From positions 1-51,156 of the forward strand of contig JBBSYO010000017.1 in assembly GCA_038045185.1 (NCBI GenBank): a DNA stretch of 51,156 nucleotides, written 5' to 3'. The position numbers were made by a program, and so were the translations under genes. The DNA is from Nanobdellota archaeon. GTDB taxonomy: Archaea; Nanobdellota; Nanobdellia; Pacearchaeales; GW2011-AR1. Positions 1-51,156 of this stretch are shown here, one piece after another. The notes below the pieces were generated by a model. That model did no database searches. It was given only the letters and a program-made list of their open reading frames with translations, and had not been told where the DNA came from. How positions within the stretch are numbered: position 1 is the stretch's first letter; each line of letters starts with the position of its first letter.

Positions 1-50
1 ACATATGACTATTTAAACTTTGCGGAAGTTTTGGGACTGGATAGACTGAG

Positions 51-123
51 AGCCTCTGGAGGGAATTGAACCCCCAACCCTCAGTTTACAAAACTGATGC
101 TCTAACCATTGAGCTACAGAGGC
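51..123 (-). tRNA. tRNA-Thr(TGT)
   Basis: Reverse complement folds as a cloverleaf: GCCTCTG/CAGAGGC acceptor, anticodon arm TCAGT-TTTGTAA-ACTGA, T-loop TTCAATT. Confidence 0.95.
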
Positions 124-162
124 GTTACAAAAATATAGAGAAGGGCGTTAAAAAACTATCGT

Positions 163-726
163 TTATGACTTGGATGCTTCAGTCATCTTCTTTTCGGGGA
201 CGATTTCAAGGATGCGGATTTCGCAGAAGGCAAGAGGATAAACTTTCTTGAGCTTGTAGGCCAGTTCTTTTTGAATCTTGTTTGCAGTCACGTCTGAGAA
301 TATCTCTTCAGCCGAGCGGACTTTGCAGTAACCTTCAATAAATTTGTGCGCTGTTTCTCGCAGTTCGTTTCTTATAGCGCGAGAGACGCGACGTCGTGTG
401 AGAAGAAATGGCTTTATTCTAATGCGTGCGTCCTTGCAGTCAAGCTCGAACGAATCCTCGATATAATCGGTGCCCTTGCGGATTGCTTTGCGCAGGTAAC
501 TTCCGAGCAGTTCGAGTGAGATGGGTGTGCTTTCGAGGGCACCGTTATTGTTGTGTATCTTGGCGCGCAGCTCAAGACTTTTGCCACGAAGGCTTTTCGT
601 CAGGTCGATTTTGACTACTTGGTTTTCAAACTGTTCGACTGTATGACCGTAGACATGCACCTTTGCTGCGGTGAGGGGGACGCTCACTTCAAAAAACTTT
701 TTACGAACGCTTTTTATCTGTGCCAT
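163..726 (-). CDS. rps3ae: 30S ribosomal protein S3Ae (eS1)
   Basis: Basic 187 aa protein with RKGTDYIEDSF and KKVYPLAFCEIR motifs typical of archaeal S3Ae. Confidence 0.9.
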   Translation of the reverse strand: MAQIKSVRKKFFEVSVPLTAAKVHVYGHTVEQFENQVVKIDLTKSLRGKSLELRAKIHNNNGALESTPISLELLGSYLRKAIRKGTDYIEDSFELDCKDARIRIKPFLLTRRRVSRAIRNELRETAHKFIEGYCKVRSAEEIFSDVTANKIQKELAYKLKKVYPLAFCEIRILEIVPEKKMTEASKS

Positions 727-727
727 G

Positions 728-1057
728 TTATTTTGCTATTTTTTCTCCTATTTCCAAGCGGGATGTGCGAATGCTCTTTTTAATTCCTTTTGATTTTTTG
801 CATGTCGTGCAGGTGTAGAGGATGCCGAGACGCTTGGTTGATTTGGATTTACGCTTCCAGCTTTTAATTGGCGGCTTAGAGAATCTGCCTAAATTTCCGT
901 AGCCGACACCCTGGCCTCTTAATTTAGCCCGAGAACGCGACCATCGCGACATGGGGTGCGCAGATGAACGGCCTTTTTGCTTGGCGGCTGCGATTGTCTG
1001 GCTAGTATGTTTCTTACAATAAGGGCAGTATCGTGTTACTTTCTGTGGTAGTTTCAT
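728..1057 (-). CDS. rpl44e: 50S ribosomal protein L44e (eL42)
   Basis: MKLPQKVTRYCPYCKKHT...YTCTTCKK zinc ribbon. Start placed at the MKLP ATG (1057). Confidence 0.92.
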   Translation of the reverse strand: MKLPQKVTRYCPYCKKHTSQTIAAAKQKGRSSAHPMSRWSRSRAKLRGQGVGYGNLGRFSKPPIKSWKRKSKSTKRLGILYTCTTCKKSKGIKKSIRTSRLEIGEKIAK

Positions 1058-1167
1058 TATGTGCAGGAGATAAGCGTTCGCCGCAGCGGTCTGCATGCAT
1101 ACGGGTTGTTACGCTTCTTACGCAGGGAAAAAGAGGTTTTTAAATGTTCTGAGAGTGTTCGGAAAAC

Positions 1168-1419
1168 TTAATGTCTTCGATATCCCACAACTTTATCGCC
1201 GTGGTAGATGGGAACTTCGGTGGCTTTAGAGGATGAGCTTCTCCGGCGGGAGACGAATAATCCGCCGATGACGATTAGAACGATGCCGCCGATGATTAGA
1301 TAGAGTTCAGTGATTTGTGCGGGAAGCGCGATGCCAATGAGTGTGCGAACATAGGCATAACTGAAAGCTATGGCTGCTATGCCGAACGCTACAAGAATAT
1401 AACCCAAACCTCTTCGCAT
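1168..1419 (-). CDS. small two-TM membrane protein
   Basis: Two hydrophobic helices and a C-terminal EVPIYHGDKVVGYRR. TATA-like TTTATATA lies about 25 bp upstream. Confidence 0.7.
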   Translation of the reverse strand: MRRGLGYILVAFGIAAIAFSYAYVRTLIGIALPAQITELYLIIGGIVLIVIGGLFVSRRRSSSSKATEVPIYHGDKVVGYRRH

Positions 1420-1611
1420 ATTTTAGGAAAGTGCTTGCGGTATATAAATCTCACGGCAGCTGTTGATACCCCTTCTTGTCTTGGGTGCTTCTGTCGGGCT
1501 TGCGTTTACGGTTTGACAATCGATTTTCCTGCTTTTTCCTTATACTGAGAAAATTATGCGCGCGTACCCTGTCTACTTTAATTCGTCAGAAAGAGCGCCT
1601 AATTTTCACGG

Positions 1612-1684
1612 TGCAAGCAACTTTCTTAAAAAGGAAAGTTGCTGCACAGAGAATTGAAACATTTAATCAATTCTCTTGTGCTCA
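1612..1684. repeat. palindromic module pair, inverted copy of part of the 38337-38559 composite
   Basis: 1639-1684 is the reverse complement of 38381-38426 with one mismatch. It is preceded by the hairpin AGCAACTTTC..GAAAGTTGCT. Confidence 0.9.
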
Positions 1685-1862
1685 ATAACCACAACAACAC
1701 GCAACTTACTTTAGGACTTACCTTAAAATAAAGTAGCAAATTTTAGGGAGTTTTAAAGGAAAAATATGTCTAAAATTTAACAAGTTATTGTTAGGTTCGC
1801 CCTTAGTGAGTGGTTCTTGACACAAGACAAACAATTTTAAACTATTGGGCTACTGGTAGAGA

Positions 1863-2125
1863 ATGGGTGAAGAAAAAGAGGAGACGCATATTGCTATTTT
1901 TAATGGAAAGGTAATAAGAAGAAAATTGATCGGGGATAAATAGTATTTCTCGGTTGTTGATGTTGTAGGTGTTTTAAGTGAAAGTGAAGATCCAAATGAT
2001 TATTGGTACAGATTAAAAAAGAGAGAATCAGAAGCTAGCAAAACCCAGCTATCGACATTTTGTCGACAACTGAAGTTAAAATCTAGTGATGGAAAGGAGT
2101 ATGAAACGGACTGTGCCGATAAGAT
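1863..2125 (+). pseudogene. Bro-N domain (antirepressor-like) pseudogene
   Basis: Manual translation: MGEEKEETHIAIFNGKVIRRKLIGDK*YFSVVDVVGVLSESEDPNDYWYRLKKRE..LSTFCRQLKLKSSDGKEYETDCAD. TAG at 1941-1943 sits where Trp is expected, and the gene is truncated afterwards. Confidence 0.8.
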
Positions 2126-2279
2126 TCGTGCATATTTTAATCTAGTTGGCAGTTCCAATTTAAGACATATAGTCAGATTCCATGAACGTTTTTCAGAAAG
2201 CAATACCTTGTATCAAAAAGAAGTCGTTAATTACTACCAAAAACCTTTTTATAGGGATGTTGAGTTGCCTTTTAAGATT

Positions 2280-2350
2280 GGCCTTGTAGTATAATGGTAG
2301 AACGATCCCTTGACGTGGGATAGACCGCGGTCCGATTCCGCGCAGGGCCA
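2280..2350 (+). tRNA. tRNA-Val(GAC)
   Basis: GGCCTTG/CAGGGCC acceptor, anticodon arm ATCCC-TTGACGT-GGGAT, atypical T-loop TCCGATT. Confidence 0.9.
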
Positions 2351-2418
2351 TTTATATAATCGGGGATATTTTTTACATTGCATAAATTTGCGAAGCTTAG
2401 AATACTTTATAAATAAAT

Positions 2419-3117
2419 TTATTTTGTACAATAACAGACTAACTTATCTTTCTCACAAGTATTAGAAGAATAGTCCATACTTCTTTTGCCACAAATCTCT
2501 CTACAACTTTTTTGCTTCATATCAGATATTCCTTGAGATTCTCCTAATGCCTCTAAAGATGCACAACTCTTGTATATATCTTTCCAGAATCCATATTCAT
2601 CCATCTCAGATGGGACAAGACGAACTGTGCTAGAAGGTTGATAAATCTTTGAAGAGCCTATTTTGCTTGAATTAAAAAAAGAAAAGCTAAAATTTCCAAA
2701 TTTAACAGGATTGAAAGAATTAAATTTTACATTATCGTATGTAGAAGTTATATTCTCAATTACTTTATCTTGGCTGAAGAAAGCAAAGAGTAATAAAAGT
2801 ACTATACCAATTCCAATTAACAATTTTGTGCCATTATTAAATCCTCTAAACCAATATTTAAGATTTTTGCAAAGATGCCATCCCTTTCTTATTACAAAAA
2901 ATAATGTAGCCAAAAGAATAAGAGAACCAAATTTGATAAAGATAAGGGTGATTTGATTTAGCTTTTCAACATTATTATAAAGTATTAGAAGCACTAATAT
3001 GAAACCTATAAATTTAAGTAAGTCGTGAATAAATACCGTCTTATTTAGTTTGCTATGCGGGTGTTCCTTTTCTAAAAACCATTCTTTAAACCTGTCATAA
3101 AGATTAGGTTCTTTCAT
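2419..3117 (-). CDS. membrane protein with Cys-rich C-terminus
   Basis: Three TM segments and a C-terminal CREICG..C..VCYC. Lies directly downstream of 3119-4387. Confidence 0.75.
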   Translation of the reverse strand: MKEPNLYDRFKEWFLEKEHPHSKLNKTVFIHDLLKFIGFILVLLILYNNVEKLNQITLIFIKFGSLILLATLFFVIRKGWHLCKNLKYWFRGFNNGTKLLIGIGIVLLLLFAFFSQDKVIENITSTYDNVKFNSFNPVKFGNFSFSFFNSSKIGSSKIYQPSSTVRLVPSEMDEYGFWKDIYKSCASLEALGESQGISDMKQKSCREICGKRSMDYSSNTCEKDKLVCYCTK

Positions 3118-3118
3118 T

Positions 3119-4387
3119 TTAATAAATCATATTTGGGAAGTACTTAAAGGTAATGAAAAGTAAAACAGTAACTCCAACCAGAAACATGACAGTTCCCTTT
3201 TTATTTAGATTAGTAATGATGGCATAGACAAGTTTGACTGTGTTAGAGAATAGATAATAGTAAAATAATCCATTAATAACAACATAAAATAAATAATAGC
3301 CTCCTCCAATTCCATTATTCAGCAATTCTATTAAAGCAGAAAACCAATCTTGAACGCCACCAATAAATAAGTAGTGTAAAGAAAAGTTTTGATAATAGAC
3401 ATAATCCAATCCTAAACCAATCAAAAGAGCTATACAGAATTGAGTTAAGGCGCCTTTTATTTCAGAATCTAAACTAAACGAGAATAAGTGTCTAAAAAAT
3501 CTCTTTGTTTTATAAGATGTGTGGGAAGAATGAAATGATTTAGTAATTTTTCTTCCGTGAGGATTATACATTTCAACCTTTTCATCTTCTTCATCCCAAT
3601 AATTTGCTGTAGCTGGATAATTATCTTTTTCTTCATAGTCATAAGATTTGTGAATTTTAGTAGAAGGTGTATGCATAGAAGCATATCTTTTGCCCCTAGT
3701 TATCAATAATCTATCTAAAGCTTCTCCATACCTTTCATTTTGCTCTTTAGCCATTTTTTGAAAATGCTCATTGTATCCTATGCAAGGGTGAGCATTTTTG
3801 TTATTTGCTTCTTCTTGTAAATCTTGGGATAATTTATTATAATCGTTAAAATTCTTTAATCCAGCAGGTCTAGCTTTTATGTGTTCTGAACAAAAATATC
3901 GCTCACAATACTTACATTGCTCCAGTTTTCCTTTAGTATGTTCAGTAACTTGGAAATAATTACAATGTTTTTTGTCGGGCTTTGATGGTTTATGTTTAAT
4001 ATGTTTAATCTTTTGTAAGTCTGATTCGCTAAATGCCGTGATTCCTACACCTGTTGGCGGACGCCATGAAGAAGCCATTAATTCTTGGTGAGTATTATGA
4101 AAAGAATCGCTATGGTCTGGATGTTTAAGATGAGTAACTTCATGAGTAGCAGTTTCCATAATCTGCTCATCTGTGCGTTGTTCAAGCCTTCTCTCAGAAA
4201 TACAAATCATGTAATTATCATGGTGACAATGGGCTATTTCATCAGGGCTATATTGTTGATAAGGGCATTCCCAGAATTTAACAACAGGTTGTTTAACTCC
4301 TAATTTATCGGCTGATTCCATGACGGCTAACTTAAACTTTTTCTTCTTATCTTTCAAAAGACCTTCCTTAAAGTCTCTATTTTCCAT
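3119..4387 (-). CDS. zincin-like metallopeptidase domain + AN1-like Zn finger + C-terminal TM helices
   Basis: HEVTH (HExxH) motif, CKYCERYFCSEH and a hydrophobic C-terminus. Confidence 0.75.
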   Translation of the reverse strand: MENRDFKEGLLKDKKKKFKLAVMESADKLGVKQPVVKFWECPYQQYSPDEIAHCHHDNYMICISERRLEQRTDEQIMETATHEVTHLKHPDHSDSFHNTHQELMASSWRPPTGVGITAFSESDLQKIKHIKHKPSKPDKKHCNYFQVTEHTKGKLEQCKYCERYFCSEHIKARPAGLKNFNDYNKLSQDLQEEANNKNAHPCIGYNEHFQKMAKEQNERYGEALDRLLITRGKRYASMHTPSTKIHKSYDYEEKDNYPATANYWDEEDEKVEMYNPHGRKITKSFHSSHTSYKTKRFFRHLFSFSLDSEIKGALTQFCIALLIGLGLDYVYYQNFSLHYLFIGGVQDWFSALIELLNNGIGGGYYLFYVVINGLFYYYLFSNTVKLVYAIITNLNKKGTVMFLVGVTVLLFITFKYFPNMIY

Positions 4388-4437
4388 GATTGTATGAGGA
4401 ATATAATATCTTAAATCTTACGGATTTGCTTATTAAA

Positions 4438-4659
4438 TTACTTTTTGAAAATCGCCTTGTTTAACAATCTTTTCTTTACATTCTCTGTCAGATAAGCCGG
4501 CTTATTCTCTTTTGCCTTTTGTTTCATTGGATGCAAAGTACCTTTAGAGAAACCTAAGTCTTTCCATTTCTTATAAGAAATATTTAGAATTAACTTTCTT
4601 ACTTCTTCTGTGTCTTGTCTTTCAAGTTCAAATTCAGGCTTGGCGAAGTCAATCTTGTT
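4438..4659 (-). pseudogene. casposase (solo Cas1) C-terminal HTH fragment
   Basis: Manual translation: NKIDFAKPEFELERQDTEEVRKLILNISYKKWKDLGFSKGTLHPMKQKAKENKPAYLTENVKKRLL. Resembles the ISY..WK.LGFSKGTLH.MK..AK tail of euryarchaeal casposases (recalled, not searched). Preceded by an in-frame stop. Confidence 0.75.
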
Positions 4660-4754
4660 CTATTGCATTCACTTACTAACTAAATAACTAACTTATCAAG
4701 TTAGTAAGCAAGATTTATATATCTGGATTTGCTGGCTATAAGGAAAGGTGCGGG

Positions 4755-4889
4755 ATGAAAAAATATCTGCTTTTGATAGAGGATGAGAAGCTATGGGGAA
4801 GGTTTAAAGAGATTATAGAAAATGATATTAACAGCGAGCTTATTGAGCTTGTCAGGGAGAAAGTGAAACGGGGGCAGAAACATGAATAA
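4755..4889 (+). CDS. 44 aa protein, possible ribbon-helix-helix
   Basis: MKKYLLLIEDEKLWGRFKEIIENDINSELIELVREKVKRGQKHE; stop overlaps the start of 4882. Below the ORF-track cutoff. Confidence 0.6.
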   Translation: MKKYLLLIEDEKLWGRFKEIIENDINSELIELVREKVKRGQKHE

Positions 4890-6732
4890 AAGAGGGCAGG
4901 TAGCTATTTTTGTAATTATTGCGGTTGTGCTTGTTGGAGCTATACTTGTTGCTGTGGCTTTTCGTGAGCGTATTTTTACGAAGAGTGTGCCGAGCGAGCT
5001 GCAGCCTGTGTTTGATTATTATACTGCGTGTATTGAACAGGAAATGCGGGGAGCGATAGAACTTGCGGGTTTGCAGGGAGGAAGAATTGAGCTTGGTATT
5101 TATGAGCCGGGAAATGATTATGCACCTTTCTCTACGGAGTTGCAATTTTTAGGAACACGCGTGCCGTATTGGTCGCGTGTAAATGCACGAGGTAATTTTG
5201 TGCAGGATGTGCCGACACGTGTTGAGATGGCGAATGATATGGGGGGGTTTGTGAAAGACGGTTTGTCAAGATGTGACTTTAGCGCGTTTCGGGAGCAGGG
5301 ATTTGATGTGACTCTTGATGTTAGCGATGTGGATGTTAGTGTTGAAGATTCGCGTGTGAACGTGGATGTTAGCTCGCGTTTGAGTGTGAGCAAGGGAGAT
5401 GCTTCAGTGAGCCAGAGCAGCCAAAGTGCTGTTGTAGAGTCGCGTTTGGGGGCGATGCATACGCAGGCACTTTCGGTGTATAATAATGAACAGCAGGAGC
5501 TATTTCTGGAGAGGTATGCTGTTGATGTGCTAAGGAGTTATGCACCTGTTGACGGCGTGTCGGTGCGATGCAGTCCTGAAATCTGGCGCACGGCAGATGT
5601 TGTTCAGAATCTTACGGACGCGCTCGTGGCTAATATGGGCCAGATTCGTTTTGAGCGCACGAAACGTTCTGGGAGCGAGGGATACTTTACAGTGACTGGC
5701 GTTGGTGATGTGCCTGCGCGCATTGTGTATGCAGGCGAGTGGCCGCATAGAATTGAAATAACTCCTGCTTCGCAGACGCTGATGATAGCAGAGCCAGTTG
5801 GCAACGAGCCGGGCATGGGCATTCTGGGCTTCTGCTATGCGCCGTATCATTTTGTGTATGATATTAATTTTCCGGTAATGGTGCAGCTTTATGATGGCGA
5901 TGAAGTGTTTCAGTTTCCGCTTGTTGTTGTGGTAGATGATAACGTGGCTCGGGCATCTAGTGGAGGGGGTATAACTTTGGCGAATGATACAGATATCTGC
6001 AGTTTCAAGGAAGGAAATGTGCATGTGGAAAGTTACGACAATTCACTCAGGGCTGTTGAAGCATCTGTTCGCTATCAGTGTTTTGAGCAGGTGTGCGATG
6101 TTGGCGAGACTGAGATACGCGATGGTGTCGCTTCTCTTGATGCTGCTTTACCGGTGTGTGTGAATGGTCAATTGATTGCTGAGTCAGAAGGATATGTGCG
6201 TTCGAGTAAATTGTTTTCGTCTAATAGTGAGACGAGTGCAGAATTCATTCTTGAGAAGAGTTATCCGATGCGTGTGAATGTGAAGGTTGATGGGAGAGAT
6301 ATTGTTTTGGGGAGCAGTGCGATTGTGCATTTTACTAGTGTTGATGGAACGGCAAGCGCTTTGATACCTGAACAAAATTCTATTGAGTTGCATGAGGGAT
6401 ATTACAATGTGAGTGTGTTTGTGTATGGAAACTCGAGTGTGACTATTCCTGCTTCGAGCCGCCAAGAGTGCGTTAAGGTGCCGAGCGGAGGCATTGCTGG
6501 CTTGTTTGGAGCAACGCGCGAAAATTGTTTTGATGTTACATTGCCGGCTACAAATGTGGATTATGCATTGCGCGGAGGAGGCGTCGGCGCGAGTTATATT
6601 CTTGCTTCTGAGCTGGAAGATGGGATAATAAATTTGTATGTTGCTTCTTTGCTTGAACCGCGCTCGCTTGAGCAGCTGCAGACTAATTTTGAATTGTTTA
6701 ACTCAATGGATGTGGAGATGGATTTCGGATGA
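4882..6732 (+). CDS. large pilin-like / surface protein with class III signal peptide
   Basis: MNKRGQ|VAIFVIIAVVLV is an archaeal prepilin-peptidase-type leader. Beta-rich body with paired Cys. Confidence 0.8.
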   Translation: MNKRGQVAIFVIIAVVLVGAILVAVAFRERIFTKSVPSELQPVFDYYTACIEQEMRGAIELAGLQGGRIELGIYEPGNDYAPFSTELQFLGTRVPYWSRVNARGNFVQDVPTRVEMANDMGGFVKDGLSRCDFSAFREQGFDVTLDVSDVDVSVEDSRVNVDVSSRLSVSKGDASVSQSSQSAVVESRLGAMHTQALSVYNNEQQELFLERYAVDVLRSYAPVDGVSVRCSPEIWRTADVVQNLTDALVANMGQIRFERTKRSGSEGYFTVTGVGDVPARIVYAGEWPHRIEITPASQTLMIAEPVGNEPGMGILGFCYAPYHFVYDINFPVMVQLYDGDEVFQFPLVVVVDDNVARASSGGGITLANDTDICSFKEGNVHVESYDNSLRAVEASVRYQCFEQVCDVGETEIRDGVASLDAALPVCVNGQLIAESEGYVRSSKLFSSNSETSAEFILEKSYPMRVNVKVDGRDIVLGSSAIVHFTSVDGTASALIPEQNSIELHEGYYNVSVFVYGNSSVTIPASSRQECVKVPSGGIAGLFGATRENCFDVTLPATNVDYALRGGGVGASYILASELEDGIINLYVASLLEPRSLEQLQTNFELFNSMDVEMDFG

Positions 6733-9700
6733 AAGCTATATTTGCGTGGGGGCTGCTAGTTTGTGTGCTTATTCTCATGTCTGCGAGTGCGTTTGCGGCA
6801 ACGGGCTTTAGTGGTGTGCAGACAGGAAGCGCGCGATTTGTGCAGTATCAACAGTCTCCTGATTTGCAGCGTTATTATGGAAGCCAGCAGCAGGAATACT
6901 GGCCGATTTTGGGTAATACGAATGAAACGTGCCGTGCCCGGCAGGATTTGCTTATTCAGGTAGCGCCGATTGGGTGCCAGCCTGCGGTTGTGCGAAGTGA
7001 TTTGCTGGCAGAGCAGAACGTTCCTGTGTTTTGCCAGATTGACGCGCTGCGATTAAATCCTCTGCTCGACATAAAACAAATAAGGAGCATCGGCTTTTCC
7101 TCGCGTTCGTATCCTAAGGAAATATCTGGAGTGAGTTTTCATCCTGCGCGCGCTGCGCTTCGGACAAACAGCCAACTGCTTGGAGACCCGTTCTTGAATA
7201 ATATAGGGTATGCTGTTGTGCTATTGAAACGCGTGCCTAACGAGACTGGTCTGCCTGATTTTGTGAACTTTACTGTGCAAGCGCGCATAGAATACAATGC
7301 GAATAATGCTTTTGGCGTGGGCGAGAGTGTTATGCTACTTGAACCTGTTTCTGATGAAGAATGGTTGAGTGAGCGCAACAAAAATAGCTTTCTTAAGGGA
7401 AAATATTTTGTTAGACTTGAGTCTGTTGACGCGGAGCAGGCTGTTGTTTCATTTTATGAAGGAGACCGCCGTGTTAATCGTGTGACTGTACGACGCGGGG
7501 AAAAATCAAATAGTGGTTTGTATATCCCCGGGTCTTATTGTCAAGGCGAGGTGCGCGTGGTTTATGAGGGTTCGGAACTGCCTAAACCGAGTGTTCGCTT
7601 GCAAGTGGATGACGATGTGCTTTCGTTGTATGAAGGAGCGTCGTTTTTGAATAATAAATGCCGCGTGAATAAACTGCGTGCGAGCAATAGTTCTGGCGGC
7701 GAGGTTGAGATTTCGTGCGGGAGTGAGAAATTTGTTTTGAGGATTGCGCCTCGTGAATTGCAGAAAGGAGATAGCGTGTATCGCTTTGTGGATGGCGCTG
7801 TGAACACATCTGATGGCGTGTGGATTATTGATAATGTGAAGAAAGATAATTCTGGTGAGATAAACTATACTCTTAAGCAGAAAGACAAGTCGGATATAAT
7901 TATCAATGCAAATGAGGTGAGACCGGCTTCTGATGGGGTGTTGTATGAAGCAGAGCATTCAGGAGAGCTGAAGGTCGCTTATGACCATGCGATTGCACAG
8001 TATCAACGCGTGGCTGAGCTGTATCCTGATGAAAAATCTACTAAATCAGAACTTGAGGGAGTGAGCAGATTTGGGGAGTATGCGCTTTCTCGCGCGATTA
8101 GTTTGGCTGAACTGATGGGCAAGGAGCGCAGTGCTGTTGAGTTGATGAACAGTTATATTGGTAAATATCCTGATGGAGGGCGTGCTTCAGAATATGCGCT
8201 GACTTTGAATAGCCATTATCAGTATGACTTGCGCAATGCGGTGACTGTGGTTGATGTAGATGGGGCGACACCGAGCACACTACGACTCTTAAGTGTTGAG
8301 CAACCGCGCCAGACTTCGAGAGCAAGCTTCTCGTTTGCAGGACGACCAATTCCTGATGTTCCGCTTGGCGCGAGCATTACTCTTACTAATGGAAAAAATA
8401 TGACTCTTGATAAGATTGAGAAAGAAAGTGCTAGTGTGACTGTCTATTGTCCTGAGGAACGCAAGCGTTCTGTTTCTCTACGCCTTGATGAGACGCAGTC
8501 GTTGTGCGGGGGCGTGTTGAAACTTGAAGATGTTGAAAGCGCGTCTGTGGCGCGCATACGTTTGCTGCCTGGGTCGGTGCGCGGAGTCGGCATTGAGACA
8601 AATGTGACTATCGGTGTTGGCATTGAGAAGCGCGCGTTTAAACTGACGCCTGAAAAGACGAATGAACGTCTTGAAGAACTCAATAAGACGATTAAGCGAT
8701 GGGACCAGCTTTCCACTAATTTGGGAAATGTGGTTAAGGGCATGAAGGCTGCTTGCTTTGCTACTGCTGGCGTGCTAACTGTGAAGAATTTTGTGACTGG
8801 TTTAAGTGGAGAAGCGCTGGCGCGCAAGAATGTGATGCAGGGACCAAATGGTTGGACAGAATGGTGCGGAAAGGCAGTCAATGGGCAGATAGCTGGAGTT
8901 AGCTATGAAAGTGTTGGGCAGTGCTATTCTGCCAAGTCTGTGGATATACAACGCGATGTGGAGAGCATGACGCGCAAGATTGCCGCAGAAAATAAAAGAA
9001 TAAAAGATATTGAGTCAAGCTCTGACATTAGTTCGTCTGACGGTCTTTTCGGAGAACGAGTTGATGGCACAGCTGCTGCTGCGCGGTATGCGGATAGTTT
9101 TGATGCTTCAACGAAAAACACGCAAATAACCTTGGCGAATGGACAGAATAAAACTATTGGCGAGCTAACGAGCGAGCAGAACGAAAAGCGTTATGCTACG
9201 TATGAAGAGACCAAAGAGATGCAACTGTATGCTTCAGTGTTAAACGATGCTTCGAGTTCTAATGTTGCTAAGGATGCTGCGCGTGAGCGTTTGAAACGCG
9301 TTGGGGGATTGGTGAATGAGCGTGTTAATGTGCAGGGCTCGCGTGATAGCTGGTCGCAATCAGCAGGCACACAGGTTGAGATATTTACTTCTAAAGATTC
9401 TGTGAATGCGCATTATTATGGGCAGACTCTGGGGCAGAAGGACTATGGATTGAGTTTTGATGTGGCGAATAACTTATCTGCTGATACGCCTGTGCAAGTT
9501 GTTGGTGTGGAACAAAATGGAGTTGTGAAACCATATCTTGCGGTGCTGCAAGATTCTGGAGATGGAGTTTATGGGGCAAAGGAGTATTACGAATTGAATA
9601 AAGATACACTTCAAGTAACAAATAGTTCTCCTGTGTTTTTGCCTAACTCGCGCATCGGAACGTTCTCTAAACTGGACCAGACTACTTGTTTCAATAAAAT

Positions 9701-12413
9701 GAGCAATCCCAAGATACAATATTACGAGAGTGAGCCATACAAAGGCATGCCTGCGGTTGTGCCGTTTGATGTTGAACAGGGGTGGTATGCGGGGACACGG
9801 CAGACGCTTGCAGGATTTGGAAATGTGAAGGCGTTTCAATCTTCTGGGAGACCGACGAGCTTTTGGGTGTGCAATGTGGGCGGAGACCATGAAATTGATT
9901 TCTTTGTTTCTGGGTTTGACGACGATGAATGCCAGCAATTCAATGTTGAGACAGGCGCTCCTTTGGATAGCTTTGCGTGCTTAGACGAGAGAGGAACGAA
10001 GCGTCTAGTTGACAGAGCGGTGCGTGCTTTGCAAGATGCAGCGCAGCAGCGCAAAGATGGCTCGCGGTTTGCACGCATCGAGGGACAGACGATTGAGATA
10101 GGCAATCCTGCAATGAATTTGCCTGGGACACAATGCCAGGACTTTATGAGTCCTAGTGATTGCAAGTTGCTTTTTAACGTGTGCGACCCTGTGATTTGTC
10201 CAGCGAGCCGTTGCAATCTTGGCGGAGCGTATAATGTGCCTGATGTTATTCAGAGCGGCATTGCTGGAAGTGCTTTATTGTGTTTGCCTAATATTCGAGA
10301 GGGAATTGCAGTGCCTGTGTGCTTGACTGGAATTAAGGCAGGCATTGATGGATATTTATCTATTTTGAAGTCATACCAGTCATGTTTGCAGGAAAGTCAG
10401 ATAAGCGGGCAGTATGTTGGCATTTGTGATGAAGTGACTGCAGTGTATATGTGCGAGTTCTTCTGGAGACAGGCGGCACCGGTAGCGAATGTGCTGCTGC
10501 CAAAACTTGTGCAATTTGCGTATGGGCAGGGGCAGGCGCGCGGAGGAGGGGAGTATCTTACGACACAGAGCGCGTGGGACAATGCGCAGGCTTCTGTGAA
10601 TTACTTTACTCAAAGTTACGCTGTCAATTCTTTGCAGGCGTTTAATATACGTTCGATCGAGGAGGCAGGAACGCCATTTTGCCGTGCTTTTGTGTCGGCT
10701 ACAGCGCCAAGCAAGATTGATGCATTGATTGAGCCAGACAGTCCGCCGCAGTTCCATGCCTGGTTTAGCACGATACCTTATAGTGATGCGACAGTGCCTG
10801 CGACTGCGCAGTATAAGGTGTTCTATCACATTTTTGCAGGAAATGACAGAGGCGTGAGTTATAGTGTTTATTTGAAAGACCCGCCTGCTACTTCGTATTA
10901 TCAGACGACGCCGATTGTAGTTGTGGCGAGCAACTTTGTGCCGCGCGGTCAGGCAGCGAGTGAGACGCGGGACTTTACTGCACCGACAGGATATCAACAG
11001 TTATGCGTGCGCATTGATGATAAAGAAGAGTGCGGATTTAAGCAGGTGAGCACGAGCTTTGCTGTTGACTATGTGAGAGACCAGTTTGCTTCTGATGAAA
11101 TTAATCAACGTGATATTACGAGTGAGAAAGAGTGCGTTTCAGGGAGAGTTAATCCTATGGCTTTGCTGAATCCGAATGTGCAGGAAGCTGCGCAGGAAGC
11201 AATTGACCCTGCCGTATATAATCGCGGGGTAACACGCATTTGTGCGACTGCTAATCCTGGTAGGAATACAGACCCGAGCAGGTTTTTGGATGTTGGGTCG
11301 TGCGGAGAGACGCGCGTGCGATGCTGGCTTGATGTGCAGAGTGTTGATAGAGCTATTAGCGTGGAGAATGCAGGTGTGCGGAATGCGACGTTGAGTGAAT
11401 TTCAGAACGATGTTCGTGTGCAGTTGGGCAATCAGACAAAGTATCTTTATGGCGAAGGAGAAAATAAACTGATTGAGGCGTTAGAAATAAGTGTTGCTGA
11501 TTTTGAAAAAAATGCTAAATCCTTGCTTGAGCCTGGTCGCACTCAACAAAGCAGAATTTTGGCAGAAGAAGCTGATAAATTATACGATAAAGTGCTCTTG
11601 CCTAATTTGAAGGCGCATCTTATTGTGCTGCGCGGACGCGTGTATGAAGCGGTGGCAAGGACATTACATTTGCCATTAGCTGAAACATCTACGCAAGCTT
11701 CTGGAGGTGATGTTGGGGCTGTTGCTGCTTCTGCTGATGCTGTGCGGCTTGAGAAAGCTTACACGCCTCGTTATAGAATTTCATTTGTTATTAACGGAAA
11801 AAATGTTTCTGAATTGTATGTTGAAGGGTCGTCTATTAAATTGGCAAGCGGTCTAACGCCTGAACCCCTGGGGGTTATTGGAGCTTACGGGATAATTACT
11901 TTCTTGCCTGGGACTGTGAATAATGTTAATCTTCAGGCGTTGTCGCGTCAGACAGGTATTGATTTATACCGCACGCTTAACGGGGCGAGTTTACAAGATG
12001 GAAATGTTGAGCTTGTGCTTGGGAGTGATGGCGTTGTGATGGCGTGTCGCGTGGAGTTTATGCAGGGTGGAGTTGTAAATGTAAGCGGCACGTTTGGGCT
12101 TGAGGATTTAGAAATTGTGTTTATTGGATGTGATGATTATCTTAAAAAGTCCGAAGTTGTGGTTACGTTTATTCCGCAGGATCCTCTTGGACAATCTGTT
12201 AGGCTTGAGCCCTTTGCGTATGATAACGCTGTTTGTAATTATCGCGTGAGCTTGACGAGCGTCACGAATAATGTTTTTCCAGGCATTGGGACGCTGCGTG
12301 TAGAATTGCAGAACCGTCAAGGTGTAATTGCAGAGGGCAGTTTTGAGATTGAAGGCGTAAGGGACGGTGAGACGCCCACAGGAATTTTAATTTACGGAGA
12401 TAACTGCCCATAA
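6729..12413 (+). CDS. giant secreted Cys-rich protein (1894 aa), function unknown
   Basis: N-terminal signal peptide, ATGA coupling to the upstream gene, many Cys clusters and a central coiled-coil region. Confidence 0.85.
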   Translation: MKAIFAWGLLVCVLILMSASAFAATGFSGVQTGSARFVQYQQSPDLQRYYGSQQQEYWPILGNTNETCRARQDLLIQVAPIGCQPAVVRSDLLAEQNVPVFCQIDALRLNPLLDIKQIRSIGFSSRSYPKEISGVSFHPARAALRTNSQLLGDPFLNNIGYAVVLLKRVPNETGLPDFVNFTVQARIEYNANNAFGVGESVMLLEPVSDEEWLSERNKNSFLKGKYFVRLESVDAEQAVVSFYEGDRRVNRVTVRRGEKSNSGLYIPGSYCQGEVRVVYEGSELPKPSVRLQVDDDVLSLYEGASFLNNKCRVNKLRASNSSGGEVEISCGSEKFVLRIAPRELQKGDSVYRFVDGAVNTSDGVWIIDNVKKDNSGEINYTLKQKDKSDIIINANEVRPASDGVLYEAEHSGELKVAYDHAIAQYQRVAELYPDEKSTKSELEGVSRFGEYALSRAISLAELMGKERSAVELMNSYIGKYPDGGRASEYALTLNSHYQYDLRNAVTVVDVDGATPSTLRLLSVEQPRQTSRASFSFAGRPIPDVPLGASITLTNGKNMTLDKIEKESASVTVYCPEERKRSVSLRLDETQSLCGGVLKLEDVESASVARIRLLPGSVRGVGIETNVTIGVGIEKRAFKLTPEKTNERLEELNKTIKRWDQLSTNLGNVVKGMKAACFATAGVLTVKNFVTGLSGEALARKNVMQGPNGWTEWCGKAVNGQIAGVSYESVGQCYSAKSVDIQRDVESMTRKIAAENKRIKDIESSSDISSSDGLFGERVDGTAAAARYADSFDASTKNTQITLANGQNKTIGELTSEQNEKRYATYEETKEMQLYASVLNDASSSNVAKDAARERLKRVGGLVNERVNVQGSRDSWSQSAGTQVEIFTSKDSVNAHYYGQTLGQKDYGLSFDVANNLSADTPVQVVGVEQNGVVKPYLAVLQDSGDGVYGAKEYYELNKDTLQVTNSSPVFLPNSRIGTFSKLDQTTCFNKMSNPKIQYYESEPYKGMPAVVPFDVEQGWYAGTRQTLAGFGNVKAFQSSGRPTSFWVCNVGGDHEIDFFVSGFDDDECQQFNVETGAPLDSFACLDERGTKRLVDRAVRALQDAAQQRKDGSRFARIEGQTIEIGNPAMNLPGTQCQDFMSPSDCKLLFNVCDPVICPASRCNLGGAYNVPDVIQSGIAGSALLCLPNIREGIAVPVCLTGIKAGIDGYLSILKSYQSCLQESQISGQYVGICDEVTAVYMCEFFWRQAAPVANVLLPKLVQFAYGQGQARGGGEYLTTQSAWDNAQASVNYFTQSYAVNSLQAFNIRSIEEAGTPFCRAFVSATAPSKIDALIEPDSPPQFHAWFSTIPYSDATVPATAQYKVFYHIFAGNDRGVSYSVYLKDPPATSYYQTTPIVVVASNFVPRGQAASETRDFTAPTGYQQLCVRIDDKEECGFKQVSTSFAVDYVRDQFASDEINQRDITSEKECVSGRVNPMALLNPNVQEAAQEAIDPAVYNRGVTRICATANPGRNTDPSRFLDVGSCGETRVRCWLDVQSVDRAISVENAGVRNATLSEFQNDVRVQLGNQTKYLYGEGENKLIEALEISVADFEKNAKSLLEPGRTQQSRILAEEADKLYDKVLLPNLKAHLIVLRGRVYEAVARTLHLPLAETSTQASGGDVGAVAASADAVRLEKAYTPRYRISFVINGKNVSELYVEGSSIKLASGLTPEPLGVIGAYGIITFLPGTVNNVNLQALSRQTGIDLYRTLNGASLQDGNVELVLGSDGVVMACRVEFMQGGVVNVSGTFGLEDLEIVFIGCDDYLKKSEVVVTFIPQDPLGQSVRLEPFAYDNAVCNYRVSLTSVTNNVFPGIGTLRVELQNRQGVIAEGSFEIEGVRDGETPTGILIYGDNCP

Positions 12414-12484
12414 TAGAACTTTAGGGGATTAGGCTAAAAATTGGAAAAAATTAGGGCTTGGGGTTTTGAGGCGCAGGAATTGCG

Positions 12485-13243
12485 CTATTTGAAGTCGTCG
12501 TGTATAAGTTCTCCAATAATATCAGTTATAGCGTTTTGTGCTGGTTCTACGACTTTGGGCTTGGCTTGGAGGCGCGCGCCTTCTTGTCCAAGGTATACTT
12601 CTCCATCTCTCAATTCCATTACTCTTGCCTTGTAATTAGGCACGAGTGCTCCACCAACGATGAGGGCTACTGTTTCTTTTCCATCGAGTGAAGTTACGCA
12701 ATAGCGTACATTTTGAAATCTTTCCTCTTTTCCATCTGCGAATGGCATGTGTAACATAGGTACTGTGAATTTACCTAAGTCGAAATCACTTATTGGTTCG
12801 TTTCCTGCTGTAGAGGAACGTGTGACGGGTATGTTTGTGCGTACGCCTTTTACTGTAGGATCTAGGATGAATGCGGTGAATGTGTTTTTAGGTTCGGTAA
12901 ACATTACGCCTTTATTATATTCGCTATCGAGAATATAAGGCTCGGCTTCTGAGGCACGCACAGCAAGATATGGGAATATATTTTCTTGCGGGATATCTTT
13001 GCCTCCGACAGACACATTATGCTCGAAGTCGGGTCGTTTAAGAAATACATAGTGGTCGTGACCGATTTTAGTTTGTTTGACTTCTAAGCCGCTTAGGTCT
13101 CTTTCTGTAACTGCTCGAGAAGTATACCTGTTAAATGCGTTGGTTTCGTAATTTCGCGAGGGGTGCGTGTTGGAACTGGCACAACCAAGCAAACCTGCGC
13201 CTAATGATGCGGCGGCAACCAATGAAACTAATGTTTTTCCCAT
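12485..13243 (-). CDS. putative lipoprotein
   Basis: Hydrophobic leader ending in the lipobox-like LLGC. Confidence 0.7.
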   Translation of the reverse strand: MGKTLVSLVAAASLGAGLLGCASSNTHPSRNYETNAFNRYTSRAVTERDLSGLEVKQTKIGHDHYVFLKRPDFEHNVSVGGKDIPQENIFPYLAVRASEAEPYILDSEYNKGVMFTEPKNTFTAFILDPTVKGVRTNIPVTRSSTAGNEPISDFDLGKFTVPMLHMPFADGKEERFQNVRYCVTSLDGKETVALIVGGALVPNYKARVMELRDGEVYLGQEGARLQAKPKVVEPAQNAITDIIGELIHDDFK

Positions 13244-13310
13244 TGTTGATTCTCTCAGATTTCGTTTTTAAACCTTTTCATGCATTTTTGTTGCTTATGA
13301 GTAACGTAAA

Positions 13311-13586
13311 TTAGATGAAGCTTACGATGCCCTTTGCCATGAGGAGAAGCGCGAGTATCCAGAGAATGAAACTCCAGGGCGTGACGAACATGGCGATAAG
13401 CAGTGTAGCTGATGCGAGGAGGTCTATTATGCTTAGCGGCTCTCCTGTTAATATGAAGAGACCCTTAAGAAAGAGCAGTCCTGCACAGAACAATAACAGG
13501 GAAGTGTAAGGTGTTAGTCCGAATATTATAAGGAGCAGTGTGATAGCTGCGAGTATGTCGAGTGCGCCGAGTAGCCTTACTAACAT
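13311..13586 (-). CDS. small integral membrane protein
   Basis: Almost entirely hydrophobic 91 aa with an internal repeat (LD.LA..TLL / LL..KG). Confidence 0.75.
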   Translation of the reverse strand: MLVRLLGALDILAAITLLLIIFGLTPYTSLLLFCAGLLFLKGLFILTGEPLSIIDLLASATLLIAMFVTPWSFILWILALLLMAKGIVSFI

Positions 13587-13690
13587 AAAATTGGCTGGCG
13601 TTGGGGTTTATTAAGATTTATATTCGGGTATATTGTTGCATCTTCGGGTGTTTCGAAAAGGGTTAAAAAGTAGGTTTTCTTTGTGTATGG

Positions 13691-14326
13691 ATGGAAGAAT
13701 TTTTTGTTAAGTCTCTTGAGGAAGATTTTGTCTCTAAAACTCTCGATGGTAAAAATAAAGCGCCCTTTCAATCTATTGAGTCTATGGTCAAAACTAGGGT
13801 AATAAAACCCAATACGAAAAGTTTTGGAAGAAAACGAAGACTTGCATGCACAATATTGAGCGAGAATTATATCAAGACTTACCGCCCCCAGGGCATAATA
13901 TTTCAGACTCGCAATAAGCCAGATTATGTTGCTCCCTTCGATTTAGTTTTATTAAGCAATGCTAAAAAGATAATAGTGCATTATTATAGGATTAAAAATG
14001 ATTTACACTTATACTATAATCATAATCTTATTCCAGGCTATGAGAAGTTTATATTTAAAAATTTTGCAGATATGCTAAAAGAATTTCCTTCTCCCAAGGC
14101 TGCATGGAAGCAGGTTAATAATTTTAGAATTAAGAACGGCAATGGTCCATTACCAAGAGAGAAGTATCGTTTAGTTGAATATAATGAAGTTATTTTTCAT
14201 AGTCCTGTCAAAATAAAACCAATAGGGCTTTTTGGATATCGGCCTGAAGCAAGAGTGATGGCAAGGAAGTTAGGTTTGCCATGCTTTATTTCGGCAAAGG
14301 AATTTTATCATAGCTTGAATAGATGA
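13691..14326 (+). CDS. hypothetical protein (AT-rich accessory gene)
   Basis: Clean 211 aa ORF with a TATA-like GTTAAAAA upstream. Confidence 0.75.
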   Translation: MEEFFVKSLEEDFVSKTLDGKNKAPFQSIESMVKTRVIKPNTKSFGRKRRLACTILSENYIKTYRPQGIIFQTRNKPDYVAPFDLVLLSNAKKIIVHYYRIKNDLHLYYNHNLIPGYEKFIFKNFADMLKEFPSPKAAWKQVNNFRIKNGNGPLPREKYRLVEYNEVIFHSPVKIKPIGLFGYRPEARVMARKLGLPCFISAKEFYHSLNR

Positions 14327-14327
14327 G

Positions 14328-14485
14328 TGCGGGGAATAGTCCTCGCGGACTAATCTTGACTTTCTCTCGCTGCGGGCTTTTTCGCTTTGCCACTGCGCAA
14401 AGGATAAACTTCTTCTCTTGCTGCGCGGTTCCTCGTCTCGGACTGCGGACCTGCTCGCTACGGAAGAAGTTTATGCGGGGAATAG
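14328..14485. repeat. 12-bp direct repeat of the tRNA-Leu 3' end enclosing a 134-bp GC-rich hairpin insert
   Basis: TGCGGGGAATAG at 14328-14339 and 14474-14485. Internal stems AAACTTCTTC/GAAGAAGTTT and GTCC/GGAC. Confidence 0.75.
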
Positions 14486-14557
14486 GATTCGAACCTATGT
14501 AAGCACTAAGCTACTTGGTCCTAAGCCAAGCCCGTTTGACCGCTCCGGCATCCCCGC
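14474..14557 (-). tRNA. tRNA-Leu(TAG)
   Basis: GCGGGGA/TCCCCGC acceptor, anticodon arm CTTGG-CTTAGGA-CCAAG, long variable arm, T-loop TTCGAAT. Confidence 0.95.
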
Positions 14558-14639
14558 GGCATCTTTCAAGAATTTGCAGGGTTTTAAAGGTTTAGCTTGT
14601 TTTCCTATAATTTTTTAAACCCTGCTTATTTAAATTTTC

Positions 14640-15410
14640 ATGGGGTCTCAATCTTTTGAAAGAAATGGTTTGGAAAATGGTTACTCATTCAGACCGCGCG
14701 CATCCAACGGCAGTGTTGGAACGATAGAGGGACGCAGATATGCTGAAGAGCGCGATGCTTTAACTGCAAAAATAGCGGATTACGATGTTCGCATAGTTAA
14801 ATCTGTTTCAGATGGAAGACCTATGTCTGCTCTTGCTTATTGCCGCTGGAGAAATCATTATCAGCATGCTTTTGAATCCTGCAGAAATGCTTTCATTGAG
14901 GCAAATATTCCTTTAGTGCTTTATACGTTTGCTAGATGGATCCGCAGGCAAGGAGGAATTTCAAGGGGGCTGAATTCAGATGAAATTTTATTAGACGCGC
15001 ACCCTACGCTTGTCCGCGCAGCAAATTTGTTTAATCCTGCGAAAGGGCGTTTTTCTACTTATTGCGTTCCTGCTCTGTTAAGAACGTTTGACCGCAAGAA
15101 CAAGAGGGAAGAGAGGTTAATGTCGCGCAGAACCCCTCTTAATGAGACGCCTGATTCATCTACCTGCTCACCTTATCAGCAAGCGGTTGATGCAGAAGAG
15201 AGGACGAATAGACGAATGCTTGTGCAACGTGCGTTTGGCTGCTTATCTCCTCAAGAAATGGAATTGATATCTCTACGTTTCGGAGTTAATCCAGGCAATC
15301 AACGACTTACTCACCGGCAAATTGGAAATTCGTGGGGCTTGGCGCATCAACGAGCTTGGCAGGTGGAAAGAAACGCTCTTGCTAAGCTTAGAAGTGAGAT
15401 AAATGGCTGA
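14640..15410 (+). CDS. sigma-70 family-like protein (regions 2 and 4)
   Basis: FIEANIPLV...LVRAANLFNPAKGRFSTY matches region 2. LSPQEMELISLRFG..LTHRQIG..GL...RAWQVERNALAKLR matches the region 4 HTH. Confidence 0.85.
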   Translation: MGSQSFERNGLENGYSFRPRASNGSVGTIEGRRYAEERDALTAKIADYDVRIVKSVSDGRPMSALAYCRWRNHYQHAFESCRNAFIEANIPLVLYTFARWIRRQGGISRGLNSDEILLDAHPTLVRAANLFNPAKGRFSTYCVPALLRTFDRKNKREERLMSRRTPLNETPDSSTCSPYQQAVDAEERTNRRMLVQRAFGCLSPQEMELISLRFGVNPGNQRLTHRQIGNSWGLAHQRAWQVERNALAKLRSEING

Positions 15411-15444
15411 TTCGTTGAATGCAATGGTTGGCGTTCTGGATTCT

Positions 15445-16162
15445 TCAGCCATAATTATTCGTCCTTTTTCTTTTTTTAGTCCATATCTTGAAAATGTCAG
15501 GTCTTACTTCGCCCCTTATATCTGGAACATACGTATGTCCTGCTTCAACTTCGTTTTCTAATTCTCTTCTTTCTTGATTTACTTGCGTTACCAACCTTGA
15601 AAATCCGTCCCCCCCGCTATTCCTCGCATCTGTTTGGGCAGGATGTTTATTTTTTAAGAGCGTTTCTCTGACCATCTCATCAAAATGCGTTTTATTCGGC
15701 AATTTGCCTTCTGTTTTGTTATATTCGCTTAATGCCTGAAACATTTTATGGAAATCTCCTGTGAATTCATAACCTGTCTGCGTTAATGCCAAACTTATAC
15801 ACTCTAAAGTCTGAATATCACGTCGAGTTGCTGCATAAGGCGCGGTCGATCTTACTATTGATTTGATGTCAGAAATGCTGGTTCAAACCGCGCCCTTTAG
15901 GGCGCCGCATTTCTGAGCATCCAAAAGTCCACACAAACCACACCCCTTAGGGTGTGGTAAAACTCATGGACTTTTTGATATTTGCTATTTGATAATGGGC
16001 AGGCAGTCTGTTAAATTGTTTTTTTTGATATGCTCTATCGATTATACCTGTGAGGATTTCCAAAGCGCTATCTTGATTAGAATATACTTTAGAAACTCTT
16101 CTAGCAAATTCGTGCAGCCTTGATATTTCTCCTGGTTTATTGAACCATTTTTCTTTATGCAT
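15445..16162 (-). pseudogene. hypothetical gene (about 201 aa) split by a 112-bp palindromic insertion
   Basis: Deleting 15868-15979 fuses ORFs 15947-16174 and 15445-15792 in frame (..QIANIKSIVRSTAPYAATRRDIQTLECISLALTQ..). Confidence 0.75.
15868..15979. mobile_element. nested-hairpin element (family B)
   Basis: TCAGAAATGC..GCATTTCTGA followed by CAAAAGTCC..GGACTTTTTG, each with an inner CCYTTAGG hairpin. Shares an identical 23-mer with 38445 and 51088. Confidence 0.85.
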
Positions 16163-16222
16163 AGAAATTGTCAAAAATTCTACTATATAAAGTTTCCCAT
16201 GTTATCACTTTTAAGAAGTGTT

Positions 16223-17176
16223 TTATTTCTTCTTGGCTTCTGGAGCTGAAGCAGCAGCCGTAGCTTTCTTTTGCTCGAATTCCTTGAGTTTGTCTTCGAT
16301 GCCAAGTCGTTCTATTAGTTCCTTGTACCTGTTTCTTATTGTGACTTCGGTGATGCCTGCGACGTCTGCAACTTCTCTCTGCGTGCGTTTTTCGTTGTTT
16401 AGGAGAGCTGCAACGTAGAGCGCTGCTGCTGCAATGCCTGCTGGTCCTCTTCCGGATGTAAGCTCAGAGATGTCTGCCTTGGCTAATATTTTGAGCGCTT
16501 CGTTTTGCACTTTGGGAGAGAGATGTAAAATTGAGGAGAATCTTGATATGTAGTCTTTAGGCGATGAAGGAGGCACTTTGATGCCCAGCTTGCGAATCAT
16601 GAATCTATACGTGCGTCCAATTTCTTTTCGTGCGACATCCGAAGTTGCTGCGATTTCGTCTAATGTGCGCGGAATGTTGTAGGAACGGCAGGCGGCGTAA
16701 ATGCATGCGGCGATAACAGATTCCATTGACCTGCCCCGGACAAGGCCTCTTTGCAGGACGAAGTTGTATACGCGGGCAGCCTCATCGCGCACGACGCTCG
16801 GGAGATTTAGGAACGACGTTTCCCGACGGAGTTCTGCCATAGCAAGTCTGAGATTGCGTTCGATAGAAGTGGAAACACGCTCCTGCCATTTTTTTAGGCG
16901 CAGGAATTTGCGCGTTTGACCGTGGTCGAGCCGATAGATATCTGAGATTTCTCCGACGTTTGTTGTGAGCCCCTTGTCAAATTTCTGCACTGATAATGGC
17001 GCGCCCGAACGGCCTCTTTTTTCGCCCTTGTCAAATTGACCTCCGCCTTCCTGACCAGTGTCAACCATTTTTTCTTCAATAATCAAGCCGCAATCGTTGC
17101 AAATAATCTCTCCTTTTTGGTCATCGTAAGTGAGATTAATGCTAGAACATTCCGGGCAACGTTTAACGTATGTCAT
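16223..17176 (-). CDS. tfb: transcription initiation factor IIB
   Basis: CPEC..CNDCG Zn ribbon, cyclin repeats with RGRS/GRGP, and TQREVADVAGITEVTIRNRYKEL. Confidence 0.97.
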   Translation of the reverse strand: MTYVKRCPECSSINLTYDDQKGEIICNDCGLIIEEKMVDTGQEGGGQFDKGEKRGRSGAPLSVQKFDKGLTTNVGEISDIYRLDHGQTRKFLRLKKWQERVSTSIERNLRLAMAELRRETSFLNLPSVVRDEAARVYNFVLQRGLVRGRSMESVIAACIYAACRSYNIPRTLDEIAATSDVARKEIGRTYRFMIRKLGIKVPPSSPKDYISRFSSILHLSPKVQNEALKILAKADISELTSGRGPAGIAAAALYVAALLNNEKRTQREVADVAGITEVTIRNRYKELIERLGIEDKLKEFEQKKATAAASAPEAKKK

Positions 17177-17283
17177 CGACGAGAGATATGAAAAGATTTA
17201 AAAATGGTTGTCGAGATGACTATTTAAAGCTTTGGGGCTTTATAAAGGGGCTTTGCCTGCTGGCGCGTACGAATATACTTTCT

Positions 17284-17643
17284 TTATTTGATGAGAACGG
17301 CATTAATTTGACCTTCTTGTGATGGTCTGTTTGTTATTCTGGCCTTGCCGAGAGGAGTTTCGATGATTGCGCCCTTCATTAGGCGGTTTGAACGCGCAAG
17401 GAACTTGTTTTGAGGAGTTTCAATAACGTTTACGACGTCTGTTTTTTGTATCTTTTTGCCATCACTCACGTTGGCGATGTTTGAGTTGAGCAGAATCTGC
17501 TTTAAGGCTCCGCCTTTTACGCGAAGCTGCTTGCTTTTGTGCTCGCCGAGTGTGACGTGGCGTTCCTGATTGCGCCGTTCGTAGAATCGGGACTTGCGAT
17601 TTGCATGATATTTTGCACCGCTTGTTTTACGACCTTTGTTCAT
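17284..17643 (-). CDS. rps8e: 30S ribosomal protein S8e
   Basis: KGAIIETPLGKARITNRPSQEGQINAVL C-terminal signature. Confidence 0.93.
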   Translation of the reverse strand: MNKGRKTSGAKYHANRKSRFYERRNQERHVTLGEHKSKQLRVKGGALKQILLNSNIANVSDGKKIQKTDVVNVIETPQNKFLARSNRLMKGAIIETPLGKARITNRPSQEGQINAVLIK

Positions 17644-17716
17644 AATTGATGTTTTGTTAGAGGGTTTAAATAGCTTTTGGGAGAAGGGTTTGTTTGCGCG
17701 GGTTTGAGTTTTATTT

Positions 17717-18292
17717 CTACGTAATCTTATCTTTTGCGCTAATATCTCTTTTTAATAAATTAAGTAGTTCTAATAAAGAATCCCCTAAATTTTTACGAGA
17801 GAAAATTAGGTCGTTTTCTAATTTCCATCCAACACCCATGGATGGAAACCAGATAGGTCTGGCTATTTGTCTCTCTTTTTTTCCAGAGGTCTGAAACTTA
17901 GCTAGTGGAATTCTAAGTTTTGTAAAATTAGTTAATGTCTCTGCTAGCTTTTTTCTCGTTTCGTCTCCAATTCTATCGTTAATTTTTTCTATCCGTTCGT
18001 CTATTGATCTAACCAATTCATAAGCTCCAATTACCCATAATCTAGAAACAACAAAATGTCTATTTCTTTTTAGCAAATCCTGTTCTGATTGATATTTAGC
18101 ATTCAAATTTGCATATTCTTCAACTAACTCTGCGTCCAGCATTCCTAATCCCTGTGCGTCAATAATCATAAATGGCTCTATTTGTGCTAAACAGAACGAA
18201 CTATTAATCCATTCGCTCCATCTGTTAGTATCCATTACAATTGTCCCCGTACTCTCTAAAATCAATTTGATTCTATTTAAGAACATTTCCAA
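17717..18292 (-). CDS. hypothetical helical protein (AT-rich accessory)
   Basis: Clean ORF with the motif SRLWVIGAYE..LRIPLAK. The start may be the ATG at 18286. Confidence 0.7.
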   Translation of the reverse strand: MEMFLNRIKLILESTGTIVMDTNRWSEWINSSFCLAQIEPFMIIDAQGLGMLDAELVEEYANLNAKYQSEQDLLKRNRHFVVSRLWVIGAYELVRSIDERIEKINDRIGDETRKKLAETLTNFTKLRIPLAKFQTSGKKERQIARPIWFPSMGVGWKLENDLIFSRKNLGDSLLELLNLLKRDISAKDKIT

Positions 18293-18390
18293 TATTTAAC
18301 ATGTGGATATTAAGTATAACGGGAATCATTTAGTTGAAACTTGTCTTGCAACACAACAAGCTTTAAATAGTGAAAGAATTGAAAGTGTTT

Positions 18391-18633
18391 ATGCCGAACA
18401 ATTCAATTGAGCGACCGCTTGATATGCTCAATATGTCTCGTGGAAAGGAAGTTATCGTGCAGTTGAAGAATGACCGACAGTTTGTTGGCACGTTGCGGGC
18501 TTTTGATATTCATATCAATGTGGTGCTTGATAATACTAAGGAAATGCACAACGGGCAACAGGCCAAGAACTTGGGTTTGGTGTTCCTGCGCGGCGATACT
18601 ATTATTTATATCTCGCCTTCTCACGTTGCTTAG
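18391..18633 (+). CDS. Sm/Lsm RNA-binding protein
   Basis: RPLDML..GTLRAFDIHINVVL..FLRGDTIIYISP gives the Sm1 and Sm2 motifs. Confidence 0.93.
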   Translation: MPNNSIERPLDMLNMSRGKEVIVQLKNDRQFVGTLRAFDIHINVVLDNTKEMHNGQQAKNLGLVFLRGDTIIYISPSHVA

Positions 18634-18895
18634 TTGCTGTTATCTGCATAATGACATTGTTTTTGGAGATTTTCGCATTAAATTTCGTGTGCCTTCCCCC
18701 GCCCTTAAAATTTGCTAGAATTAATTTCGCTGGTCACATTGCATTTTCTGGCTGATGCTCTCAGGTCGTTGAACAGACATTATATTCAATAATTTTCGGG
18801 GCTATTAGTGGATAGGGACAATTTTCAAACTAAACTAAAAAATGAAAAACGGGGGGCTTAGTCCTTCGGACATATAAGCCTACTTCGCAGAAATT

Positions 18896-19147
18896 TTATT
18901 TTTTGTAGATGTTTTTTATCCAAAACTTTTTGAAGAATGGTAAAGTGAGTGTTGATAAAATAAATCCGATAGTTGGGACTATTGCATTAAACCATGGATT
19001 TGGTGCATCAATAGACCAAAGAAAAATCACAATAACTATGTAAGTCATTAATGCAATAATTATCCTTCTTGTCTTGCTGGTTTCCCATTCTTTATCAGCT
19101 TCAACACGCCTATTTCTCTCTTTAATTTGCTCAATATCTTCCTTCAT
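18896..19147 (-). CDS. small membrane protein
   Basis: RNRRVEADKEWETS followed by two TM helices. Confidence 0.75.
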   Translation of the reverse strand: MKEDIEQIKERNRRVEADKEWETSKTRRIIIALMTYIVIVIFLWSIDAPNPWFNAIVPTIGFILSTLTLPFFKKFWIKNIYKK

Positions 19148-19212
19148 AGTTAGTATAAAGTTGCCAGATATATAATGTTTTTGTTTCAGAATAAGTTAGA
19201 TTATTATTTCTT

Positions 19213-20103
19213 TTATACGGTAAGCATATCTAAGTCTTTGACTATTTTTGTGTTCTTGAAAATCTTTTTGGCTTCTTTTTCAATTACCTTAAGATTGTGT
19301 TCGTAGCGCTGGGCGATGTGCGTCAGCACGAGTAATTTTGCTTTAGCTTTCTTTGCAATTGTTGCTGCTTGCGAGGCTGTTAGATGCTTGTAGTTCTCTG
19401 CATAAGCGGCTTCGCGCTCGGCATAAGTTGATTCGCAGATAAGCACATCGGCGTTAGTTGCGAGTTCTATAGCTGCCGGAGTGAATTTGGTGTCCATAAC
19501 TATTGCGATTTTCTTTCCTTTCTCGCAGTAGGTGACGTCTTTAGCCTTAATTTTCTTTCCCCCCCAAACTATATCTCTGCCTTGCTGCAGTTCTCTTATT
19601 ATGGGAAGATTTGGGAGCTTGAACTTTTTGAGCTTGGTCTTATCAAGTCGAAGTTTGTCTTTTATGATGAAGGCGTACGCGTATGTTGCAATATTGTGCT
19701 CCATCAGAGCGTTTTCTATCATAAATTCTTTTGATTCTATTTTTAGAGGAAGCTCGTGGATTTCGTGGGCGATTTTAAAGCGTCCATATATTTGCTGAAG
19801 AAGGTCGATGTGGCGACGGAGACCGTGCGGACCGTAGATTTTTAGTGTTTTCGCATACTCTGACATCTCAAGCGTTTCCATCAGTCCTGGCAAGCCGAGT
19901 ACGTGATCTCCGTGCAGATGTGTAATGCAGATGCGCGTCAGTTTGCATGGATTGAGGTTTGCGTGTTTGAACTGCCTTTGAGTGCCTTCTCCGCAGTCGA
20001 ATAGAATGTGTTCGTTTTCCCATTGCAGCAGTATTGCGGGATGATTGCGCTGCGCTGTGGGAATCGCGTTGCTGGTGCCCAAAAAGGTAAGAGTGATATC
20101 CAT
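19213..20103 (-). CDS. rnz: ribonuclease Z
   Basis: FLGTS..PT..RN, DCGEGTQRQ, THLHGDH and ESTY motifs. Confidence 0.95.
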   Translation of the reverse strand: MDITLTFLGTSNAIPTAQRNHPAILLQWENEHILFDCGEGTQRQFKHANLNPCKLTRICITHLHGDHVLGLPGLMETLEMSEYAKTLKIYGPHGLRRHIDLLQQIYGRFKIAHEIHELPLKIESKEFMIENALMEHNIATYAYAFIIKDKLRLDKTKLKKFKLPNLPIIRELQQGRDIVWGGKKIKAKDVTYCEKGKKIAIVMDTKFTPAAIELATNADVLICESTYAEREAAYAENYKHLTASQAATIAKKAKAKLLVLTHIAQRYEHNLKVIEKEAKKIFKNTKIVKDLDMLTV

Positions 20104-20185
20104 GTGCTTTTGAAGAGGAAATCTGCTTTATATAGATTGGGAGGGTTTCAATAATCTATTTAAAAGCACTTGTGGTTATAATAGC

Positions 20186-23100
20186 ATGCGTATTAAAGAG
20201 AGGTTGGCTGTAGGTCTTCTACTGCTCGTACTGGGAACTTTTTCTGTGTATGCGACGATGGTCTTTGATAGTTCGGCAGGCGATTTTAATGCAGGCACGT
20301 TCAAGAATACGTTTTACAATATATCTGGATTTGTCCAGCTCAATGCATCTCAAACTACAGGTAATTTTACCAGCAGAATTTTTGATGCGCTGGCGAATGC
20401 AACGTGGAATAACATATCATGGACGACGCGCGTTTGTTACGGATGCCAACTGGTGAATAACCGAGGCACTGAGAGCGGGTTTGCGCATAATGTTAATATG
20501 GCTGGCAATGTTTTCTTGCTACATCTAAATAATACAATTGGAGAGAATGCAACTTTTTTCAGGGATTTTTCCGGAAATGCGCTTAATGGCACGTGCATAA
20601 CTAATCGTTGCCCTGCTTTTACTGCTAACGGGAAGTTTGGCGGAGCATATGATTTTGAAAATAGCGGGTCTTTTGACGATGTTATTAATTTCAGCAATCC
20701 GAGCGCCCTCAATAATTTCAGCTCTGAAATTACGCTGGAAGCATGGATTCGGTCAGAAAGCTGGCCCAATGGCGGCGCACCCACTGTTATTGACAAAGAC
20801 TTTGCGCGACAGTATTCACTTTATTTTGTTGATTCAGGAAGCTCAGACTTTTTGCAAACTGATTTAGTAACTTCTAATGGCGTCGCCCGCATCACAGGCA
20901 CTTTTGATCATAGTTCAGCCGTATGGTACCACATTGTTTTTACTTATAATGGGTCTGAAATGAGACTCTATAGCAATGGTTTGCCTGATGGTTCTGCTGT
21001 TTCCCATAACGGAACTGTTAATTCCAGCGCCAAAGACTTTTTAATTGGCAGCGGATGGAATGGAAACAATCCGTACGCCTTTCCCTTTGATGGCATAATT
21101 GATGAAGTGTCTGTTTACAATCGTTCTCTTAGTGAGCAGGAGGTTGCAGACCATTATGAAAGAGGTGTTCTGCGCTTGAATTTGAGTGCGCGAAGCTGCG
21201 ACGATGCTGCTTGTTTGGGGGAGAGCTTTTCTGATGTGAATGATAGTTCGCCGCAGCAGCTTGCAGTAAGCACTAATCGATATTTCCAATACCGCACGGT
21301 TTTTGATACTGGCGATGTTAATTATAGCCCAAGTTTGTACAACACGACTGTGTATTATACTGCGTCTAATACTGCTCCGCGATTGAATATTACTTCGCCA
21401 TTAAATCAGAGCTATGGTTTAGCGAATCTTGATTTGAATTATTCTGCAAGTGACGCTGAGGGCAATCTTGATTCGTGCTGGTACTCGACTAACGATGGAG
21501 CTACTAACACGACGGTGGCGTGCGGCACGAATGTTTCTTTAATTGCTTTAGAAGGCAACAATAATTGGATGGTATTTGCAAATGATACTTTGGGCAGCAG
21601 CAATTTAAGCCGCGTGACTTTCTTTGTTGATAGTCTTTACCCTTTGATTGCCTTCGGAGCTGGAACTCCTGCGAATGGCAGTTATCTGACGCAGAACTCT
21701 TTATACGTTAACACGAGTTGGAACGAAAGCAACTTTGCAAGCATTAGTTTTGAGCTTTTGAATGCTACTGGAACGATTAATCAAACTGTTTTTGCTAATG
21801 CGCGAAATAATATCAATTGGATTGGTCTTGCCGATGGAATTTATTTTTATGATGTGAGTATCAATGATAGCCTCAGTCATACAAACTCAACTGAAACGCG
21901 AACAGTTGTTATTGACACCATCTTTCCTGAAATATTCTTTGCGCCCCCAAGCGATGCAAACTGGGGCACGCTTACACACAACTTTATCTTGGTAAATGTG
22001 AGTGCGAATGATGCCAACTTTGCCAATATAACTCTTAACTTTTATAATTCGACAGGTTTGGTGAACCAGACAACTTCTCAAGCATCTTCTATTTTCTCTA
22101 ATTATTCTGGTCTTGCTGATGGGAATTATTCATTTAATGCGACGGTTTTTGACTTGGCAGGCAATATTAATTCAACTGAAACGCGAACTATCCGTGTGGA
22201 CGCGGGCTTTCCGATTATAACTATCAACAGCCCTCAAAATAGCACGTATAATTCTCTTCCGATTGTTTTTAATGTTAGCGTCAATGAAGATGCAGCTTTC
22301 TGCAACTACTCGCTTAATAGCGGAGCAAATGTGAGCATGTCCACTCTCGATTTCCGCGTCTTTACAGCAACCAATATGTCCATGACTGATGGGGGCTACA
22401 ATGTGCATTATTCCTGCGGCGACTTAGCAGGCAATATTAACTTGACGAGTGTTACTTTTAGTCTTGACCGCGCGGCTCCTGCCGTGTCTATTATTTATCC
22501 TCTCAATACTACTTATAGCGTGGCTCCCTCGGAGCTGAATTATACAGTCTCTGATGTAAATTCGATTACGTGCTGGTACACGCTAAATGAAGGAGTGATA
22601 AATACAAGTGTGGTCTGTGGCGCGAACGTTAGCGGTTTGAGTGCTTCACAAGGAAGTAACATCTGGCGCGTGTATGCTAACGACAGCGCTGGAAATCTTA
22701 ATTCAAGCAGCGTTACCTTTTCTTTTGAGGGAAGCATCCCTGTTATCGACTTTGTGGCTCCTACTGAGAATAACGGAGCCAATCTTTCGACTGCGCAGAT
22801 AAGAGTTAATGTGAGCGCATCTGACAGCAATCTTGAACGTATTGTCGTGCGTTTGTATAATTCAAGCGGTCTTGTGAACAGCACGAGCTTCAGTTCAAGC
22901 CCCGCGGACATTACGTTTTTCAATCTGAACGATGGGATTTATTCTTTCAATGCGAGTGCTAATGATACGGTTGGTAATATTAATTCAACTGAAACACGCG
23001 GAGTTACACTTGATAGCACTCCCCCTCTTGTGGTGATTAACTCGCCACAAAACACGACTTATTACAATGCCACGATTCTTGTTAATATAAGCAGCAACGG

Positions 23101-25309
23101 GGCTTCTAATGTGTGGTTCTATAATGGTAGTGCAAACGAAACTTATACTGGCGCGGGATATCGCACGTTTGCAGAGGGAAGCACTATGCTCGTTGCGTAT
23201 GCTAATGATAGCTTTGGCAACATTAATAGCACGAGTGCAACATTCACAGTTCAATTGGTAAACAATACTGCGCCAAGCGTCGTGTTAAACGCACCTGTTT
23301 CTGAGGCGATTATAAGCGTTAATGATTCGCTTCTTGCAAGCGTCATGCTTAATGCGAGCGTCTTTGATGCAGATGGAAATAATCTAAGCATATGGTTTTA
23401 TGGAGATAATGCGCTACTGGATACTTTTAATGCGACTGCAGTCGGGACGTTTGCTTATAATTGGACTGGTCTTTCTAAAGGGAACCATAGCTGGAATGTA
23501 GTCGCGTTTGACGGATATGTCAACGGCAGCTCTGCCGGAAACTTTAGCGTCAATATTACCATTGACGCACCACTTATTTCTATTAGTTCGCCTATCCTCT
23601 GCTCTGTGTTCGGAACTAACGAAAGTCTTTCTCTTAATGTGGATGTTAATTCCAGTTCGCTTGATTCGTGCTGGTACAGCCTCACTTCAGGAAGTTTGAA
23701 TATCTCGCTTGTTGATTGTCAGACTACGAGCTTTGATGTGCCTCAGAGTGGGAGCTACACTCTTGACGTGTATGCTAATGAAAGCGTTAACGGACAGATA
23801 GGGCACGCCGCCGTGGGCTTTAATGTTGATATTGATGCTCCGACTATTATTGTGGACAGCCCTCTCAATAATACATACACTAATCAGACACCGCTTTCAT
23901 TCAGCTTCTTTACAGAAAGTTATAACGGCGAACAAACACAGCAGTGCAGTTTGCTGGGCGATTTCACAGGCAGTTATGGACTGAATCAGACAAACAGCAC
24001 AATCTCTTCTGGAGATATTAATTCGTTTTTGCTCAATCTGGTGGAAGGGCGTTATGCCTGGGCTCTGGCGTGCGGAAACGCTATAAAAAATACTACGCTC
24101 TCTTGCAATTATTCAGTTGTTTCAGATGTGACTCCGCCGAATATTACTATTAGTGAACCTAATGGTACATATACTAATGGTTCTGTTCCTGTGAGTGTTG
24201 ACGTGGAAGACAATTTAGCTAATATGTCTAATCAAGGATTATGCTTATATAATGTAAGCCTGATTTCTGGTGTGCAGGTTATTAACGCGACGATTCTTGC
24301 TTCATGCGCTTCTTCTGCGCTTACAGCCTTAGAGGACGACAACTACCAGCTTTTACTTACGGCAAGCGATGCTGCGGGCAACACGCAGACTGAAGCGTCG
24401 CAATTTAGTGTAAGTTCTTCGGCGTCTGGTTCGCCTGGCGGAGGAGGCGGAAGCGGTGTTGGAACTGGAACGCCTGGTTTGACTGGATTTACACGTCTTA
24501 ATGTAACTGCTCCGAACCCTTTCTATATCAAGCGTGGACAGGAAGAAGTTTTTAAAATAAGAATCACGAATAATGGTCAGCGCTTTTTGAATAAGTGCTC
24601 TCTCAAATTTAGCGGAGACTTTGCGCGTTATCTTAATGCGTCTGGTGAAAGCTCGCTCAGCTCTGGTCAAAGCTATGATTTTGATGTGGGCATCGCTCTT
24701 GCCAGCGATGTAGTGCCAGGGCAGTATGGGATACAAGGAAGTGTTGCATGCGACGATTACTCTTCGCAGTTTAGCATGATTGTTATTGTGACGCCGACTG
24801 AATTCGATTTTAGATTTGGCAGTTATGAGAGAGAGGTTGATGTGCTTCGTGTCAGTTATCAGTTGGAAGAGCTTGTAGGCCGCAGGCAAACAATTTCAAT
24901 TGCGTATGAGCTGATTAATCTTGATTCAGTGAGTGTTGCAGAAGGCAGTGAAGAAGTTACGCTCGTTCCAGATACCGAACAGATTGGAGTTCTCGAGATA
25001 TTCCTGCCCAAAGATGCGTTTGGAGAATTTAATTTGCGTCTTTCTTTGGATAATGGCCGCGAGTCTCTTGATGTGGAACGGCAATTGTTCCTTTCTTCCG
25101 CAGGTTTGACAGGTTTAGTCATTTCTGACGAGAATCGCCGTGTGCTGACGTGGCTCGTGGTTGTATTATTTATTGTTGCGATATTTGTATTTGCGATACG
25201 ATATGTCTATAAGCATTATCAGCTTGCGCATTATCATCCGCCGAGGCGCATCATGCATTATCCCAGATTTCATCATAAAAATCATCACAGGAGCCAGCAT
25301 GCGTCGTAA
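20186..25309 (+). CDS. giant surface glycoprotein: LamG domain + Ig-like repeats + C-terminal TM anchor
   Basis: Signal peptide, LamG motifs WYHIVFTY and FDGIIDEVSVYNRSLS, repeated NSTETR/D.AGN modules, many N-x-S/T sequons, Gly linker, TM and His-rich tail. Confidence 0.9.
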   Translation: MRIKERLAVGLLLLVLGTFSVYATMVFDSSAGDFNAGTFKNTFYNISGFVQLNASQTTGNFTSRIFDALANATWNNISWTTRVCYGCQLVNNRGTESGFAHNVNMAGNVFLLHLNNTIGENATFFRDFSGNALNGTCITNRCPAFTANGKFGGAYDFENSGSFDDVINFSNPSALNNFSSEITLEAWIRSESWPNGGAPTVIDKDFARQYSLYFVDSGSSDFLQTDLVTSNGVARITGTFDHSSAVWYHIVFTYNGSEMRLYSNGLPDGSAVSHNGTVNSSAKDFLIGSGWNGNNPYAFPFDGIIDEVSVYNRSLSEQEVADHYERGVLRLNLSARSCDDAACLGESFSDVNDSSPQQLAVSTNRYFQYRTVFDTGDVNYSPSLYNTTVYYTASNTAPRLNITSPLNQSYGLANLDLNYSASDAEGNLDSCWYSTNDGATNTTVACGTNVSLIALEGNNNWMVFANDTLGSSNLSRVTFFVDSLYPLIAFGAGTPANGSYLTQNSLYVNTSWNESNFASISFELLNATGTINQTVFANARNNINWIGLADGIYFYDVSINDSLSHTNSTETRTVVIDTIFPEIFFAPPSDANWGTLTHNFILVNVSANDANFANITLNFYNSTGLVNQTTSQASSIFSNYSGLADGNYSFNATVFDLAGNINSTETRTIRVDAGFPIITINSPQNSTYNSLPIVFNVSVNEDAAFCNYSLNSGANVSMSTLDFRVFTATNMSMTDGGYNVHYSCGDLAGNINLTSVTFSLDRAAPAVSIIYPLNTTYSVAPSELNYTVSDVNSITCWYTLNEGVINTSVVCGANVSGLSASQGSNIWRVYANDSAGNLNSSSVTFSFEGSIPVIDFVAPTENNGANLSTAQIRVNVSASDSNLERIVVRLYNSSGLVNSTSFSSSPADITFFNLNDGIYSFNASANDTVGNINSTETRGVTLDSTPPLVVINSPQNTTYYNATILVNISSNGASNVWFYNGSANETYTGAGYRTFAEGSTMLVAYANDSFGNINSTSATFTVQLVNNTAPSVVLNAPVSEAIISVNDSLLASVMLNASVFDADGNNLSIWFYGDNALLDTFNATAVGTFAYNWTGLSKGNHSWNVVAFDGYVNGSSAGNFSVNITIDAPLISISSPILCSVFGTNESLSLNVDVNSSSLDSCWYSLTSGSLNISLVDCQTTSFDVPQSGSYTLDVYANESVNGQIGHAAVGFNVDIDAPTIIVDSPLNNTYTNQTPLSFSFFTESYNGEQTQQCSLLGDFTGSYGLNQTNSTISSGDINSFLLNLVEGRYAWALACGNAIKNTTLSCNYSVVSDVTPPNITISEPNGTYTNGSVPVSVDVEDNLANMSNQGLCLYNVSLISGVQVINATILASCASSALTALEDDNYQLLLTASDAAGNTQTEASQFSVSSSASGSPGGGGGSGVGTGTPGLTGFTRLNVTAPNPFYIKRGQEEVFKIRITNNGQRFLNKCSLKFSGDFARYLNASGESSLSSGQSYDFDVGIALASDVVPGQYGIQGSVACDDYSSQFSMIVIVTPTEFDFRFGSYEREVDVLRVSYQLEELVGRRQTISIAYELINLDSVSVAEGSEEVTLVPDTEQIGVLEIFLPKDAFGEFNLRLSLDNGRESLDVERQLFLSSAGLTGLVISDENRRVLTWLVVVLFIVAIFVFAIRYVYKHYQLAHYHPPRRIMHYPRFHHKNHHRSQHAS

Positions 25310-25583
25310 TGTGCTGCGTTTCTATATTGTACTATTCTTTTTTGTACTTGCGCTTGTCGCAATGCAATTTGTGATATTGAGAAATTCTACTTCGTCTCTT
25401 AGCGGGTTTGCTGTTTCGGACAATCGTTTATCTATAGTGCTGACAACTTTCCCTCTTCTGGCTTTGTTTTTGCTTGGAGTGCTAATTATCCTGCTTATTT
25501 TGCAACCATACTCGCCTATGCCGAGGCAACGCCATTTCCATCTTGATATCAATGAACGCAATCATCCCGCAGCCTTTAAATAA
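25299..25583 (+). CDS. small two-TM protein
   Basis: MRRNVLRFYIVLFF..LSGFAVS.. Overlaps the end of the upstream gene. Confidence 0.65.
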   Translation: MRRNVLRFYIVLFFFVLALVAMQFVILRNSTSSLSGFAVSDNRLSIVLTTFPLLALFLLGVLIILLILQPYSPMPRQRHFHLDINERNHPAAFK

Positions 25584-25604
25584 CGATTTTCTATCTTACC
25601 AGAT

Positions 25605-25679
25605 GCTCCTGTAGCTCAGCCTGGATAGAGCGCTTGCCTTCTAAGCAAGGGGTCGTAGGTTCAAATCCTATCAGGAGCG
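25605..25679 (+). tRNA. tRNA-Arg(TCT)
   Basis: GCTCCTG/CAGGAGC acceptor and anticodon arm CTTGC-CTTCTAA-GCAAG. Confidence 0.95.
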
Positions 25680-25683
25680 TTGT

Positions 25684-26076
25684 ATGAATGTATTATTCAT
25701 CTGCAAGCATAACCGTTTTAGGAGCAAGGTAGCCGAGGCGCTTTTCAGGAAGCAAGTTTCAAGCGGGGAAGTTAAAAGTGCAGGCATCAATCTGGATTTG
25801 CCTTATGTTGCTCCCTTAGTTAAAAAAGTGCTGAGAGAACAAGGACTTGAAGCAGATAATACGCCGCGCATGATTACGCCCGAACTCATTGATTGGGCGG
25901 ATAAAATTATTATTGTTGCGGACAATGTCGATGCAGCACTTTTTCCTGAAAGTAAGGTTGAGAGATGGGCTGTAACGGATTGTAATCAGGACGACGAAGA
26001 CGGAATACGGCTGCGCGTTAGAGATATTGACAAACGTGTGAACGCACTGGCAAGACGGATTAGAAAACGTCCGTGA
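25684..26076 (+). CDS. low-molecular-weight phosphatase / ArsC-like protein
   Basis: VLFICKHNRFRS (CX5RS P-loop) plus SAG. Confidence 0.85.
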   Translation: MNVLFICKHNRFRSKVAEALFRKQVSSGEVKSAGINLDLPYVAPLVKKVLREQGLEADNTPRMITPELIDWADKIIIVADNVDAALFPESKVERWAVTDCNQDDEDGIRLRVRDIDKRVNALARRIRKRP

Positions 26077-26350
26077 ATGTTCTGCAGAACTGTATTTTAG
26101 CGTCGTCAAATGCCTTTTTTCCGGCATATGTGAGGGTGTAGGCGATAGTTTTTTTGTTTGTGGTTTCTTTTATGAAACCGTCTTCCTTGAGTGATTTTAG
26201 CGCGGGGTAAATTGTTCCAGGACTTGGACGGCACCCCTTGCGCCTTTCCAATTCGTCTGATATCTGTTGGCCATTCATTTCTTTCTTGGATAACAGGAAC
26301 AGTATAAGGAATGACAGGAAGCCGCGCATATCACAGCATGATTTTTTCAT
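26060..26350 (-). CDS. PadR family transcriptional regulator
   Basis: PSPGTIYPAL..L...G.I..Y.LT..G motif and an N-terminal CC. Confidence 0.9.
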   Translation of the reverse strand: MKKSCCDMRGFLSFLILFLLSKKEMNGQQISDELERRKGCRPSPGTIYPALKSLKEDGFIKETTNKKTIAYTLTYAGKKAFDDAKIQFCRTFTDVF

Positions 26351-26396
26351 GCACTTTTATAGTACACATAGGATAAAAAGGCTTCTGTTTGTCTTA

Positions 26397-26489
26397 CAGA
26401 GAATTTGGATAATTGGATTGCTCTTCGTCCCAAATTCTCTGTCTGGATAATTCGAATGAACTGCAACATAATCAACCGAATTCTCCATA
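26397..26489. mobile_element. TA-flanked double-hairpin element (family A)
   Basis: CAGAGAATTT-N25-AAATTCTCTG followed by TGGATAATTCG..CGAATTCTCCA. Homologous to 46325-46416. Confidence 0.88.
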
Positions 26490-26505
26490 TATCGAATAAC
26501 CGATA
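26490..26505. promoter_or_regulatory. putative operator TATCG-N6-CGATA in the padR promoter
   Basis: TATCGAATAACCGATA lies next to the TATA-like TTTAAATA (26508-26515). Same format as 27336-27351. Confidence 0.55.
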
Positions 26506-26531
26506 TGTTTAAATATTTATAAAAAGAAGAG

Positions 26532-27230
26532 TTAAGCTAAACTATTTACAAAATTAATTAAAAGAGGTAGGTTCTTTTTTGTTAAGGACATATCCCATCT
26601 AGCCTTTCTTATCTTTAACAATATACGCACAATCCTCTTTCTTTTTTGGGGGGATTTATCCAATAGCTTATTATATCTAAACCCATGTTCGCCAAAATCT
26701 CTTTCATTTAAATAATGACAAATTTTAAGTAGGTGTTTAATAAAATATTGTGTAACTTTAAAATCTCCTTTTTTAAGAAATGGCAGATGATTCTTCTTAA
26801 CTGCGATAATGCTTAATTGCACCGCTTCATTAAAATCAATTTCTCTGAGCTTAAAATCTCTTCTTGAATATCTTTTGCCAACTATAAACTTCCAATTTTT
26901 AAAGTCTAACAATAGCAATCTTGGATGTATAACTCTTGCAAGCCTGCTTTTTATCTTCTTACCATTTAGTTCGTATAAATAAAGATAGTTTAGCTTAAAA
27001 CCCTTATAGGGACTTTCTTTAAGGCACTCATTGATGGTTTTACAATCCTTTTCTTTTGCTTTATTTTTTACTATCCCTATACTATCAATATCGCTTGACT
27101 TAGAATTAAAATCCTCAGTTAATACAGTTCCCCATAAATAAATTGATAAGAGTCCTTTATTTTTATATTGGGAATAAACTTTTTTCAAAACAGATTCAAT
27201 TATTCTCATTTGTTCTCTTGATATTTTCAT
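26532..27230 (-). CDS. Pol-beta superfamily nucleotidyltransferase-like protein
   Basis: SIYLWGT.....F...SSDIDSIG (hG[GST]..DxD motif). AT-rich. Confidence 0.75.
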   Translation of the reverse strand: MKISREQMRIIESVLKKVYSQYKNKGLLSIYLWGTVLTEDFNSKSSDIDSIGIVKNKAKEKDCKTINECLKESPYKGFKLNYLYLYELNGKKIKSRLARVIHPRLLLLDFKNWKFIVGKRYSRRDFKLREIDFNEAVQLSIIAVKKNHLPFLKKGDFKVTQYFIKHLLKICHYLNERDFGEHGFRYNKLLDKSPQKRKRIVRILLKIRKARWDMSLTKKNLPLLINFVNSLA

Positions 27231-27335
27231 CTTATTAAGCCCGAATGTTTAATACAGTTAAATTCATCTTTTAATTCTTTCTTCCGCGCGCCGTCTGGGT
27301 GGGGATTGGCAAACAACAGATTTAAATATCTCTTG

Positions 27336-27351
27336 TATCGTATATACGATA
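27336..27351. promoter_or_regulatory. perfect 16-bp palindrome, putative operator
   Basis: TATCGTATATACGATA just downstream of TTTAAATA (27321-27328). Confidence 0.55.
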
Positions 27352-27383
27352 TGACATATGCAATGAAAGGGGGTACGACGAAC

Positions 27384-27539
27384 ATGGGATGTTGCACATA
27401 CAATGCGTCATGCAGTCCAAACAGAGGTTTTCTTACAAAGGCTGAAAGAGTTGATATGCTAGAGGGCTACCAAAAAGAACTCGAAGCTGAAGTCAAGGGA
27501 GTGGCTGAACGGATTGCCGAGCTTAAGGACGAGGAATAA
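27384..27539 (+). CDS. small CC-containing coiled-coil protein
   Basis: MGCC..RGFLTKAERVDMLEGYQKELEAEVKGVAERIAEL, with an SD-like AAAGGGGG upstream. Confidence 0.7.
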   Translation: MGCCTYNASCSPNRGFLTKAERVDMLEGYQKELEAEVKGVAERIAELKDEE

Positions 27540-27620
27540 GTACCTTGATTTTCTCTATTTTTCATTTATTCTTTATCTGTTTAGCAGGGTTTAAATAAAC
27601 CTTTTTTGTTGCCTCCTTAC

Positions 27621-27693
27621 GCAGGGGTGGCGAAGTGGTTAACGCGCTCGGCTGCAGCCCGAGTATTCATGGGTTCAATTCCCATCCCCTGCT
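27621..27693 (+). tRNA. tRNA-Cys(GCA)
   Basis: GCAGGGG/CCCCTGC acceptor and anticodon arm CTCGG-CTGCAGC-CCGAG. Confidence 0.93.
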
Positions 27694-27732
27694 TCCCACA
27701 TTCTTTAAATATACAGTTTGTATGGTATGGAG

Positions 27733-29271
27733 ATGGTGAATAAAAACGCAAAAGATATTACGATTGACGAGCTTGCTACATTCTGCAAGCGCAAGGGTTT
27801 TGTTTATCCTTCTGCTGAAATCTATGGCGGGCTTGCTGGGTTCTGGGATTACGGTCATCTTGGAACATCACTAAAGAAAAACTTTGAAAATCTTTGGAGA
27901 CGCTATTTTCTTGGATTGAGTGATAATTTTTATGAAATTGAGGCTGCAGAGGTTATGCCTGAAAAAGTGTTTGTTGCTAGCGGGCATCTGAAAAACTTTA
28001 CTGATATCGCAGCTAGATGCAAAAAAGGTCATATAGGGCGTGCAGACCAGATTGTGGAGAAATCTGTGGGTGAGAGGGCTGAGGGATTGAGCAGTGAGGA
28101 ACTAATGGGTCTTATTCAGAAACATAAAATAGTTTGTTCTACGTGCAAGGGCGTAATTGATTACGTCGGACCCATTAACATGATGTTTCCAATTCAATTG
28201 GGTGCGGGCACTACTACAACTGCTTTTCTCAGACCCGAAACTGCGCAGAGTCCGTATGTGAACTTTAAGACACAGAACGAAGTTACCCGCGGTCAAATGC
28301 CCTTGGGGCTGGCGCTTATTGGGCGAGCTTATAGAAATGAATTATCTCCGCGCAATATGCTTCTTCGGCAGAGAGCATTCACACAAGCAGAATTGCAGAT
28401 ATTCTTTAATCCTTTAGAAATAAACGCACATCCTGAATTCGACAGCATAAAAAATTACAAATTGAGAGTAGTGAGCAGGGAGCATAGAAATAAAGGTGTG
28501 CAGAGCATATCGGCTTCCGAACTAGCAAAGCGAATACCAAAGTTCTATGTCTATCACATGGCAAAGGTCCAGCAATTTTATCTTGACTTCTTGGAATTTC
28601 CAAAGGACAAGTTTAGGTTTTATGAGCTAAATGATAAAGAGAAAGCCTTCTATAATAAATATCACTTTGATATGGAGGCAGACTTGGGGACGTTGGGATG
28701 GGTAGAAATCGGAGGAGTTCATTACAGAACTGACCACGATTTGAAAGGGCATCAAGAGATATCAAAGCAAAATCTCACTGTTTATGACGAGGATACTAAA
28801 CAGAAGTTTCTCCCGCATGTTTTGGAACTTAGTTTTGGCGTTGATAGGAATTTTCAGACTTTGCTAACTTTTGCGTATGAGCATGACGCTAAACGAGATA
28901 ATATTGTGCTGCATTTGAATCCGAAACTTGCACCGTATAAGGCTGCGGTGCTGCCGATTGTTAAGGGTGAGGAATATGAAAAACTCGCAAAAGAAATACT
29001 TGCAGATTTAAGAAAGGAGTTTAATGTTTTATATGACAGGGGCGGAAGCATTGGGCGGCGCTACGCGCGCAATGATGAAGCAGGCACGCCTTACTGCATT
29101 ACGATTGATGAAGATAGTGTAAAGAAGAAGACAGTTACTATCCGTGATAGAGATACGACGAAGCAGATTCGCGTTAAGATTGCGGAGCTGAACAACATCT
29201 TGAGGGAGCTGGTTAGCGGGGATGTTGAGTTTGATAAAGCGGGGAAGATTGTTGAGACGCGAGTGAAGTAG
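27733..29271 (+). CDS. glyS: glycine--tRNA ligase (alpha2, archaeal/eukaryal type)
   Basis: IYGGLAGFWDYG, LRPETAQ, YRNELSPR and GSIGRRYAR motifs. Start is 27727 or 27733. Confidence 0.95.
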   Translation: MVNKNAKDITIDELATFCKRKGFVYPSAEIYGGLAGFWDYGHLGTSLKKNFENLWRRYFLGLSDNFYEIEAAEVMPEKVFVASGHLKNFTDIAARCKKGHIGRADQIVEKSVGERAEGLSSEELMGLIQKHKIVCSTCKGVIDYVGPINMMFPIQLGAGTTTTAFLRPETAQSPYVNFKTQNEVTRGQMPLGLALIGRAYRNELSPRNMLLRQRAFTQAELQIFFNPLEINAHPEFDSIKNYKLRVVSREHRNKGVQSISASELAKRIPKFYVYHMAKVQQFYLDFLEFPKDKFRFYELNDKEKAFYNKYHFDMEADLGTLGWVEIGGVHYRTDHDLKGHQEISKQNLTVYDEDTKQKFLPHVLELSFGVDRNFQTLLTFAYEHDAKRDNIVLHLNPKLAPYKAAVLPIVKGEEYEKLAKEILADLRKEFNVLYDRGGSIGRRYARNDEAGTPYCITIDEDSVKKKTVTIRDRDTTKQIRVKIAELNNILRELVSGDVEFDKAGKIVETRVK

Positions 29272-29326
29272 TCAGTCCTTTATTCTTTAAGAAAGGGTTT
29301 AAAAGTTAATAATAACTGTTTGGAGA

Positions 29327-30073
29327 ATGAATGCTTTTATGTATGCATTTATCAGCGTGCTGCTTGTAAGCCTGGTTTCGCTTATTGGTGTGACGATGCT
29401 ATCGTTGCAGACGGATAAATTGCGGAAAGTTGTGCTGTATTTGGTAAGTTTTGCTGCTGGCGCGCTTCTTGGTGATGTGTTCCTGCATTTATTGCCTGAG
29501 TTGATTGAAGAGGCTGGTTTTAGCTTTGGATTGGCGTTTACAGCACTTGGAGGCATAGGAGTTTCGTTTGTGATTGAGAAGTTCGTGCATTGGAGGCACT
29601 GCCACATACCTCATTCGAAGGAGCATCCGCATCCGTTTGCAGTGATGAATCTTGTGGGCGACGGAGTGCATAATTTTATTGACGGCATTGTTGTTGGGGC
29701 GAGCTACCTTGCAAGCGTGCCTGTTGGTATTGCGACGACTATTGCGGTGTTCTTGCACGAAATACCGCAGGAAATTGGCGACTTTGGCGTGCTATTGCAC
29801 GGAGGGTTTTCCAAAGGTAGGGCATTGTTCCTTAATTTCCTGCTTGCGTTAACTGCTCTTTTGGGAGTTATTGTTGTTTTTGTTTTGGGGGCGTGGATTG
29901 ACGGCATTTTACCATTTGCGATTGCATTTGCAGGAGGAGCTTTCCTGTATATTGCAGGCTCGGATTTGATACCTGAATTGCATAAAGAATCTCGTTTTCT
30001 GCAGTCATTTATGCAGCTGCTTTGTCTGATTGCAGGCGTTGCTGTGATGAGCGCGCTTTTGTTGCTTGGGTAA
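29327..30073 (+). CDS. ZIP family metal transporter
   Basis: HNFIDG and HEIPQEIGDF motifs with a His-rich loop. Confidence 0.93.
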   Translation: MNAFMYAFISVLLVSLVSLIGVTMLSLQTDKLRKVVLYLVSFAAGALLGDVFLHLLPELIEEAGFSFGLAFTALGGIGVSFVIEKFVHWRHCHIPHSKEHPHPFAVMNLVGDGVHNFIDGIVVGASYLASVPVGIATTIAVFLHEIPQEIGDFGVLLHGGFSKGRALFLNFLLALTALLGVIVVFVLGAWIDGILPFAIAFAGGAFLYIAGSDLIPELHKESRFLQSFMQLLCLIAGVAVMSALLLLG

Positions 30074-30105
30074 GAAATAAAAAGGGATATTTCCTTGAAG
30101 AATAT

Positions 30106-30456
30106 ATGAATGCTGGTTGTGTCTTTTGCAAAATTGCGCAGGGAAAGATTAAGACAGACTTTGTTGACAAGAGCAATTCATTCATTGCGATTCGCGACGC
30201 TAATCCCAAGGCGCGAGGGCACACACTAATTATTCCGAAAGAGCATTATGCTACTCTGCTGGATATTCCTAACAAAATTGGCAGTGAAATGCTTGAATTC
30301 ACTAAAAAAATTGCAGGCTCTTTGCTTGACGAGAAATACGGCGATGGATTTAACCTGCTTATGAATAATCTTTCGTGTGCTGGTCAAGTTGTCATGCATG
30401 CGCATTTGCATCTTATTCCGCGCAGGGAAGGAGATGGTCTGCGTTCTATTGTTTAA
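30106..30456 (+). CDS. HIT family hydrolase
   Basis: CVFCKI and HAHLH motifs. Confidence 0.93.
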   Translation: MNAGCVFCKIAQGKIKTDFVDKSNSFIAIRDANPKARGHTLIIPKEHYATLLDIPNKIGSEMLEFTKKIAGSLLDEKYGDGFNLLMNNLSCAGQVVMHAHLHLIPRREGDGLRSIV

Positions 30457-30890
30457 TAAGTTCTGCGTCCATCTTCTCTCATTGCAAAATTTCTGCTAAA
30501 TTGCTCAAGCGCTTCCGCATACTTAATTCTTTCTTCTGGAGTCATCGCCTGCATATTTTTTAGTCTATTAGAAAGCGAAGCTACTTTTTCAGGAAATGCT
30601 TGTCCTTCTAACGGGAGACCTTTGTTGTAAATCTGGCTTGTTACAAACAATAAATGGTCTATGCATCTGGAATGGTGCGGAACATATCTCTCTCCGATTT
30701 TAGTAAACATATTATCCAGATAATCGCATAATTGCCCAATTACTCTTTGTTCTCCATTAAGCTGAACACCCCTGTTTAATTTATACAATGCACAGACTGC
30801 TGCTTTGATACATTCTTCTATATCGCTGCGGGAAGAAATTGCACTTCTGATACTATCGGGCGGTTCTTCTTGTTTTGATTCTGCAGGCAT
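30453..30890 (-). CDS. hypothetical protein
   Basis: Clean ORF with a TATA-like sequence upstream. Confidence 0.65.
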   Translation of the reverse strand: MPAESKQEEPPDSIRSAISSRSDIEECIKAAVCALYKLNRGVQLNGEQRVIGQLCDYLDNMFTKIGERYVPHHSRCIDHLLFVTSQIYNKGLPLEGQAFPEKVASLSNRLKNMQAMTPEERIKYAEALEQFSRNFAMREDGRRTY

Positions 30891-30927
30891 TTATTATTAT
30901 GAACTCTTCTGTTTTTAGATATATTTA

Positions 30928-31000
30928 TGGTTCTGGGGAGAGTCGAACTCCCGATTTCGGCCTTATGAGAGCCGCGCCTTAACCGCTGGGCTACAGAACC
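30928..31000 (-). tRNA. tRNA with CAT anticodon (elongator Met or Ile2)
   Basis: GGTTCTG/CAGAACC acceptor and anticodon arm CGGCT-CTCATAA-GGCCG. Confidence 0.9.
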
Positions 31001-31048
31001 AAGTTTAGGAACTCTGAATGGTTTTTAAGGTTGTTGTTCGGCAACTTA

Positions 31049-31140
31049 TCGATAATTCTGTTGATTAGCGTATGAAAAACAGAATTATCTTATTAGAGAA
31101 TTCGGGCTAAATTATAGATTAATCATCCGAATTATCTATA
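31049..31140. repeat. double-hairpin element, divergent family A
   Basis: GATAATTCTGTT..AACAGAATTATC followed by AGAGAATTCGG..CCGAATTATCT. Confidence 0.7.
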
Positions 31141-31144
31141 GAAT

Positions 31145-31411
31145 TTATTGTTCGTACTGTGGAACCTGTTGAATATCCTGTATCAATCGTTCTTGAGCCT
31201 GTTCTTTGCGCCTGAGTTCGCGGACAGCGTGCTCCCGCTTGAGGCGCACGACACGGGCTATGTAGCCAGCTATTTTGTTGCGCATTTTCTTGCTTGGCAT
31301 GGTGCTGCCTAAGATTTTTTTATTATTATCGAAACTCTCGTTAAATGCGGACTCTGAGTTGACGAGTTGCTTGGATGTTCTCTTGATAAGAGTTGATTTG
31401 ATTCGTCCCAT
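31145..31411 (-). CDS. rps17e: 30S ribosomal protein S17e
   Basis: MGRIK..F..NKK..SKKMRNKIAGYI signature. Confidence 0.95.
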   Translation of the reverse strand: MGRIKSTLIKRTSKQLVNSESAFNESFDNNKKILGSTMPSKKMRNKIAGYIARVVRLKREHAVRELRRKEQAQERLIQDIQQVPQYEQ

Positions 31412-31435
31412 AATCGAGCTTCGGAAAATGGTTAT

Positions 31436-32368
31436 TTAAAGCTTTAGCTTTTCGTACTTAAGCAGGTTTTTCCACTGGTCTAAATATGGTTTGGCGTTCT
31501 TATCCAATTCGCCCTTGACAAGAAGAAGGGAAGGCATTTTTTCTGCCTGTGATTTGTGAATAATTATGACTAAATCGTCTTCTGTGATTTTCTTTTTGTC
31601 TTTGGCAATTAAGAAGAGCTCTTGCTGACCAAAAGGCGTGTCTATCCTGATTTTGGCGTGATATTCTTTTGTTTTTGCGGTAAGCTCCTGAATGACTTCC
31701 ATGTTTTTGTTTTTTAGATATTCTTGCACGTTTTTTACGAATGCGCTTGGTGATATGTCTTTTGTCTTTTTTTCTTTTGCGGGCTTTGACTCTGAGATTG
31801 TTTCTTGGGCTGTTTTTTCAACGGGTAATTGTTCTTTGATTGCGGAAGTTTCCTTTTTTTCTTGCTTATGCACTTCTTTGGCGGCAGGCGCAGGTTTTGT
31901 TGCGGTCGGATTTACTTGTTCTTCAATGAGTGCGCGTGCCTGTGCTTCTGGCGTGGCGAAGAATTTCCAGAAGATTTTTTCTTCGGTGTTTACGCGCACC
32001 GGCATTGGTATGGCAAAATCCCTGATTTTGCGGAGAGCGACGCGAATCGCTGGGTCTTGCGCCTCATCATCTAAGAGCTGGGCGTGCTTGAGTCGCTCGA
32101 AGGCCTCGCGTTCCTTGCCGTTGAGGTATGAGGTGAATGTTTCGAGCCCTGCTTCCTGACCTGGGATAAAGTATAGCGGAGAACTGCCGACTTTCATACA
32201 GCTCATTACGAGCTTGCGTTCGGCGACCATCTCTGAGAGAAGCGCACCTATGAACAGGGGGCTGATGTTTGTCTCTCGAGAGACGCGGGCAGGAAAACTT
32301 GGACCTGATGTGCGAATTGTGTTGAGAATCCGCTCTTTTGTGGCATTGACTTTTTGAACGTCAATCAT
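31436..32368 (-). CDS. hypothetical protein with N-terminal winged-helix-like domain
   Basis: GPSFP..VGSSPLY N-terminus, low-complexity linker and C-terminal domain. Confidence 0.8.
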   Translation of the reverse strand: MIDVQKVNATKERILNTIRTSGPSFPARVSRETNISPLFIGALLSEMVAERKLVMSCMKVGSSPLYFIPGQEAGLETFTSYLNGKEREAFERLKHAQLLDDEAQDPAIRVALRKIRDFAIPMPVRVNTEEKIFWKFFATPEAQARALIEEQVNPTATKPAPAAKEVHKQEKKETSAIKEQLPVEKTAQETISESKPAKEKKTKDISPSAFVKNVQEYLKNKNMEVIQELTAKTKEYHAKIRIDTPFGQQELFLIAKDKKKITEDDLVIIIHKSQAEKMPSLLLVKGELDKNAKPYLDQWKNLLKYEKLKL

Positions 32369-32409
32369 GCCTTTCTAAGAGTCGGGCTTGTTATAAAGAT
32401 TGTTGTGTT

Positions 32410-32922
32410 TCAAGACCTAAACCACTGGCAAACATAATATGTTACGTCTCCTTCGTCATCTACAATTGCCAATAACAGCTTCTTGTTTGTTGAGGTGGCT
32501 ACCCTGTTCTTGGCTGCAAAGTCGTACCAAGTGAGGGTTTCGTGCTCTCTAAGCGGAAAGAGAAGCCAGGACGCATGACCTTGACTTGGTTTGACGCCTT
32601 TTTCATACACACGGAATTCTGAGCCAAATTTGAGCGCTGTTTTGACGATGTAACCCTTTTTTCTTAAATCGGCAAAAACGGCGAGCTTAGTTTCAATGTT
32701 TTTGTCGCGGTGCTTTATTTTCTTGAGTAATGCTTGGATATCAATGGACTTACTCTGCTGAAATAGCGCGAGTTTATTTCCTTGCATAAGAGCAAGTGCC
32801 TCTACTGAAGAATATTCTATGTGCGAGCGTTTCTTCTCGCCCCAGCGTGATTTTTCGTAGAGCGAGAAAGCTTCCTCGCTTGCTGAGGTGATTGTGTCGT
32901 CGGATAGTTGCGCTTGAATCAT
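32410..32922 (-). CDS. endA: tRNA-intron endonuclease
   Basis: DLRKKGYIVKTALKFGSEFRVY..H...RVA....KK contains the catalytic Y/H/K residues. Confidence 0.92.
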   Translation of the reverse strand: MIQAQLSDDTITSASEEAFSLYEKSRWGEKKRSHIEYSSVEALALMQGNKLALFQQSKSIDIQALLKKIKHRDKNIETKLAVFADLRKKGYIVKTALKFGSEFRVYEKGVKPSQGHASWLLFPLREHETLTWYDFAAKNRVATSTNKKLLLAIVDDEGDVTYYVCQWFRS

Positions 32923-33314
32923 ATTTCTGGCATTATTTTTAATTCAGGAATGCGTCCAAAATGTCTTTTATTTTGTGTCGCAAGCATTTCTTTATTTGTG
33001 ATAGCTATTGAGGCTATCATCACATCAAGCACATCTGTAGTTTCCCCCTGTGATTGTAAATCTTCAAATATTTCGGCTGCTTTTCTTGAGGCTGTGCTTG
33101 TCAGGCTGCTTATTTCTAATTCCGATAGCAGTTTTTTAACTGAATTATGTGCTTCTTCTGTTTTTTTTCGATAAGCTCCTTTCCATAGCTCGAATTCGTT
33201 AATTGTTGTCGTTTTAAGAGGCTCTTCATCCTCTTTCAGCTTTTCAATAAGGTTCACAGCATTCGGCTCTTTTCTTAGGAAATTTATGATTACATCTGTG
33301 TCAAGGAATACCAT
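32919..33314 (-). CDS. vapC: VapC PIN-domain toxin
   Basis: FLDTDVII, EL..G, D..IA..A and T.N..HF motifs. Confidence 0.92.
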   Translation of the reverse strand: MVFLDTDVIINFLRKEPNAVNLIEKLKEDEEPLKTTTINEFELWKGAYRKKTEEAHNSVKKLLSELEISSLTSTASRKAAEIFEDLQSQGETTDVLDVMIASIAITNKEMLATQNKRHFGRIPELKIMPEI

Positions 33315-33559
33315 TATCGGATTCTCCTGGAAACCACTTTTCTTTCTGAATAGATTTCTCCAAGCAGTTTTTCAGCTTCTTTGTCAGACATTTTCCAGCT
33401 TCCTGCTAGTTTCATTATATCTCCTCTTTTCTTATTTAGTTTATCATGGAGCGCCTCATCAAAAGAGACTCTCCTTCCAAGCCTTTCTTGAAGTGCTGTT
33501 GCTATATCAAGAAGGTGCTTATAGTTTTCTTCGCTTATCTTGATTGTTTTGTATATCAT
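33314..33559 (-). CDS. vapB: VapB-type antitoxin
   Basis: KTIKISEE.Y..L..SFDE..LAGSW. Sits directly upstream of vapC. Confidence 0.8.
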   Translation of the reverse strand: MIYKTIKISEENYKHLLDIATALQERLGRRVSFDEALHDKLNKKRGDIMKLAGSWKMSDKEAEKLLGEIYSERKVVSRRIR

Positions 33560-33830
33560 GTTCTACTAAGTTACTTAGTTACTTGGTGTATTTAAAGATT
33601 ACGTTTAAGGGGCGGGTTTGCATTCCCCGAAACAGATGGCGCCTTTGTATTGGAGAGGAGTTTATTTATTTTTCCAGGTTTCTATTATCAAGCACGGACC
33701 AAAAGGTGAGTAAATCAGGACTCCGGAGATAGTGTATTTTTCACCCTCGCTTAATGGGCTGTTACATATCGAAGGAGAGGGCGACTGTCCGGGAATACTG
33801 CACCCAAGACGACGCTGGCGGTCTAAACAT

Positions 33831-34169
33831 AACTTGTTTGCTTCAGGTTCTGTTAATGGTCGTTATTTTGTTGGAGGTCTTATTGGTACGGCTGGGGACT
33901 ATCATTTGTCTTATGTAGAGAATAGCTATTCTGTTGGAAGAGTTCAAGCCATTAGCCAAAGCGGAGGGCTAATCGGTTATTCTCCCAATGCTTCTATCCT
34001 TAATTCTTATTGGGACATCAATACCTCGGGTCAGAGTCAAAGTGCTGGCGGAGAAGGGCGTACAACACAGCAAATGCAAACCCAGAGCAATTACGTCGAG
34101 TGGGACTTTATGAACATCTGGAGAATCAACCAAGGACAAGATTACCCGCGATTGGCATGGCAACCTTAA
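33831..34169 (+). pseudogene. C-terminal fragment of a GLUG-motif surface protein
   Basis: G.V.G...VGGLIG repeats and SYWD..TSGQ..SAGG.G.TT.QM..WDF..IW..YPRL. No credible start. Confidence 0.7.
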
Positions 34170-34174
34170 CTTCT

Positions 34175-34567
34175 TTAGTTGTACGAGACAACGTTCATCC
34201 CAAGAATGTACTCGAAGTGTTTGACGTTTTTTGTGAGAATCGTAGTTATTCCGTTGGTGAGGTAGAGCGCGGCTATTAGGCAATCGGCTTCTCCGATTGT
34301 TTTTCCCTTTTTCTTTAACTCGTGAAAGAGAAGGCTTGCTTTTTTCACCGCTTCTTTGTTTAATTCATAGCAAGGTATCTCTTCAAATAGCGCGTCATAT
34401 ATCTCTTCTTCTTTTTTATGGGCAGGCTTATCAGGATTAATTCCGAACATAAGTTCGATATAACTCATTCTATTTACGACTATGGGTCCTTGTTTTTCAA
34501 GAATCTCTTTAATTGACGTCACCCCCTTTACCATATCTATTATTGTAGAAGTATCAAGCCCAATCAT
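34175..34567 (-). CDS. vapC: VapC PIN-domain toxin
   Basis: GLDTSTIID..EL.FG..DCLIAA..TKNVKHF. Confidence 0.92.
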   Translation of the reverse strand: MIGLDTSTIIDMVKGVTSIKEILEKQGPIVVNRMSYIELMFGINPDKPAHKKEEEIYDALFEEIPCYELNKEAVKKASLLFHELKKKGKTIGEADCLIAALYLTNGITTILTKNVKHFEYILGMNVVSYN

Positions 34568-34821
34568 CGCGCGAGCCTCTTTGCAAATGATTTTCTGAAG
34601 GAGTCTATTCTTCTTTGCCTTTCCTCTGCTTCTTGCTCGCTTTCCTTTAACACGCCGAAGAATTTCGTGAATGAACTTTCTGTTCCCTTATTTTCAAGCG
34701 ACCTTTTCATGAGTTGTGTTAGGGTTTCTCCTAGTTTCATTTTTTGTTCAATGGCTCTGGCTCTGAACTTTCTGAATACTTCTTCGTTCACGTCTCTTAC
34801 TCCGATGAATATTTTTTCCAT
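34564..34821 (-). CDS. vapB: VapB-type antitoxin (RHH-like)
   Basis: VRDVNEEVFRKFRARA N-terminus and ATGA overlap with vapC. Confidence 0.8.
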   Translation of the reverse strand: MEKIFIGVRDVNEEVFRKFRARAIEQKMKLGETLTQLMKRSLENKGTESSFTKFFGVLKESEQEAEERQRRIDSFRKSFAKRLAR

Positions 34822-34912
34822 ATGTTTAACTTGTTTAACAAGTTTATAAATTTTACTATTTCATTTGCAGCGCCTGCGGAAGTTTTAAATCAGGTTCTTG
34901 CAAGATAAAGAC

Positions 34913-37837
34913 ATGGCTAAGAAAAAATCCTCGAAAACTCTGAATTTTAAAGCCATGGAGCGAAAATGGCAGAGAGCTTGGGATGAGGCTGAAGCGTATA
35001 AGAGTTTCGATAGCTCTGAGAAAAAGAAATGCTATGTGTGCGAGATGTTTCCTTATCCGAGCGCGAGTTTTTTGCATGTTGGGCATATGCGCAATTTCAC
35101 GATTGGCGATTTGATTGCGCGATATAAACGGATGAAGGGTTTTAATGTGATGTATCCGATGGGGTTCGATGCCTTCGGTCTGCCTGCGGAGAATGCCGCA
35201 ATTAAGCAGGGCATTCGTCCGAAGAAGTATACTGAAAATGCAATTAAGACGATAAAGAAGTATATGCGTGAACTGGCTTTGAGTTATGACTGGAGTCGGG
35301 AGCTTGCGACGTGTTCGCCGGAATATTACAGGTGGAATCAATGGTTATTTTTGCGCATGCTTGAGAAGGGAATTGCTTATCGCAAGAAGGCGCCTGTTAA
35401 CTGGTGCCCTTCGTGCAAGACAGTACTGGCTAACGAAGAAGTTGTTGCTGGAAAGTGCTGGCGATGCGACAGCGATGTGACGATTGAGCTTCTGGAGCAA
35501 TGGTTCTTGAAAATTACCAATTATGCGGATGAATTGCTGGAAGGACTTGAGGGATTGAACTGGCCCGAACGAGTTAAAGAACTGCAACGAAACTGGATTG
35601 GACGACGCGAGGGGACGAAGGTTGTATTCCCTATTAAGGGCAGCGAGAAGGCTCTTGAAGTTTTCACCACGCGTGCAGATACACTTTATGGAGTGACTTT
35701 TGTGGCATGTGCGGTACAGCATGAGATTGTTGAAGGTCTTGTTAGGGGAACGAAATATGAAAAGGCTTACAAACAGTTTGTTAAAGATATGTCGGCTTCT
35801 GAAAAATTGGAAGCTGATAAAGAGAAGCACGGATTTTTTATCGGGAAGCATGCAATACATCCGTTGACGAATGAAGAGATTCCGATTTATGCGGGCAATT
35901 TTGTGGTTGCAGGTTATGGCACGGGTGCGGTGATGGGCGTGCCTGCGCATGACCAAAGGGATTTTGAGTTTGCGAAGAAACATAAATTACCGATTAAACA
36001 GGTTGTAGCCCCGCTTTTTGTCACAACTGAGGGAAAGGACGCGATTAGAAAAGATAAGCCCACTATCGCCAGAGATACTGTATTTGCCATTGTTAAACAT
36101 TGGGAGGATGATAAATATTTCTGCCTTGACTGGAAGAAATTTGGATGGAAAAGCTTAGTTATCGGAGGAATTGATGATGGCGAATCTCCTGAAGATGCCG
36201 CAATTAGAGAGGTAAAAGAAGAAACTGGTTACCAAGATATTAAGTCTGTTGCCTCCATAGGTTTTGAGAACCACGGCAACTATTATGCAGAACATAAGGG
36301 AGTTAATAGATATGCAAGGTTCAAGACTTTCTTAGTGACTTTAAAATCTGGAAAGCGTATTGAACCAGATAAAGAGCATGTGCAAAATCATTATGGTTTA
36401 TGGATAGAAGGCAAGGATGTAGAGAGTTTTCTTAATTTGCCAAATAATAAATATGTTTGGGATATTTATGCCAACGGCGAGAGGGCATTTGTTGATGGTG
36501 GCGTTTTAATTAATTCAGACGTTTTCAACGGGCTTGATTCTGCGACTGCGCGGGAACGCATTAGTGAAATGCTTGCAAAAAAGGGCGTCGGTGGGAAGAC
36601 CGTTGAATATAAACTGCGGGACTGGCTGATTTCGCGACAGCGTTATTGGGGAACGCCGATTCCCATTGTATATTGCAAGGATTGCGGGGTTGTGCCAGTT
36701 CCTGAAAAAGATTTGCCTGTTGTGCTGCCGGATAAGGTTAAGTTTACAGGGAAGGGCAACCCCTTGCTGACGAATGAAGGGTTTGTCAATACTAGTTGTC
36801 CGTGCTGTGGAGGAAAGGCACGGCGTGAGACTGATACGATGGCAACGTTCTTTGATTCGAGTTGGTATTATCTGCGTTATTGCTCTCCTAACAGCCACGA
36901 TATTTTTGACAGAAAAGCAGTTGAGTATTGGATGCCGGTTGATTATTACATTGGGGGGATTGAACATGCGGTGCTGCATTTGCTGTATGCGCGTTTTTTC
37001 ACGAAGTTTTTGCGTGACATTGGATGGGTGACATTTGATGAGCCGTTTAAACGCCTTTTTAGCCAAGGGATGGTTCTGGCAAAAAGCGGCGAGAGAATGA
37101 GCAAGAGCAAGGGAAATGCTGTTACGACGAAGGAAGCGTGCAGTCGTTATGGCGTGGATGCGACACGATTCTTCATGCTGTTTGTTGCAAGTCCTGATAA
37201 AGATATGGAATGGGACGAACACGGAATTGAAGGCGTGCATCGGTTTGTGACGCGTTTTAAGGAATTATTTAATCGTGTAGGGGGGGCGGCGAATGCGCTG
37301 ATGGAACACAAACTTCACTCTACGTTAAGAACTGTTGAGCAGAGTTATGAACAGTTTGAGTTTAATAAAGGGCTTGTGGCGTTTATGGAATTTGTGGGAT
37401 ATTTGGCTGAGCAAAAGCAGGTGCCGAGGTTTGTGCTTGAGAATTGCTTGTTGATTATCGCGCCGGTGATGCCGCATTTGGCAGAGGAATTGTGGCATAG
37501 GCTTGGGAGGGCGAGCTTGATTGTGCAGGAGCGTTGGCCGCATGTGGATGAAAGCAAGATTGATGATGCGCTTGATGAGTCTGAACGTGCGCGCGAGAAG
37601 ACGTTTAATGATATTCAGACGGTTCTACGTCTTGTGAGAGAAAAGACTGGCAAAGAACCGAAGAAATTGTATATTTACACGATTCCGCCCGAGGTTGGAC
37701 AGTATTCTGCAGAAGATTTATCGAAGCGTTTAAGTATTGAAGTTAAGGTATTTGCTGTGAATGATTCGCATAAATACGACCCGGAGGGCAAGGCAGGCAA
37801 GGCGCGACTTGGGAAGCCTGCGTTGTATGTTGCATGA
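34913..37837 (+). CDS. leuS: leucine--tRNA ligase, bacterial-type core with inserted Nudix domain
   Basis: [44 protein letters not shown] and RMSKS. Internal Nudix box [22 protein letters not shown]. Confidence 0.96.
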
Positions 37838-38313
37838 GTAATGTTTCAAGGGAGCAGGTTCTTCGGGAGTTGCATGATGGTTTTGCCGCGCTCAAAAAGG
37901 AATTAGGATTCAAGGCTGGTTTTGAAGAACTTGACAGGGTGTTCTTCTTGGAAGATGCGGTCTTGAATACCGGGTTTGTCAGCAGAACGGCGCTGTCGAG
38001 ACAGATATGCGCACGGATTGCGGAAACTTACATGGGTTGGAATAATTATTTGCATGGTCTGATTATTTCGAATCCGCATTATATGATTCAGGTGAATGAG
38101 GGCAAAATGCTGAGTGATGAGGACAAAAAGATGATGGGCAAAATGATTAGCGAGGGTATGCGATTCGTTAGCGGAAACATGCTGAATGGACTGACGAAGG
38201 ACAAAAAGGCAGAGGCAGCATTTATCGACGACGCATTGGCTTTATGGGGTGAGAGTTACCGTCCGCAGCTGGCAATATTCTTGTCTAAGATTTATGCGGG
38301 CTGGAAGAAATAG
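37834..38313 (+). CDS. hypothetical helical protein
   Basis: ATGA-coupled to leuS, clean ORF. Confidence 0.8.
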
Positions 38314-38336
38314 TTGTCATTGTTCCGTTGGTCAGT

Positions 38337-38559
38337 ATGTCACGAACGTTAAAACCTTGTCCTTTAGGACAAGGCGTTCGTGAGCACAAGAGAATTGATT
38401 AAACGTTTCAATTCTCTGTGCAGCAAATCGTGTTCGATTTGCTTGCATCCAAAAGTCCACACAAACCTCGGCTCATCAAGAATCTCAATTCTTGACTGCC
38501 ATCAAGAACCATAGGTTCTTGAGGTTTAAGCCGAGGTGAACTCAAGGACTTTTTGATAT
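38337..38559. mobile_element. composite nested-hairpin array (family B plus the module shared with 1612-1684)
   Basis: At least eight stems, including TCACGAACG/CGTTCGTGA, CCTTGTCC/GGACAAGG, AGCAAATCG/CGATTTGCT, CAAAAGTCC/GGACTTTTTG, CCTCGGC/GCCGAGG and TCAAGAA/TTCTTGA twice. Confidence 0.88.
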
Positions 38560-38670
38560 AAATTATGCGTTTGCTATTTTTAAGTGAATCGCTATATAAG
38601 TATTGAGATAGGTGAATGATTGTGTTTGAGATTCGTATGAGTATTTAATGAAAAATATCTCCTGTATAAT

Positions 38671-38835
38671 ATGGAACAAGTGTTACAGCTGATGCCTGCG
38701 CGGTGCAGTTGGTGCGGGATCTTGTTCGACCTCAGCTATGACCTGGGTGAGACGAACAGCGAGCGCTTTAACGAAGCGCTTTCTGCCCTGACCGCACGGC
38801 GGAAACGAATGTTATGTTGGAAATGCCGAGAGTAA
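38671..38835 (+). CDS. 54 aa Zn-finger microprotein
   Basis: MEQVLQLMPARCSWCGILFDLSYDL..MLCWKCRE with two CxxC pairs. TATA-like TATTTAA about 28 bp upstream and a T-rich tract after. Confidence 0.7.
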   Translation: MEQVLQLMPARCSWCGILFDLSYDLGETNSERFNEALSALTARRKRMLCWKCRE

Positions 38836-38915
38836 ACGAATTATTGCGTTTCTCTCTTTTCTTTTTTTATTTTGGTTAGAGGTAACTTTATTAATGCCTT
38901 ATTTTTTGGTCATGC

Positions 38916-39692
38916 ATGAATGAGTTTTTTGCCCAGATTATTTTGGCCATAGTTCAGGGTCTCGCGGAGTGGTTTCCGATATCCAGCTCAAGCCATCTCG
39001 TGCTTGTTTCCAAGCTTCTGGAATATAATAACACCTTGCAGTTTGACATTGCTCTGCATTTTGGCACATTGATGGCTGTGTTTGCTTATTTCAGCAGAGA
39101 TATAACTGAAATTCTGCGCGAGCTTTTGCGATTGAAGTTTAATACTGAAAACGGAAGGCTTGGCTTGTTTTTGATTGTCGCCTCTGTTCCTGCTGTCTTG
39201 CTTGGATTTTTGCTTAGAAATGTCGCAGAGCAGAGTGTTGGTGACCTGCGCCTTATATCTCTTGGATTGGGCGTTACAGGCATATTTTTGCTGATTGCCT
39301 CTCTTAATTATAAATTCAGCAACAAGGGCAAATTTAGTTATAAGACTGCTTTTATCATAGGAATTGTGCAGGCGTTTTCCATTTTTAGGGGGATTTCCAG
39401 GACTGGCTCAACTGTCGGTTCTGGTCTTCTTCTTGGATTGAATGAAAAGACAGCTGTTAAGTTCTCATTTTTGCTTTCCATGCCGATAGTTTTCGGAGCC
39501 AGCGTTCTTTCTTTAGGGAACAGCCCTATCCCCAAGAGTTATTTTTTGGCGACGTTGGTTTCTTTTGCTGTTGGGCTTTGCACGATACATTTATCTTACA
39601 AATATGTTCTTAGAAACAGGAAGAATTTAAGATGGTTCGGGATTTATGTGCTTGTACTTGCCTTGGTTTTGACGCTGTGGAACGCTTTATAA
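38916..39692 (+). CDS. uppP: undecaprenyl-diphosphate phosphatase (BacA family)
   Basis: QGLAEWFPISSSSHL, LHFGTL and GISRTGST motifs. Confidence 0.92.
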   Translation: MNEFFAQIILAIVQGLAEWFPISSSSHLVLVSKLLEYNNTLQFDIALHFGTLMAVFAYFSRDITEILRELLRLKFNTENGRLGLFLIVASVPAVLLGFLLRNVAEQSVGDLRLISLGLGVTGIFLLIASLNYKFSNKGKFSYKTAFIIGIVQAFSIFRGISRTGSTVGSGLLLGLNEKTAVKFSFLLSMPIVFGASVLSLGNSPIPKSYFLATLVSFAVGLCTIHLSYKYVLRNRKNLRWFGIYVLVLALVLTLWNAL

Positions 39693-39762
39693 CGCAGGAC
39701 TGAAATTTTCTACTTTTCTTTTCAGTTCCGCGAATATAGCAACAGACCTCTTTGGTAGAATA

Positions 39763-41919
39763 TTAAAGTCTGTTGCTATAGGATAGGGCTTCTACAACTG
39801 CTTTAATTCTTCTCACGCCTGCAGCGACTGATTCTTCCTTGATGATTCTGAATGTGCCGATTTCTTTGGTGTTTTTTACATGCGGACCAGTGCAGATTTC
39901 CTTGCTGAACCACCCTTTTTTTTCTGCAGGGTCTTTTACTGTGTAAGTAGAGACTTTGTCAGGATATTTGTGGCCGAATTCTGCCTGTGCTCCCGCGGAT
40001 ATTGCGTTTTTGAATGCGACTTCTTCGCGGACGACTTCGAGGCGCGCATTTATTTTTCTGTTGACCAGCGATTCTATTTGCGCTATTTCTTTATCTGTTA
40101 ATTTTCTGGAAAAATTAAAGTCGAATCTCAATCTTTCTGGAGTGATATTAGAACCTTTTTGCTTCACTTCACTTCCTAAAACTCTTCTCAATGCTTCGTT
40201 TAAAAGATGAGTTGCGGTGTGGAGCCTTGTTGTTTTCTCCGAGTTGTCTGCGAGGCCTGAGCTGAATGAGCCTGCCGAGGTTGTTTTTGAAAGCTCCTGA
40301 TGTTTTTTGTATGCTTCTTCAAAACCGATGACGTCTACTTTTATTTTTTTCGCTTGGGCAAGCTCAACGGTCATCTCGAGAGGAAAACCGTGGCTTTGGA
40401 ATAGGAGAAATGCTTCTGTGCCTGAGATTTGCTTGTTTGAACTTACGCGTTCGAATTCCTTCAAGCCTGTAGAAAGTGTTTTCTCGAACTTGTTTTCTTC
40501 TGCGGAGAGAATGTTTTCTATGAACTTTCTTTTTTCTTTCAGTTCTGAATAATCCGCATACGTGTCGATGACTGTTTCGGCTAGTGTTTTTGTTAAAGGC
40601 TTGTCTACATTAATGTTTAATTTTCTGCTATAAACTATGGCGCGGCGTATGAGCCTGCGAAGCACATATCCGCGTTCGACATTGCTCGGCACTACGCCAT
40701 CTGCAATCATCATTATGGCTGCGCGGAGATGGTCTGCCACGATGCGCATTTCTTTTTCATGGTTCTGATATTCCTTGTTTGACATTTGTTCGATTACTTC
40801 AATAAGTGGTGCGAATGAGGATGTTTCGTAGTTGTCTTTCAGGTTGTTGATGGCGGCAAGCGTGCGCTCAACGCCCATGCCTGTGTCAACATTGCGCTGT
40901 TTTGAGGGAATAAACTTGTATAAATTATTCTCTATCCACTTTTTGATTTGCTTATTATCTTCGTATAATTCTGAAGCAATTCCCAATTTTCCTGCTGATT
41001 CTATGTTCTCTTTTTTATGATCAAAATAAATTACTTCCCGAGGCTGAAGGTTATATTTCTTCAGAAGCTGCTTGAAATAATCTGGATTTGCTTTATCTGG
41101 AATTTTTAACAAACTGAATATCTTAAAATTATATCTTCCAAGTTTTGATTTTATTTCATTTGGATTTGCATTAGTCACAACAATTATTTCCCTCTCTGTG
41201 GATTCAAGTGCTTTAGCCAACCCCTCATTTAATTTTCCTTCTTTGTCAATTAATGTGTTGATAGCGTCCACTAATACTGCTTTAATTTGCACTTTTTCAT
41301 ATTCCATGAAAACATTGTTCCAGATTTCCACCCAACGGCTGTCTTTTGGGTCGAACTTTTTTGGAGGGGTGTCTGATGAGCTCCAATAAAACATCTCTGT
41401 GTCTGGACCGCACGGGCCTGTCCGACCTGCAGGACCCCACCAATTATTATTTTTTGGCAGGAAGGCGATACGTTCTTTTGGAATGCCGAGTGCTAACCAT
41501 GCTTTTTCTGATTCTGTGTCTTTAGGCGCGTCATTATCGCCTGCGAAACAACTGACAGCGAGCTTTTCTATTGGCAGTTTGAGTATTTTTGTAAGGAACT
41601 CGAGGGAATACGAGATTGCTTCTTTTTTCCAGTAATCTCCAAGGGACCAGTTGCCCAGCATCTCGAAGAAAGTATGATGCGCGGCATCGCCCACTTCTTC
41701 TATGTCGCCTGTGCGGACGCATTTTTGCACATTTGCGAGGCGCTTTCCTGAAGGGTGTTTTTCGCCGAGGAGAAAGGGGACAAGGGGATGCATGCCTGCT
41801 GTGGTAAATAATACTGTTGGGTCATTTGCAGGAATGAGCGAAGCCGAAGGAATTATTTTGTGCTGCTTTGAGCTGAAGAATGCAAGATATTTTTCTATCA
41901 ACTGCTGCCTGGTTATCAT
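39763..41919 (-). CDS. alaS: alanine--tRNA ligase (short form, no C-Ala) with inserted HAD-like domain
   Basis: FTTAGM, HHTFFEMLGNWS, GPCGP, EIWNNVFM and DTGMGVER motifs, plus editing motif HTATH..CTGPH. Insert LVDAINTL..VTN..K..YFDH. Confidence 0.95.
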   Translation of the reverse strand: MITRQQLIEKYLAFFSSKQHKIIPSASLIPANDPTVLFTTAGMHPLVPFLLGEKHPSGKRLANVQKCVRTGDIEEVGDAAHHTFFEMLGNWSLGDYWKKEAISYSLEFLTKILKLPIEKLAVSCFAGDNDAPKDTESEKAWLALGIPKERIAFLPKNNNWWGPAGRTGPCGPDTEMFYWSSSDTPPKKFDPKDSRWVEIWNNVFMEYEKVQIKAVLVDAINTLIDKEGKLNEGLAKALESTEREIIVVTNANPNEIKSKLGRYNFKIFSLLKIPDKANPDYFKQLLKKYNLQPREVIYFDHKKENIESAGKLGIASELYEDNKQIKKWIENNLYKFIPSKQRNVDTGMGVERTLAAINNLKDNYETSSFAPLIEVIEQMSNKEYQNHEKEMRIVADHLRAAIMMIADGVVPSNVERGYVLRRLIRRAIVYSRKLNINVDKPLTKTLAETVIDTYADYSELKEKRKFIENILSAEENKFEKTLSTGLKEFERVSSNKQISGTEAFLLFQSHGFPLEMTVELAQAKKIKVDVIGFEEAYKKHQELSKTTSAGSFSSGLADNSEKTTRLHTATHLLNEALRRVLGSEVKQKGSNITPERLRFDFNFSRKLTDKEIAQIESLVNRKINARLEVVREEVAFKNAISAGAQAEFGHKYPDKVSTYTVKDPAEKKGWFSKEICTGPHVKNTKEIGTFRIIKEESVAAGVRRIKAVVEALSYSNRL

Positions 41920-41981
41920 ACCAGAAAATCACGGCAGAGCTATTTAATAATTGCTATTGCAGTGTATTGTTAACTTATAGT

Positions 41982-42068
41982 GATGGAAATTAATTTTCGG
42001 AGTTATTCGTTTTCCATCTCTATCTATGAAAGGAACGGAAGTTTTCCGATTTTTAATTTCCTTTCATA
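41982..42068. repeat. two tandem hairpins
   Basis: GATGGAAA/TTTCCATC and TATGAAAGGAA/TTCCTTTCATA. Confidence 0.6.
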
Positions 42069-42117
42069 TAACTGGTGCTCTGGAAAAGATTAAAAGGTTT
42101 ATTTTTCATTGATTTTC

Positions 42118-43539
42118 ATGGATTATAAGGAATTATTGGAGGAAGTAAAAAACCCTGAAAAAGAAGTTTGCGAGCTTAAAACTAGTTTTAACGAATGGGA
42201 AGCTATTGCTAAGACAATAGCTGCCTTCTCAACTAAGAGAGGCGGCAAAATATTTATCGGTATAGATAAAAGAGGGGTTCCTTGTGGTACGGTTTGCTCA
42301 AATGAAATTAGTGGAAAAATACAAACCTTAGCGAACAACGAGATAAAACCCGCTGCAAACGTTTCATTAGAGAAGGTAAATCACGATTCTGAAAAAGGTC
42401 AAGTAATTGCATGTATTAATGTTAAAAAAGGAAATGGAGTTTATTCATATAAAGGCGTACACTATGAACGAAGAGGGGATACAAATCACCCACTAACTGC
42501 TGATGAAATATTTGAACTACAGAAAGCTATCAAGAAACTTTATTTTGATGAAATGCCATCATTTTCTGAAGAGAGACCTGCACTTATTTCTGACATAGAT
42601 GAGAATAAGACAGTTGCCTACGTTTCTGAAGTTAAAGGTATCTCCCAGGTTGATTTAAAAAGATTTTTAGCAAACCATGGGTTCTTAGTGAATGGTGGTC
42701 AGCAGGTAAAAAATGCGGCTGTAATGATTTTCGGAAAGAGTCCTCAGAAGTTTATTCCACAATTAAGGCTCAGCTTGGCAATTTTTAGTGATAAGATTGT
42801 TACAAGGGACTTTATAAAAAAAGAATTTGTCGGAGACATTAATGAGATTTATCAGAGTGCATTTATAGAAATAGCTAGAAGCATGAGAACCTATTCTTTT
42901 ATAGAAGGTGCAAAAAGACTCGATGTTAAAGAATATCCGATAGAAGTTATAAGGGAATGCCTAATAAATGCATTAGTACATAGAGATTATTTTGAAAAGA
43001 ATACAGAGACATTTGTCAAGATATTTTCTGACCGAATAGAAATTGTAAATCCTGCAACATTTCCATTTGAGAATACTACCTTCGACGAGATTAAAAAAAC
43101 AAAACTTTCGAAGAGAAGAAATCCACTAGTAGCAGAATATTTTGAGTCCCTTGGTCTTATGGAAAAAGAAGGGCGTGGGCTTTCTAGAATTGAAGATGGT
43201 CTGAGGGAACATGGGCTTCCGATTCCTAAGTTTGAAGTAAGTCAGAATATATTCATGGTTACTTTATATAATGCCGAAGATAAACAAAAGATAAAAAATT
43301 CCCCTCATAAAAAAGTTATTGATTACGGTATCTTAAATGCGCGACAGAGAGTCCTTGTAAATCGTTTATATAAAAATCCTAAGGACTCGGTTGGGCGTGC
43401 TGACTATATTCGTTTATTAACAGAGGCAAAAATACCTATTACAAATCCAACCGCTACACGAGACTTAGATGAGCTAACCAAAAGCAATGTACTTACAAGA
43501 ATTGGAGAGAAGAGAGGTACTAAGTATCGCTTAACCTAA
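42118..43539 (+). CDS. Schlafen/AlbA_2 + HATPase_c_4 + wHTH protein (RecG-C-like regulator or defence protein)
   Basis: ELK..AF..GG.IFIGI (AlbA_2), RE.LINALVHRDY..DRIEI.NP..RNP..E..GRG, and TATRDL..L. AT-rich. Confidence 0.88.
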   Translation: MDYKELLEEVKNPEKEVCELKTSFNEWEAIAKTIAAFSTKRGGKIFIGIDKRGVPCGTVCSNEISGKIQTLANNEIKPAANVSLEKVNHDSEKGQVIACINVKKGNGVYSYKGVHYERRGDTNHPLTADEIFELQKAIKKLYFDEMPSFSEERPALISDIDENKTVAYVSEVKGISQVDLKRFLANHGFLVNGGQQVKNAAVMIFGKSPQKFIPQLRLSLAIFSDKIVTRDFIKKEFVGDINEIYQSAFIEIARSMRTYSFIEGAKRLDVKEYPIEVIRECLINALVHRDYFEKNTETFVKIFSDRIEIVNPATFPFENTTFDEIKKTKLSKRRNPLVAEYFESLGLMEKEGRGLSRIEDGLREHGLPIPKFEVSQNIFMVTLYNAEDKQKIKNSPHKKVIDYGILNARQRVLVNRLYKNPKDSVGRADYIRLLTEAKIPITNPTATRDLDELTKSNVLTRIGEKRGTKYRLT

Positions 43540-43572
43540 ATGATGCTTAAATGATGCTTAAATGATGCTTAA
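43537..43572 (+). repeat. 11-bp tandem repeat x3
   Basis: (TAAATGATGCT)3TAA starting at the AlbA gene stop codon. Confidence 0.95.
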
Positions 43573-43606
43573 CTTTTATTCATATTCAATTTCACCAAAC
43601 CGAACC

Positions 43607-43719
43607 AAATGCAATAACTGTCATTACGAGTGGCTACCTCGTTCTGCAAAAGAAAACCCCTTATCTGTCCGAAGTGCAAGTTAGCACGATGGGATAAAGA
43701 GCCTAAAAAGAAGCACTAA
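43607..43719 (+). pseudogene. frameshifted Zn-ribbon microprotein remnant
   Basis: KCNNCHYEWLPRS, then in the -1 frame KRKPLICPKCKLARWDKEPKKKH*. Confidence 0.55.
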
Positions 43720-43760
43720 ATTTTTTTGATGAGTTTAACGCCCGCTAACTTAACAATGCA

Positions 43761-44084
43761 CTATTGCAGGCGTTCGAGCTTGCGTTTTATCTCGTTGATT
43801 TCCGACTCAAGGTCTGAACGTTTCTTGCCTATAACCCCTGTTTTTGCTTTTTGGAGTTCAGAGGGCTGGTGTCGCATGCGCGGCAGAGCACGGTCAATTA
43901 TTTTAAGCTCTTCATGGAGTTCAGAAACCTTTCTTCTGAGCGCGCCCTTTAGCATGATTTCTCTTCTTCTGAGCTGCTTGAATGCCTGATAACGTTTTGC
44001 AATAGTTAGAATTTCTATCTGACTTTGCAGAAGCGTTTTCTGCGCGTATTTTTGCTCTTCGGGATTGATTTTTATATATTCCAT
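43761..44084 (-). CDS. hypothetical coiled-coil protein
   Basis: Clean ORF ending LESEINEIKRKLERLQ, in an operon with 44090-44656. Confidence 0.8.
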   Translation of the reverse strand: MEYIKINPEEQKYAQKTLLQSQIEILTIAKRYQAFKQLRRREIMLKGALRRKVSELHEELKIIDRALPRMRHQPSELQKAKTGVIGKKRSDLESEINEIKRKLERLQ

Positions 44085-44089
44085 CTAAA

Positions 44090-44656
44090 TTAGTAGTCTG
44101 TTTTGTCGAAGAGTTCGGTCATGACTGTTTGGATGCGTGCCTTGATTGTTTCCATTTCAGTTTCCCAGGACGATAACTCCTGATCCTCCCGGGCTTTCAC
44201 ATCGCGTATTTGCTTGAGAAGCTCTTCTATTTCGCTTAGTTTTCCTTTTACGCTGTCAAGCGCGCTCAAGGCGATTTGATATTTATCAACGCGGACGAAG
44301 ATGGGCTTGCTGTCGCGCGATTCTGAACGTGCTGGCGGGGATGTGGACAATCTGGCGTCGGGCTTCCACTCCTCTATCTCAACGAGTTTGTAATTATTTT
44401 CTGGACGATCTTTCATTTTGCCTGGGAATTCAGGCAATTCTTCGCTTATCTCTTCCTGCGCCACAGCTTCCTTAATTGCGCTCTGGCTGAAGCCACTACG
44501 CATTGGAGAATCAGGAAATGCAGGCAATTCGTGAATTTCAGATTCTTCATCTAAGTCGTCTTTCGGTGCTGAGACTATTGGATAACGCAGAGGTATTGAA
44601 GCGTTGTATGGAAGGTCAGGCAGACGGTTATCTTTCTTTTTTTTGTCCCAGAACAT
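44090..44656 (-). CDS. hypothetical protein (Pro/acidic N-terminus, coiled-coil C-terminus)
   Basis: PIFVRVDKY..E..EL..WE.E motif in a clean ORF. Confidence 0.8.
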   Translation of the reverse strand: MFWDKKKKDNRLPDLPYNASIPLRYPIVSAPKDDLDEESEIHELPAFPDSPMRSGFSQSAIKEAVAQEEISEELPEFPGKMKDRPENNYKLVEIEEWKPDARLSTSPPARSESRDSKPIFVRVDKYQIALSALDSVKGKLSEIEELLKQIRDVKAREDQELSSWETEMETIKARIQTVMTELFDKTDY

Positions 44657-44756
44657 CTATCTTAAACCAGAAGTTGATTTTTATAGGTTTAGATGCACTT
44701 TATAATGGTAACAGTTCTTTAGAAAGGTTTTTATTGCTCCCTTAGCAAAAATCGTT

Positions 44757-45482
44757 ATGCCCTCTCGTAAACGCGTCTCTTCTCCTGCTGACAAAGAACT
44801 CGTTATTTTGTTAAAAGATGTTGTTGCGTCTATTGCAAGCGTGGCTGCTGTTGGTCTGGTAGATTTGCTCTACGGAAAGAAAAATGTGAATGAGTTTCTT
44901 ATTGCTAAAAAATTAAATCTCAATATCAATCAAACCCGCAATATTCTGTATAAATTAGTTGATGAGGGGCTTGTTAGTTTTATTCGCAAGAAAGACAGCA
45001 AGAACGGCGGATGGTATACTTATTACTGGACTCTTGATAGTTCTAAATCTATTGCGAATTTGCGCAATACTCTCTTAAAGGATATGCAGCATCTTGAGCA
45101 GAAGCTTGGAGAGCGCAAACATCAGCGGTTTTATTACTGCCCTAATTGCGACCTTGAGATGGACGAAGAAAACGCATTGCTTAATAATTTTACCTGCACT
45201 GAATGCGGCGAGGTTCTGACGCTGCGTGATAACACGCTCTTGGTACAGCAATTTGAAGGACAGATTGCGAAACGCAAGCATCAGCTTGTGGGTGTTGACA
45301 TGCAGCTTGGTGCACTCAACGCGAAACATAGTGCATTACGACAACGTGCGCTTAAGGCAGATGTTAGGCGCAAGAAAGAACAGCGCGCGCTTAAGCGCAA
45401 GGCGACGGCGGCGGCAAAGAAGGTTTCCCTGAAGAGTTCTCGGCGCCCGAAGAAAGCGAGCCGCAGCCGAACGCGCGCATGA
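44757..45482 (+). CDS. tfe: transcription factor E alpha
   Basis: Winged helix (NEFLIA..RNILYKL..GWYTYYW) plus CPNC..CTECG Zn ribbon. Confidence 0.92.
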   Translation: MPSRKRVSSPADKELVILLKDVVASIASVAAVGLVDLLYGKKNVNEFLIAKKLNLNINQTRNILYKLVDEGLVSFIRKKDSKNGGWYTYYWTLDSSKSIANLRNTLLKDMQHLEQKLGERKHQRFYYCPNCDLEMDEENALLNNFTCTECGEVLTLRDNTLLVQQFEGQIAKRKHQLVGVDMQLGALNAKHSALRQRALKADVRRKKEQRALKRKATAAAKKVSLKSSRRPKKASRSRTRA

Positions 45483-46312
45483 AACGGTCAACGCATGGAC
45501 ATTTTTCTCCTTTAAGATGGAGCCTTACGGGCTGGATTATTGCAGTTACTGTTGCAGCTTCGGTTTTATTTTGGAGCGTTGCTGAATTTCTGCCTGCGCT
45601 CGCTTCATATTTAGCGCTAACGCCTGAGCTTTTTGTTTCGGGATATTTCTGGACCGCAGTTACGAGTATGTTCCTGCACGCAGGTGTTCTACACTTATTT
45701 GTGAATATGTTTTCACTCTTTTTTCTTGGGAAATTGGTTGAGCAAATTGTTGGTAGAAGAAGATATCTTGTTTTTTATCTTGCCGCGGGAATTGTCGGAG
45801 CGCTGTTCTTTGTCGGAGGAGCTTATTTGAGCGGTTCTGTTATTAATGGCGACCGTCTTTTTGGGACTCCGCTTACTCCTGCTGTTGGGGCAAGCGGAGC
45901 CTTATTTGGGCTTCTTGGTTTGCTGGCAGTGCTTATACCGCGCCAGCGCGTCTATTTGATTATTGGACCGCTTGTACTTATTGTGCTGCAAGTTATTCTT
46001 GGAAGGTTTATCCCTGAATCTTTGCAGGGAATATTTGCTTTGTTGGTAAGCTTTTTGTTTATTTTCATGATTATTGGCATGTTTTCTTCTAACTCTGTGA
46101 TGAAAAAAATTGCGCTGCCAATGGATTTGCCGTTATGGTTGGCTCCAGTCGTGGCTATTGTGCCTCTTTCTGTCATTAGTTTTTTTGTTGAACTGCCGAT
46201 AGGTAACACGGCACACTTTGGGGGCTTGATTGCGGGATTGGTTTATGGGACTTTTTTGCGGAGAAGATATGCGCGTAAAGTCGCTCTTCTCAACAGGATG
46301 TTTAAACGATGA
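45479..46312 (+). CDS. rhomboid family intramembrane serine protease
   Basis: HLFVNM, GASG and AHFGG motifs. Confidence 0.93.
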   Translation: MKRSTHGHFSPLRWSLTGWIIAVTVAASVLFWSVAEFLPALASYLALTPELFVSGYFWTAVTSMFLHAGVLHLFVNMFSLFFLGKLVEQIVGRRRYLVFYLAAGIVGALFFVGGAYLSGSVINGDRLFGTPLTPAVGASGALFGLLGLLAVLIPRQRVYLIIGPLVLIVLQVILGRFIPESLQGIFALLVSFLFIFMIIGMFSSNSVMKKIALPMDLPLWLAPVVAIVPLSVISFFVELPIGNTAHFGGLIAGLVYGTFLRRRYARKVALLNRMFKR

Positions 46313-46324
46313 AGCGACGAAATA

Positions 46325-46416
46325 CAGAGAATTTGGGACAAAGAGCAATCCAATTATCAAATTCTCTGTCTGGACAATTCGAATGAACCGCAAAATCATC
46401 AACCGAATTCTCCATA
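46325..46416. mobile_element. TA-flanked double-hairpin element (family A) inserted in the 5' end of the spoIIM-like gene
   Basis: Homologous to 26397-26489 with the first loop inverted. Its removal restores MKRRNKRYRLMHDSW from the ATG at 46309. Confidence 0.88.
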
Positions 46417-46979
46417 AGCGATATCGGCTCATGCATGATTCGTGGGCATACTTAAAGACCTCGTGGGGATTTGTTCTGGCAAGTTTTTTAATTTTTGCCG
46501 TGAGCGCAATTGCAGGTTTTATGCTTGTTGAGCAGCTTTCTTTTTTTGATAGTTTGCTTGCTGATATTTTTGCCAAAGTGGAAAATCTTTCGGGGCTGCC
46601 GCTTATTACATTTATATTGTATAATAACTTGCTGAGTGCGTTTTTTGGACTCTTTCTCGGAGTTTTTCTCGGTATTCCTTCTTTTTTTAACCTCCTGCTT
46701 AACGGCTCGCTTGTTGGGTATGTGCTGGCTCGTGCTGCAGAAACGCATGGGCTGGGGCTTGCTTGGCGCTTGGTGCCCCATGGCATTTTTGAGCTGCCTG
46801 CTGTCTTCATTGCCACTGGACTGGGGATGCGTCTGGGAATGAGTTTCTTTTCGCGCAACTGGAAGAAGACACTCAAAGAGCGCCTCATTGCCTCTCTCGC
46901 TGTTTTTTTAGCTATTGTAGTTCCGCTTTTGATTGTAGCTGCTTTTATTGAAGGGATTCTTATCACGCTTTCTGGTTAA
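46383..46979 (+). CDS. SpoIIM/DUF95 family membrane protein
   Basis: I.YNN..NG.LVG..PHGIFELPA..AAFIEG motifs. The present start lies inside the inserted element; the ancestral start is 46309. Confidence 0.85.
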   Translation: MNRKIINRILHKRYRLMHDSWAYLKTSWGFVLASFLIFAVSAIAGFMLVEQLSFFDSLLADIFAKVENLSGLPLITFILYNNLLSAFFGLFLGVFLGIPSFFNLLLNGSLVGYVLARAAETHGLGLAWRLVPHGIFELPAVFIATGLGMRLGMSFFSRNWKKTLKERLIASLAVFLAIVVPLLIVAAFIEGILITLSG

Positions 46980-46994
46980 ATCGGATGTCGTCTA

Positions 46995-47083
46995 TAGAGA
47001 AGTTTGCAATAATCGATAAAAGCAATAAAATGCTGCAAACTTCTCTAAGAAGGACTTTGAAAAGAAGGGTTATTCAAAGTCCT
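46995..47083. repeat. two tandem hairpins
   Basis: TAGAGAAGTTTGCA/TGCAAACTTCTCTA (14 bp perfect) and AGGACTTTGAA/TTCAAAGTCCT. Confidence 0.75.
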
Positions 47084-47120
47084 CTATAATGTTTAAAAAG
47101 TCTGTCGGGCATGAAGTGGC

Positions 47121-47648
47121 ATGGACGAAGGTGCATTGGGAGAGGACGAACAGGCACGTGAACTTGAACTGCTTAAGAAGATTGAAGCAGCGCTTTTTAT
47201 TTCAGGACGCTTTCTTAGCTTGAAAGAGCTGGTTGCGATTACAGATGTTAATCCTATTTTATTGAGAAAGCTGATTGACGATTTGACTGACAGGTATAAA
47301 GAATCGGCTCTTGAAATTGTCAATAAGGGAAATAGCTGGAAGATGGATGTTTCTGGCGAGCATGCTAACATGGTCAATCGGCTTGCCACAGGGTCAAGCG
47401 AGTTTGCTAAATCAGAGCAGGAAACGCTCGCTATTATCGCGTATAAACAGCCTATGAAACAGTCTGTTTTGGTTAAGATACGCGGCAACAAGGCGTATGA
47501 GCACATTAAACGATTTGTGGAATTAGGTCTTGTTGTGAAAAAGCGGGCGGGCCACACATGGGACTTGAGCTTAAGCGAGAGCTTTTATGAGTATTTCCAT
47601 GTGGGGCAGAGCGAGGAGATGAAAATTAAGGAAGATGGAAAGTTATAG
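47121..47648 (+). CDS. scpB: segregation and condensation protein B
   Basis: IEAALF..ETLAIIAYKQP..IRG motifs. Confidence 0.92.
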   Translation: MDEGALGEDEQARELELLKKIEAALFISGRFLSLKELVAITDVNPILLRKLIDDLTDRYKESALEIVNKGNSWKMDVSGEHANMVNRLATGSSEFAKSEQETLAIIAYKQPMKQSVLVKIRGNKAYEHIKRFVELGLVVKKRAGHTWDLSLSESFYEYFHVGQSEEMKIKEDGKL

Positions 47649-48888
47649 CCTGCTGGTATATGCCTTGGCCTATATGGGCTTATTTCTTCTTTCTTTTTAT
47701 TTATTGAGTTTCTTCCAGACAAGGAAAATTAAAATAATTGAAGAAAAAAGCGATAAAACCGTAACTATTTTGATTCCTGCTTATAATGAAGAGAGAGATA
47801 TTGCCAGAACGTTAAAATCCGTGTTAAATATTGATTATCCTAAAGATAAATTGGAAATAATTGTGATTGACGATGGCAGCAAGGATAAAACTTATGAAAT
47901 AGCAAGGAAATTTGCAAGCGACAGAGTTAAAGTTTTTACAAAAAAAAATGGAGGCAAGGCTGCCGCGCTTAATTTTGCATTAAAAAAGGCAAAAGGAGAG
48001 ATAATTGTGAGCATGGATGCGGATACGATTATTGAAAAGCATGCACTGAAAAGGCTAATAACAAGATTTTATGATGACAATGTGATGGCAGTCACTTCTG
48101 CAATGGGAATTTACAAGCCAAAGACAATATGGCAAAGAATACAACATATTGAATATTACCTGAGCGTTTTCATGAGAAAGACTTTTGCCGGAATAAATGC
48201 TATTTACATAACTTCGGGGGCTTTTTCTGCATACAGGAAAAAATTCTTTGACCGGCATGGAGGGTATGACGAGCATAATATAACTGAAGATTTGGAAATT
48301 GCTTTAAGGATACAAAGCCATGATTATGTAATTGAGAATGCTTCTACTGCTTCATTTTATACTGTTGGGCCTGCAACTTTCTCGCAGCTTATGTTTCAAA
48401 GAAGAAGATGGTATACGGGGCTTGTAAAGAATTTATGGAATTACAGAAGAAAACTGTTCGGCTTCAAGAAGGGCGCGTTGGGAACGATTATTCTGCCTTC
48501 GGTTATTATAGGGGTTGTTTTTTCGGTGGCGCTCTTTGTATATTCATCTTTCAGAATATTAAATCAGATTACATTGGAGCTTGACGCTCTAAACGCGGTT
48601 AATTTTCAGTTCATAGGATTTAGGGAGCTAAACTCGTATATTTTTACCCAGTTTTTGTATGCTTTTTTCAGCCATCCTGCCTACTTGTTCCTAGTTTTCT
48701 TTATTTTTGTAACTGGATTTTATCTTGCTTTCTCAAGAAGGGAAATGCAGTTCAGGGAAAGCCTGAAAGTGAATTTCATTATTTTTATTTTATTATACTC
48801 GTTCTTGTTTACTTTTTGGTGGCTGGTTTCTTTTGCTTATATTGTACTTAATAGAGGGGTAAGCTGGGGGAAAAAAGATGGAAAGTGA
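47635..48888 (+). CDS. GT2 processive glycosyltransferase (PgaC/IcaA-like)
   Basis: IPAYNEE, DDGS, GKA.ALN, DAD, TED and QRRRW motifs with TM helices. Confidence 0.92.
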   Translation: MESYSLLVYALAYMGLFLLSFYLLSFFQTRKIKIIEEKSDKTVTILIPAYNEERDIARTLKSVLNIDYPKDKLEIIVIDDGSKDKTYEIARKFASDRVKVFTKKNGGKAAALNFALKKAKGEIIVSMDADTIIEKHALKRLITRFYDDNVMAVTSAMGIYKPKTIWQRIQHIEYYLSVFMRKTFAGINAIYITSGAFSAYRKKFFDRHGGYDEHNITEDLEIALRIQSHDYVIENASTASFYTVGPATFSQLMFQRRRWYTGLVKNLWNYRRKLFGFKKGALGTIILPSVIIGVVFSVALFVYSSFRILNQITLELDALNAVNFQFIGFRELNSYIFTQFLYAFFSHPAYLFLVFFIFVTGFYLAFSRREMQFRESLKVNFIIFILLYSFLFTFWWLVSFAYIVLNRGVSWGKKDGK

Positions 48889-49525
48889 AGTGAAAAAGGA
48901 AAGAGAGATGTATCTTGGGAGGATTTTTCTGGCATTTATAATTTCAACAGCAGTATTTGTAATGTTTTTTGTTTTTGCTTATTCGGTTTCATATCTGAAT
49001 TACCAAAAATTGTCGAAGCAGGCGAATGTCCTTGATAATTCGATAAAGGAATTAGGCGGTGCTTTTGAGAATTTTAGCTGCGATGGAAGGATGCTAATCA
49101 AGGCTTCGGAGACCTTCGATGATGCAGCTCAAAAGCTGAATTTGCTTGAGAAGAGGTTTGGGAAGAGCGATGAGAGGGTTCTGGAGCTGAAGAAAAGATA
49201 CAGCGAACTGGAGTACAGGCATTTTAAGATAACGAAGAAATTCAATGAAGAATGCGGCTCAGGGTATGTAATTGTGTTTTTCTTTTATTCTAACAGAGAT
49301 CAGGGGAAAGAAGATGAAAGTGAAAGAATGGGCTATATATTGACTGCATTTGAAAGGGAGGATGCTGATAAAATTATGATTTATGCTCTCGATTTTGACT
49401 TAAAAACGGCGCTGATTGATTCGCTTAAAGGCGAGTACAACATAACAAGACCGCCGATGATTGTTGTAAACGAGAAGGACGTATTTTATGTGAGGAATCT
49501 GAGAGAACTGGAGAAGTACTTATGA
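48878..49525 (+). CDS. membrane-anchored protein with C-terminal thioredoxin-like fold
   Basis: N-terminal TM, coiled coil and FFFYS..YNITRPPMIVVNE. Confidence 0.75.
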   Translation: MESEVKKEREMYLGRIFLAFIISTAVFVMFFVFAYSVSYLNYQKLSKQANVLDNSIKELGGAFENFSCDGRMLIKASETFDDAAQKLNLLEKRFGKSDERVLELKKRYSELEYRHFKITKKFNEECGSGYVIVFFFYSNRDQGKEDESERMGYILTAFEREDADKIMIYALDFDLKTALIDSLKGEYNITRPPMIVVNEKDVFYVRNLRELEKYL

Positions 49526-50000
49526 ATAGCAAGGGCAGATTGATTTTTCTTTTGCCTGCATTAAACGAGGAAAAGGGAATTGCGAACACTATAAGGAAAA
49601 TTCCTGCAAATGTGTTAAAGAAGGAAGGGTATTTATGTGAAATCGTTATAGTTGATGGAGGAAGCAGCGACAGAACTGTTGAAATTGCCAAGAAGTGCGG
49701 GGCAAGAGTTATTTTATCTCCAAAAAAAGGGTATGGTTTTCAGTATAAATATGGGCTCTCAAGGATAAAGGGAGATTATGTTATAACTGGAGATAGTGAT
49801 GGCACTTACCCTTTCGAAACAGCGCCCAAGTTGGTGGAAATGCTAAGAGAAGAAAATTTAGATTTTATAACTACTAACAGATTCAGCAATCTGAAAGAAA
49901 ATTCAATGTCCGTTTCTCATTATTTTGGAAATAAAATTTTAACTTATATGGGGAATATTTTATTTGGAATGAGGATAAAAGACAATCAAAGCGGGATGTG
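49522..50000 (+). pseudogene. GT2 (DPM synthase-like) truncated after DNQSGMW
   Basis: PALNEE, VDGGS.D.T, DSDGTY and DNQSGM motifs, then an unrelated read-through tail to 50106. Confidence 0.75.
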
Positions 50001-50075
50001 GTGCCCGCGGTTGTTGTTAATGGGAGAGAGCCGTTTGTTCCAAGCTATCTTGCTGAGCTTGAAGCCTATCTATAG
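49995..50075 (+). pseudogene. 3' remnant of a paralogue of 48878-49525
   Basis: DVVPAVVVNGREPFVPSYLAELEAYL* aligns with TRPPMIVVNEKDVFYVRNLRELEKYL*. Confidence 0.65.
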
Positions 50076-50130
50076 TGAAAGACATAAATATAAAGAATTT
50101 AATTGATTATGTTACAAGTTATTCAAATCG

Positions 50131-50310
50131 TCAAGAACTCTCGGTTCTTGAGCGTGCTCAAGATGTCGCAAACATCTTGACATCTTTAAACAGAGAATTA
50201 AGAACAAACTACAACCCAATTATCTTAATTCTCTGTAATTGAGCAAGATTGTATGTCTTTCCCTTGATAGTCAAGGCGCAAACTGGTAAAATCTCAGCGT
50301 CCTTGACTAT
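50131..50310. repeat. cluster of hairpin modules (TCAAGA type x2, family A monomer, extra hairpin)
   Basis: TCAAGAAC/GTTCTTGA, TCAAGATGT/ACATCTTGA, CAGAGAATTAAGA/TCTTAATTCTCTG (50191-50235) and ATAGTCAAGG/CCTTGACTAT. Confidence 0.8.
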
Positions 50311-50370
50311 AAATGAATGATTGTCTTGGAAAGCCATAATCCATATAAAGTAATTATGCCACTTGTTTTT

Positions 50371-51063
50371 ATGGGCGATAAACTTGTGGATGTAATTCGT
50401 GACGGCGAGATTGTTACAGTGAGCGAAGCGCAGGCACGCGCCGAGGATTTGTTTATTCTGCGCGAGAGGCACGCTCCTCCTGCAGCGCCAGCGCCCTTGA
50501 CTGGACATCCTGCTTTGCGAACAACAATTCCGGTTCGTGCGACTTCTGCGCAGAAAGCAGTACCCAGATGGCATAGTTATCAGCCTGAGTATACAAAGAA
50601 TAATGTGGCTAAGGAGTTGATTGATAATTTCCATTGGGAGATTGGGAAGGCGCGAAGAGAGCGAAATATGACTCGTTTGCAAATGGCGAATGCGCTCAAT
50701 ACGAATGAAGGCATTATCAAGATGCTTGAAAATGGTGAATTGCCGAGCGATGATTTTGTACTTATCAATAAAGTGCAATCTTTTTTGCATATTAATCTAC
50801 GACGCGATGGCAAGAGTTTTGACGCTTCTGCGCGGGCGCAGCTTTCTTCTTCTTTACCTGCGCCAAGTGCTAGTTCTGCTACTCCTCCTGTGGCAAAGCC
50901 GCACTATGACGCGAATATTTCCCTAGCTGAATTGCAGCGCATGAAGGCGCGTGACGCGCCTGTGCGTGAAAAACCAAGATGGGTAAAAGATAAACCATTT
51001 GAAGAAAGAAGGGGCTCTTTGTTTGGCGAGGATATTGAGATTATTGGATCAAAAAGTCCTTAA
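50371..51063 (+). CDS. aMBF1-like HTH protein
   Basis: ELIDNFHWEI.KARR...T..Q.A......IKMLENG.LP HTH. No Zn-ribbon Cys. The stop codon lies in the downstream element. Confidence 0.8.
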   Translation: MGDKLVDVIRDGEIVTVSEAQARAEDLFILRERHAPPAAPAPLTGHPALRTTIPVRATSAQKAVPRWHSYQPEYTKNNVAKELIDNFHWEIGKARRERNMTRLQMANALNTNEGIIKMLENGELPSDDFVLINKVQSFLHINLRRDGKSFDASARAQLSSSLPAPSASSATPPVAKPHYDANISLAELQRMKARDAPVREKPRWVKDKPFEERRGSLFGEDIEIIGSKSP

Positions 51064-51156
51064 GTCTTACCACACCCTAAAAGGTGTGGTTTGTGTGGAC
51101 TTTTGGATGCTCAAGGAACGACACCATCCTAATGGATGGTGTTTTCTGTCAAGTTC
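51048..51156. mobile_element. nested-hairpin element (family B), reverse orientation, runs off the window end
   Basis: 51088-51110 is the reverse complement of GCATCCAAAAGTCCACACAAACC. Inner hairpins CCACACC/GGTGTGG and ACACCATCC/GGATGGTGT. Confidence 0.88.

Follow-up and report, generated by a model that had tools for sequence, protein, structure and literature searches.

A highly divergent sigma-70-family gene on a strain-variable cassette between tfb and a tRNA-Leu gene in a Nanobdellota archaeon

The open reading frame (ORF) at 14640..15410 of the plus strand (stop codon included) encodes a genuine, highly divergent sigma-70-family protein of 256 aa. It lies in a window, the term used here for the whole 51,156-nt stretch of DNA that was analysed, which is contig JBBSYO010000017.1 of the Nanobdellota archaeon assembly GCA_038045185.1. 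The gene is accessory, having been gained or lost between very close strains, and we infer that the protein is most likely a horizontally acquired accessory helix-turn-helix regulator and not a classical sigma factor. What is new at this locus is the strain-variable segment on which the gene is carried, the two-gene cassette in which the partner gene has been split by a repeat, and the status of the gene as the most divergent sigma-like gene of its genome.

The ORF begins with ATG and is intact, and its assignment draws on the ORF list, Pfam, NCBIfam, phmmer, AlphaFold and Foldseek. The preliminary description had reported an intact frame with sigma regions 2 and 4, and this was borne out: the motifs quoted there were found in the translation (IEANIPLV at residues 86-93, RAANLFNPAKGRFSTY at residues 126-141 and CVPALLR at residues 142-148), and the NCBIfam model TIGR02937, which comprises sigma-2 and sigma-4, covers both regions, aligning residues 81-253 with positions 2-164 of its 165 at 45.0 bits, a small margin over the cut-off of 42.9 (45.9 bits in the genome scan). 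The profile search that had been proposed as a check gave a divided outcome beyond this model. Pfam Sigma70_r4 (PF04545) matched residues 198-251 with 32.2 bits against a cut-off of 24.1, whereas Pfam Sigma70_r2 (PF04542) gave no match at E <= 1, so that region 2 is identified from TIGR02937, the phmmer alignments, hhalign and the model fit; the homologue P0002 reaches 18.7 bits on Sigma70_r2, where the cut-off is 24. A phmmer search of 1.84 billion representatives returned 3,220 matches at E <= 0.001, 21 of them at E <= 1e-10, with the top non-self match showing 38% identity over residues 80-253. Sigma70_r4 was recognised in 60/60 and Sigma70_r2 in 57/60 sequences of an alignment composed of the query, P0002 and 58 of the 150 sequences listed. 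A sequence search of the PDB yielded 54 distinct chains, every one a sigma factor, and hhalign of the two-member family against the neighbouring clade gave 99.6% over 177 columns.

The architecture is that of a sigma-2 domain, a short linker and a sigma-4 domain, behind a conserved 75-residue N-terminal extension. On the plus strand, the helical part of the extension occupies residues 34-75 (14739..14864) in the alignment with P0002, with modelled helices at residues 31-57 and 61-70 (pLDDT 50-69); the sigma-2 domain, comprising regions 2.1-2.4, was delimited to residues 76-160 (14865..15119) by a fit to 8b3z_D and an alignment to SigA; the linker covers residues 161-190 (15120..15209; pLDDT 63-67 in the AlphaFold model); and the sigma-4 helix-turn-helix domain spans residues 191-253 (15210..15398) according to Pfam Sigma70_r4, a fit to 1ku3 and the alignment. 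The sigma-3 domain is absent from the 256-aa protein, with no Sigma70_r3 match in the Pfam search. The AlphaFold model, which was built on the 60-row alignment of sigma proteins, has a mean pLDDT of 79 and exceeds 90 in both domains (residues 80-160 and 180-256). Foldseek returned 109 PDB matches at E <= 0.001, and sigma chains accounted for 49/49 among the matches listed. Using VIA-align, model residues 76-158 were superposed on SigE sigma-2 (8b3z_D) with a Z of 10.3 and an rmsd of 1.6 Å over 77 aligned residues, and model residues 194-255 fitted Taq sigma-4 (1ku3) with a Z of 9.6 and an rmsd of 1.3 Å over 61/61 residues. Fits of the single domains to solved sigma structures, among them SigE sigma-2 (8b3z) and the sigma-4 domains of SigK and SigL (4nqw, 3hug), gave rmsd values of 1.0-2.5 Å. 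Compared with the bacterial group 3 and group 4 (ECF) sigma factors, the combination of sigma-2 and sigma-4 without sigma-3 is as in ECF factors, and the 30-residue linker is ECF-like. By sequence, however, the protein is nearer the longer non-ECF sigma factors than the ECF group.

Like bacterial sigma factors, the protein has FSTY in region 2.3 and a helix-turn-helix in region 4.2; unlike them, it has a divergent region 2.2 and a 6-residue insert, and it belongs to a genome in which no bacterial core polymerase was found. In the alignment, the region 2.3 core keeps F131, F138 and Y141 and has P144 and A145 where the WW pair would stand; from the roles assigned in E. coli sigma-70, these positions are taken by us to be the aromatic core that handles the -10 element. 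CVPALLR had been read at the outset as a special loss of the promoter-melting residues, a reading that was abandoned as the 60 nearest relatives, with the consensus RFSTYAxxAIxR, likewise lack the WW pair. SigB/F/G-type factors read FSTYAVP at this place. The 6-residue insert lies between regions 2.1 and 2.2. Conservation of the latter is poor, several of its positions differing from E. coli sigma-70 in the alignment mapping; in E. coli sigma-70 these are presumably contacts to the beta' clamp helices. The differences at these clamp-contact positions, together with the unmatched Sigma70_r2, place the function of the sigma-2 domain in doubt. The sigma-4 recognition helix reads HQRAWQVE, as opposed to KERVRQIE in relatives, with W in place of the relatives' R, and this change is common to P0002. 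Inspection of the sigma-like protein by eye revealed no signal peptide, hydrophobic N-terminal stretch or hydrophobic segment.

A single close homologue, P0002, is 61% identical across the full length. Identity to it amounts to 33/42 residues (79%) in the N-terminal helices, 45/63 (71%) in sigma-4, 51/85 (60%) in sigma-2 and 10/33 (30%) in the N-terminal tail, statistics that are thin as the family has only two close members (2 clusters). The ORF is full length, with no stops, in the window and in P0153, while one assembly yields just a 157-aa C-terminal product, P0152; scans of metagenome and genome contigs for DNA of the close relatives found none. The genome contains two further sigma-like genes, on contig C37 (328 aa) and contig C78 (193 aa), and the gene at 14640-15410 is the third and most divergent of them. 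All three are of one superfamily, with upstream regions of archaeal type, and the neighbours of the C37 and C78 genes are archaeal (deoxyhypusine synthase, FtsZ and a glycosyltransferase). These two genes differ, however, in matching Sigma70_r2 as clearly as Sigma70_r4, both far over the cut-off, and in scoring 91 and 85 bits on TIGR02937 compared with 46 bits here; the three are not mutual nearest relatives. Across the order, TIGR02937 was over the cut-off in 78/201 genomes and matched at E <= 1e-5 in 108/201, the same search being over the cut-off in 10/14 control genomes. Several sigma-family matches of the order sit on contigs of 200-760 kb, and such matches were present in all four same-genus genomes of the family scan. 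A quick tree of 114 rows was calculated from the query, P0002, 40 archaeal ORFs and the representatives P0003-P0074 of the 150 sequences listed. It joins the query and P0002 as a pair on a long stem (support 99), away from the C37 and C78 paralogues and the main clades of the order and with nothing else nearby well supported; 11 of its 110 inner branches are well supported. A search with the neighbouring clade returned distant bacterial sigma genes only, the best from Planctomycetota at 36-39%.

Sigma-like genes of archaea were reportedly noted as early as 2013, by Rinke and co-workers. Published DPANN cases, the sigma-70 genes of fam00359, are described as "particularly prevalent in Woesearchaeota" (Castelle et al., 2021; PMC8204110), and a sigma-70 gene in an archaeon is therefore not a new phenomenon. 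In the account of this family given there, mis-binning was excluded, no anti-sigma factors were found and the mechanism was left open; a literature search past that paper found no further paper on archaeal sigma-like proteins. The present gene resembles fam00359, as so described, in being of sigma-70 type in a small archaeal genome beside TBP, TFB and TFE and with no recognised anti-sigma factor. It differs from the DPANN sigma genes in the unmatched Sigma70_r2, the conserved N-terminal extension and the altered sigma-4 recognition helix, in belonging to an isolated long-branch pair (P0001/P0002) apart from C37, C78 and the order's main clades, and in being carried on a strain-variable cassette. 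To the published cases the locus adds the gain or loss of a small cassette between very close strains, full adaptation to archaeal expression and a candidate partner gene. Should sigma-derived proteins act with the archaeal transcription machinery, they would offer an experiment of nature in which the two great systems of initiation are combined.

The sigma-like gene has native codon usage and an archaeal type of promoter. Among 608 crude gene calls its codon score ranks at the 42nd percentile, and its GC content is 0.452, the genome mean being 0.417. Leaderless genes predominate in the genome, with TTTAWA beginning 29 nt before the ATG in 98/711 crude gene calls and an A-rich element at -33/-32 in the upstream regions of genes, and a promoter matrix was built from the genome's own TTTAWA-bearing genes. 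A TATA-like box consisting of a T run and then AAAC occupies 14611..14620 of the plus strand and scores 4.8 with this matrix at offset -28. It contains TTTTAAAC at 14613-14620, the first T of which lies 27 bp ahead of the ATG, and is the archaeal-style box that the preliminary description had placed about 27 bp upstream. The score corresponds to the 60th percentile of genes, is reached by 1.5% of 1,468 coding-sequence controls and is comparable to those of S8e (3.8) and tfb (7.4); the promoter is plausible, yet off the modal spacing.

The surroundings of the gene are likewise archaeal. The tRNA-Leu gene (anticodon TAG) occupies 14474..14557 of the minus strand (ARAGORN; Rfam tRNA, 59.1 bits), and the ORF on the plus strand is accordingly divergent from it, as had been stated; the 82-bp spacer between them also holds the putative TATA-like box of the tRNA gene, TTTAAA at 14583..14588 of the minus strand, 31 nt upstream of the tRNA 5' end. 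The tfb gene for transcription factor B lies at 16223..17176 of the minus strand (Pfam TFIIB, 162.8 bits; Zn_Ribbon_TF, 39.4 bits), and exactly one gene, now split, separates it from the sigma-like ORF, in agreement with the earlier placement one gene away. An Rfam scan of 13500-17500 found tRNA only. The window also encodes S3Ae, L44e, S8e, an LSM protein, a tRNA-intron endonuclease and TFE-alpha (36 further ORFs scanned), and the contig is archaeal, with archaeal markers on both sides of the sigma-like gene. The genome comprises 0.909 Mb on 84 contigs with a completeness of 82.9% and a contamination of 1.2%. The sole Rpb1/beta'-type gene in this 83%-complete genome is archaeal Rpo1 (1,144 aa), which scores 226 bits on the bacterial rpoC model TIGR02386, whose cut-off is 963.5, and no cognate bacterial-type core RNA polymerase was found in it.

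The sigma-like gene and its split partner make up a strain-variable segment at 14558..16220, bordered on the left by the 5' end of tRNA-Leu and on the right by the tfb stop codon. Contigs of four metagenome runs not flagged as source (X6, X7, X9 and X11) were compared with the window. In contigs of X9 and X11, which belong to one study, position 14557 is joined to 16221 so that 1,663 bp are skipped; the shorter side of this joint measures 30 letters at an allowed likeness of 90%, and a short spacer between the sides is possible. The joined form has a mean word depth of 80.9 and 42.2 in X9 and X11, respectively, against 8.3 and 4-7 for the cassette-bearing contigs, and is assigned to a close relative as its flanks differ from the window by about 1-3.5%. 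Contigs identical to the window bridge the tRNA gene and the sigma-like gene in X7 (14501-15137), X9 (14528-15818) and X11 (14528-14897), and the N-terminal half of the partner gene and tfb in X6 (15997-17738) and X7 (15951-16481), with unitig breaks confined to the repeat at about 15864-15980. An identical protein is recorded on 8 contigs of up to 92.7 kb. A 5-kb stretch of the locus was found in 20 public runs from 6 studies, 13 of which hold half or more of its words, and these runs are groundwater metagenomes wherever labelled; no RNA run was among the 21 listed.

In the 8 other species of the genus, tfb orthologues with 91-96% identity are present in 8/8. In G003, G004, G005 and G006, tfb is followed by tRNA-Leu(TAG) after about 40-60 nt; an amino-acid-kinase gene lies between the two in G001 and a DUF3419 gene in G002, and in the tfb loci of G007 and G008 no tRNA was found. 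None of the tfb loci of these 8 species showed DNA similarity to 14560-16220, and no orthologue of the sigma-like protein was found in the 8 species, the best match within the genus having 27% identity.

The convergent partner gene, of about 196 aa, is represented by minus-strand ORFs at 15445-15792 and 15947-16174. Its C-terminal part was mapped to 15463..15861 by tblastn (match 15876-15463 with P0156 residues 59-194, 65% identity; P0155, P0156) and corresponds to P0156 residues about 64-194, while its N-terminal part, starting with the ATG at 16162, was mapped to 15980..16162 (match 16162-15974, 66% identity; P0157) and corresponds to P0156 residues 1-63. Relative to P0156, a 196-aa protein from another metagenome, the two parts lie in different frames. 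The partner gene has thus been split and frame-shifted by a 106-nt repeat and is broken here. The repeat, a dispersed double hairpin at 15868-15973, together with its flanks fills 15862..15979, as defined from the sequence, the genome copies and the run depths, and is flanked by a 6-bp direct repeat, ATCAAA, at 15862-15867 and 15974-15979. Both hairpin modules recur on many contigs of the genome, and these dispersed modules explain why the summed contig depth is very high and loose ends are numerous at this place in 4/4 runs. A putative TATA box, TTTATATA, at 16184..16191 of the minus strand lies exactly 29 nt before the partner ATG and thereby matches the modal spacing of the genome. For P0156 and for the sigma homologue P0154 alike, the longest contig listed measures 3,064 nt, so the pair is probably adjacent there as well. 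The partner protein has no family in Pfam, PHROG or PADLOC, an atlas search gave no usable match, and its structure model (pLDDT 40) is unusable.

The preliminary description had offered a repurposed DNA-binding regulator as one possible role. This stands as the most economical reading, and what the regulator would do is itself proposed here: we give an even chance to an accessory, non-essential, sequence-specific helix-turn-helix DNA-binding regulator of sigma-factor origin. The cassette would be a small accessory one of two convergent genes, both preceded by an archaeal-type leaderless promoter, and appears to have been inserted between tfb and tRNA-Leu in this strain only. As the archaeal RNA polymerase with its own TBP, TFB and TFE appears to be the only transcription machinery in the cell, the protein is most likely not a promoter-melting initiation factor. 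The sigma-4 domain, whose recognition helix is rewired yet conserved in the one homologue, would bind a specific DNA sequence, the N-terminal helices and sigma-2 may serve as a protein-contact or regulatory module, and the function controlled would be a non-essential one. A core role is disfavoured by the absence of the gene from the close strain and the congeners, and the 61% identity to P0002 with its domain-wise pattern of conservation favours a residual function. No DNA target of the protein was found, and the regulator reading is weakened further by the broken partner and the 157-aa P0152, which would fit a cassette in decay.

These last two observations keep it a serious proposition, although one judged unlikely, that the segment is decaying cargo, a recent horizontal acquisition or selfish remnant without function in which the sigma-like ORF has not yet been hit. 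The repeat insertion that split and frame-shifted the partner, the lack of the cassette in a close strain and 8 congeneric species, the 157-aa product of one assembly and a family of 2 clusters speak for such a remnant, but both the window and P0153 retain a full-length ORF, P0002 is 61% identical and free of stops, its identity ranging from 79% in the N-terminal helices to 30% in the tail, and the gene shows host-adapted codon usage and a host-adapted promoter. Another alternative, an improbable one, is a true specificity factor, in which sigma-2 would sit on the clamp coiled-coil of Rpo1, where TFE and Spt5 also bind, and sigma-4 on a promoter-proximal element, redirecting the polymerase. 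In the model both sigma domains fold like solved sigma factors, the region 2.3 core retains F131, F138 and Y141, the clamp coiled-coil of Rpo1 does not vary among 30 relatives, and the 78/201 genomes of the order over the cut-off, several with their matches on large contigs, suggest long-term retention in the lineage; against this, a close strain dispenses with the gene, conservation in region 2.2 is poor and Pfam Sigma70_r2 is unmatched, and the literature search found no published precedent. A regulator left by a mobile element or virus, delivered beside the tRNA gene and once in control of the element's own genes, is given a similarly small probability. It would suit a tRNA-adjoining spot whose cargo differs from one species of the genus to another, the polymorphism of the cassette between strains and a weak match to the phage sigma-factor family phrog_351 (38.4 bits). 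However, the 1.66 kb contain no integrase, tRNA-derived direct repeat or other mobile gene, the segment lies on the 5' side of the tRNA gene, where the usual insertion side is 3', and the PADLOC match, to MzaA (21.6 bits), does not go beyond the sigma-4 level.

The other role suggested initially, that of a protein delivered to a bacterial partner or host to act on its RNA polymerase, did not survive the comparison and is now considered very improbable. The normal partner of the family is indeed the bacterial core polymerase, and such organisms are thought to be symbionts, but their known hosts are for the most part fellow archaea, according to the same account (Castelle et al., 2021; PMC8204110). 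The protein, moreover, shows no signal peptide or hydrophobic stretch at its N-terminus by eye, no secretion genes adjoin its gene, the gene is dispensable between strains and bears archaeal expression signals, and region 2.2 is divergent. A chimeric or misassembled contig, or a contaminating bacterial fragment, had been named as what would undo the description and is scarcely credible. The bacterial affinity of the sigma family speaks for it and nothing more, whereas the gene recurs in an unchanged context in independent assemblies, with independent contigs from three studies bridging both borders and the protein on 8 contigs of up to 92.7 kb; the composition is native, the genome's own repeat lies inside the segment and the promoters are archaeal.

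A slim chance is allowed for a small archaeal lineage of sigma-derived proteins with a switched partner, those of the P0001/P0002 type acting as an alternative promoter-specificity subunit of the Pol II-like polymerase and the 196-aa neighbour as antagonist or cofactor. In that case Rpo1 would be gripped at its clamp by the N-terminal helices and sigma-2, and a new DNA element would be recognised by the rewired sigma-4 helix. Complex prediction for sigma residues 70-256 with Rpo1 residues 1-420 gave scores of 0.26 and 0.15, as compared with a mark of 0.32 and without controls, and speaks neither for nor against such a contact. Distant homologues of the neighbour (30% identity) occur in 2 further genomes of the 201, where they are located away from sigma-like ORFs.

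The spacer between tfb and tRNA-Leu(TAG) is a hot spot that carries differing cargo within the genus. The tfb loci (L049-L056) of eight other species of the genus (G001-G008) were compared with that of the window genome, and in four of the species the spacer measures some 40-60 nt. An amino-acid-kinase gene sits in it in G001 and a DUF3419 gene in G002, and in the window genome it is occupied by the sigma cassette, the strain-variable segment at 14558-16220 which includes the sigma-like ORF (14640-15410, + strand).

In one public assembly, the sole product of the sigma-like gene is a C-terminal form of 157 residues (P0152), whose contig is 92,875 nt long. The first residues of P0152 correspond to an other-frame reading of the window DNA from about 14940 to 14970, up to a run of five G at 14965-14969 inside the gene. 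Judged from the protein sequences only, one G fewer at this run in that assembly would fit, whether as a real frameshift or as a homopolymer error.

The RNA polymerase subunit Rpo1 of the window genome is encoded on contig C66 (L058:388-3822, - strand) as a single ORF of 1,144 residues, with A' and A'' in one frame. Searching 41 genomes of the order yielded matches in 39, and in all 39 Rpo1 occupies an open frame of 1,095-1,203 residues.

A dispersed, modular double-hairpin repeat was located at window positions 15862-15979, within a protein-coding gene, where its insertion is accompanied by a 6-bp target duplication (ATCAAA). Further copies were found in the window, for example at 38445-38559 and 51048-51113, and on many other contigs of the same genome, among them C20, C23, C32, C38, C53, C56 and C60. 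The repeat consists of two modules of approximately 56 and 63 nt, each containing CAAACC, a GC-rich stem of 6 bp and a YTTA loop, all enclosed by an outer stem, and the differences between modules in the inner stems are compensatory. No match to the repeat was found in Rfam. Metagenome unitigs are broken by the repeat, and in four runs the summed contig depth at it is very high. The repeat has the appearance of a MITE/REP-like element belonging to the lineage of the window genome.

Two large ORFs on the + strand, of 616 (4882-6732) and 1,894 residues (6729-12413), gave no Pfam match at E <= 1e-4; the latter has a signal-peptide-like N-terminus, and their region displays markedly raised GC (0.46-0.48) and strong GC skew. 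The leucyl-tRNA synthetase ORF (34898-37837, + strand) contains a NUDIX-domain match at residues 416-494, with the insertion point after the editing domain. Immediately downstream of the 3' end of tRNA-Leu, the window strain differs by a 46-bp indel (14349-14396) from the strain that dominates X9 and X11, two metagenome runs with contigs lacking the sigma cassette.

Follow-up and report, generated by a model that had tools for sequence, protein, structure and literature searches.

A gene-splitting family of hairpin elements in a DPANN archaeon and the covariation of its putative DNA guide with the insertion target

Introduction

Small palindromic elements too short to encode a transposase have been described from archaea as palindrome-associated transposable elements (PATEs), which are found in Haloquadratum walsbyi and other haloarchaea and some of which, in Haloquadratum, are described as clear deletion derivatives (PMC3119063). 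How such elements might select their targets can be considered in the light of two bacterial insertion sequences. In the account given in PMC5934647, the guide of IS608 from Helicobacter pylori is located on the 5' side of the hairpin base, with A+16 paired to T-3 and A+17 to T-4, and retargeting by a change of guide is an engineered property, while ISDra2 of Deinococcus radiodurans is described in PMC2806898 as inserting 3' of TTGAT and as restoring the interrupted gene upon excision. For the DPANN archaea, PMC11602168 furthermore describes high MITE densities in some genomes, these elements having been found by way of their inverted repeats. Literature searches on DPANN miniature elements, on archaeal repeats resembling the Rickettsia palindromic elements (RPEs) and on repeats, hairpins and transposases of Pacearchaeota revealed no description of the family reported here.

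The element considered in the following lies in a window, by which we mean the whole stretch of DNA analysed, of 51,156 nucleotides. The source organism is a groundwater archaeon. That the host belongs to the DPANN, as had been proposed in an earlier note on this DNA, is borne out by its close TFB relatives, which are labelled Woesearchaeota, Pacearchaeota or Nanoarchaeota.

Results

The element consists of two stems (Table 1), each enclosing an inner hairpin that is directly preceded by CAAACC, and the two inner hairpins have the same polarity on the same strand (AAACC-stem-YTTA-stem). Folded as DNA, the 112 bp reach -35.5 kcal/mol, compared with -13.3 +/- 2.46 for shuffled sequences (z = -9.0), and none of 200 shuffled sequences attains the energy of the element. 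The covariance model R1 scores the window element at 112.6 bits (E = 3.6e-21), and an alignment of 17 copies from three genomes has 96.6% of its cells paired, against 31.6-48.8% when the partners are slid, with compensatory changes in 19 of 37 pairs as opposed to 0-3 in the slid controls. Such changes are found in 7/7 pairs of the inner left hairpin, in 4/10 pairs of the right inner hairpin and, across the 17 copies, in 4 of the 8 helix pairs of the left outer stem, which surrounds both the guide and the inner hairpin. A scan of the window against Rfam returned six tRNAs only and no match at the element.

Table 1. Features of the element, of the gene that it splits and of the further family copies in the window
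Feature	Position	Strand	Remarks
Non-autonomous PATE-like element, 112 bp	15868..15979	+	antisense to the gene that it splits; two hairpins
TGAT (T-K-A-T), host target and proposed left cleavage site	15864..15867	+	directly 5' of the element
Left module	15869..15916	+	outer stem TCAGAAATGC (15869-15878) pairs with GCATTTCTGA (15907-15916)
Proposed left guide CAAA (NAAA)	15884..15887	+	first base C complementary to the G of TGAT
Inner left hairpin GCGCCC-TTTA-GGGCGC	15890..15905	+	proposed IP-L (transposase binding hairpin); from the fold
Right module	15919..15979	+	outer stem ATCCAAAAGTCCA (15919-15931) pairs with TGGACTTTTTGAT (15967-15979); from the fold
Right-module guide CAAA	15934-15937	+	proposed
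Right inner hairpin CC-ACACCC-CTTA-GGGTGT-GG	15938-15957	+	
Proposed right cleavage site TGAT	15976-15979	+	terminal four bases of the element
N-terminal gene fragment, 61 aa from ATG	15980..16162	-	now reads 10 element codons, stops at 15947
C-terminal gene fragment, 140 aa + stop	15445..15867	-	
Second family copy, 219 bp	38339..38557	+	two additional hairpin modules; flank GTAT
Third family copy	51048..51156	-	left end lost at contig end

When the 112 bp are removed in silico, 16162..15980 becomes fused with 15867..15445 and a protein of 201 aa results. An uninterrupted homologue of 196 aa (P0002) covers both fragments, its residues 1-61 being identical to the N-terminal fragment in 43 of 61 positions and its residues 62-194 to the C-terminal fragment in 89 of 135, and the alignment is gap-free at the junction of QIAN and IKSI and colinear across the element edges, in full agreement with the earlier claims that the two ORFs are one gene and that removal of the element restores its frame. 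In its present form the gene is broken after 61 residues and 10 more from the element, since 112 bp is not divisible by three and a TAA within the element lies in the frame of the gene, which has presumably lost its function. It is an accessory gene; all Pfam matches to it were below cut-off, and PHROGs and NCBIfam gave none. A search for P0002 found a match in one of 41 genomes, namely the host genome (G000) itself, pattern scans of metagenome and genome contigs for P0002 confirmed no relative, and at 80 related loci the 500-nt flanks to the left and right of TFB do not contain the split gene. Empty-site DNA for the window copy was found neither in the 41 genomes, nor in the metagenome and genome contigs, nor at the 80 TFB loci.

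TTTGAT is indeed present at both junctions of the window copy (15862-15867 and 15974-15979), as had been noted earlier, but it is not a target-site duplication, since the right TTTGAT belongs to the conserved 3' end of the element, CTTTTTGAT. Among the complete copies of the host genome 25/25 begin with GTCA, while 24/25 end in TTTGAT and 1/25 in TTTGAC, and since GTCA... is no inverted copy of ...CTTTTTGAT, terminal inverted repeats are lacking. The right flank of complete copies is unconserved. The left flank reads T, G or T, A and T, each in 24 of the 25 copies, and is TGAT or TTAT in 21 of them, compared with a genome frequency of 1.3% for these tetramers; T-K-A-T also flanks the copies of four other genomes (G032, G019, G005 and G016). 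In the window copy this TGAT is host DNA, encoding an Ile-Lys that is also found in P0002. Comparisons of filled with empty versions for P0002 and for the MacB and Nudix genes described below give an insert of exactly GTCA...TGAT in all three cases, with T-K-A-T coding for host residues, and insertion thus appears to proceed without target-site duplication, although these comparisons, being made at the protein level, leave a 2-bp AT duplication not strictly excluded.

What is new here is a Watson-Crick complementarity between position -3 of the target and the leading base of the NAAA located 5' of the inner left hairpin foot. Of 53 copies, 45 show it (G opposite C in 12, T opposite A in 31 and A opposite T in 2), compared with a permutation mean of 26.5, and none of 100,000 permutations reaches 45. 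The motif anchoring the guide (AAACC or AAACT) was picked after inspection of the copies in the host genome, and no guide was called for copies with neither form of it in the left module; the rule holds for 21/23 copies in the host genome, for 13/16 in G032 and for 24/30 of all copies outside the host genome (p = 0.0003). Three copies of a single G032 subfamily have, in turn, guide base T at TAAT, A at TTAT and C at TGAT. All of the eight copies that break the rule have A or G as guide base, and other flank positions are far weaker (-6, p = 0.02; -8, p = 0.04; right +2, p = 0.008). The -3 base accordingly covaries with one located 16-20 nt away inside the element, and at the right end 36 of 43 copies have TGAT together with a guide that begins with C. 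Five of six compared G021 copies, which carry the anchor motif, were kept out of the test because of their uncertain left boundary; with the chosen boundary they match in 5/5 cases, and with a boundary one base earlier one of them (L197) does not, while a seventh G021 locus (L198) was left out of the comparison. The covariation matches the guide/cleavage-site rule of IS608, and the family therefore fits the PATEs as non-autonomous derivatives of IS200/IS605.

The covariance model finds 53 matches in the host genome of about 0.9 Mb, 49 in G032, which belongs to another family, and 0-11 in each of 39 further genomes (11 in G021 and 7 in G016), a patchy distribution covering 10 of the 41 genomes. 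The elements are thus multi-copy and, with lengths of 68-331 bp and no transposase ORF, non-autonomous, both as previously claimed, and the recurrence of a 23-mer of the window element was likewise confirmed by exact matches at 38445 (+) and 51088 (-), giving 3 matches where 0.00 are expected. The family is modular, with optional hairpin modules between the ends, and hairpin arrays and pile-ups are seen. In the second copy of the window, further hairpins are nested in the right inner loop, and some other copies have only one inner hairpin or none, as exemplified by the 68-bp copy C32:2361-2428. The short hairpins nested in loops are not located at T-K-A-T. On contigs C68, C41 and C61 of the host genome a right end occurs with no left end nearby; these solo right ends were considered as copies of an insertion sequence and rejected, C68 carrying paralogous genes for surface proteins with partial elements behind them.

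Other copies are likewise located inside genes. A 108-bp copy in a MacB/FtsX permease forms an in-frame insert of 36 aa that is missing from 8/8 aligned orthologues, an alignment which leaves out G007, where the gene is cut by the contig end, and G025-G027, and a further copy of 108 bp interrupts a Nudix gene that is continuous in 2/2 aligned orthologues of the same genus. An MCM intein contains an in-frame copy amounting to a 48-aa insert, and an unannotated ORF on contig C81 has an in-frame copy as well. The three copies tolerated by their genes have lengths that are multiples of three and are open in the host frame, and as judged from their reading frames such inserts would add peptide segments to proteins. 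About 5 of the 25 complete copies are intragenic, two of which break the gene. The length is divisible by three in 15/25 complete copies and, by our own count, in 11/20 distinct lengths, which is only suggestive of a triplet-length bias, as the copies share ancestry.

The earlier description of the family as actively spreading is supported only indirectly, by the left module of 52 bp being identical in three copies and by the empty orthologous sites that relatives have for two other copies. Contigs of the groundwater DNA runs X1 and X2 enter the element from each flank, which shows the site to be filled, and in the contigs of four groundwater runs, which break at the repeat and of which X8 and X10 have no coverage beside the element, there was no empty-site joint and no circle junction. 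Insertion polymorphism was likewise not seen.

No transposase is encoded in the window, as had been stated before, and the host genome has one intact IS200/IS605 transposase (Y1 TnpA), on contig C30, and one DDE transposase (DDE_Tnp_1), on contig C54; searches of this genome for IS110, rve and DDE_3 transposases found none. The C30 enzyme scores 84.7 bits with Pfam Y1_Tnp and 87.1 bits with NCBIfam transpos_IS200 (NF033573, cut-off 55), but only 35.5 bits with the model for REP-associated tyrosine transposases (NF047646, cut-off 80). It sits inside a 708-bp insertion sequence that is multi-copy in G032, and the right end of this sequence shares with the element the layout GAAA-CC-hairpin(...CTTTAGGG...)-GG and carries the cleavage site TCAT, the pairing of G with C fitting the guide rule, while its left end offers no obvious fit to the NAAA rule. 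In blastn comparisons the termini of the element and of the C30 insertion sequence showed no similarity, the hairpin motif alone being common to them, and the element can therefore not be called a deletion derivative of it. Nor did blastn-short with the ends of the C30 sequence retrieve any element copy from the genome, the sole match being a solo right-end remnant at C61:14214-14240, and an autonomous parent having the ends of the element was not found in the host genome. The search for a transposase with matching ends that had been suggested earlier has thus provided an intact IS200-type TnpA, but one whose termini are unlike those of the element. The same TnpA subfamily is present in G032 (62% identity, plus four fragments), which is the only other genome with about 50 element copies. 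Co-occurrence is nevertheless imperfect, since G013 has the subfamily at 57% identity and no element match, and G021 and G016 have elements and no TnpA match, all three being incomplete genomes. A PF07282 match on contig C79 was considered as a TnpB and rejected, since it scores 676 bits as a Cas12f2 effector (cut-off 450) and adjoins a CRISPR array.

Discussion

We consider it probable, at roughly 70%, that the family has IS200/IS605-type ends moved by a Y1 TnpA, in which case the 112 bp would be a non-autonomous IS200/IS605-type derivative, that is a PATE. The link to HUH Y1 enzymes had been proposed before and is strongly supported by the guide/target covariation. Each end would then present a subterminal hairpin, both on the same strand, with a four-base guide (NAAA) before it, and the guide would pair with a four-base cleavage site, namely the T-K-A-T of the host on the left and the terminal TGAT of the element on the right. 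A Y1 HUH TnpA would act in trans on single-stranded DNA and cleave both sites, after which the donor DNA would be sealed free of scars and the circle pasted 3' of a new T-K-A-T, so that neither duplication nor inverted ends would arise. The window copy would in this manner have landed 3' of TTTGAT in the 201-aa gene, in antisense orientation. To the C30 enzyme we would give slightly less than an even chance of being the transposase that moves the family.

The elements could alternatively be host repeats of the REP/BIME kind, whose hairpins a domesticated RAYT-type Y1 enzyme or other host factors would bind and from time to time copy. They would then have a host role, for instance as terminators, mRNA stabilisers or nucleoid sites, and the gene-splitting copy would be an accident. 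The hairpin arrays and modular pile-ups, the single TnpA gene of the host genome and the T5 run after the right stem, which as read from the sequence resembles an archaeal termination signal, are all in agreement with this notion. It is nonetheless unlikely, since the TnpA scores as IS200 and falls short of the REP-associated cut-off, since the enzyme lies within an insertion sequence that is multi-copy in G032, since left and right ends are distinct and the target is specific to one flank, and since copies occur inside genes (MacB, Nudix) and are patchily distributed among relatives.

If the elements are instead moved by TnpA, scar-free insertion and excision together with the intact halves of both split genes raise the possibility that the breaks are reversible, excision restoring the gene in part of the population and the family acting as on/off switches for accessory genes where the small size of the genome leaves little room for regulation, a proposal to which we attach a little less weight still than to the REP/BIME-like one. 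In a bolder version of it, ribosomes would hop the 112 nt from one AUC-AAA to the matching one.

A cut-and-paste MITE that depends on a DDE transposase and duplicates 2 bp (AT) of its target, the element proper then being GTCA...TTTTTG, would account for the AT found before the element in 24/25 copies and at its end in 24/25, and the genome does have the DDE_Tnp_1 gene on C54. However, terminal inverted repeats are lacking, conservation extends to -4 and -3 and does so on the left side only, an IS630/mariner-type (DDE_3) enzyme was not found in the genome, C54 matches no part of the element, and the covariation of -3 with an internal base 16-20 nt away is not predicted by a DDE mechanism, which makes this explanation very unlikely.

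Least probable of all is that the gene works because the insert is lost from the transcript or passed over in translation, be it through splicing by EndA or through ribosomal bypass between matching AUC-AAA codons. Both gene halves do remain open reading frames, the Nudix gene is split equally cleanly and AUCAAA is found at both junctions on the mRNA strand, but the three tolerated in-gene copies are triplet-length and open, as expected if inserts stay in the mRNA. The archaeal introns that are substrates of EndA have a 3-nt bulge on either side of a 4-bp helix, the bulges marking the two splice sites, and RNA folds of both split-gene transcripts with 40-nt flanks contain no such bulge-helix-bulge motif, the junctions lying at the feet of fully paired hairpins with unpaired exon flanks, so that the alternative of EndA excision raised in the earlier note has no structural support. 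The matching hexamer is explained by the target and the conserved element end, and the junction codons of the Nudix copy differ (UAU and GAU).

DPANN genomes are among the smallest and densest cellular ones, yet about fifty copies are found here of a hairpin element that can lie silent between genes, add a peptide to a protein or knock out a gene. The family is provided with a testable mechanism, in which one mobile family would retarget naturally by single-base changes of a DNA guide, CAAA, AAAA and TAAA being matched to TGAT, TTAT and TAAT. Recognising the inserts will also help to avoid split or extended gene calls in genome bins of Pacearchaeota and Woesearchaeota.

Comparison with known systems

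Like the REP, BIME and REPIN repeats of proteobacteria with their RAYTs, the present elements are hairpin repeats with a link, here a probable one, to a Y1 HUH enzyme and occur in clusters, but their left and right ends are asymmetric and they are not limited to extragenic DNA. REPs have a conserved GTAG 5' of the hairpin, a motif that is not found in the consensus of our element alignment A1. With the Rickettsia palindromic elements as described in PMC10969869 they share short palindromic repeats in a reduced genome that may lie in frame in genes, as two or three copies do here, and would add a peptide. RPEs are however bacterial and unrelated in sequence, their copies are mostly intragenic as opposed to about 5 of 25 complete copies here, and the IS200/IS605-type ends defined in the DPANN family set it apart from what is described of them (PMC10969869).

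The likeness to PATEs, as these are portrayed in PMC3119063, is closer, since both are too short for a transposase, have neither inverted terminal repeats nor target duplications, have palindromes near both termini and a targeting sequence of 4-5 nt on the 5' side, and form heterogeneous families. The near-terminal palindromes of PATEs take up other small repeats (PMC3119063), and here additional hairpins are found in inner loops. The family differs from the PATEs of that account in its DPANN host with a genome of about 0.9 Mb, in the additional, outer stem that surrounds each subterminal hairpin with its guide and runs out to the terminus itself, in the optional hairpin modules between the ends and in the copies lying in frame inside genes, and it differs from those Haloquadratum PATEs that are clear deletion derivatives (PMC3119063) in that no parent insertion sequence with matching termini was found in the host genome.

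IS608 and ISDra2, finally, have subterminal hairpins on one strand and a guide in which base 1 pairs with -3 and base 2 with -4, as appears to be the case here (PMC5934647, PMC2806898). In the same accounts both are autonomous, with tnpA and with or without tnpB, and have a proven mechanism, whereas here covariation in the sequences alone speaks for it, and their targets are TTAC and TTGAT, compared with T-K-A-T, often within TTGAT, in the present elements. Unlike what these papers describe for IS608 and ISDra2 (PMC5934647, PMC2806898), the guide of the DPANN elements varies naturally within one family (CAAA, AAAA and TAAA).

The split gene and its insert

The insert in the window is a real and precisely inserted mobile element of a known kind, and the break that it makes is an ordinary insertion mutation. 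What the earlier note had read from the sequence is borne out: TTTGAT is present at both junctions (15862-15867 and 15974-15979), deletion of the 112 bp fuses 61 codons to 140 and gives a protein of 201 aa, and the 23-mer of the insert recurs exactly at 38445 (forward strand) and 51088 (reverse strand), giving three matches against 0.00 expected. Folded as single-stranded DNA, the insert forms the two long stems it had been credited with, each holding a small hairpin preceded by CAAACC, with a folding energy of -35.5 kcal/mol; 200 shuffled sequences give -13.3 +/- 2.5 (z = -9.0), and none of them is as stable.

With the C-terminal fragment as protein query, two proteins of eight candidates were returned. 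One of these, P0002, is an uninterrupted homologue of the fused protein, a 196-aa protein of metagenome origin that is colinear over both fragments; its residues 1-61 match the N-terminal fragment at 43 of 61 positions, its residues 62-194 match the C-terminal fragment at 89 of 135, and it crosses the junction (...YQIAN/IKSI...) with neither gap nor overlap. Since P0002 aligns to both pieces across a seamless junction, the two open frames are one gene cut exactly at the element's edges, and as the DNA stands this gene is truncated, since 112 nt is not a multiple of three and the insert brings a TAA into the gene's frame. The other protein, P0001 (112 aa, 97% identical to the C-terminal fragment), starts at the same internal residue, which suggests that a close strain may carry the same break. 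The insertion looks recent, judging from a left module (52 bp) that two other copies, on C60 and C56, share base for base, and from the fact that both gene halves are still open.

No family was found for the split gene in Pfam, PHROGs or NCBIfam, and among the 41 related genomes compared it was found only in that of the window (G000). Empty-site DNA was not found in genome and metagenome contig scans or in the TFB-flanking DNA of relatives; in contigs of two groundwater studies the site is filled, with no empty allele seen. The gene and a 256-aa protein lie between a tRNA gene on one side and TFB on the other, and the 500 nt to the left and to the right of TFB yielded no match to the gene in 80 related loci. 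The 256-aa protein has a sigma-70 region 4 domain and PHROGs sigma-factor matches, a bacterial-type domain that is odd for an archaeon, and the stretch 14474-16174 may be a small inserted island.

Coordinates of the features (window positions unless a contig, C, is named; L, locus)
Feature	Location	Strand or orientation	Remark
Element, window copy	15868-15979	antisense	112 bp; sequence reading
N-terminal ORF of split gene	ATG 16162, enters element, stop at 15947	minus
C-terminal open frame of split gene	element's other edge to 15445	minus
tRNA gene	14474-14557
256-aa sigma-domain protein	14640-15410
In-frame copy, MacB/FtsX permease (L017)	C22:65047-65154	antisense	+36 aa between periplasmic and FtsX domains
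In-frame copy, MCM intein linker (L018)	C44:1704-1847	antisense	+48 aa between splicing and LAGLIDADG domains
In-frame copy, unannotated ORF	C81	antisense
Gene-breaking copy, Nudix hydrolase (L081)	C28:6264-6824 (-), element 6468-6575	sense	108 bp
Copy with nested hairpins	C53:18531-18759
Copy with nested hairpins	C20:52523-52679
Copy with nested hairpins	C23:14760-15190
Copy with nested hairpins	C20:22089-22419
Copy with nested hairpins	38339-38557
Cas12f2, Cas14-type (L025)	C79:1411-3033	minus	541 aa, then CRISPR array with 37-nt repeats
Copy beside truncated tnpA (L046)	genome G032, C7, ~1700-1990

The element family

Copies were sought with blastn and motif scans in the 909-kb genome (84 contigs), where GGACTTTTTGAT occurs exactly 34 times and a looser pattern gives 36 right ends, to which the window copy adds one. 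Twenty-five copies of 68-331 bp are delimited at both ends; all 25 start with GTCA and 24 end in TTTGAT. Their layout is modular, a left module (a TCA...TGA outer stem around AAACC and a small hairpin) being followed by GC, by none to two optional simple hairpins and by a right module (outer stem ATCCAAAAGTCC...GGACTTTTTGAT, likewise around AAACC and a small hairpin), and the loops of some copies hold extra short nested hairpins. A structure alignment, which covers 17 two-module copies of three genomes, has 37 consensus pairs, of which 19 show compensatory double changes, against 0-3 when the partners are slid; the share of paired cells is 96.6% and falls to 31.6-48.8% once partners are slid by 1-3 columns.

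A covariance model made from this alignment and run on the 41 genomes establishes the multi-copy family that had been proposed, with 53 matches in the window's genome, 49 in G032 (same order, another family), 11 each in G019 and G021, 7 in G016, 3 each in G005 and G037, 1 each in G002, G003 and G006 and none in the remaining 31, these counts being lower bounds because several contigs end within copies. Such a patchy spread is as expected for a mobile element. The assignment of the host to the DPANN archaea also holds, because the relatives picked out by TFB identity carry the labels Woesearchaeota, Pacearchaeota or Nanoarchaeota. A published description of the family was not found in the literature.

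The nested hairpins have the form TCA-N6-8-loop-N6-8-TGA, single or chained, and are found within the loops of the inner hairpins or within the left arm of the outer stem on the right. Since they are not at T-K-A-T, the left-flank target of the element, they could belong to a separate class of repeats with the family as its target. The reverse strand of C68 (260-4200) has three paralogous genes that encode secreted or surface-type proteins of about 240 aa, and the same partial right-end module lies 3' of the first two.

Target site and proposed guide

The left flanks of the 25 copies read T-K-A-T (T in 24, G or T in 24, A in 24, T in 24) and the right flanks are unconserved; 21 of the 25 left flanks are TGAT or TTAT, words with a joint genome frequency of 1.3%. 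Duplication was judged at the protein level from three filled loci and their uninterrupted homologues, namely the window gene against P0002, the MacB/FtsX permease, whose 108-bp copy adds a 36-aa insert absent from 8 of 8 aligned orthologues (G007 and G025-G027 left out of the alignment), and the Nudix hydrolase, split by its 108-bp copy and uninterrupted in both of the same-genus orthologues that were aligned, with those of G005 and G001 crossing the site as PF[HY]/TNVHS. In all three comparisons the inserted length is exactly GTCA...TGAT, and T-K-A-T is host DNA. TTTGAT at both junctions is thus, on these alignments, a coincidence of the TGAT target, here preceded by TT, with the element's invariant 3' end, and not a target-site duplication. 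Right ends all end in TGAT and so recreate the target, which would explain head-to-tail pile-ups of repeats; on C22 (reverse strand, near reverse-complement position 24628) a right end, ...CTTTTTGAT, abuts GTCAAG..., the left end of another copy.

The base immediately 5' of AAACC/AAACT in the left module, which is the first of the NAAA preceding the CC foot of the inner left hairpin, varies and tracks the base at -3 of the left flank. A proposed guide base C goes with G in 12 of 12 copies, T with A in 2 of 2 and A with T in 31 of 38, and the one copy with G has T, so that the two positions are Watson-Crick complementary in 45 of 53 copies (permutation mean 26.5; 0 of 100,000 permutations reach 45). 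The window's genome alone gives 21/23 and G032 alone 13/16 (p = 0.003). Because the anchor motif was picked after the former copies had been inspected, the 30 copies from other genomes serve as a check, and of these 24 are complementary (p = 0.0003); five anchor-bearing G021 copies were excluded because their left boundary is uncertain. One G032 subfamily (GTCGGAAATT...) has three copies with target and guide base TAAT/T, TTAT/A and TGAT/C. Other flank positions are far weaker (next, right +2, p = 0.008; -6, p = 0.02; -8, p = 0.04), and the invariant second guide base, A, stands opposite a near-invariant T at -4. Right ends hardly vary, TGAT with guide base C occurring in 36 of 43 copies and TTAT with guide base A in one G002 copy, and their guide association has p = 0.14.

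A DDE-type MITE with an AT duplication is very improbable as an alternative, since it leaves the covariation at -3 unexplained and the element is without inverted repeats. The guide/target arrangement is, by analogy, the architecture established for IS608, and a family with a naturally variable DNA guide is the interesting part of the finding.

Candidate transposase

The search of the genome for TnpA/RAYT genes, to which the earlier note had pointed, yielded one Y1 transposase, on C30 (Pfam Y1_Tnp, 84.7 bits; NCBIfam transpos_IS200, 87.1 bits, cut-off 55). Its score as a REP-associated transposase, 35.5 bits, is under that model's cut-off of 80, and a REP/RAYT system is contradicted both by this enzyme, which is of the wrong, IS200 type, and by the asymmetric ends of the element. 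The only other transposase seen in the genome is of the DDE_Tnp_1 type, incomplete, on C54; searches for the IS110, rve and DDE_3 families found no member there. A TnpB-related Pfam domain match was rejected as TnpB, the protein being a Cas12f2 effector adjoining a CRISPR array, which by Pfam domain search alone would pass as TnpB.

The insertion sequence around the C30 gene, bounded against a homologous G032 copy, is 708 bp long. Its right end, GAAA-CC-(branched hairpin closing ...CTTTAGGG...)-GG and, 12 nt on, TCAT, has the layout of the element's inner hairpins, and its G/C pairing agrees with the guide rule. The left end has a hairpin CCAGCC-TTTTA-GGCTGG, at which no fit to the guide rule was found, and blastn found no similarity between the termini and any element copy. 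Members of this TnpA subfamily were found in G032 (62% identity, plus four fragments) and G013 (57%), the latter without an element match, and G021 and G016 have elements and no TnpA match, all four genomes being incomplete. A Y1 TnpA is the likely mover of the element, and the C30 enzyme is a reasonable but unproven candidate. In G032 one copy adjoins a 5'-truncated IS200-type tnpA, and its left flank (CATGTTTTTTAT) matches an intact tnpA paralogue whereas its right flank does not, an arrangement that suggests insertion and then deletion.

Copies inside genes

Some five of the 25 copies delimited at both ends are intragenic. Three of them are antisense, are multiples of three in length and open in the host frame, and read IKKSLS...NVRD; two, in the window's split gene and in the Nudix gene, break the gene, the latter with two in-frame TGA codons. 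RNA-level splicing by EndA, already rated the less likely reading, is very improbable, as the folds of both split transcripts lack its substrate, the junctions lying at the base of hairpins that are paired throughout, with unpaired flanks.

Comparison with known systems

The likeness to IS200/IS605 ends that had been noted is upheld by the match of the guide/target covariation to IS608 and by the fit to the definition of PATEs, the palindrome-associated transposable elements. In IS608 the protein does not itself read the cleavage sites, TTAC on the left and TCAA on the right; each site is recognised by base pairing with a four-base guide that lies 5' of the foot of the subterminal hairpin, where A+16 pairs with T-3 and A+17 with T-4 (PMC5934647). 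Like these, the first guide base of the present family is complementary to -3 and the second, A, faces T at -4. ISDra2, of the same family, goes in 3' of TTGAT, and the interrupted gene is restored when it is excised (PMC2806898). PATEs, as defined in their description, are without inverted terminal repeats or target duplication, have palindromes near their termini and are too short for a transposase (PMC3119063), and by this definition the present family is a PATE. Small repeats are also described there as inserting into the near-terminal palindromes of PATEs, which the extra hairpins nested in the element's inner loops resemble (PMC3119063). If the TCA...TGA hairpins are a second repeat class that targets the family, they would be like the SMR-A repeats in Haloquadratum PATEs. 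Finally, to judge by their place in host reading frames, the in-frame copies may behave as Rickettsia palindromic elements do (PMC10969869).

Follow-up and report, generated by a model that had tools for sequence, protein, structure and literature searches.

Family A, a probable MITE of DPANN archaea with two hairpin arms and occasionally inverted loops

The Family A repeats in the genome of a Nanobdellota archaeon (the assembly under study, here called G000, which is 82.9% complete and whose contigs are given as C-numbers) are, with a probability that we place at about 70%, copies of an 88-91-bp non-autonomous DNA transposon (MITE) of DPANN archaea that consists of two hairpin arms. The insertion unit is the two-hairpin element and not the 45-bp unit, since 44 of 49 units have TA at their outer side and not at the inner one, and the length of the pair is nearly fixed at 88-91 bp. 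The elements have three of the features by which MITEs are recognised: they contain terminal inverted repeats, the comparison of filled and empty sites reveals a duplicated TA, and they are small, non-coding, present in multiple copies and patchily distributed. Coordinates without a contig name refer to the window, which is the whole stretch of 51,156 nt that was analysed.

Structure of the elements

Each Family A element contains two arms of about 45 bp (43-47 bp), which are inverted copies of each other joined by a constant linker, and each arm forms a hairpin with a perfect stem of 11-14 bp and a loop of approximately 20 nt. As a consequence, each element contains four copies of the terminal motif (yrGAGAATT or yrGATAATT). 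G000 contains 22 full elements that lie in both directions and are 91 bp (n=15), 90 bp (n=5), 89 bp (n=1) or 88 bp (n=1) long. The genome-wide motif search that had been suggested by a sequence-only reading of the window gave a clear signal, with 49 units in G000 and none in the reversed control or in five Markov shuffles. Within the window, the Family A motif has three matches, compared to 0.01 expected by chance.

A wider set of 40 elements, and hence 80 arms, was collected with a search pattern that required the yrGA(G/T)AATT ends, and these terminal inverted repeats are accordingly present at both ends of 40/40 elements. The unit order is fixed and the linker constant throughout this set, and all 80 arms cluster as homologues in inverted order with a mean arm-to-arm identity of 0.67. 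The stem pairing is kept despite sequence change, such that the first and second inner positions are paired in 77/80 and 73/80 arms, and all four types of Watson-Crick pairs are present at these positions. Every named stretch folds into hairpins with z-scores from -5.0 to -9.1, and 0/200 shuffles fold as well. Hairpins are common in this genome, which contains 220 with perfect stems, as compared to 25 in a shuffle, and many hairpin repeat families.

The first copy in the window (26397..26487, + strand, 91 bp) has the majority arrangement [A;a], with the unit 1 hairpin at 26396-26442 and the unit 2 hairpin at 26444-26487, and is flanked by TA at 26395..26396 and 26488-26489. The second copy (46325..46414, + strand, 90 bp, arrangement [B;a]) is flanked by TA at 46323-4 and 46415-6. 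As had been proposed from the sequence, these two copies agree in their two-unit architecture and TA flanks and differ in the orientation of a single module, the unit 1 loop, which is reverse-complemented in one relative to the other. In both, a perfect stem of 12-13 bp in unit 1 is followed by a 1-base linker and a stem of 11 bp in unit 2. Copy 2 is placed between the stop codon of a rhomboid gene (46310-46312) and position 46441, where the next gene probably starts, and the corresponding intergenic gap is about 12 nt in G003, a genus-mate of G000.

Two further stretches had been described as divergent pairs. One of these is a true member of the family in the opposite direction, namely copy 3 (31049..31138, - strand, 90 bp, [A;a], TA at 31047-8 and 31139-40), which belongs to the GATAATT-stem subfamily and has unit 2 before unit 1 on the + strand. 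The other, at 46995-47047, turned out to be one hairpin of a sister-family element with two hairpins (46995..47084, + strand, 90 bp, TA at 46993-4 and 47085-6). A two-hairpin element of a third family (41978..42068, + strand, 91 bp) has TA at 41976-7 and 42069-70. One X1 contig skips positions 41976-42068 with an overlap of 2 nt, at a depth of 22.5 versus about 100-130, which is a weak indication, as the shorter side measures only 28 nt.

A supposed monomer of unit 1 at 50191-50235 is instead unit 2 of a two-unit element of the Family A type, copy 4 (50091..50234, + strand, TA at 50089-90 and 50235-6), which is itself located in the loop of another hairpin repeat. Unit 2 covers 50190-50234, and unit 1 is split into 50091-50128 and 50183-50189 by a 54-nt two-hairpin insert from another family (50129..50182, - strand), located within the stem at AGA^ATT. 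The same insert is found at the identical stem position elsewhere in G000 (C6:5426-5479 and C34:56-109), and an uninterrupted homologue of copy 4 is located at C68:6706-6801.

Insertion at TA and distribution

All of the 21 G000 elements that were identified in a search without a TA requirement have TA on both sides, as do 39/40 elements in the wider set, against a genome-wide TA frequency of 6.2%. Six empty sites were identified, each with a single TA and each without the whole two-unit element. Two of these are paralogous sites in G000 with identical flanks: the site of the element at C41:17861-17951 is empty in copies on C56 and C41, and the site of copy 4 is represented by one TA in three uninterrupted copies of its host hairpin, at C41:380, C7:47975 (reverse) and C52:7630. 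Three are orthologous sites in G003, which correspond to the elements at 26397, 31049 (where the immediate flanks match) and 46995 (sister family). The sixth was found in a further comparison genome, G007, and corresponds to C41:839-938, which is a paralogue of the sister-family element in the window. Insertion involves the complete two-arm element and duplicates its TA target; for a symmetric element, this would look the same in sequence as an element that carries one TA and inserts beside another. The suggestion that the family is MITE-like and duplicates TA is thus borne out by the genome-wide flanks and by the empty sites in relatives and in paralogous copies.

Each hairpin unit of 43-47 bp could in principle be mobile by itself, in which case pairs would result from units landing side by side and a flip would be a reverse insertion. 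Every unit bears both ends in inverted order, and two solo units, C40:3390-3433 and C41:510-552, have TA on both sides, the former at a TA within the recognisable loop of another repeat. We nevertheless consider this unlikely, given the outer position of the TA in most units, the constant linker and fixed unit order, the absence of the whole pair at all six empty sites, and the finding that the presumed monomer is half of a split pair. Moreover, two ends only 20 nt apart would leave very little room for a paired-end transposase complex. The host sequence after the C40 solo unit is not intact, and a deletion between directly repeated stems would also produce such solo units. The C40 solo unit has no syntenic partner in five genus-mates, and the region around the C41 solo unit could not be aligned with G007. 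In a related scheme, to which we likewise assign a low probability, the hairpin would be the minimal mobile unit and the 91-bp element its dimer, moved by a transposase that recognises structure and duplicates TA. The TA-flanked solo units, the presence of four terminal motifs per element and the covariation of the stems are compatible with this scheme, which, if true, would place the 43-47-bp unit among the smallest mobile DNAs known and imply that hairpin recognition and TA duplication are combined in one mode of transposition. The sequence-only reading had units of about 45 bp moving separately and then concatenating, which the TA positions (44/49) and the empty sites do not support; its proposal that units invert singly is upheld by the loops described below.

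The distribution of the insertion unit, the two-arm element, is patchy. The unit pattern has 19 matches in G000 and none in each of eight genomes from the same genus. A junction search of species genomes gave 39 matches, 24 of which are real elements in 10 DPANN MAGs other than G000, and 61 of 90 evaluable loci in metagenomes are real Family A elements. A single junction match in viral contigs is a chance match within coding DNA. Landing sites include intergenic DNA, the loops of other hairpin repeats and one in-frame position within a gene, where the copy at C41:17861-17951 extends a 2725-aa ORF by 93 nt (91 + 2). This is the only copy of 22 with a confirmed genic location, and many copies are found at gene ends. 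An element of the sister family extends a Fic gene by 102 nt.

The position of many copies at gene ends, the strong folds, the covarying stems and the location of copy 2 between two genes that abut in G003 would also fit host regulatory or RNA modules under selection, such as terminators, processing sites or protein-binding sites, with the flip as a programmed switch. This seems very improbable, as the units are absent from 8/8 same-genus genomes and from the orthologous sites in G003, copies are nested in other repeats, in frame in genes and in both directions, the loop state is concordant at all 7 multi-record loci, and tRNA is the only Rfam family identified in the window.

Inversion of single loops

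The unit-1 loop of copy 2 (46336-46357, between the stems 46324-46335 and 46358-46369) is the reverse complement of the loop in copy 1, except for one substitution and the loss of one base, and unit 2 has the same orientation in the two copies. In the wider set, 9/80 arms are flipped, and the 40 elements comprise 31 with arrangement [A;a], five with [A;b], four with [B;a] and none with [B;b]. The elements from the metagenomes include 45 Aa, 4 Ba and 2 Ab, with another 10 unclear. Every flipped loop matches, almost exactly, the reverse complement of the loop in some sibling, and the loop state is concordant in all nine record pairs with the same flanks, which represent seven loci with two or three records each. 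The flipped form of copy 2 is present with 0 differences in both X1 record 6 and X11 record 14, and since it is unchanged in contigs from two runs of different studies, it is not an assembly accident. The run contigs (Logan contigs from four runs) neither reveal nor exclude minor loop-orientation forms. Four joints considered as variants (46414>46324, 50088>50236, 50122>50185 and 34076>50236) were rejected, as they correspond to other genomic repeat copies.

These comparisons indicate that what had been read as a flipped module is one arm's loop turned around in place, with the rest of the element unchanged, and that such inversions are rare, recurrent and stable at a locus. That they occurred in place is suggested by the unchanged frame, each locus having been observed in one of the two states. 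The flip may arise through recombination between the two stem halves or through a template switch from one to the other, and such events would also preserve the perfect match within the stems. Studies in yeast and of RNA hairpins describe how template switching at short inverted repeats inverts the spacer and homogenises the arms (PMC8604942, PMC8794818). A flipped arm breaks the long inverted repeat and therefore probably ends further transposition of the element. The process resembles hairpin-loop (“minute”) inversions, of which chloroplast examples exist in the literature, in that the spacer is replaced by its reverse complement and the arms stay or become perfect. However, those inversions concern unique DNA, whereas Family A is mobile and multi-copy, such that the event recurs and can be counted.

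Mobilisation and relationship to known elements

A DDE transposase of the IS630/Tc1-mariner kind may mobilise the elements in trans; this class is known for TA duplication, which is the one basis for the putative link. An IS630-like transposase with matching ends, for which a search had been proposed, was not found in G000, in genomes of the order or in MAGs that carry the family. No matches to DDE_3 or rve were obtained in the 82.9% of G000 that is covered, and DDE_3 is rare, with matches in 4/201 genomes of the order and 1/5 of the Family A-carrying MAGs. None of eight DDE_3 loci inspected in relatives and one family-carrying MAG has Family A-like ends. A DDE_Tnp_1 fragment is present at C54, and its relatives occur in 42/151 genomes of the taxonomic family; the nine loci inspected show neither clear inverted ends nor likeness to Family A. 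Four pairs of Family A ends bound long elements in G000, none with a transposase, and no full-length parent with such ends was identified in G000 or in five family-rich MAGs, assemblies that are incomplete and break at repeats. Of two candidates with Family A ends in G224, one encodes a surface protein and the other an uncharacterised 509-aa protein, and neither contains a transposase.

The DDE model does not account for the hairpin form of each arm, and the covarying stems could signal that structure is used, as in single-strand transposition. The hairpins could then be substrates of a Y1/HUH transposase (IS200/IS605 or RAYT-like) and insert next to TA without duplication, similar to PATEs and REPs. 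G000 contains a Y1_Tnp gene (C30:4452-4799, 84.7 bits), a TnpB-like gene and the many hairpin repeat families mentioned above, and the stems of Family A are perfect and covarying. We regard this as quite unlikely all the same, since Family A elements are symmetric and have inverted ends and a TA at either side, the repeat families of G000 that lack TA flanks look different from them, and the small hairpins that flank the Y1_Tnp gene are of another, G+C-rich type, with no Family A unit among them. With about 20 nt, the Family A loops also differ from the hairpins of IS200/IS605 or REP elements. REP/BIME/REPIN elements with RAYT and PATEs derived from IS200/IS605 are likewise short hairpin repeats in intergenic mosaics; however, they have asymmetric ends and no target duplication, and Family A does not show their defining features.

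Correia elements (CREE/NEMIS) are a sequence family of Neisseria with 26-bp inverted ends. Similar to these, Family A, as a probable MITE, is small, non-coding and multi-copy, with inverted ends, hairpins, TA duplication and no known transposase. The comparison concerns behaviour alone. Correia elements are found in bacteria, measure 100-155 bp or more and fold back as one long structure. While inversion in place has been described for Correia elements (Elbeyioglu et al. 2017 as cited in PMC10969869), it involves the whole element there, and a single 20-nt loop in Family A, where each arm is its own hairpin.

Family A shares with the IS630/Tc1-mariner MITEs, such as Stowaway in plants and SM1-SM4 in Sulfolobus, the TA duplication, a length of less than 100 bp and short inverted ends that start with CAG or TAG directly after the TA. 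SM1 was reportedly described by Redder et al. in 2001 as a 79-bp element linked to an IS630-family element. In contrast, no IS630-family element with Family A ends was found at the DDE_3 loci inspected, and we know of no IS630/Tc1-mariner MITE family that features twin-hairpin arms with four copies of the terminal motif. SM1-SM4 are included in a review (PMC10969869). The Rickettsia palindromic elements (RPEs) are also hairpin repeats that can be located in frame within protein genes; they are bacterial and longer, and Family A differs in that a single copy of 22 is in a confirmed gene. To our knowledge, RPEs do not duplicate TA.

A literature search retrieved no description of Family A. The kind of element, a DPANN MITE, is not new, and 105 MITEs per Mb have been reported for a Woesearchaea genome in a published census (PMC11602168). 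Family A is ordinary mobile DNA with an unusual build. It provides a clean and countable example of MITE activity in very small DPANN genomes, with precise TA duplications, nesting and in-frame landing. For the alignment and classification of repeats, it calls for caution, as a flipped loop mimics a new family, and hairpin covariation in dispersed repeats does not necessarily indicate an RNA gene. In these genomes, short perfect inverted repeats recurrently undergo inversion of their spacer.

Architecture of the Family A elements

The two named copies of Family A, an 88-91-bp element of two hairpins, do have the same build with TA on both sides, as the sequence-only reading had stated, and their precise limits are 26397-26487 (copy 1) and 46325-46414 (copy 2). 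In both copies, unit 1 has a perfect stem of 12-13 bp and is followed by a one-base linker and by unit 2, which has a stem of 11 bp, and each copy folds as two hairpins (z ~ -5.5). When all 80 arms were clustered by orientation, unit 1 grouped with the reverse complement of unit 2, with a positive margin throughout, and the mean arm-to-arm identity within the family is 0.67. The arms are thus inverted copies of each other, and Family A is therefore a 91-bp fold-back in which each arm is itself a small hairpin.

Two other sites had been misread. The supposed monomer at 50191-50235 is actually unit 2 of a complete pair at 50091-50234 in which a 54-nt insert interrupts unit 1, and the supposed pair at 46995-47047 forms just one of the two hairpins in a 90-bp element from a sister family. 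The 54-nt insert (50129-50182) contains two hairpins of yet another family and occupies the same stem position (AGA^ATT) in three Family A-type arms, the other two being at C6:5426-5479 and C34:56-109 on other contigs of the assembly, with no duplication visible. It is either site-specific or represents one old insertion that has spread with its host element.

Insertion of the pair and the search for a mobilising enzyme

A search of the genome assembly without any TA requirement recovered 21 two-unit elements of 88-91 bp, all of which (21/21) have TA on both sides, as do 39 of 40 elements in a wider set; the frequency of TA across the genome is 6.2%. The elements at C41:17861-17951 and at 50091-50234 in the window are nested in other repeats, and the uninterrupted copies of these repeats have identical flanks and exactly one TA at the corresponding position. 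In the closest genus-mate, G003, whose sequence is colinear with the window, the positions corresponding to 26397, 31049 and 46995 each contain just one TA, and a sister element at C41:839-938 is missing from G007, another relative. The TA flanks and the single-TA empty sites bear out the proposal that these are MITE-like, TA-duplicating elements, and Family A behaves as a MITE.

The unit pattern gave 19 matches in this genome and none in each of eight genomes from the same genus. A search with the junction between units 1 and 2 gave 39 matches, of which 24 are real elements in 10 other DPANN MAGs, labelled Nanoarchaeota, Woesearchaeota or Pacearchaeota; the remaining 15 of the 39 lack hairpins and are chance matches. 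The junction search also identified real elements at 61 of 90 evaluable metagenome loci.

The further proposal that units of about 45 bp move singly is not supported. The pattern given for such units finds 49 in the genome, compared to none in the reversed control and none in five shuffles, and 44 of them have TA on one side only, which is always the outer side of the pair; of the other five, two are flanked by TA on each side and three on neither. The linker and the order of the units are invariant, and the whole pair is missing at six of six empty sites. The inserted unit is the pair. Two solo units with TA on both sides, C40:3390-3433 and C41:510-552, could have inserted independently, or they could be deletion products between directly repeated stems; no empty sites for them were found in the relatives compared.

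The ends of Family A begin with CAG or TAG after the TA, and such ends, together with a TA duplication, point to the IS630/Tc1-mariner class. The expected IS630-like transposase with matching ends did not emerge: the assembly, which is 83% complete, contains no DDE_3 or rve genes, few genomes of the order have a DDE_3 gene (4/201), and none of the eight DDE_3 loci inspected has Family A-like ends. Nor does any of the inspected long elements bounded by Family A ends encode a transposase. The genome does carry a TnpB-like gene, a DDE_Tnp_1 gene fragment and a Y1 transposase gene, the last with other hairpins in its flanks. Beyond the Y1 gene, contig C30 ends in 64 bases that also form the start of contig C54, which then runs into the DDE_Tnp_1 reading frame without its N-terminal part (C30:4452-4955; C54:1-641). 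The two contigs may join, with one transposase gene inserted into another.

Inversion of the loops

The flipped loop noticed in the sequence is genuine. Copy 2 differs in arrangement from copy 1 only in that its unit-1 loop is reverse-complemented, with one substitution and a one-base loss beyond the inversion, and it is not an assembly error, since it is present unchanged in contigs from two sequencing runs of different studies. The majority arrangement is present in 31 of 40 elements; unit 2 is flipped in five (three of these have wider flanks in common and were counted as one event), unit 1 in four and both units in none. The corresponding numbers in the metagenome set, in which some loci are identical with those of the genome set, are 45 for the majority arrangement, two for unit 2, four for unit 1 and 10 unclear. 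Each flipped loop is a near-exact reverse complement of the loop in a sibling copy, while the stems, the linker and the TA flanks are unchanged. For seven loci, records that share their flanks gave nine pairs, and every pair was concordant in arrangement. The flip is therefore a mutation that is rare but recurrent and that stays stable once made, rather than a switch.

The flip would arise when the two halves of a perfect stem recombine or when template switching occurs between them. Template switching has been described, in the studies as far as consulted, to invert spacers and to homogenise the arms of short inverted repeats (PMC8604942, PMC8794818). All four pair types occur at the inner stem bases while the stems stay perfect, and either process within the stem would also account for this combination.

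Host genome, related hairpins and known systems

The assembly comprises 909 kb in 84 contigs with 41% G+C, and the window encodes archaeal genes for TFB, TFE-alpha, ribosomal protein S3Ae and a tRNA-intron endonuclease. The leucyl-tRNA synthetase (34898-37837) has an internal match to a NUDIX domain at residues 416-494, and the alanyl-tRNA synthetase (39763-41919) has matches to HAD-like hydrolases at residues ~199-315. An 804-bp segment (26517-27320) is absent from G003 (region 26508-27329). It contains an ORF for 232 amino acids on the minus strand (26532-27230) with no Pfam match, and on each side of it lies one copy of a 9-bp direct repeat, TTTAAATAT, resembling an archaeal TATA box; either the segment was inserted with duplication of 9 bp or a promoter was duplicated.

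Family A copies are mostly intergenic. Copy 2 separates a rhomboid gene from its neighbour, and the two genes abut in G003. One copy lengthens a surface-protein ORF of 2725 amino acids (C41:12940-21117), which has Laminin_G_3 domains on the far side, by 93 nt (91 + 2) and keeps the frame. A Fic-domain gene on the minus strand (C41:579-1547) likewise contains a sister element as an in-frame insert of 102 nt, which is absent from G007. In the surface-protein ORF, three or more elements are nested, and its insert encodes the same peptide stretch as that of the Fic gene.

Hairpins with a perfect stem of 10 bp or more and a loop of 10-36 nt number 220 in the genome versus 25 in a shuffled genome. 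At least four further families of ~90-bp two-hairpin elements, with TA flanks and other stems, are spread over many contigs (for example C5:648-737, C22:18317-18409 and C80:6365-6452), and some have CAGTG directly after the TA at their ends. In the window at 41976-42070, one contig from metagenome run X1 omits exactly a 91-bp element and one TA, with a depth of 22.5 versus ~100-130 around it. This contig may represent an empty allele in the population, but the joint has just 28 nt on its shorter side. The hairpin array at 38340-38560 consists of families without TA flanks, with stems followed by GCACA; contig depth rises 5-7-fold here and the runs contain many alternative joints. This array is probably of an IS200/IS605-like class.

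No paper on Family A was found in the literature search. An identity with REP/RAYT-like or PATE-like elements was rejected because Family A has inverted ends and a duplication. As far as these systems are portrayed in a review, Family A works like the IS630-type MITEs and the Correia elements, for which inversion has also been reported (PMC10969869). A density of 105 MITEs per Mb is given for one Woesearchaea genome in the consulted part of a census (PMC11602168). The twin-hairpin build is common to a superfamily of which Family A is one part, and what is unusual in Family A is this build together with loop inversions that can be counted.

Follow-up and report, generated by a model that had tools for sequence, protein, structure and literature searches.

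Nested hairpin modules in a DPANN archaeon: a probable composite of PATE-like IS200/IS605-type ends and a small double-hairpin repeat

A 223-nt intergenic stretch in the genome of a Nanobdellota archaeon (positions 38337-38559 of the window, by which we mean the whole stretch of 51,156 nt that was analysed) is confirmed as a genuine nested hairpin-within-hairpin structure, composed of four hairpin units in a row, U1 to U4. The reading that we favour, and consider probable, is that of a composite of non-autonomous, PATE-like elements of the IS200/IS605 type, which have been reduced to their hairpin ends, and of a small repeat consisting of a double hairpin. The original prediction for this DNA, a combinatorial, structure-conserved and self-targeting repeat system, is largely right. 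The window corresponds to contig C17 of a 909-kb genome (84 contigs, 41% GC, estimated to be 83% complete), which encodes TFIIB and hence belongs to an archaeon, and the sequencing runs that contain this genome are groundwater metagenomes. Here, we describe the anatomy of the composite and of the module family to which it belongs, weigh the different explanations for its origin against the evidence that bears on each, and then compare it with the known systems that it resembles most.

The composite sits between an ORF of 159 codons (37834-38313), which itself follows leuS, and the uppP/bacA gene (38916-39692). Its parts are as follows:

38337..38386, plus strand: U1, a two-level hairpin, one of 40 genome copies of 50-57 nt
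38384..38421, plus strand: U2, a middle hairpin whose 10-bp stem has a one-base bulge at the foot
38421..38446, plus strand: U3, a middle hairpin with a 9-bp stem; 10 copies have the same stem
38447..38558, plus strand: outer frame of U4, with a 12-nt stem that contains one conserved C/T mismatch, and with the end TTTTTGAT
38465..38537, plus strand: core hairpin of U4 (CCTCGGC/GCCGAGG), with AAACC before it and its loop interrupted by the double hairpin
38474..38525, minus strand: double-hairpin module in the U4 loop, one of 26 such loci

U1 starts with ATGTCA and ends with TGAGCA, and its 9-bp outer stem (38340-38348/38375-38383) surrounds an inner stem (38355-38363/38366-38374) that forms an AAACC-flanked core hairpin with the loop TTTA. 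U2 (stem 38389-38398/38408-38417) and U3 (stem 38422-38430/38435-38443) are simple hairpins, U3 sharing the one-base bulge at the foot, and a GCAT junction at the end of U3 precedes U4. The last unit is a three-level nest: the outer stem (38447-38458/38546-38557) encloses an inner hairpin (38465-38473/38529-38537), in the loop of which lie two small hairpins (38476-38483/38488-38495 and 38502-38510/38514-38522), each with a TCAAGAA start and a TTCTTGA end. Read on the minus strand, this double hairpin has its CC start directly 3' of the TTAAA of the host loop. All stems named in the original prediction were found in this stretch. As single-stranded DNA, the composite folds with -66.4 kcal/mol, compared with -22.1 +/- 3.5 kcal/mol in 200 shuffles, none of which folds as well (z -12.6), and the opposite strand folds equally well (z -13.1). 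Stop codons are present in all six frames and, with units of 27-120 nt and a composite of 223 nt, the DNA is too short for a transposase.

Units of the same kinds occur elsewhere in the window:

15866..15979, plus strand: two-unit copy, U1 + U4, without the middle hairpins and without a nested double hairpin
51048..51156, minus strand: U4 + U1 copy, which runs to the end of the window
1639..1684, minus strand: solitary inverted U2, 97.8% identical
50129..50183, plus strand: pair of simple hairpins, both free and of the GTCA..TGAGC type, in opposite orientation, between convergent genes

The first of these confirms, at 15920-15979, that the same outer frame exists with a plain inner hairpin, and the inverted 46-nt repeat that had been noticed is also real, with 38381-38426 recurring at 1684-1639. 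The free hairpins that had been equated with those inside U4 are present, and they have the TCA start and TGA end, but they are of the GTCA..TGAGC flavour and not of the CC..GG type found within U4. Outside the window, copies of U2 are also found on contigs C69, C65, C78 and C28.

There is next to no chance that the composite is an artefact of assembly, produced by the collapse or chimerisation of dispersed repeats. It is true that the short k-mer contigs of public runs break at the unit borders and that none of them spans the whole composite. However, an independent metagenome contig of 2917 nt (L083, the sole other contig found) is collinear with 38150-38673 and identical across the repeats, its single difference lying upstream of them at 38310, and the nested part (38438-38547) is covered in full by individual exact contigs in the runs of three studies. 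A collapse of repeats, against which the original prediction had cautioned, is thus contradicted by a spanning contig.

Hairpins are abundant throughout this genome, with 806 perfect ones (stem of 7 or more, loop of 3-9) compared with 424-472 in three dinucleotide shuffles. Repeated stretches, built from 14-mers that occur three or more times, amount to 297 regions and 25 kb, or 2.8% of the genome, a figure that includes a CRISPR array and other repeat families. Among these, the modules described here fall into discrete nesting classes. The frame of U4 is represented by 24 arm pairs: 5 are empty (27-30 nt), 13 contain a core hairpin (50-51 nt), 3 contain a core and a double hairpin (101-111 nt), one measures 70 nt and 2 are chance pairs. 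Units of the ATGTCA..TGAGCA type gave 79 matches, which comprise 25 simple hairpins of 27-39 nt, 40 two-level hairpins of 50-57 nt, 4 units of 67-68 nt, 5 of 109-120 nt that contain further hairpins, one of 179 nt and 4 others that are probably due to chance. The 179-nt copy (C23:14854-15148) reaches four nesting levels, as two further hairpins interrupt the first hairpin of its nested double hairpin. Some of the classes could also have arisen by palindrome deletion in a fully loaded ancestor.

The modules are combined in different ways. The inner stem CCACACC is found in frames A (4 copies), C (5), D (7) and E (1) and the inner stem CCGCGCC in frames A (1) and B (3), and an identical double hairpin is present in frame C on contig C78 and in frame E on contig C7. 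The sharing of inner stems and of a double hairpin between outer frames supports the proposed combinatorial system, and the opposite case, in which modules never occur in other combinations, does not hold.

That structure rather than sequence is conserved is borne out by covariation in 35 of the 40 two-level U1 copies, the remaining five (L037, L051, L054, L062 and L068) having been set aside as being of a different internal type. In this set, 97.0% of 469 cells are standard pairs, compared with 34.5-43.6% when the partners are slid, and none of 500 shuffles reaches the observed covariation score. Changes on both sides are seen in 12 of 17 pairs, and in all 8 pairs of the inner helix, which, in contrast to the outer helix, was not partly selected by the search pattern. 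The 13 copies with frame A have a near-invariant outer 30 nt and inner stems in which as many as three positions show compensated changes, and intermediates between these variants are absent. This pattern is in line with an exchange of entire hairpin modules, or with selection that acts on shape alone.

Strong covariation and very stable folds also speak for a family of structured non-coding RNAs, or for cis-acting RNA elements such as 3'-end stabilisers or terminators, with the optional hairpins as variable domains. The same can be said of the location of many copies just downstream of genes, and of a four-unit composite in G032, a genome of another family within the same order, which has kept the architecture with a diverged sequence. 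Nevertheless, we regard an RNA function as very unlikely. Both strands fold equally well, and copies are found in tandem (21), convergent (8) and divergent (11) spacers and in both orientations, with 14 of the tandem ones co-oriented and 7 anti-oriented with the genes; their orientation relative to neighbouring genes is not significant. G-T wobbles are not favoured on the top strand (4 wobble cells compared with 7 non-standard C/A cells at columns 25/42), and some copies lie in frame within two long ORFs (C44:60-3623 and C22:64378-65700). In searches against Rfam 15, only tRNAs pass the gathering threshold in the window, with no match of E <= 1 in 38250-38650, and copy number jumps between close relatives.

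The ends of the elements and the places at which they nest are more informative about how they may move. The 49 copies compared have a left flank of T (41 copies), then T, G or A (27, 14 and 8), A (44) and T, the final T being fixed by the pattern used for copy selection, and there is no conservation beyond this T(T/G/A)AT in the same 49 copies. The right end, TTTTTGAT, is invariant in 33 of 33 copies. As the GTCA(N).. start and this end share only a short TCA and an A-rich likeness, the elements have no long terminal inverted repeats. Similarity is seen between the left flank, T(T/G)AT, and the right end, TTGAT, and one copy is inserted straight after the TTGAT end of another. A short target, the lack of a duplication and an asymmetric hairpin position are features of IS200/IS605 transposition. 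Within this genome, the base in the left flank and the one that precedes the core hairpin on its 5' side seem to covary (TGAT with TCAAACC, and TTAT with TAAAACC); the association breaks down in G032, G132 and G103, and we treat it as subfamily linkage and not as proof of guide-target covariation. Two further readings were dropped by eye, namely that of the ATGTCA/TGAGCA ends as C/D-box or K-turn motifs, the box spacing of which does not fit, and that of the bulged hairpins as integron attC sites, since the hairpins abut without cassettes.

The double hairpins were collected at 26 loci by their CC-TCA start pattern. They are 47-57 bp in size and have the layout CC-hairpin-TGG/CCA-hairpin-GG, that is, two inverted units resembling a REPIN doublet. 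At 17 of the 26 loci, the double hairpin lies directly 3' of AAA or AAG, compared with a background of 6% for these triplets before CC; 11 of the 17 are in loops of core hairpins, read on the strand opposite to that of the host, and 6 come after GCATCCAAA in the 5' arm of U4 frames. Another 3 loci have AAAA plus two bases in front of the double hairpin, and 6 have neither. Short CC..GG hairpins show a similar context, in that 45 of their 107 strand reads have AAA or AAG in front of them. Comparison with uninterrupted hosts indicates that the A runs are the host's own and that removal of the insert restores the host sequence without a duplication; indeed, no target-site duplication was seen at the nested double-hairpin sites. 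The idea that the modules target one another has therefore held up, in the sense that nesting is site-specific.

The link to IS200-type transposons comes from the sole Y1 (HUH) transposase gene in this genome (G000:C30:4371-4856). Its protein product scores 87.1 bits against the NCBIfam IS200 model (cut-off 55) and 35.5 bits against the REP_Tyr_transpos (RAYT) model, which is below the cut-off of 80, and the motifs HVH and YIRNQ, named here as in the table of PMC6006769, can be read in it. The transposon ends were compared across 11 loci, namely the C30 copy and 10 homologues from related genomes. The right end consists of GGAAACC, a hairpin with a TTTA loop and about 10 nt ending in GTCAT, whereas the left end consists of ..GAAATC, a TCCA..TGGA hairpin with a TTTA loop, and GT. 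The module cores share the form of the right-end hairpin seen at these loci, with its AAACC flank and TTTA loop, and the left-end TCCA..TGGA-GT hairpin is the same as the U1 core in the relatives G149, G104 and G123. With this likeness to both ends, U1 + U4 reads as a left end plus a right end, similar to a PATE, so that U1 is probably the left half of such an element, and U4 its right half. The nesting, too, has a counterpart in the transposons. In 7 of the 11 loci, including the C30 copy, one or two additional small hairpins are found within the right-end hairpin, immediately 5' of TTTA, at the loop position that is occupied by the double hairpin in U4; one of the seven inserts is short, and those of L011 and L014 are homologous, with a compensated change between them. 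Judged by its termini (GTCA.. and ..TTGAT), which differ from those of the resident transposon (..GTCAT, with the left flank TTAAT in 4 of 6 loci), the composite is not a simple deletion derivative of this transposon.

The same gene bears on whether the modules could be host-maintained repeats of the REP/BIME kind, serving, for example, as sites for a nucleoid protein, a topoisomerase or a domesticated Y1 protein. The Y1 gene is present in a single copy in this genome, the double hairpins resemble REPIN doublets, the clusters are mosaic, as in BIMEs, and the hairpin feet have conserved one-base bulges, all of which would agree with such a role. However, the scores of the protein place it with the IS200 transposases rather than with the RAYTs, and its gene is flanked by its own transposon ends, followed by a truncated DDE transposase gene, and not by the modules, so that there is no REPtron. 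The gene also lies in a region of 48% GC on a contig of 37% GC and looks like a recent arrival. The foot of the hairpins is AAACC instead of GTAG or GTGG. Finally, a Y1 homologue was found in none of the 4 congeners searched, even though one of them, G005, has 3 copies of U1 and the congener G006 has a two-unit copy, which is unlike vertically inherited RAYT systems. Taken together, we consider maintenance of REP/BIME-like repeats by the host to be an unlikely explanation.

A further possibility is that the modules are classical MITEs, with terminal inverted repeats and mobilised by a DDE transposase. Every small hairpin has a TCA start and a TGA end, 102 of the 806 perfect hairpins of the genome start with TCA, a DDE_Tnp_1 fragment is encoded at C54:129-578, and a high density of MITEs has been reported for a Woesearchaeal genome in a published census, the relevant part of which does not describe the elements discussed here (PMC11602168). 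This explanation is, in our view, highly improbable, given that the nested sites have no target-site duplication and that the arms pair over their full length with compensated variation, as expected for hairpins, and not only at the termini. Moreover, the C54 gene covers only positions 33-200 of its family model and looks N-terminally truncated, so that the sole DDE gene would not be intact, and no DDE_3 (IS630-type), rve or OrfB_IS605 transposase was found in the genome.

In BLAST searches, the modules are nearly specific to this genome, with weak or single matches in 5 of 40 relatives, among which are G006, with its two-unit copy, and G032, with its diverged four-unit composite. A covariance model of U1 detects the element in at least 25 of 151 genomes of the order, including this one, and copy numbers are very uneven between relatives. 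With at most 38 candidates scored per genome, there are at least 37 copies in G149, 35 in G164, 23 in G032, 21 in G055, 19 in G113 and 15 in G130. One congener, G003, has an orthologous spacer without the composite, which measures 121 nt compared with 310 nt here; conservation resumes five bases past the end of the composite, and on the left side the flanking sequence has diverged too far for the boundary to be placed. No empty site of high identity was found for the whole composite, so that its insertion boundaries are provisional. Polymorphism between strains was not seen either, the one other contig (L083) having the same sequence throughout the repeats.

Homologues of the Y1 transposase are encoded in 48 of 201 genomes of the order, including this one. 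The high-copy genomes G149, G164 and G032 have a homologue. No match to the family was found in G055 (96% complete), G113 (91%) and G130 (88%), nor in G103 and G132. The copy-rich genomes G055, G113 and G130 indicate that the repeats need no resident gene of this family, or that the gene has been lost or was not assembled. An HUH endonuclease, for which a search had been suggested, is encoded once in this genome, but its occurrence across genomes matches that of the repeats imperfectly.

In the mechanism that we infer for the preferred reading, that of PATE-like IS200/IS605-type remnants, U1 would be a hairpin of the left-end type and U4 one of the right-end type, each placed within an extra outer stem, with U2 and U3 as optional middle hairpins. 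With the DNA in single-stranded form, a Y1 (HUH) transposase would bind the core hairpins of one strand and cut at short motifs located at a fixed distance from them, and the excised piece would be re-inserted 3' of a short target, without a duplication. The second, smaller repeat, the double hairpin, would insert 3' of AAA(A/G). Since the TTTA loop of a core hairpin corresponds to TAAA on the other strand, each hairpin would present a fresh single-stranded target, and repeated insertion into loops would give rise to nests of hairpins within hairpins that alternate in orientation.

A different mover is conceivable, and is considered here because three high-copy genomes have no Y1 transposase. 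The double hairpins could be a hyperparasite of hairpin DNA that recognises the single-stranded TAAA of any IS200-type hairpin loop, or a run of AAA in an arm, thereby building up fractal nests, and that is moved, perhaps together with the PATE-like units, by an enzyme other than a Y1 transposase. We rate this as somewhat unlikely. If true, DPANN archaea would possess an unrecognised transposition or repair activity that targets hairpin loops, and insertions of the double hairpin might disable IS200-type elements, as has been proposed for SMR-A in Haloquadratum.

Among cellular genomes, those of DPANN archaea rank with the smallest and most compact. In the compact genome studied here, repeats of all kinds make up as much as about 3% of the sequence, and mobile remnants built from hairpins would be a large part of this load. 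A grammar of modules is of practical use, as it guards against misreading such DNA as RNA genes, terminators or replication origins, and it accounts for many of the contig breaks in metagenome-assembled genomes of this type. The modules are also a natural system in which to study how the shape of a hairpin, rather than its sequence, is read by single-strand transposases or by an unknown enzyme, and the link to a resident IS200-type gene makes a bench test of such shape reading possible.

Elements of the IS200/IS605 family, including IS608 and ISDra2, move by a single-strand 'peel and paste' mechanism that depends on subterminal hairpins on one strand, placed at asymmetric distances from the two ends, and they insert 3' of a target of 4-5 nt without duplicating it. 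An outline of this mechanism is also given in PMC6006769. The elements described here differ in that they have no transposase gene, in that their termini are unlike those of the resident transposon and in that they show no significant strand bias, their orientation relative to GC skew being 28 versus 18 (p = 0.18).

REP, BIME and REPIN-RAYT systems, as treated in PMC6006769 (see also PMC3116915), share with the modules the short hairpins, a conserved motif 5' of the foot and the inverted doublets, as well as mosaic intergenic clusters, some genic copies in frame and the involvement of a relative of the Y1 HUH enzymes. They are set apart from the modules by the points raised above: here, the enzyme is of the IS200 type, the foot is AAACC and not GTAG/GTGG, the gene is unflanked by the repeats, and the distribution among close relatives is patchy.

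No description of this repeat family in DPANN archaea was found in our literature searches. The broader statement, made in the original prediction, that nothing of this kind was known to be described in archaea is contradicted by the PATEs and SMR-A of Haloquadratum walsbyi. According to the account of these repeats by Dyall-Smith et al. 2011 (PMC3119063), PATEs have near-terminal palindromes like those of IS605-type transposons and include terminal-only forms of 52 bp, and SMR-A, a repeat of about 110 bp, inserts preferentially, and without a target duplication, into the palindromes of PATEs and of the transposons themselves. The same account finds the insertions hard to reconcile with the few intact IS200-type transposases in Haloquadratum, and this scarcity of transposases in the face of apparent mobility is a puzzle common to Haloquadratum and the present family. 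Like the modules, PATEs are devoid of genes and of long terminal inverted repeats and make no target duplication (which applies here to the nested double-hairpin sites); the palindromes of PATEs and the module cores both resemble IS200/IS605 ends, and the terminal-only forms, at about 52 bp, are close in size to the U1- and U4-type units of 50-57 bp. SMR-A and the double hairpin are both small repeats that enter palindromes, and in this behaviour they are alike. In contrast to Haloquadratum, the host here is an archaeon of DPANN size, with a 0.9-Mb genome, each palindrome is placed in an extra outer stem, the nested repeat has only 47-57 bp compared with the roughly 110 bp of SMR-A and consists of two inverted hairpins, nesting proceeds to up to four levels, and copies are found in frame inside genes. 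On the strength of this comparison, we take the system to be of the same kind as the PATEs and SMR-A of Haloquadratum, from which it would differ in its host lineage, its outer stems, its smaller double hairpin and the depth of its nesting.

Just downstream of the composite, the four-unit nested-hairpin region between the ORF that follows leuS and uppP, lies a block of ~45 nt (window 38564-38612, upstream of uppP) that is nearly identical in the congener G003, whereas identity in the coding flanks is only ~70%; the block could represent a promoter or some small conserved element. Two aminoacyl-tRNA synthetases encoded in the window carry unusual inserted domains: a NUDIX domain mid-protein (residues 416-494) in the leucyl-tRNA synthetase (34898-37837, + strand) and a HAD-like hydrolase match (residues ~199-315) in the alanyl-tRNA synthetase (39763-41919, - strand).

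The genome under study also contains a second repeat family of ~150 nt, unrelated to the hairpin element, the PATE-like family to which the modules of the composite belong. Each repeat comprises a pair of long hairpins that are AT-rich and have a GC-rich hairpin at the tip of each, and copies are found on six contigs:

C7: 46323-46491
C13: 956-1108
C20: 27206-27357 and 39545-39696
C10: 10348-10467
C32: 1600-1733
C28: 3244-3441

Within the window, a scan for 14-mers present at least three times in the genome marked further repeat stretches:

26394-26489
31050-31140
43537-43572
46322-46418
46991-47084
50152-50286

The only IS200-type element of the genome, on contig C30, has as its immediate neighbour a DDE_Tnp_1 transposase ORF without the N-terminal portion; the region spans C30:4180-4955 and C54:1-640, two contigs that share a 55-nt overlap. 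The GC content around the IS200-type element is 48%, compared with 37% for contig C30. Thus, one of the two mobile elements seems to have inserted into the other or next to it.

Contig C79 (locus L002) carries a CRISPR array (329-1100) in which 11 repeats recur every ~73 nt, adjoined by a 541-codon open frame (~1447-3100) whose C-terminal domain is Cas12f1-like/TnpB (76.6 bits). Together, they have the appearance of a compact type V system, here in a genome of 0.9 Mb.

Two copies of the hairpin element are in frame and stop-free, deep within long ORFs:

C44:1702-1854, within a 1188-codon ORF
C22:65045-65161, within a 441-codon ORF

In being in-frame hairpin copies inside long ORFs, they are similar to the Rickettsia palindromic elements.
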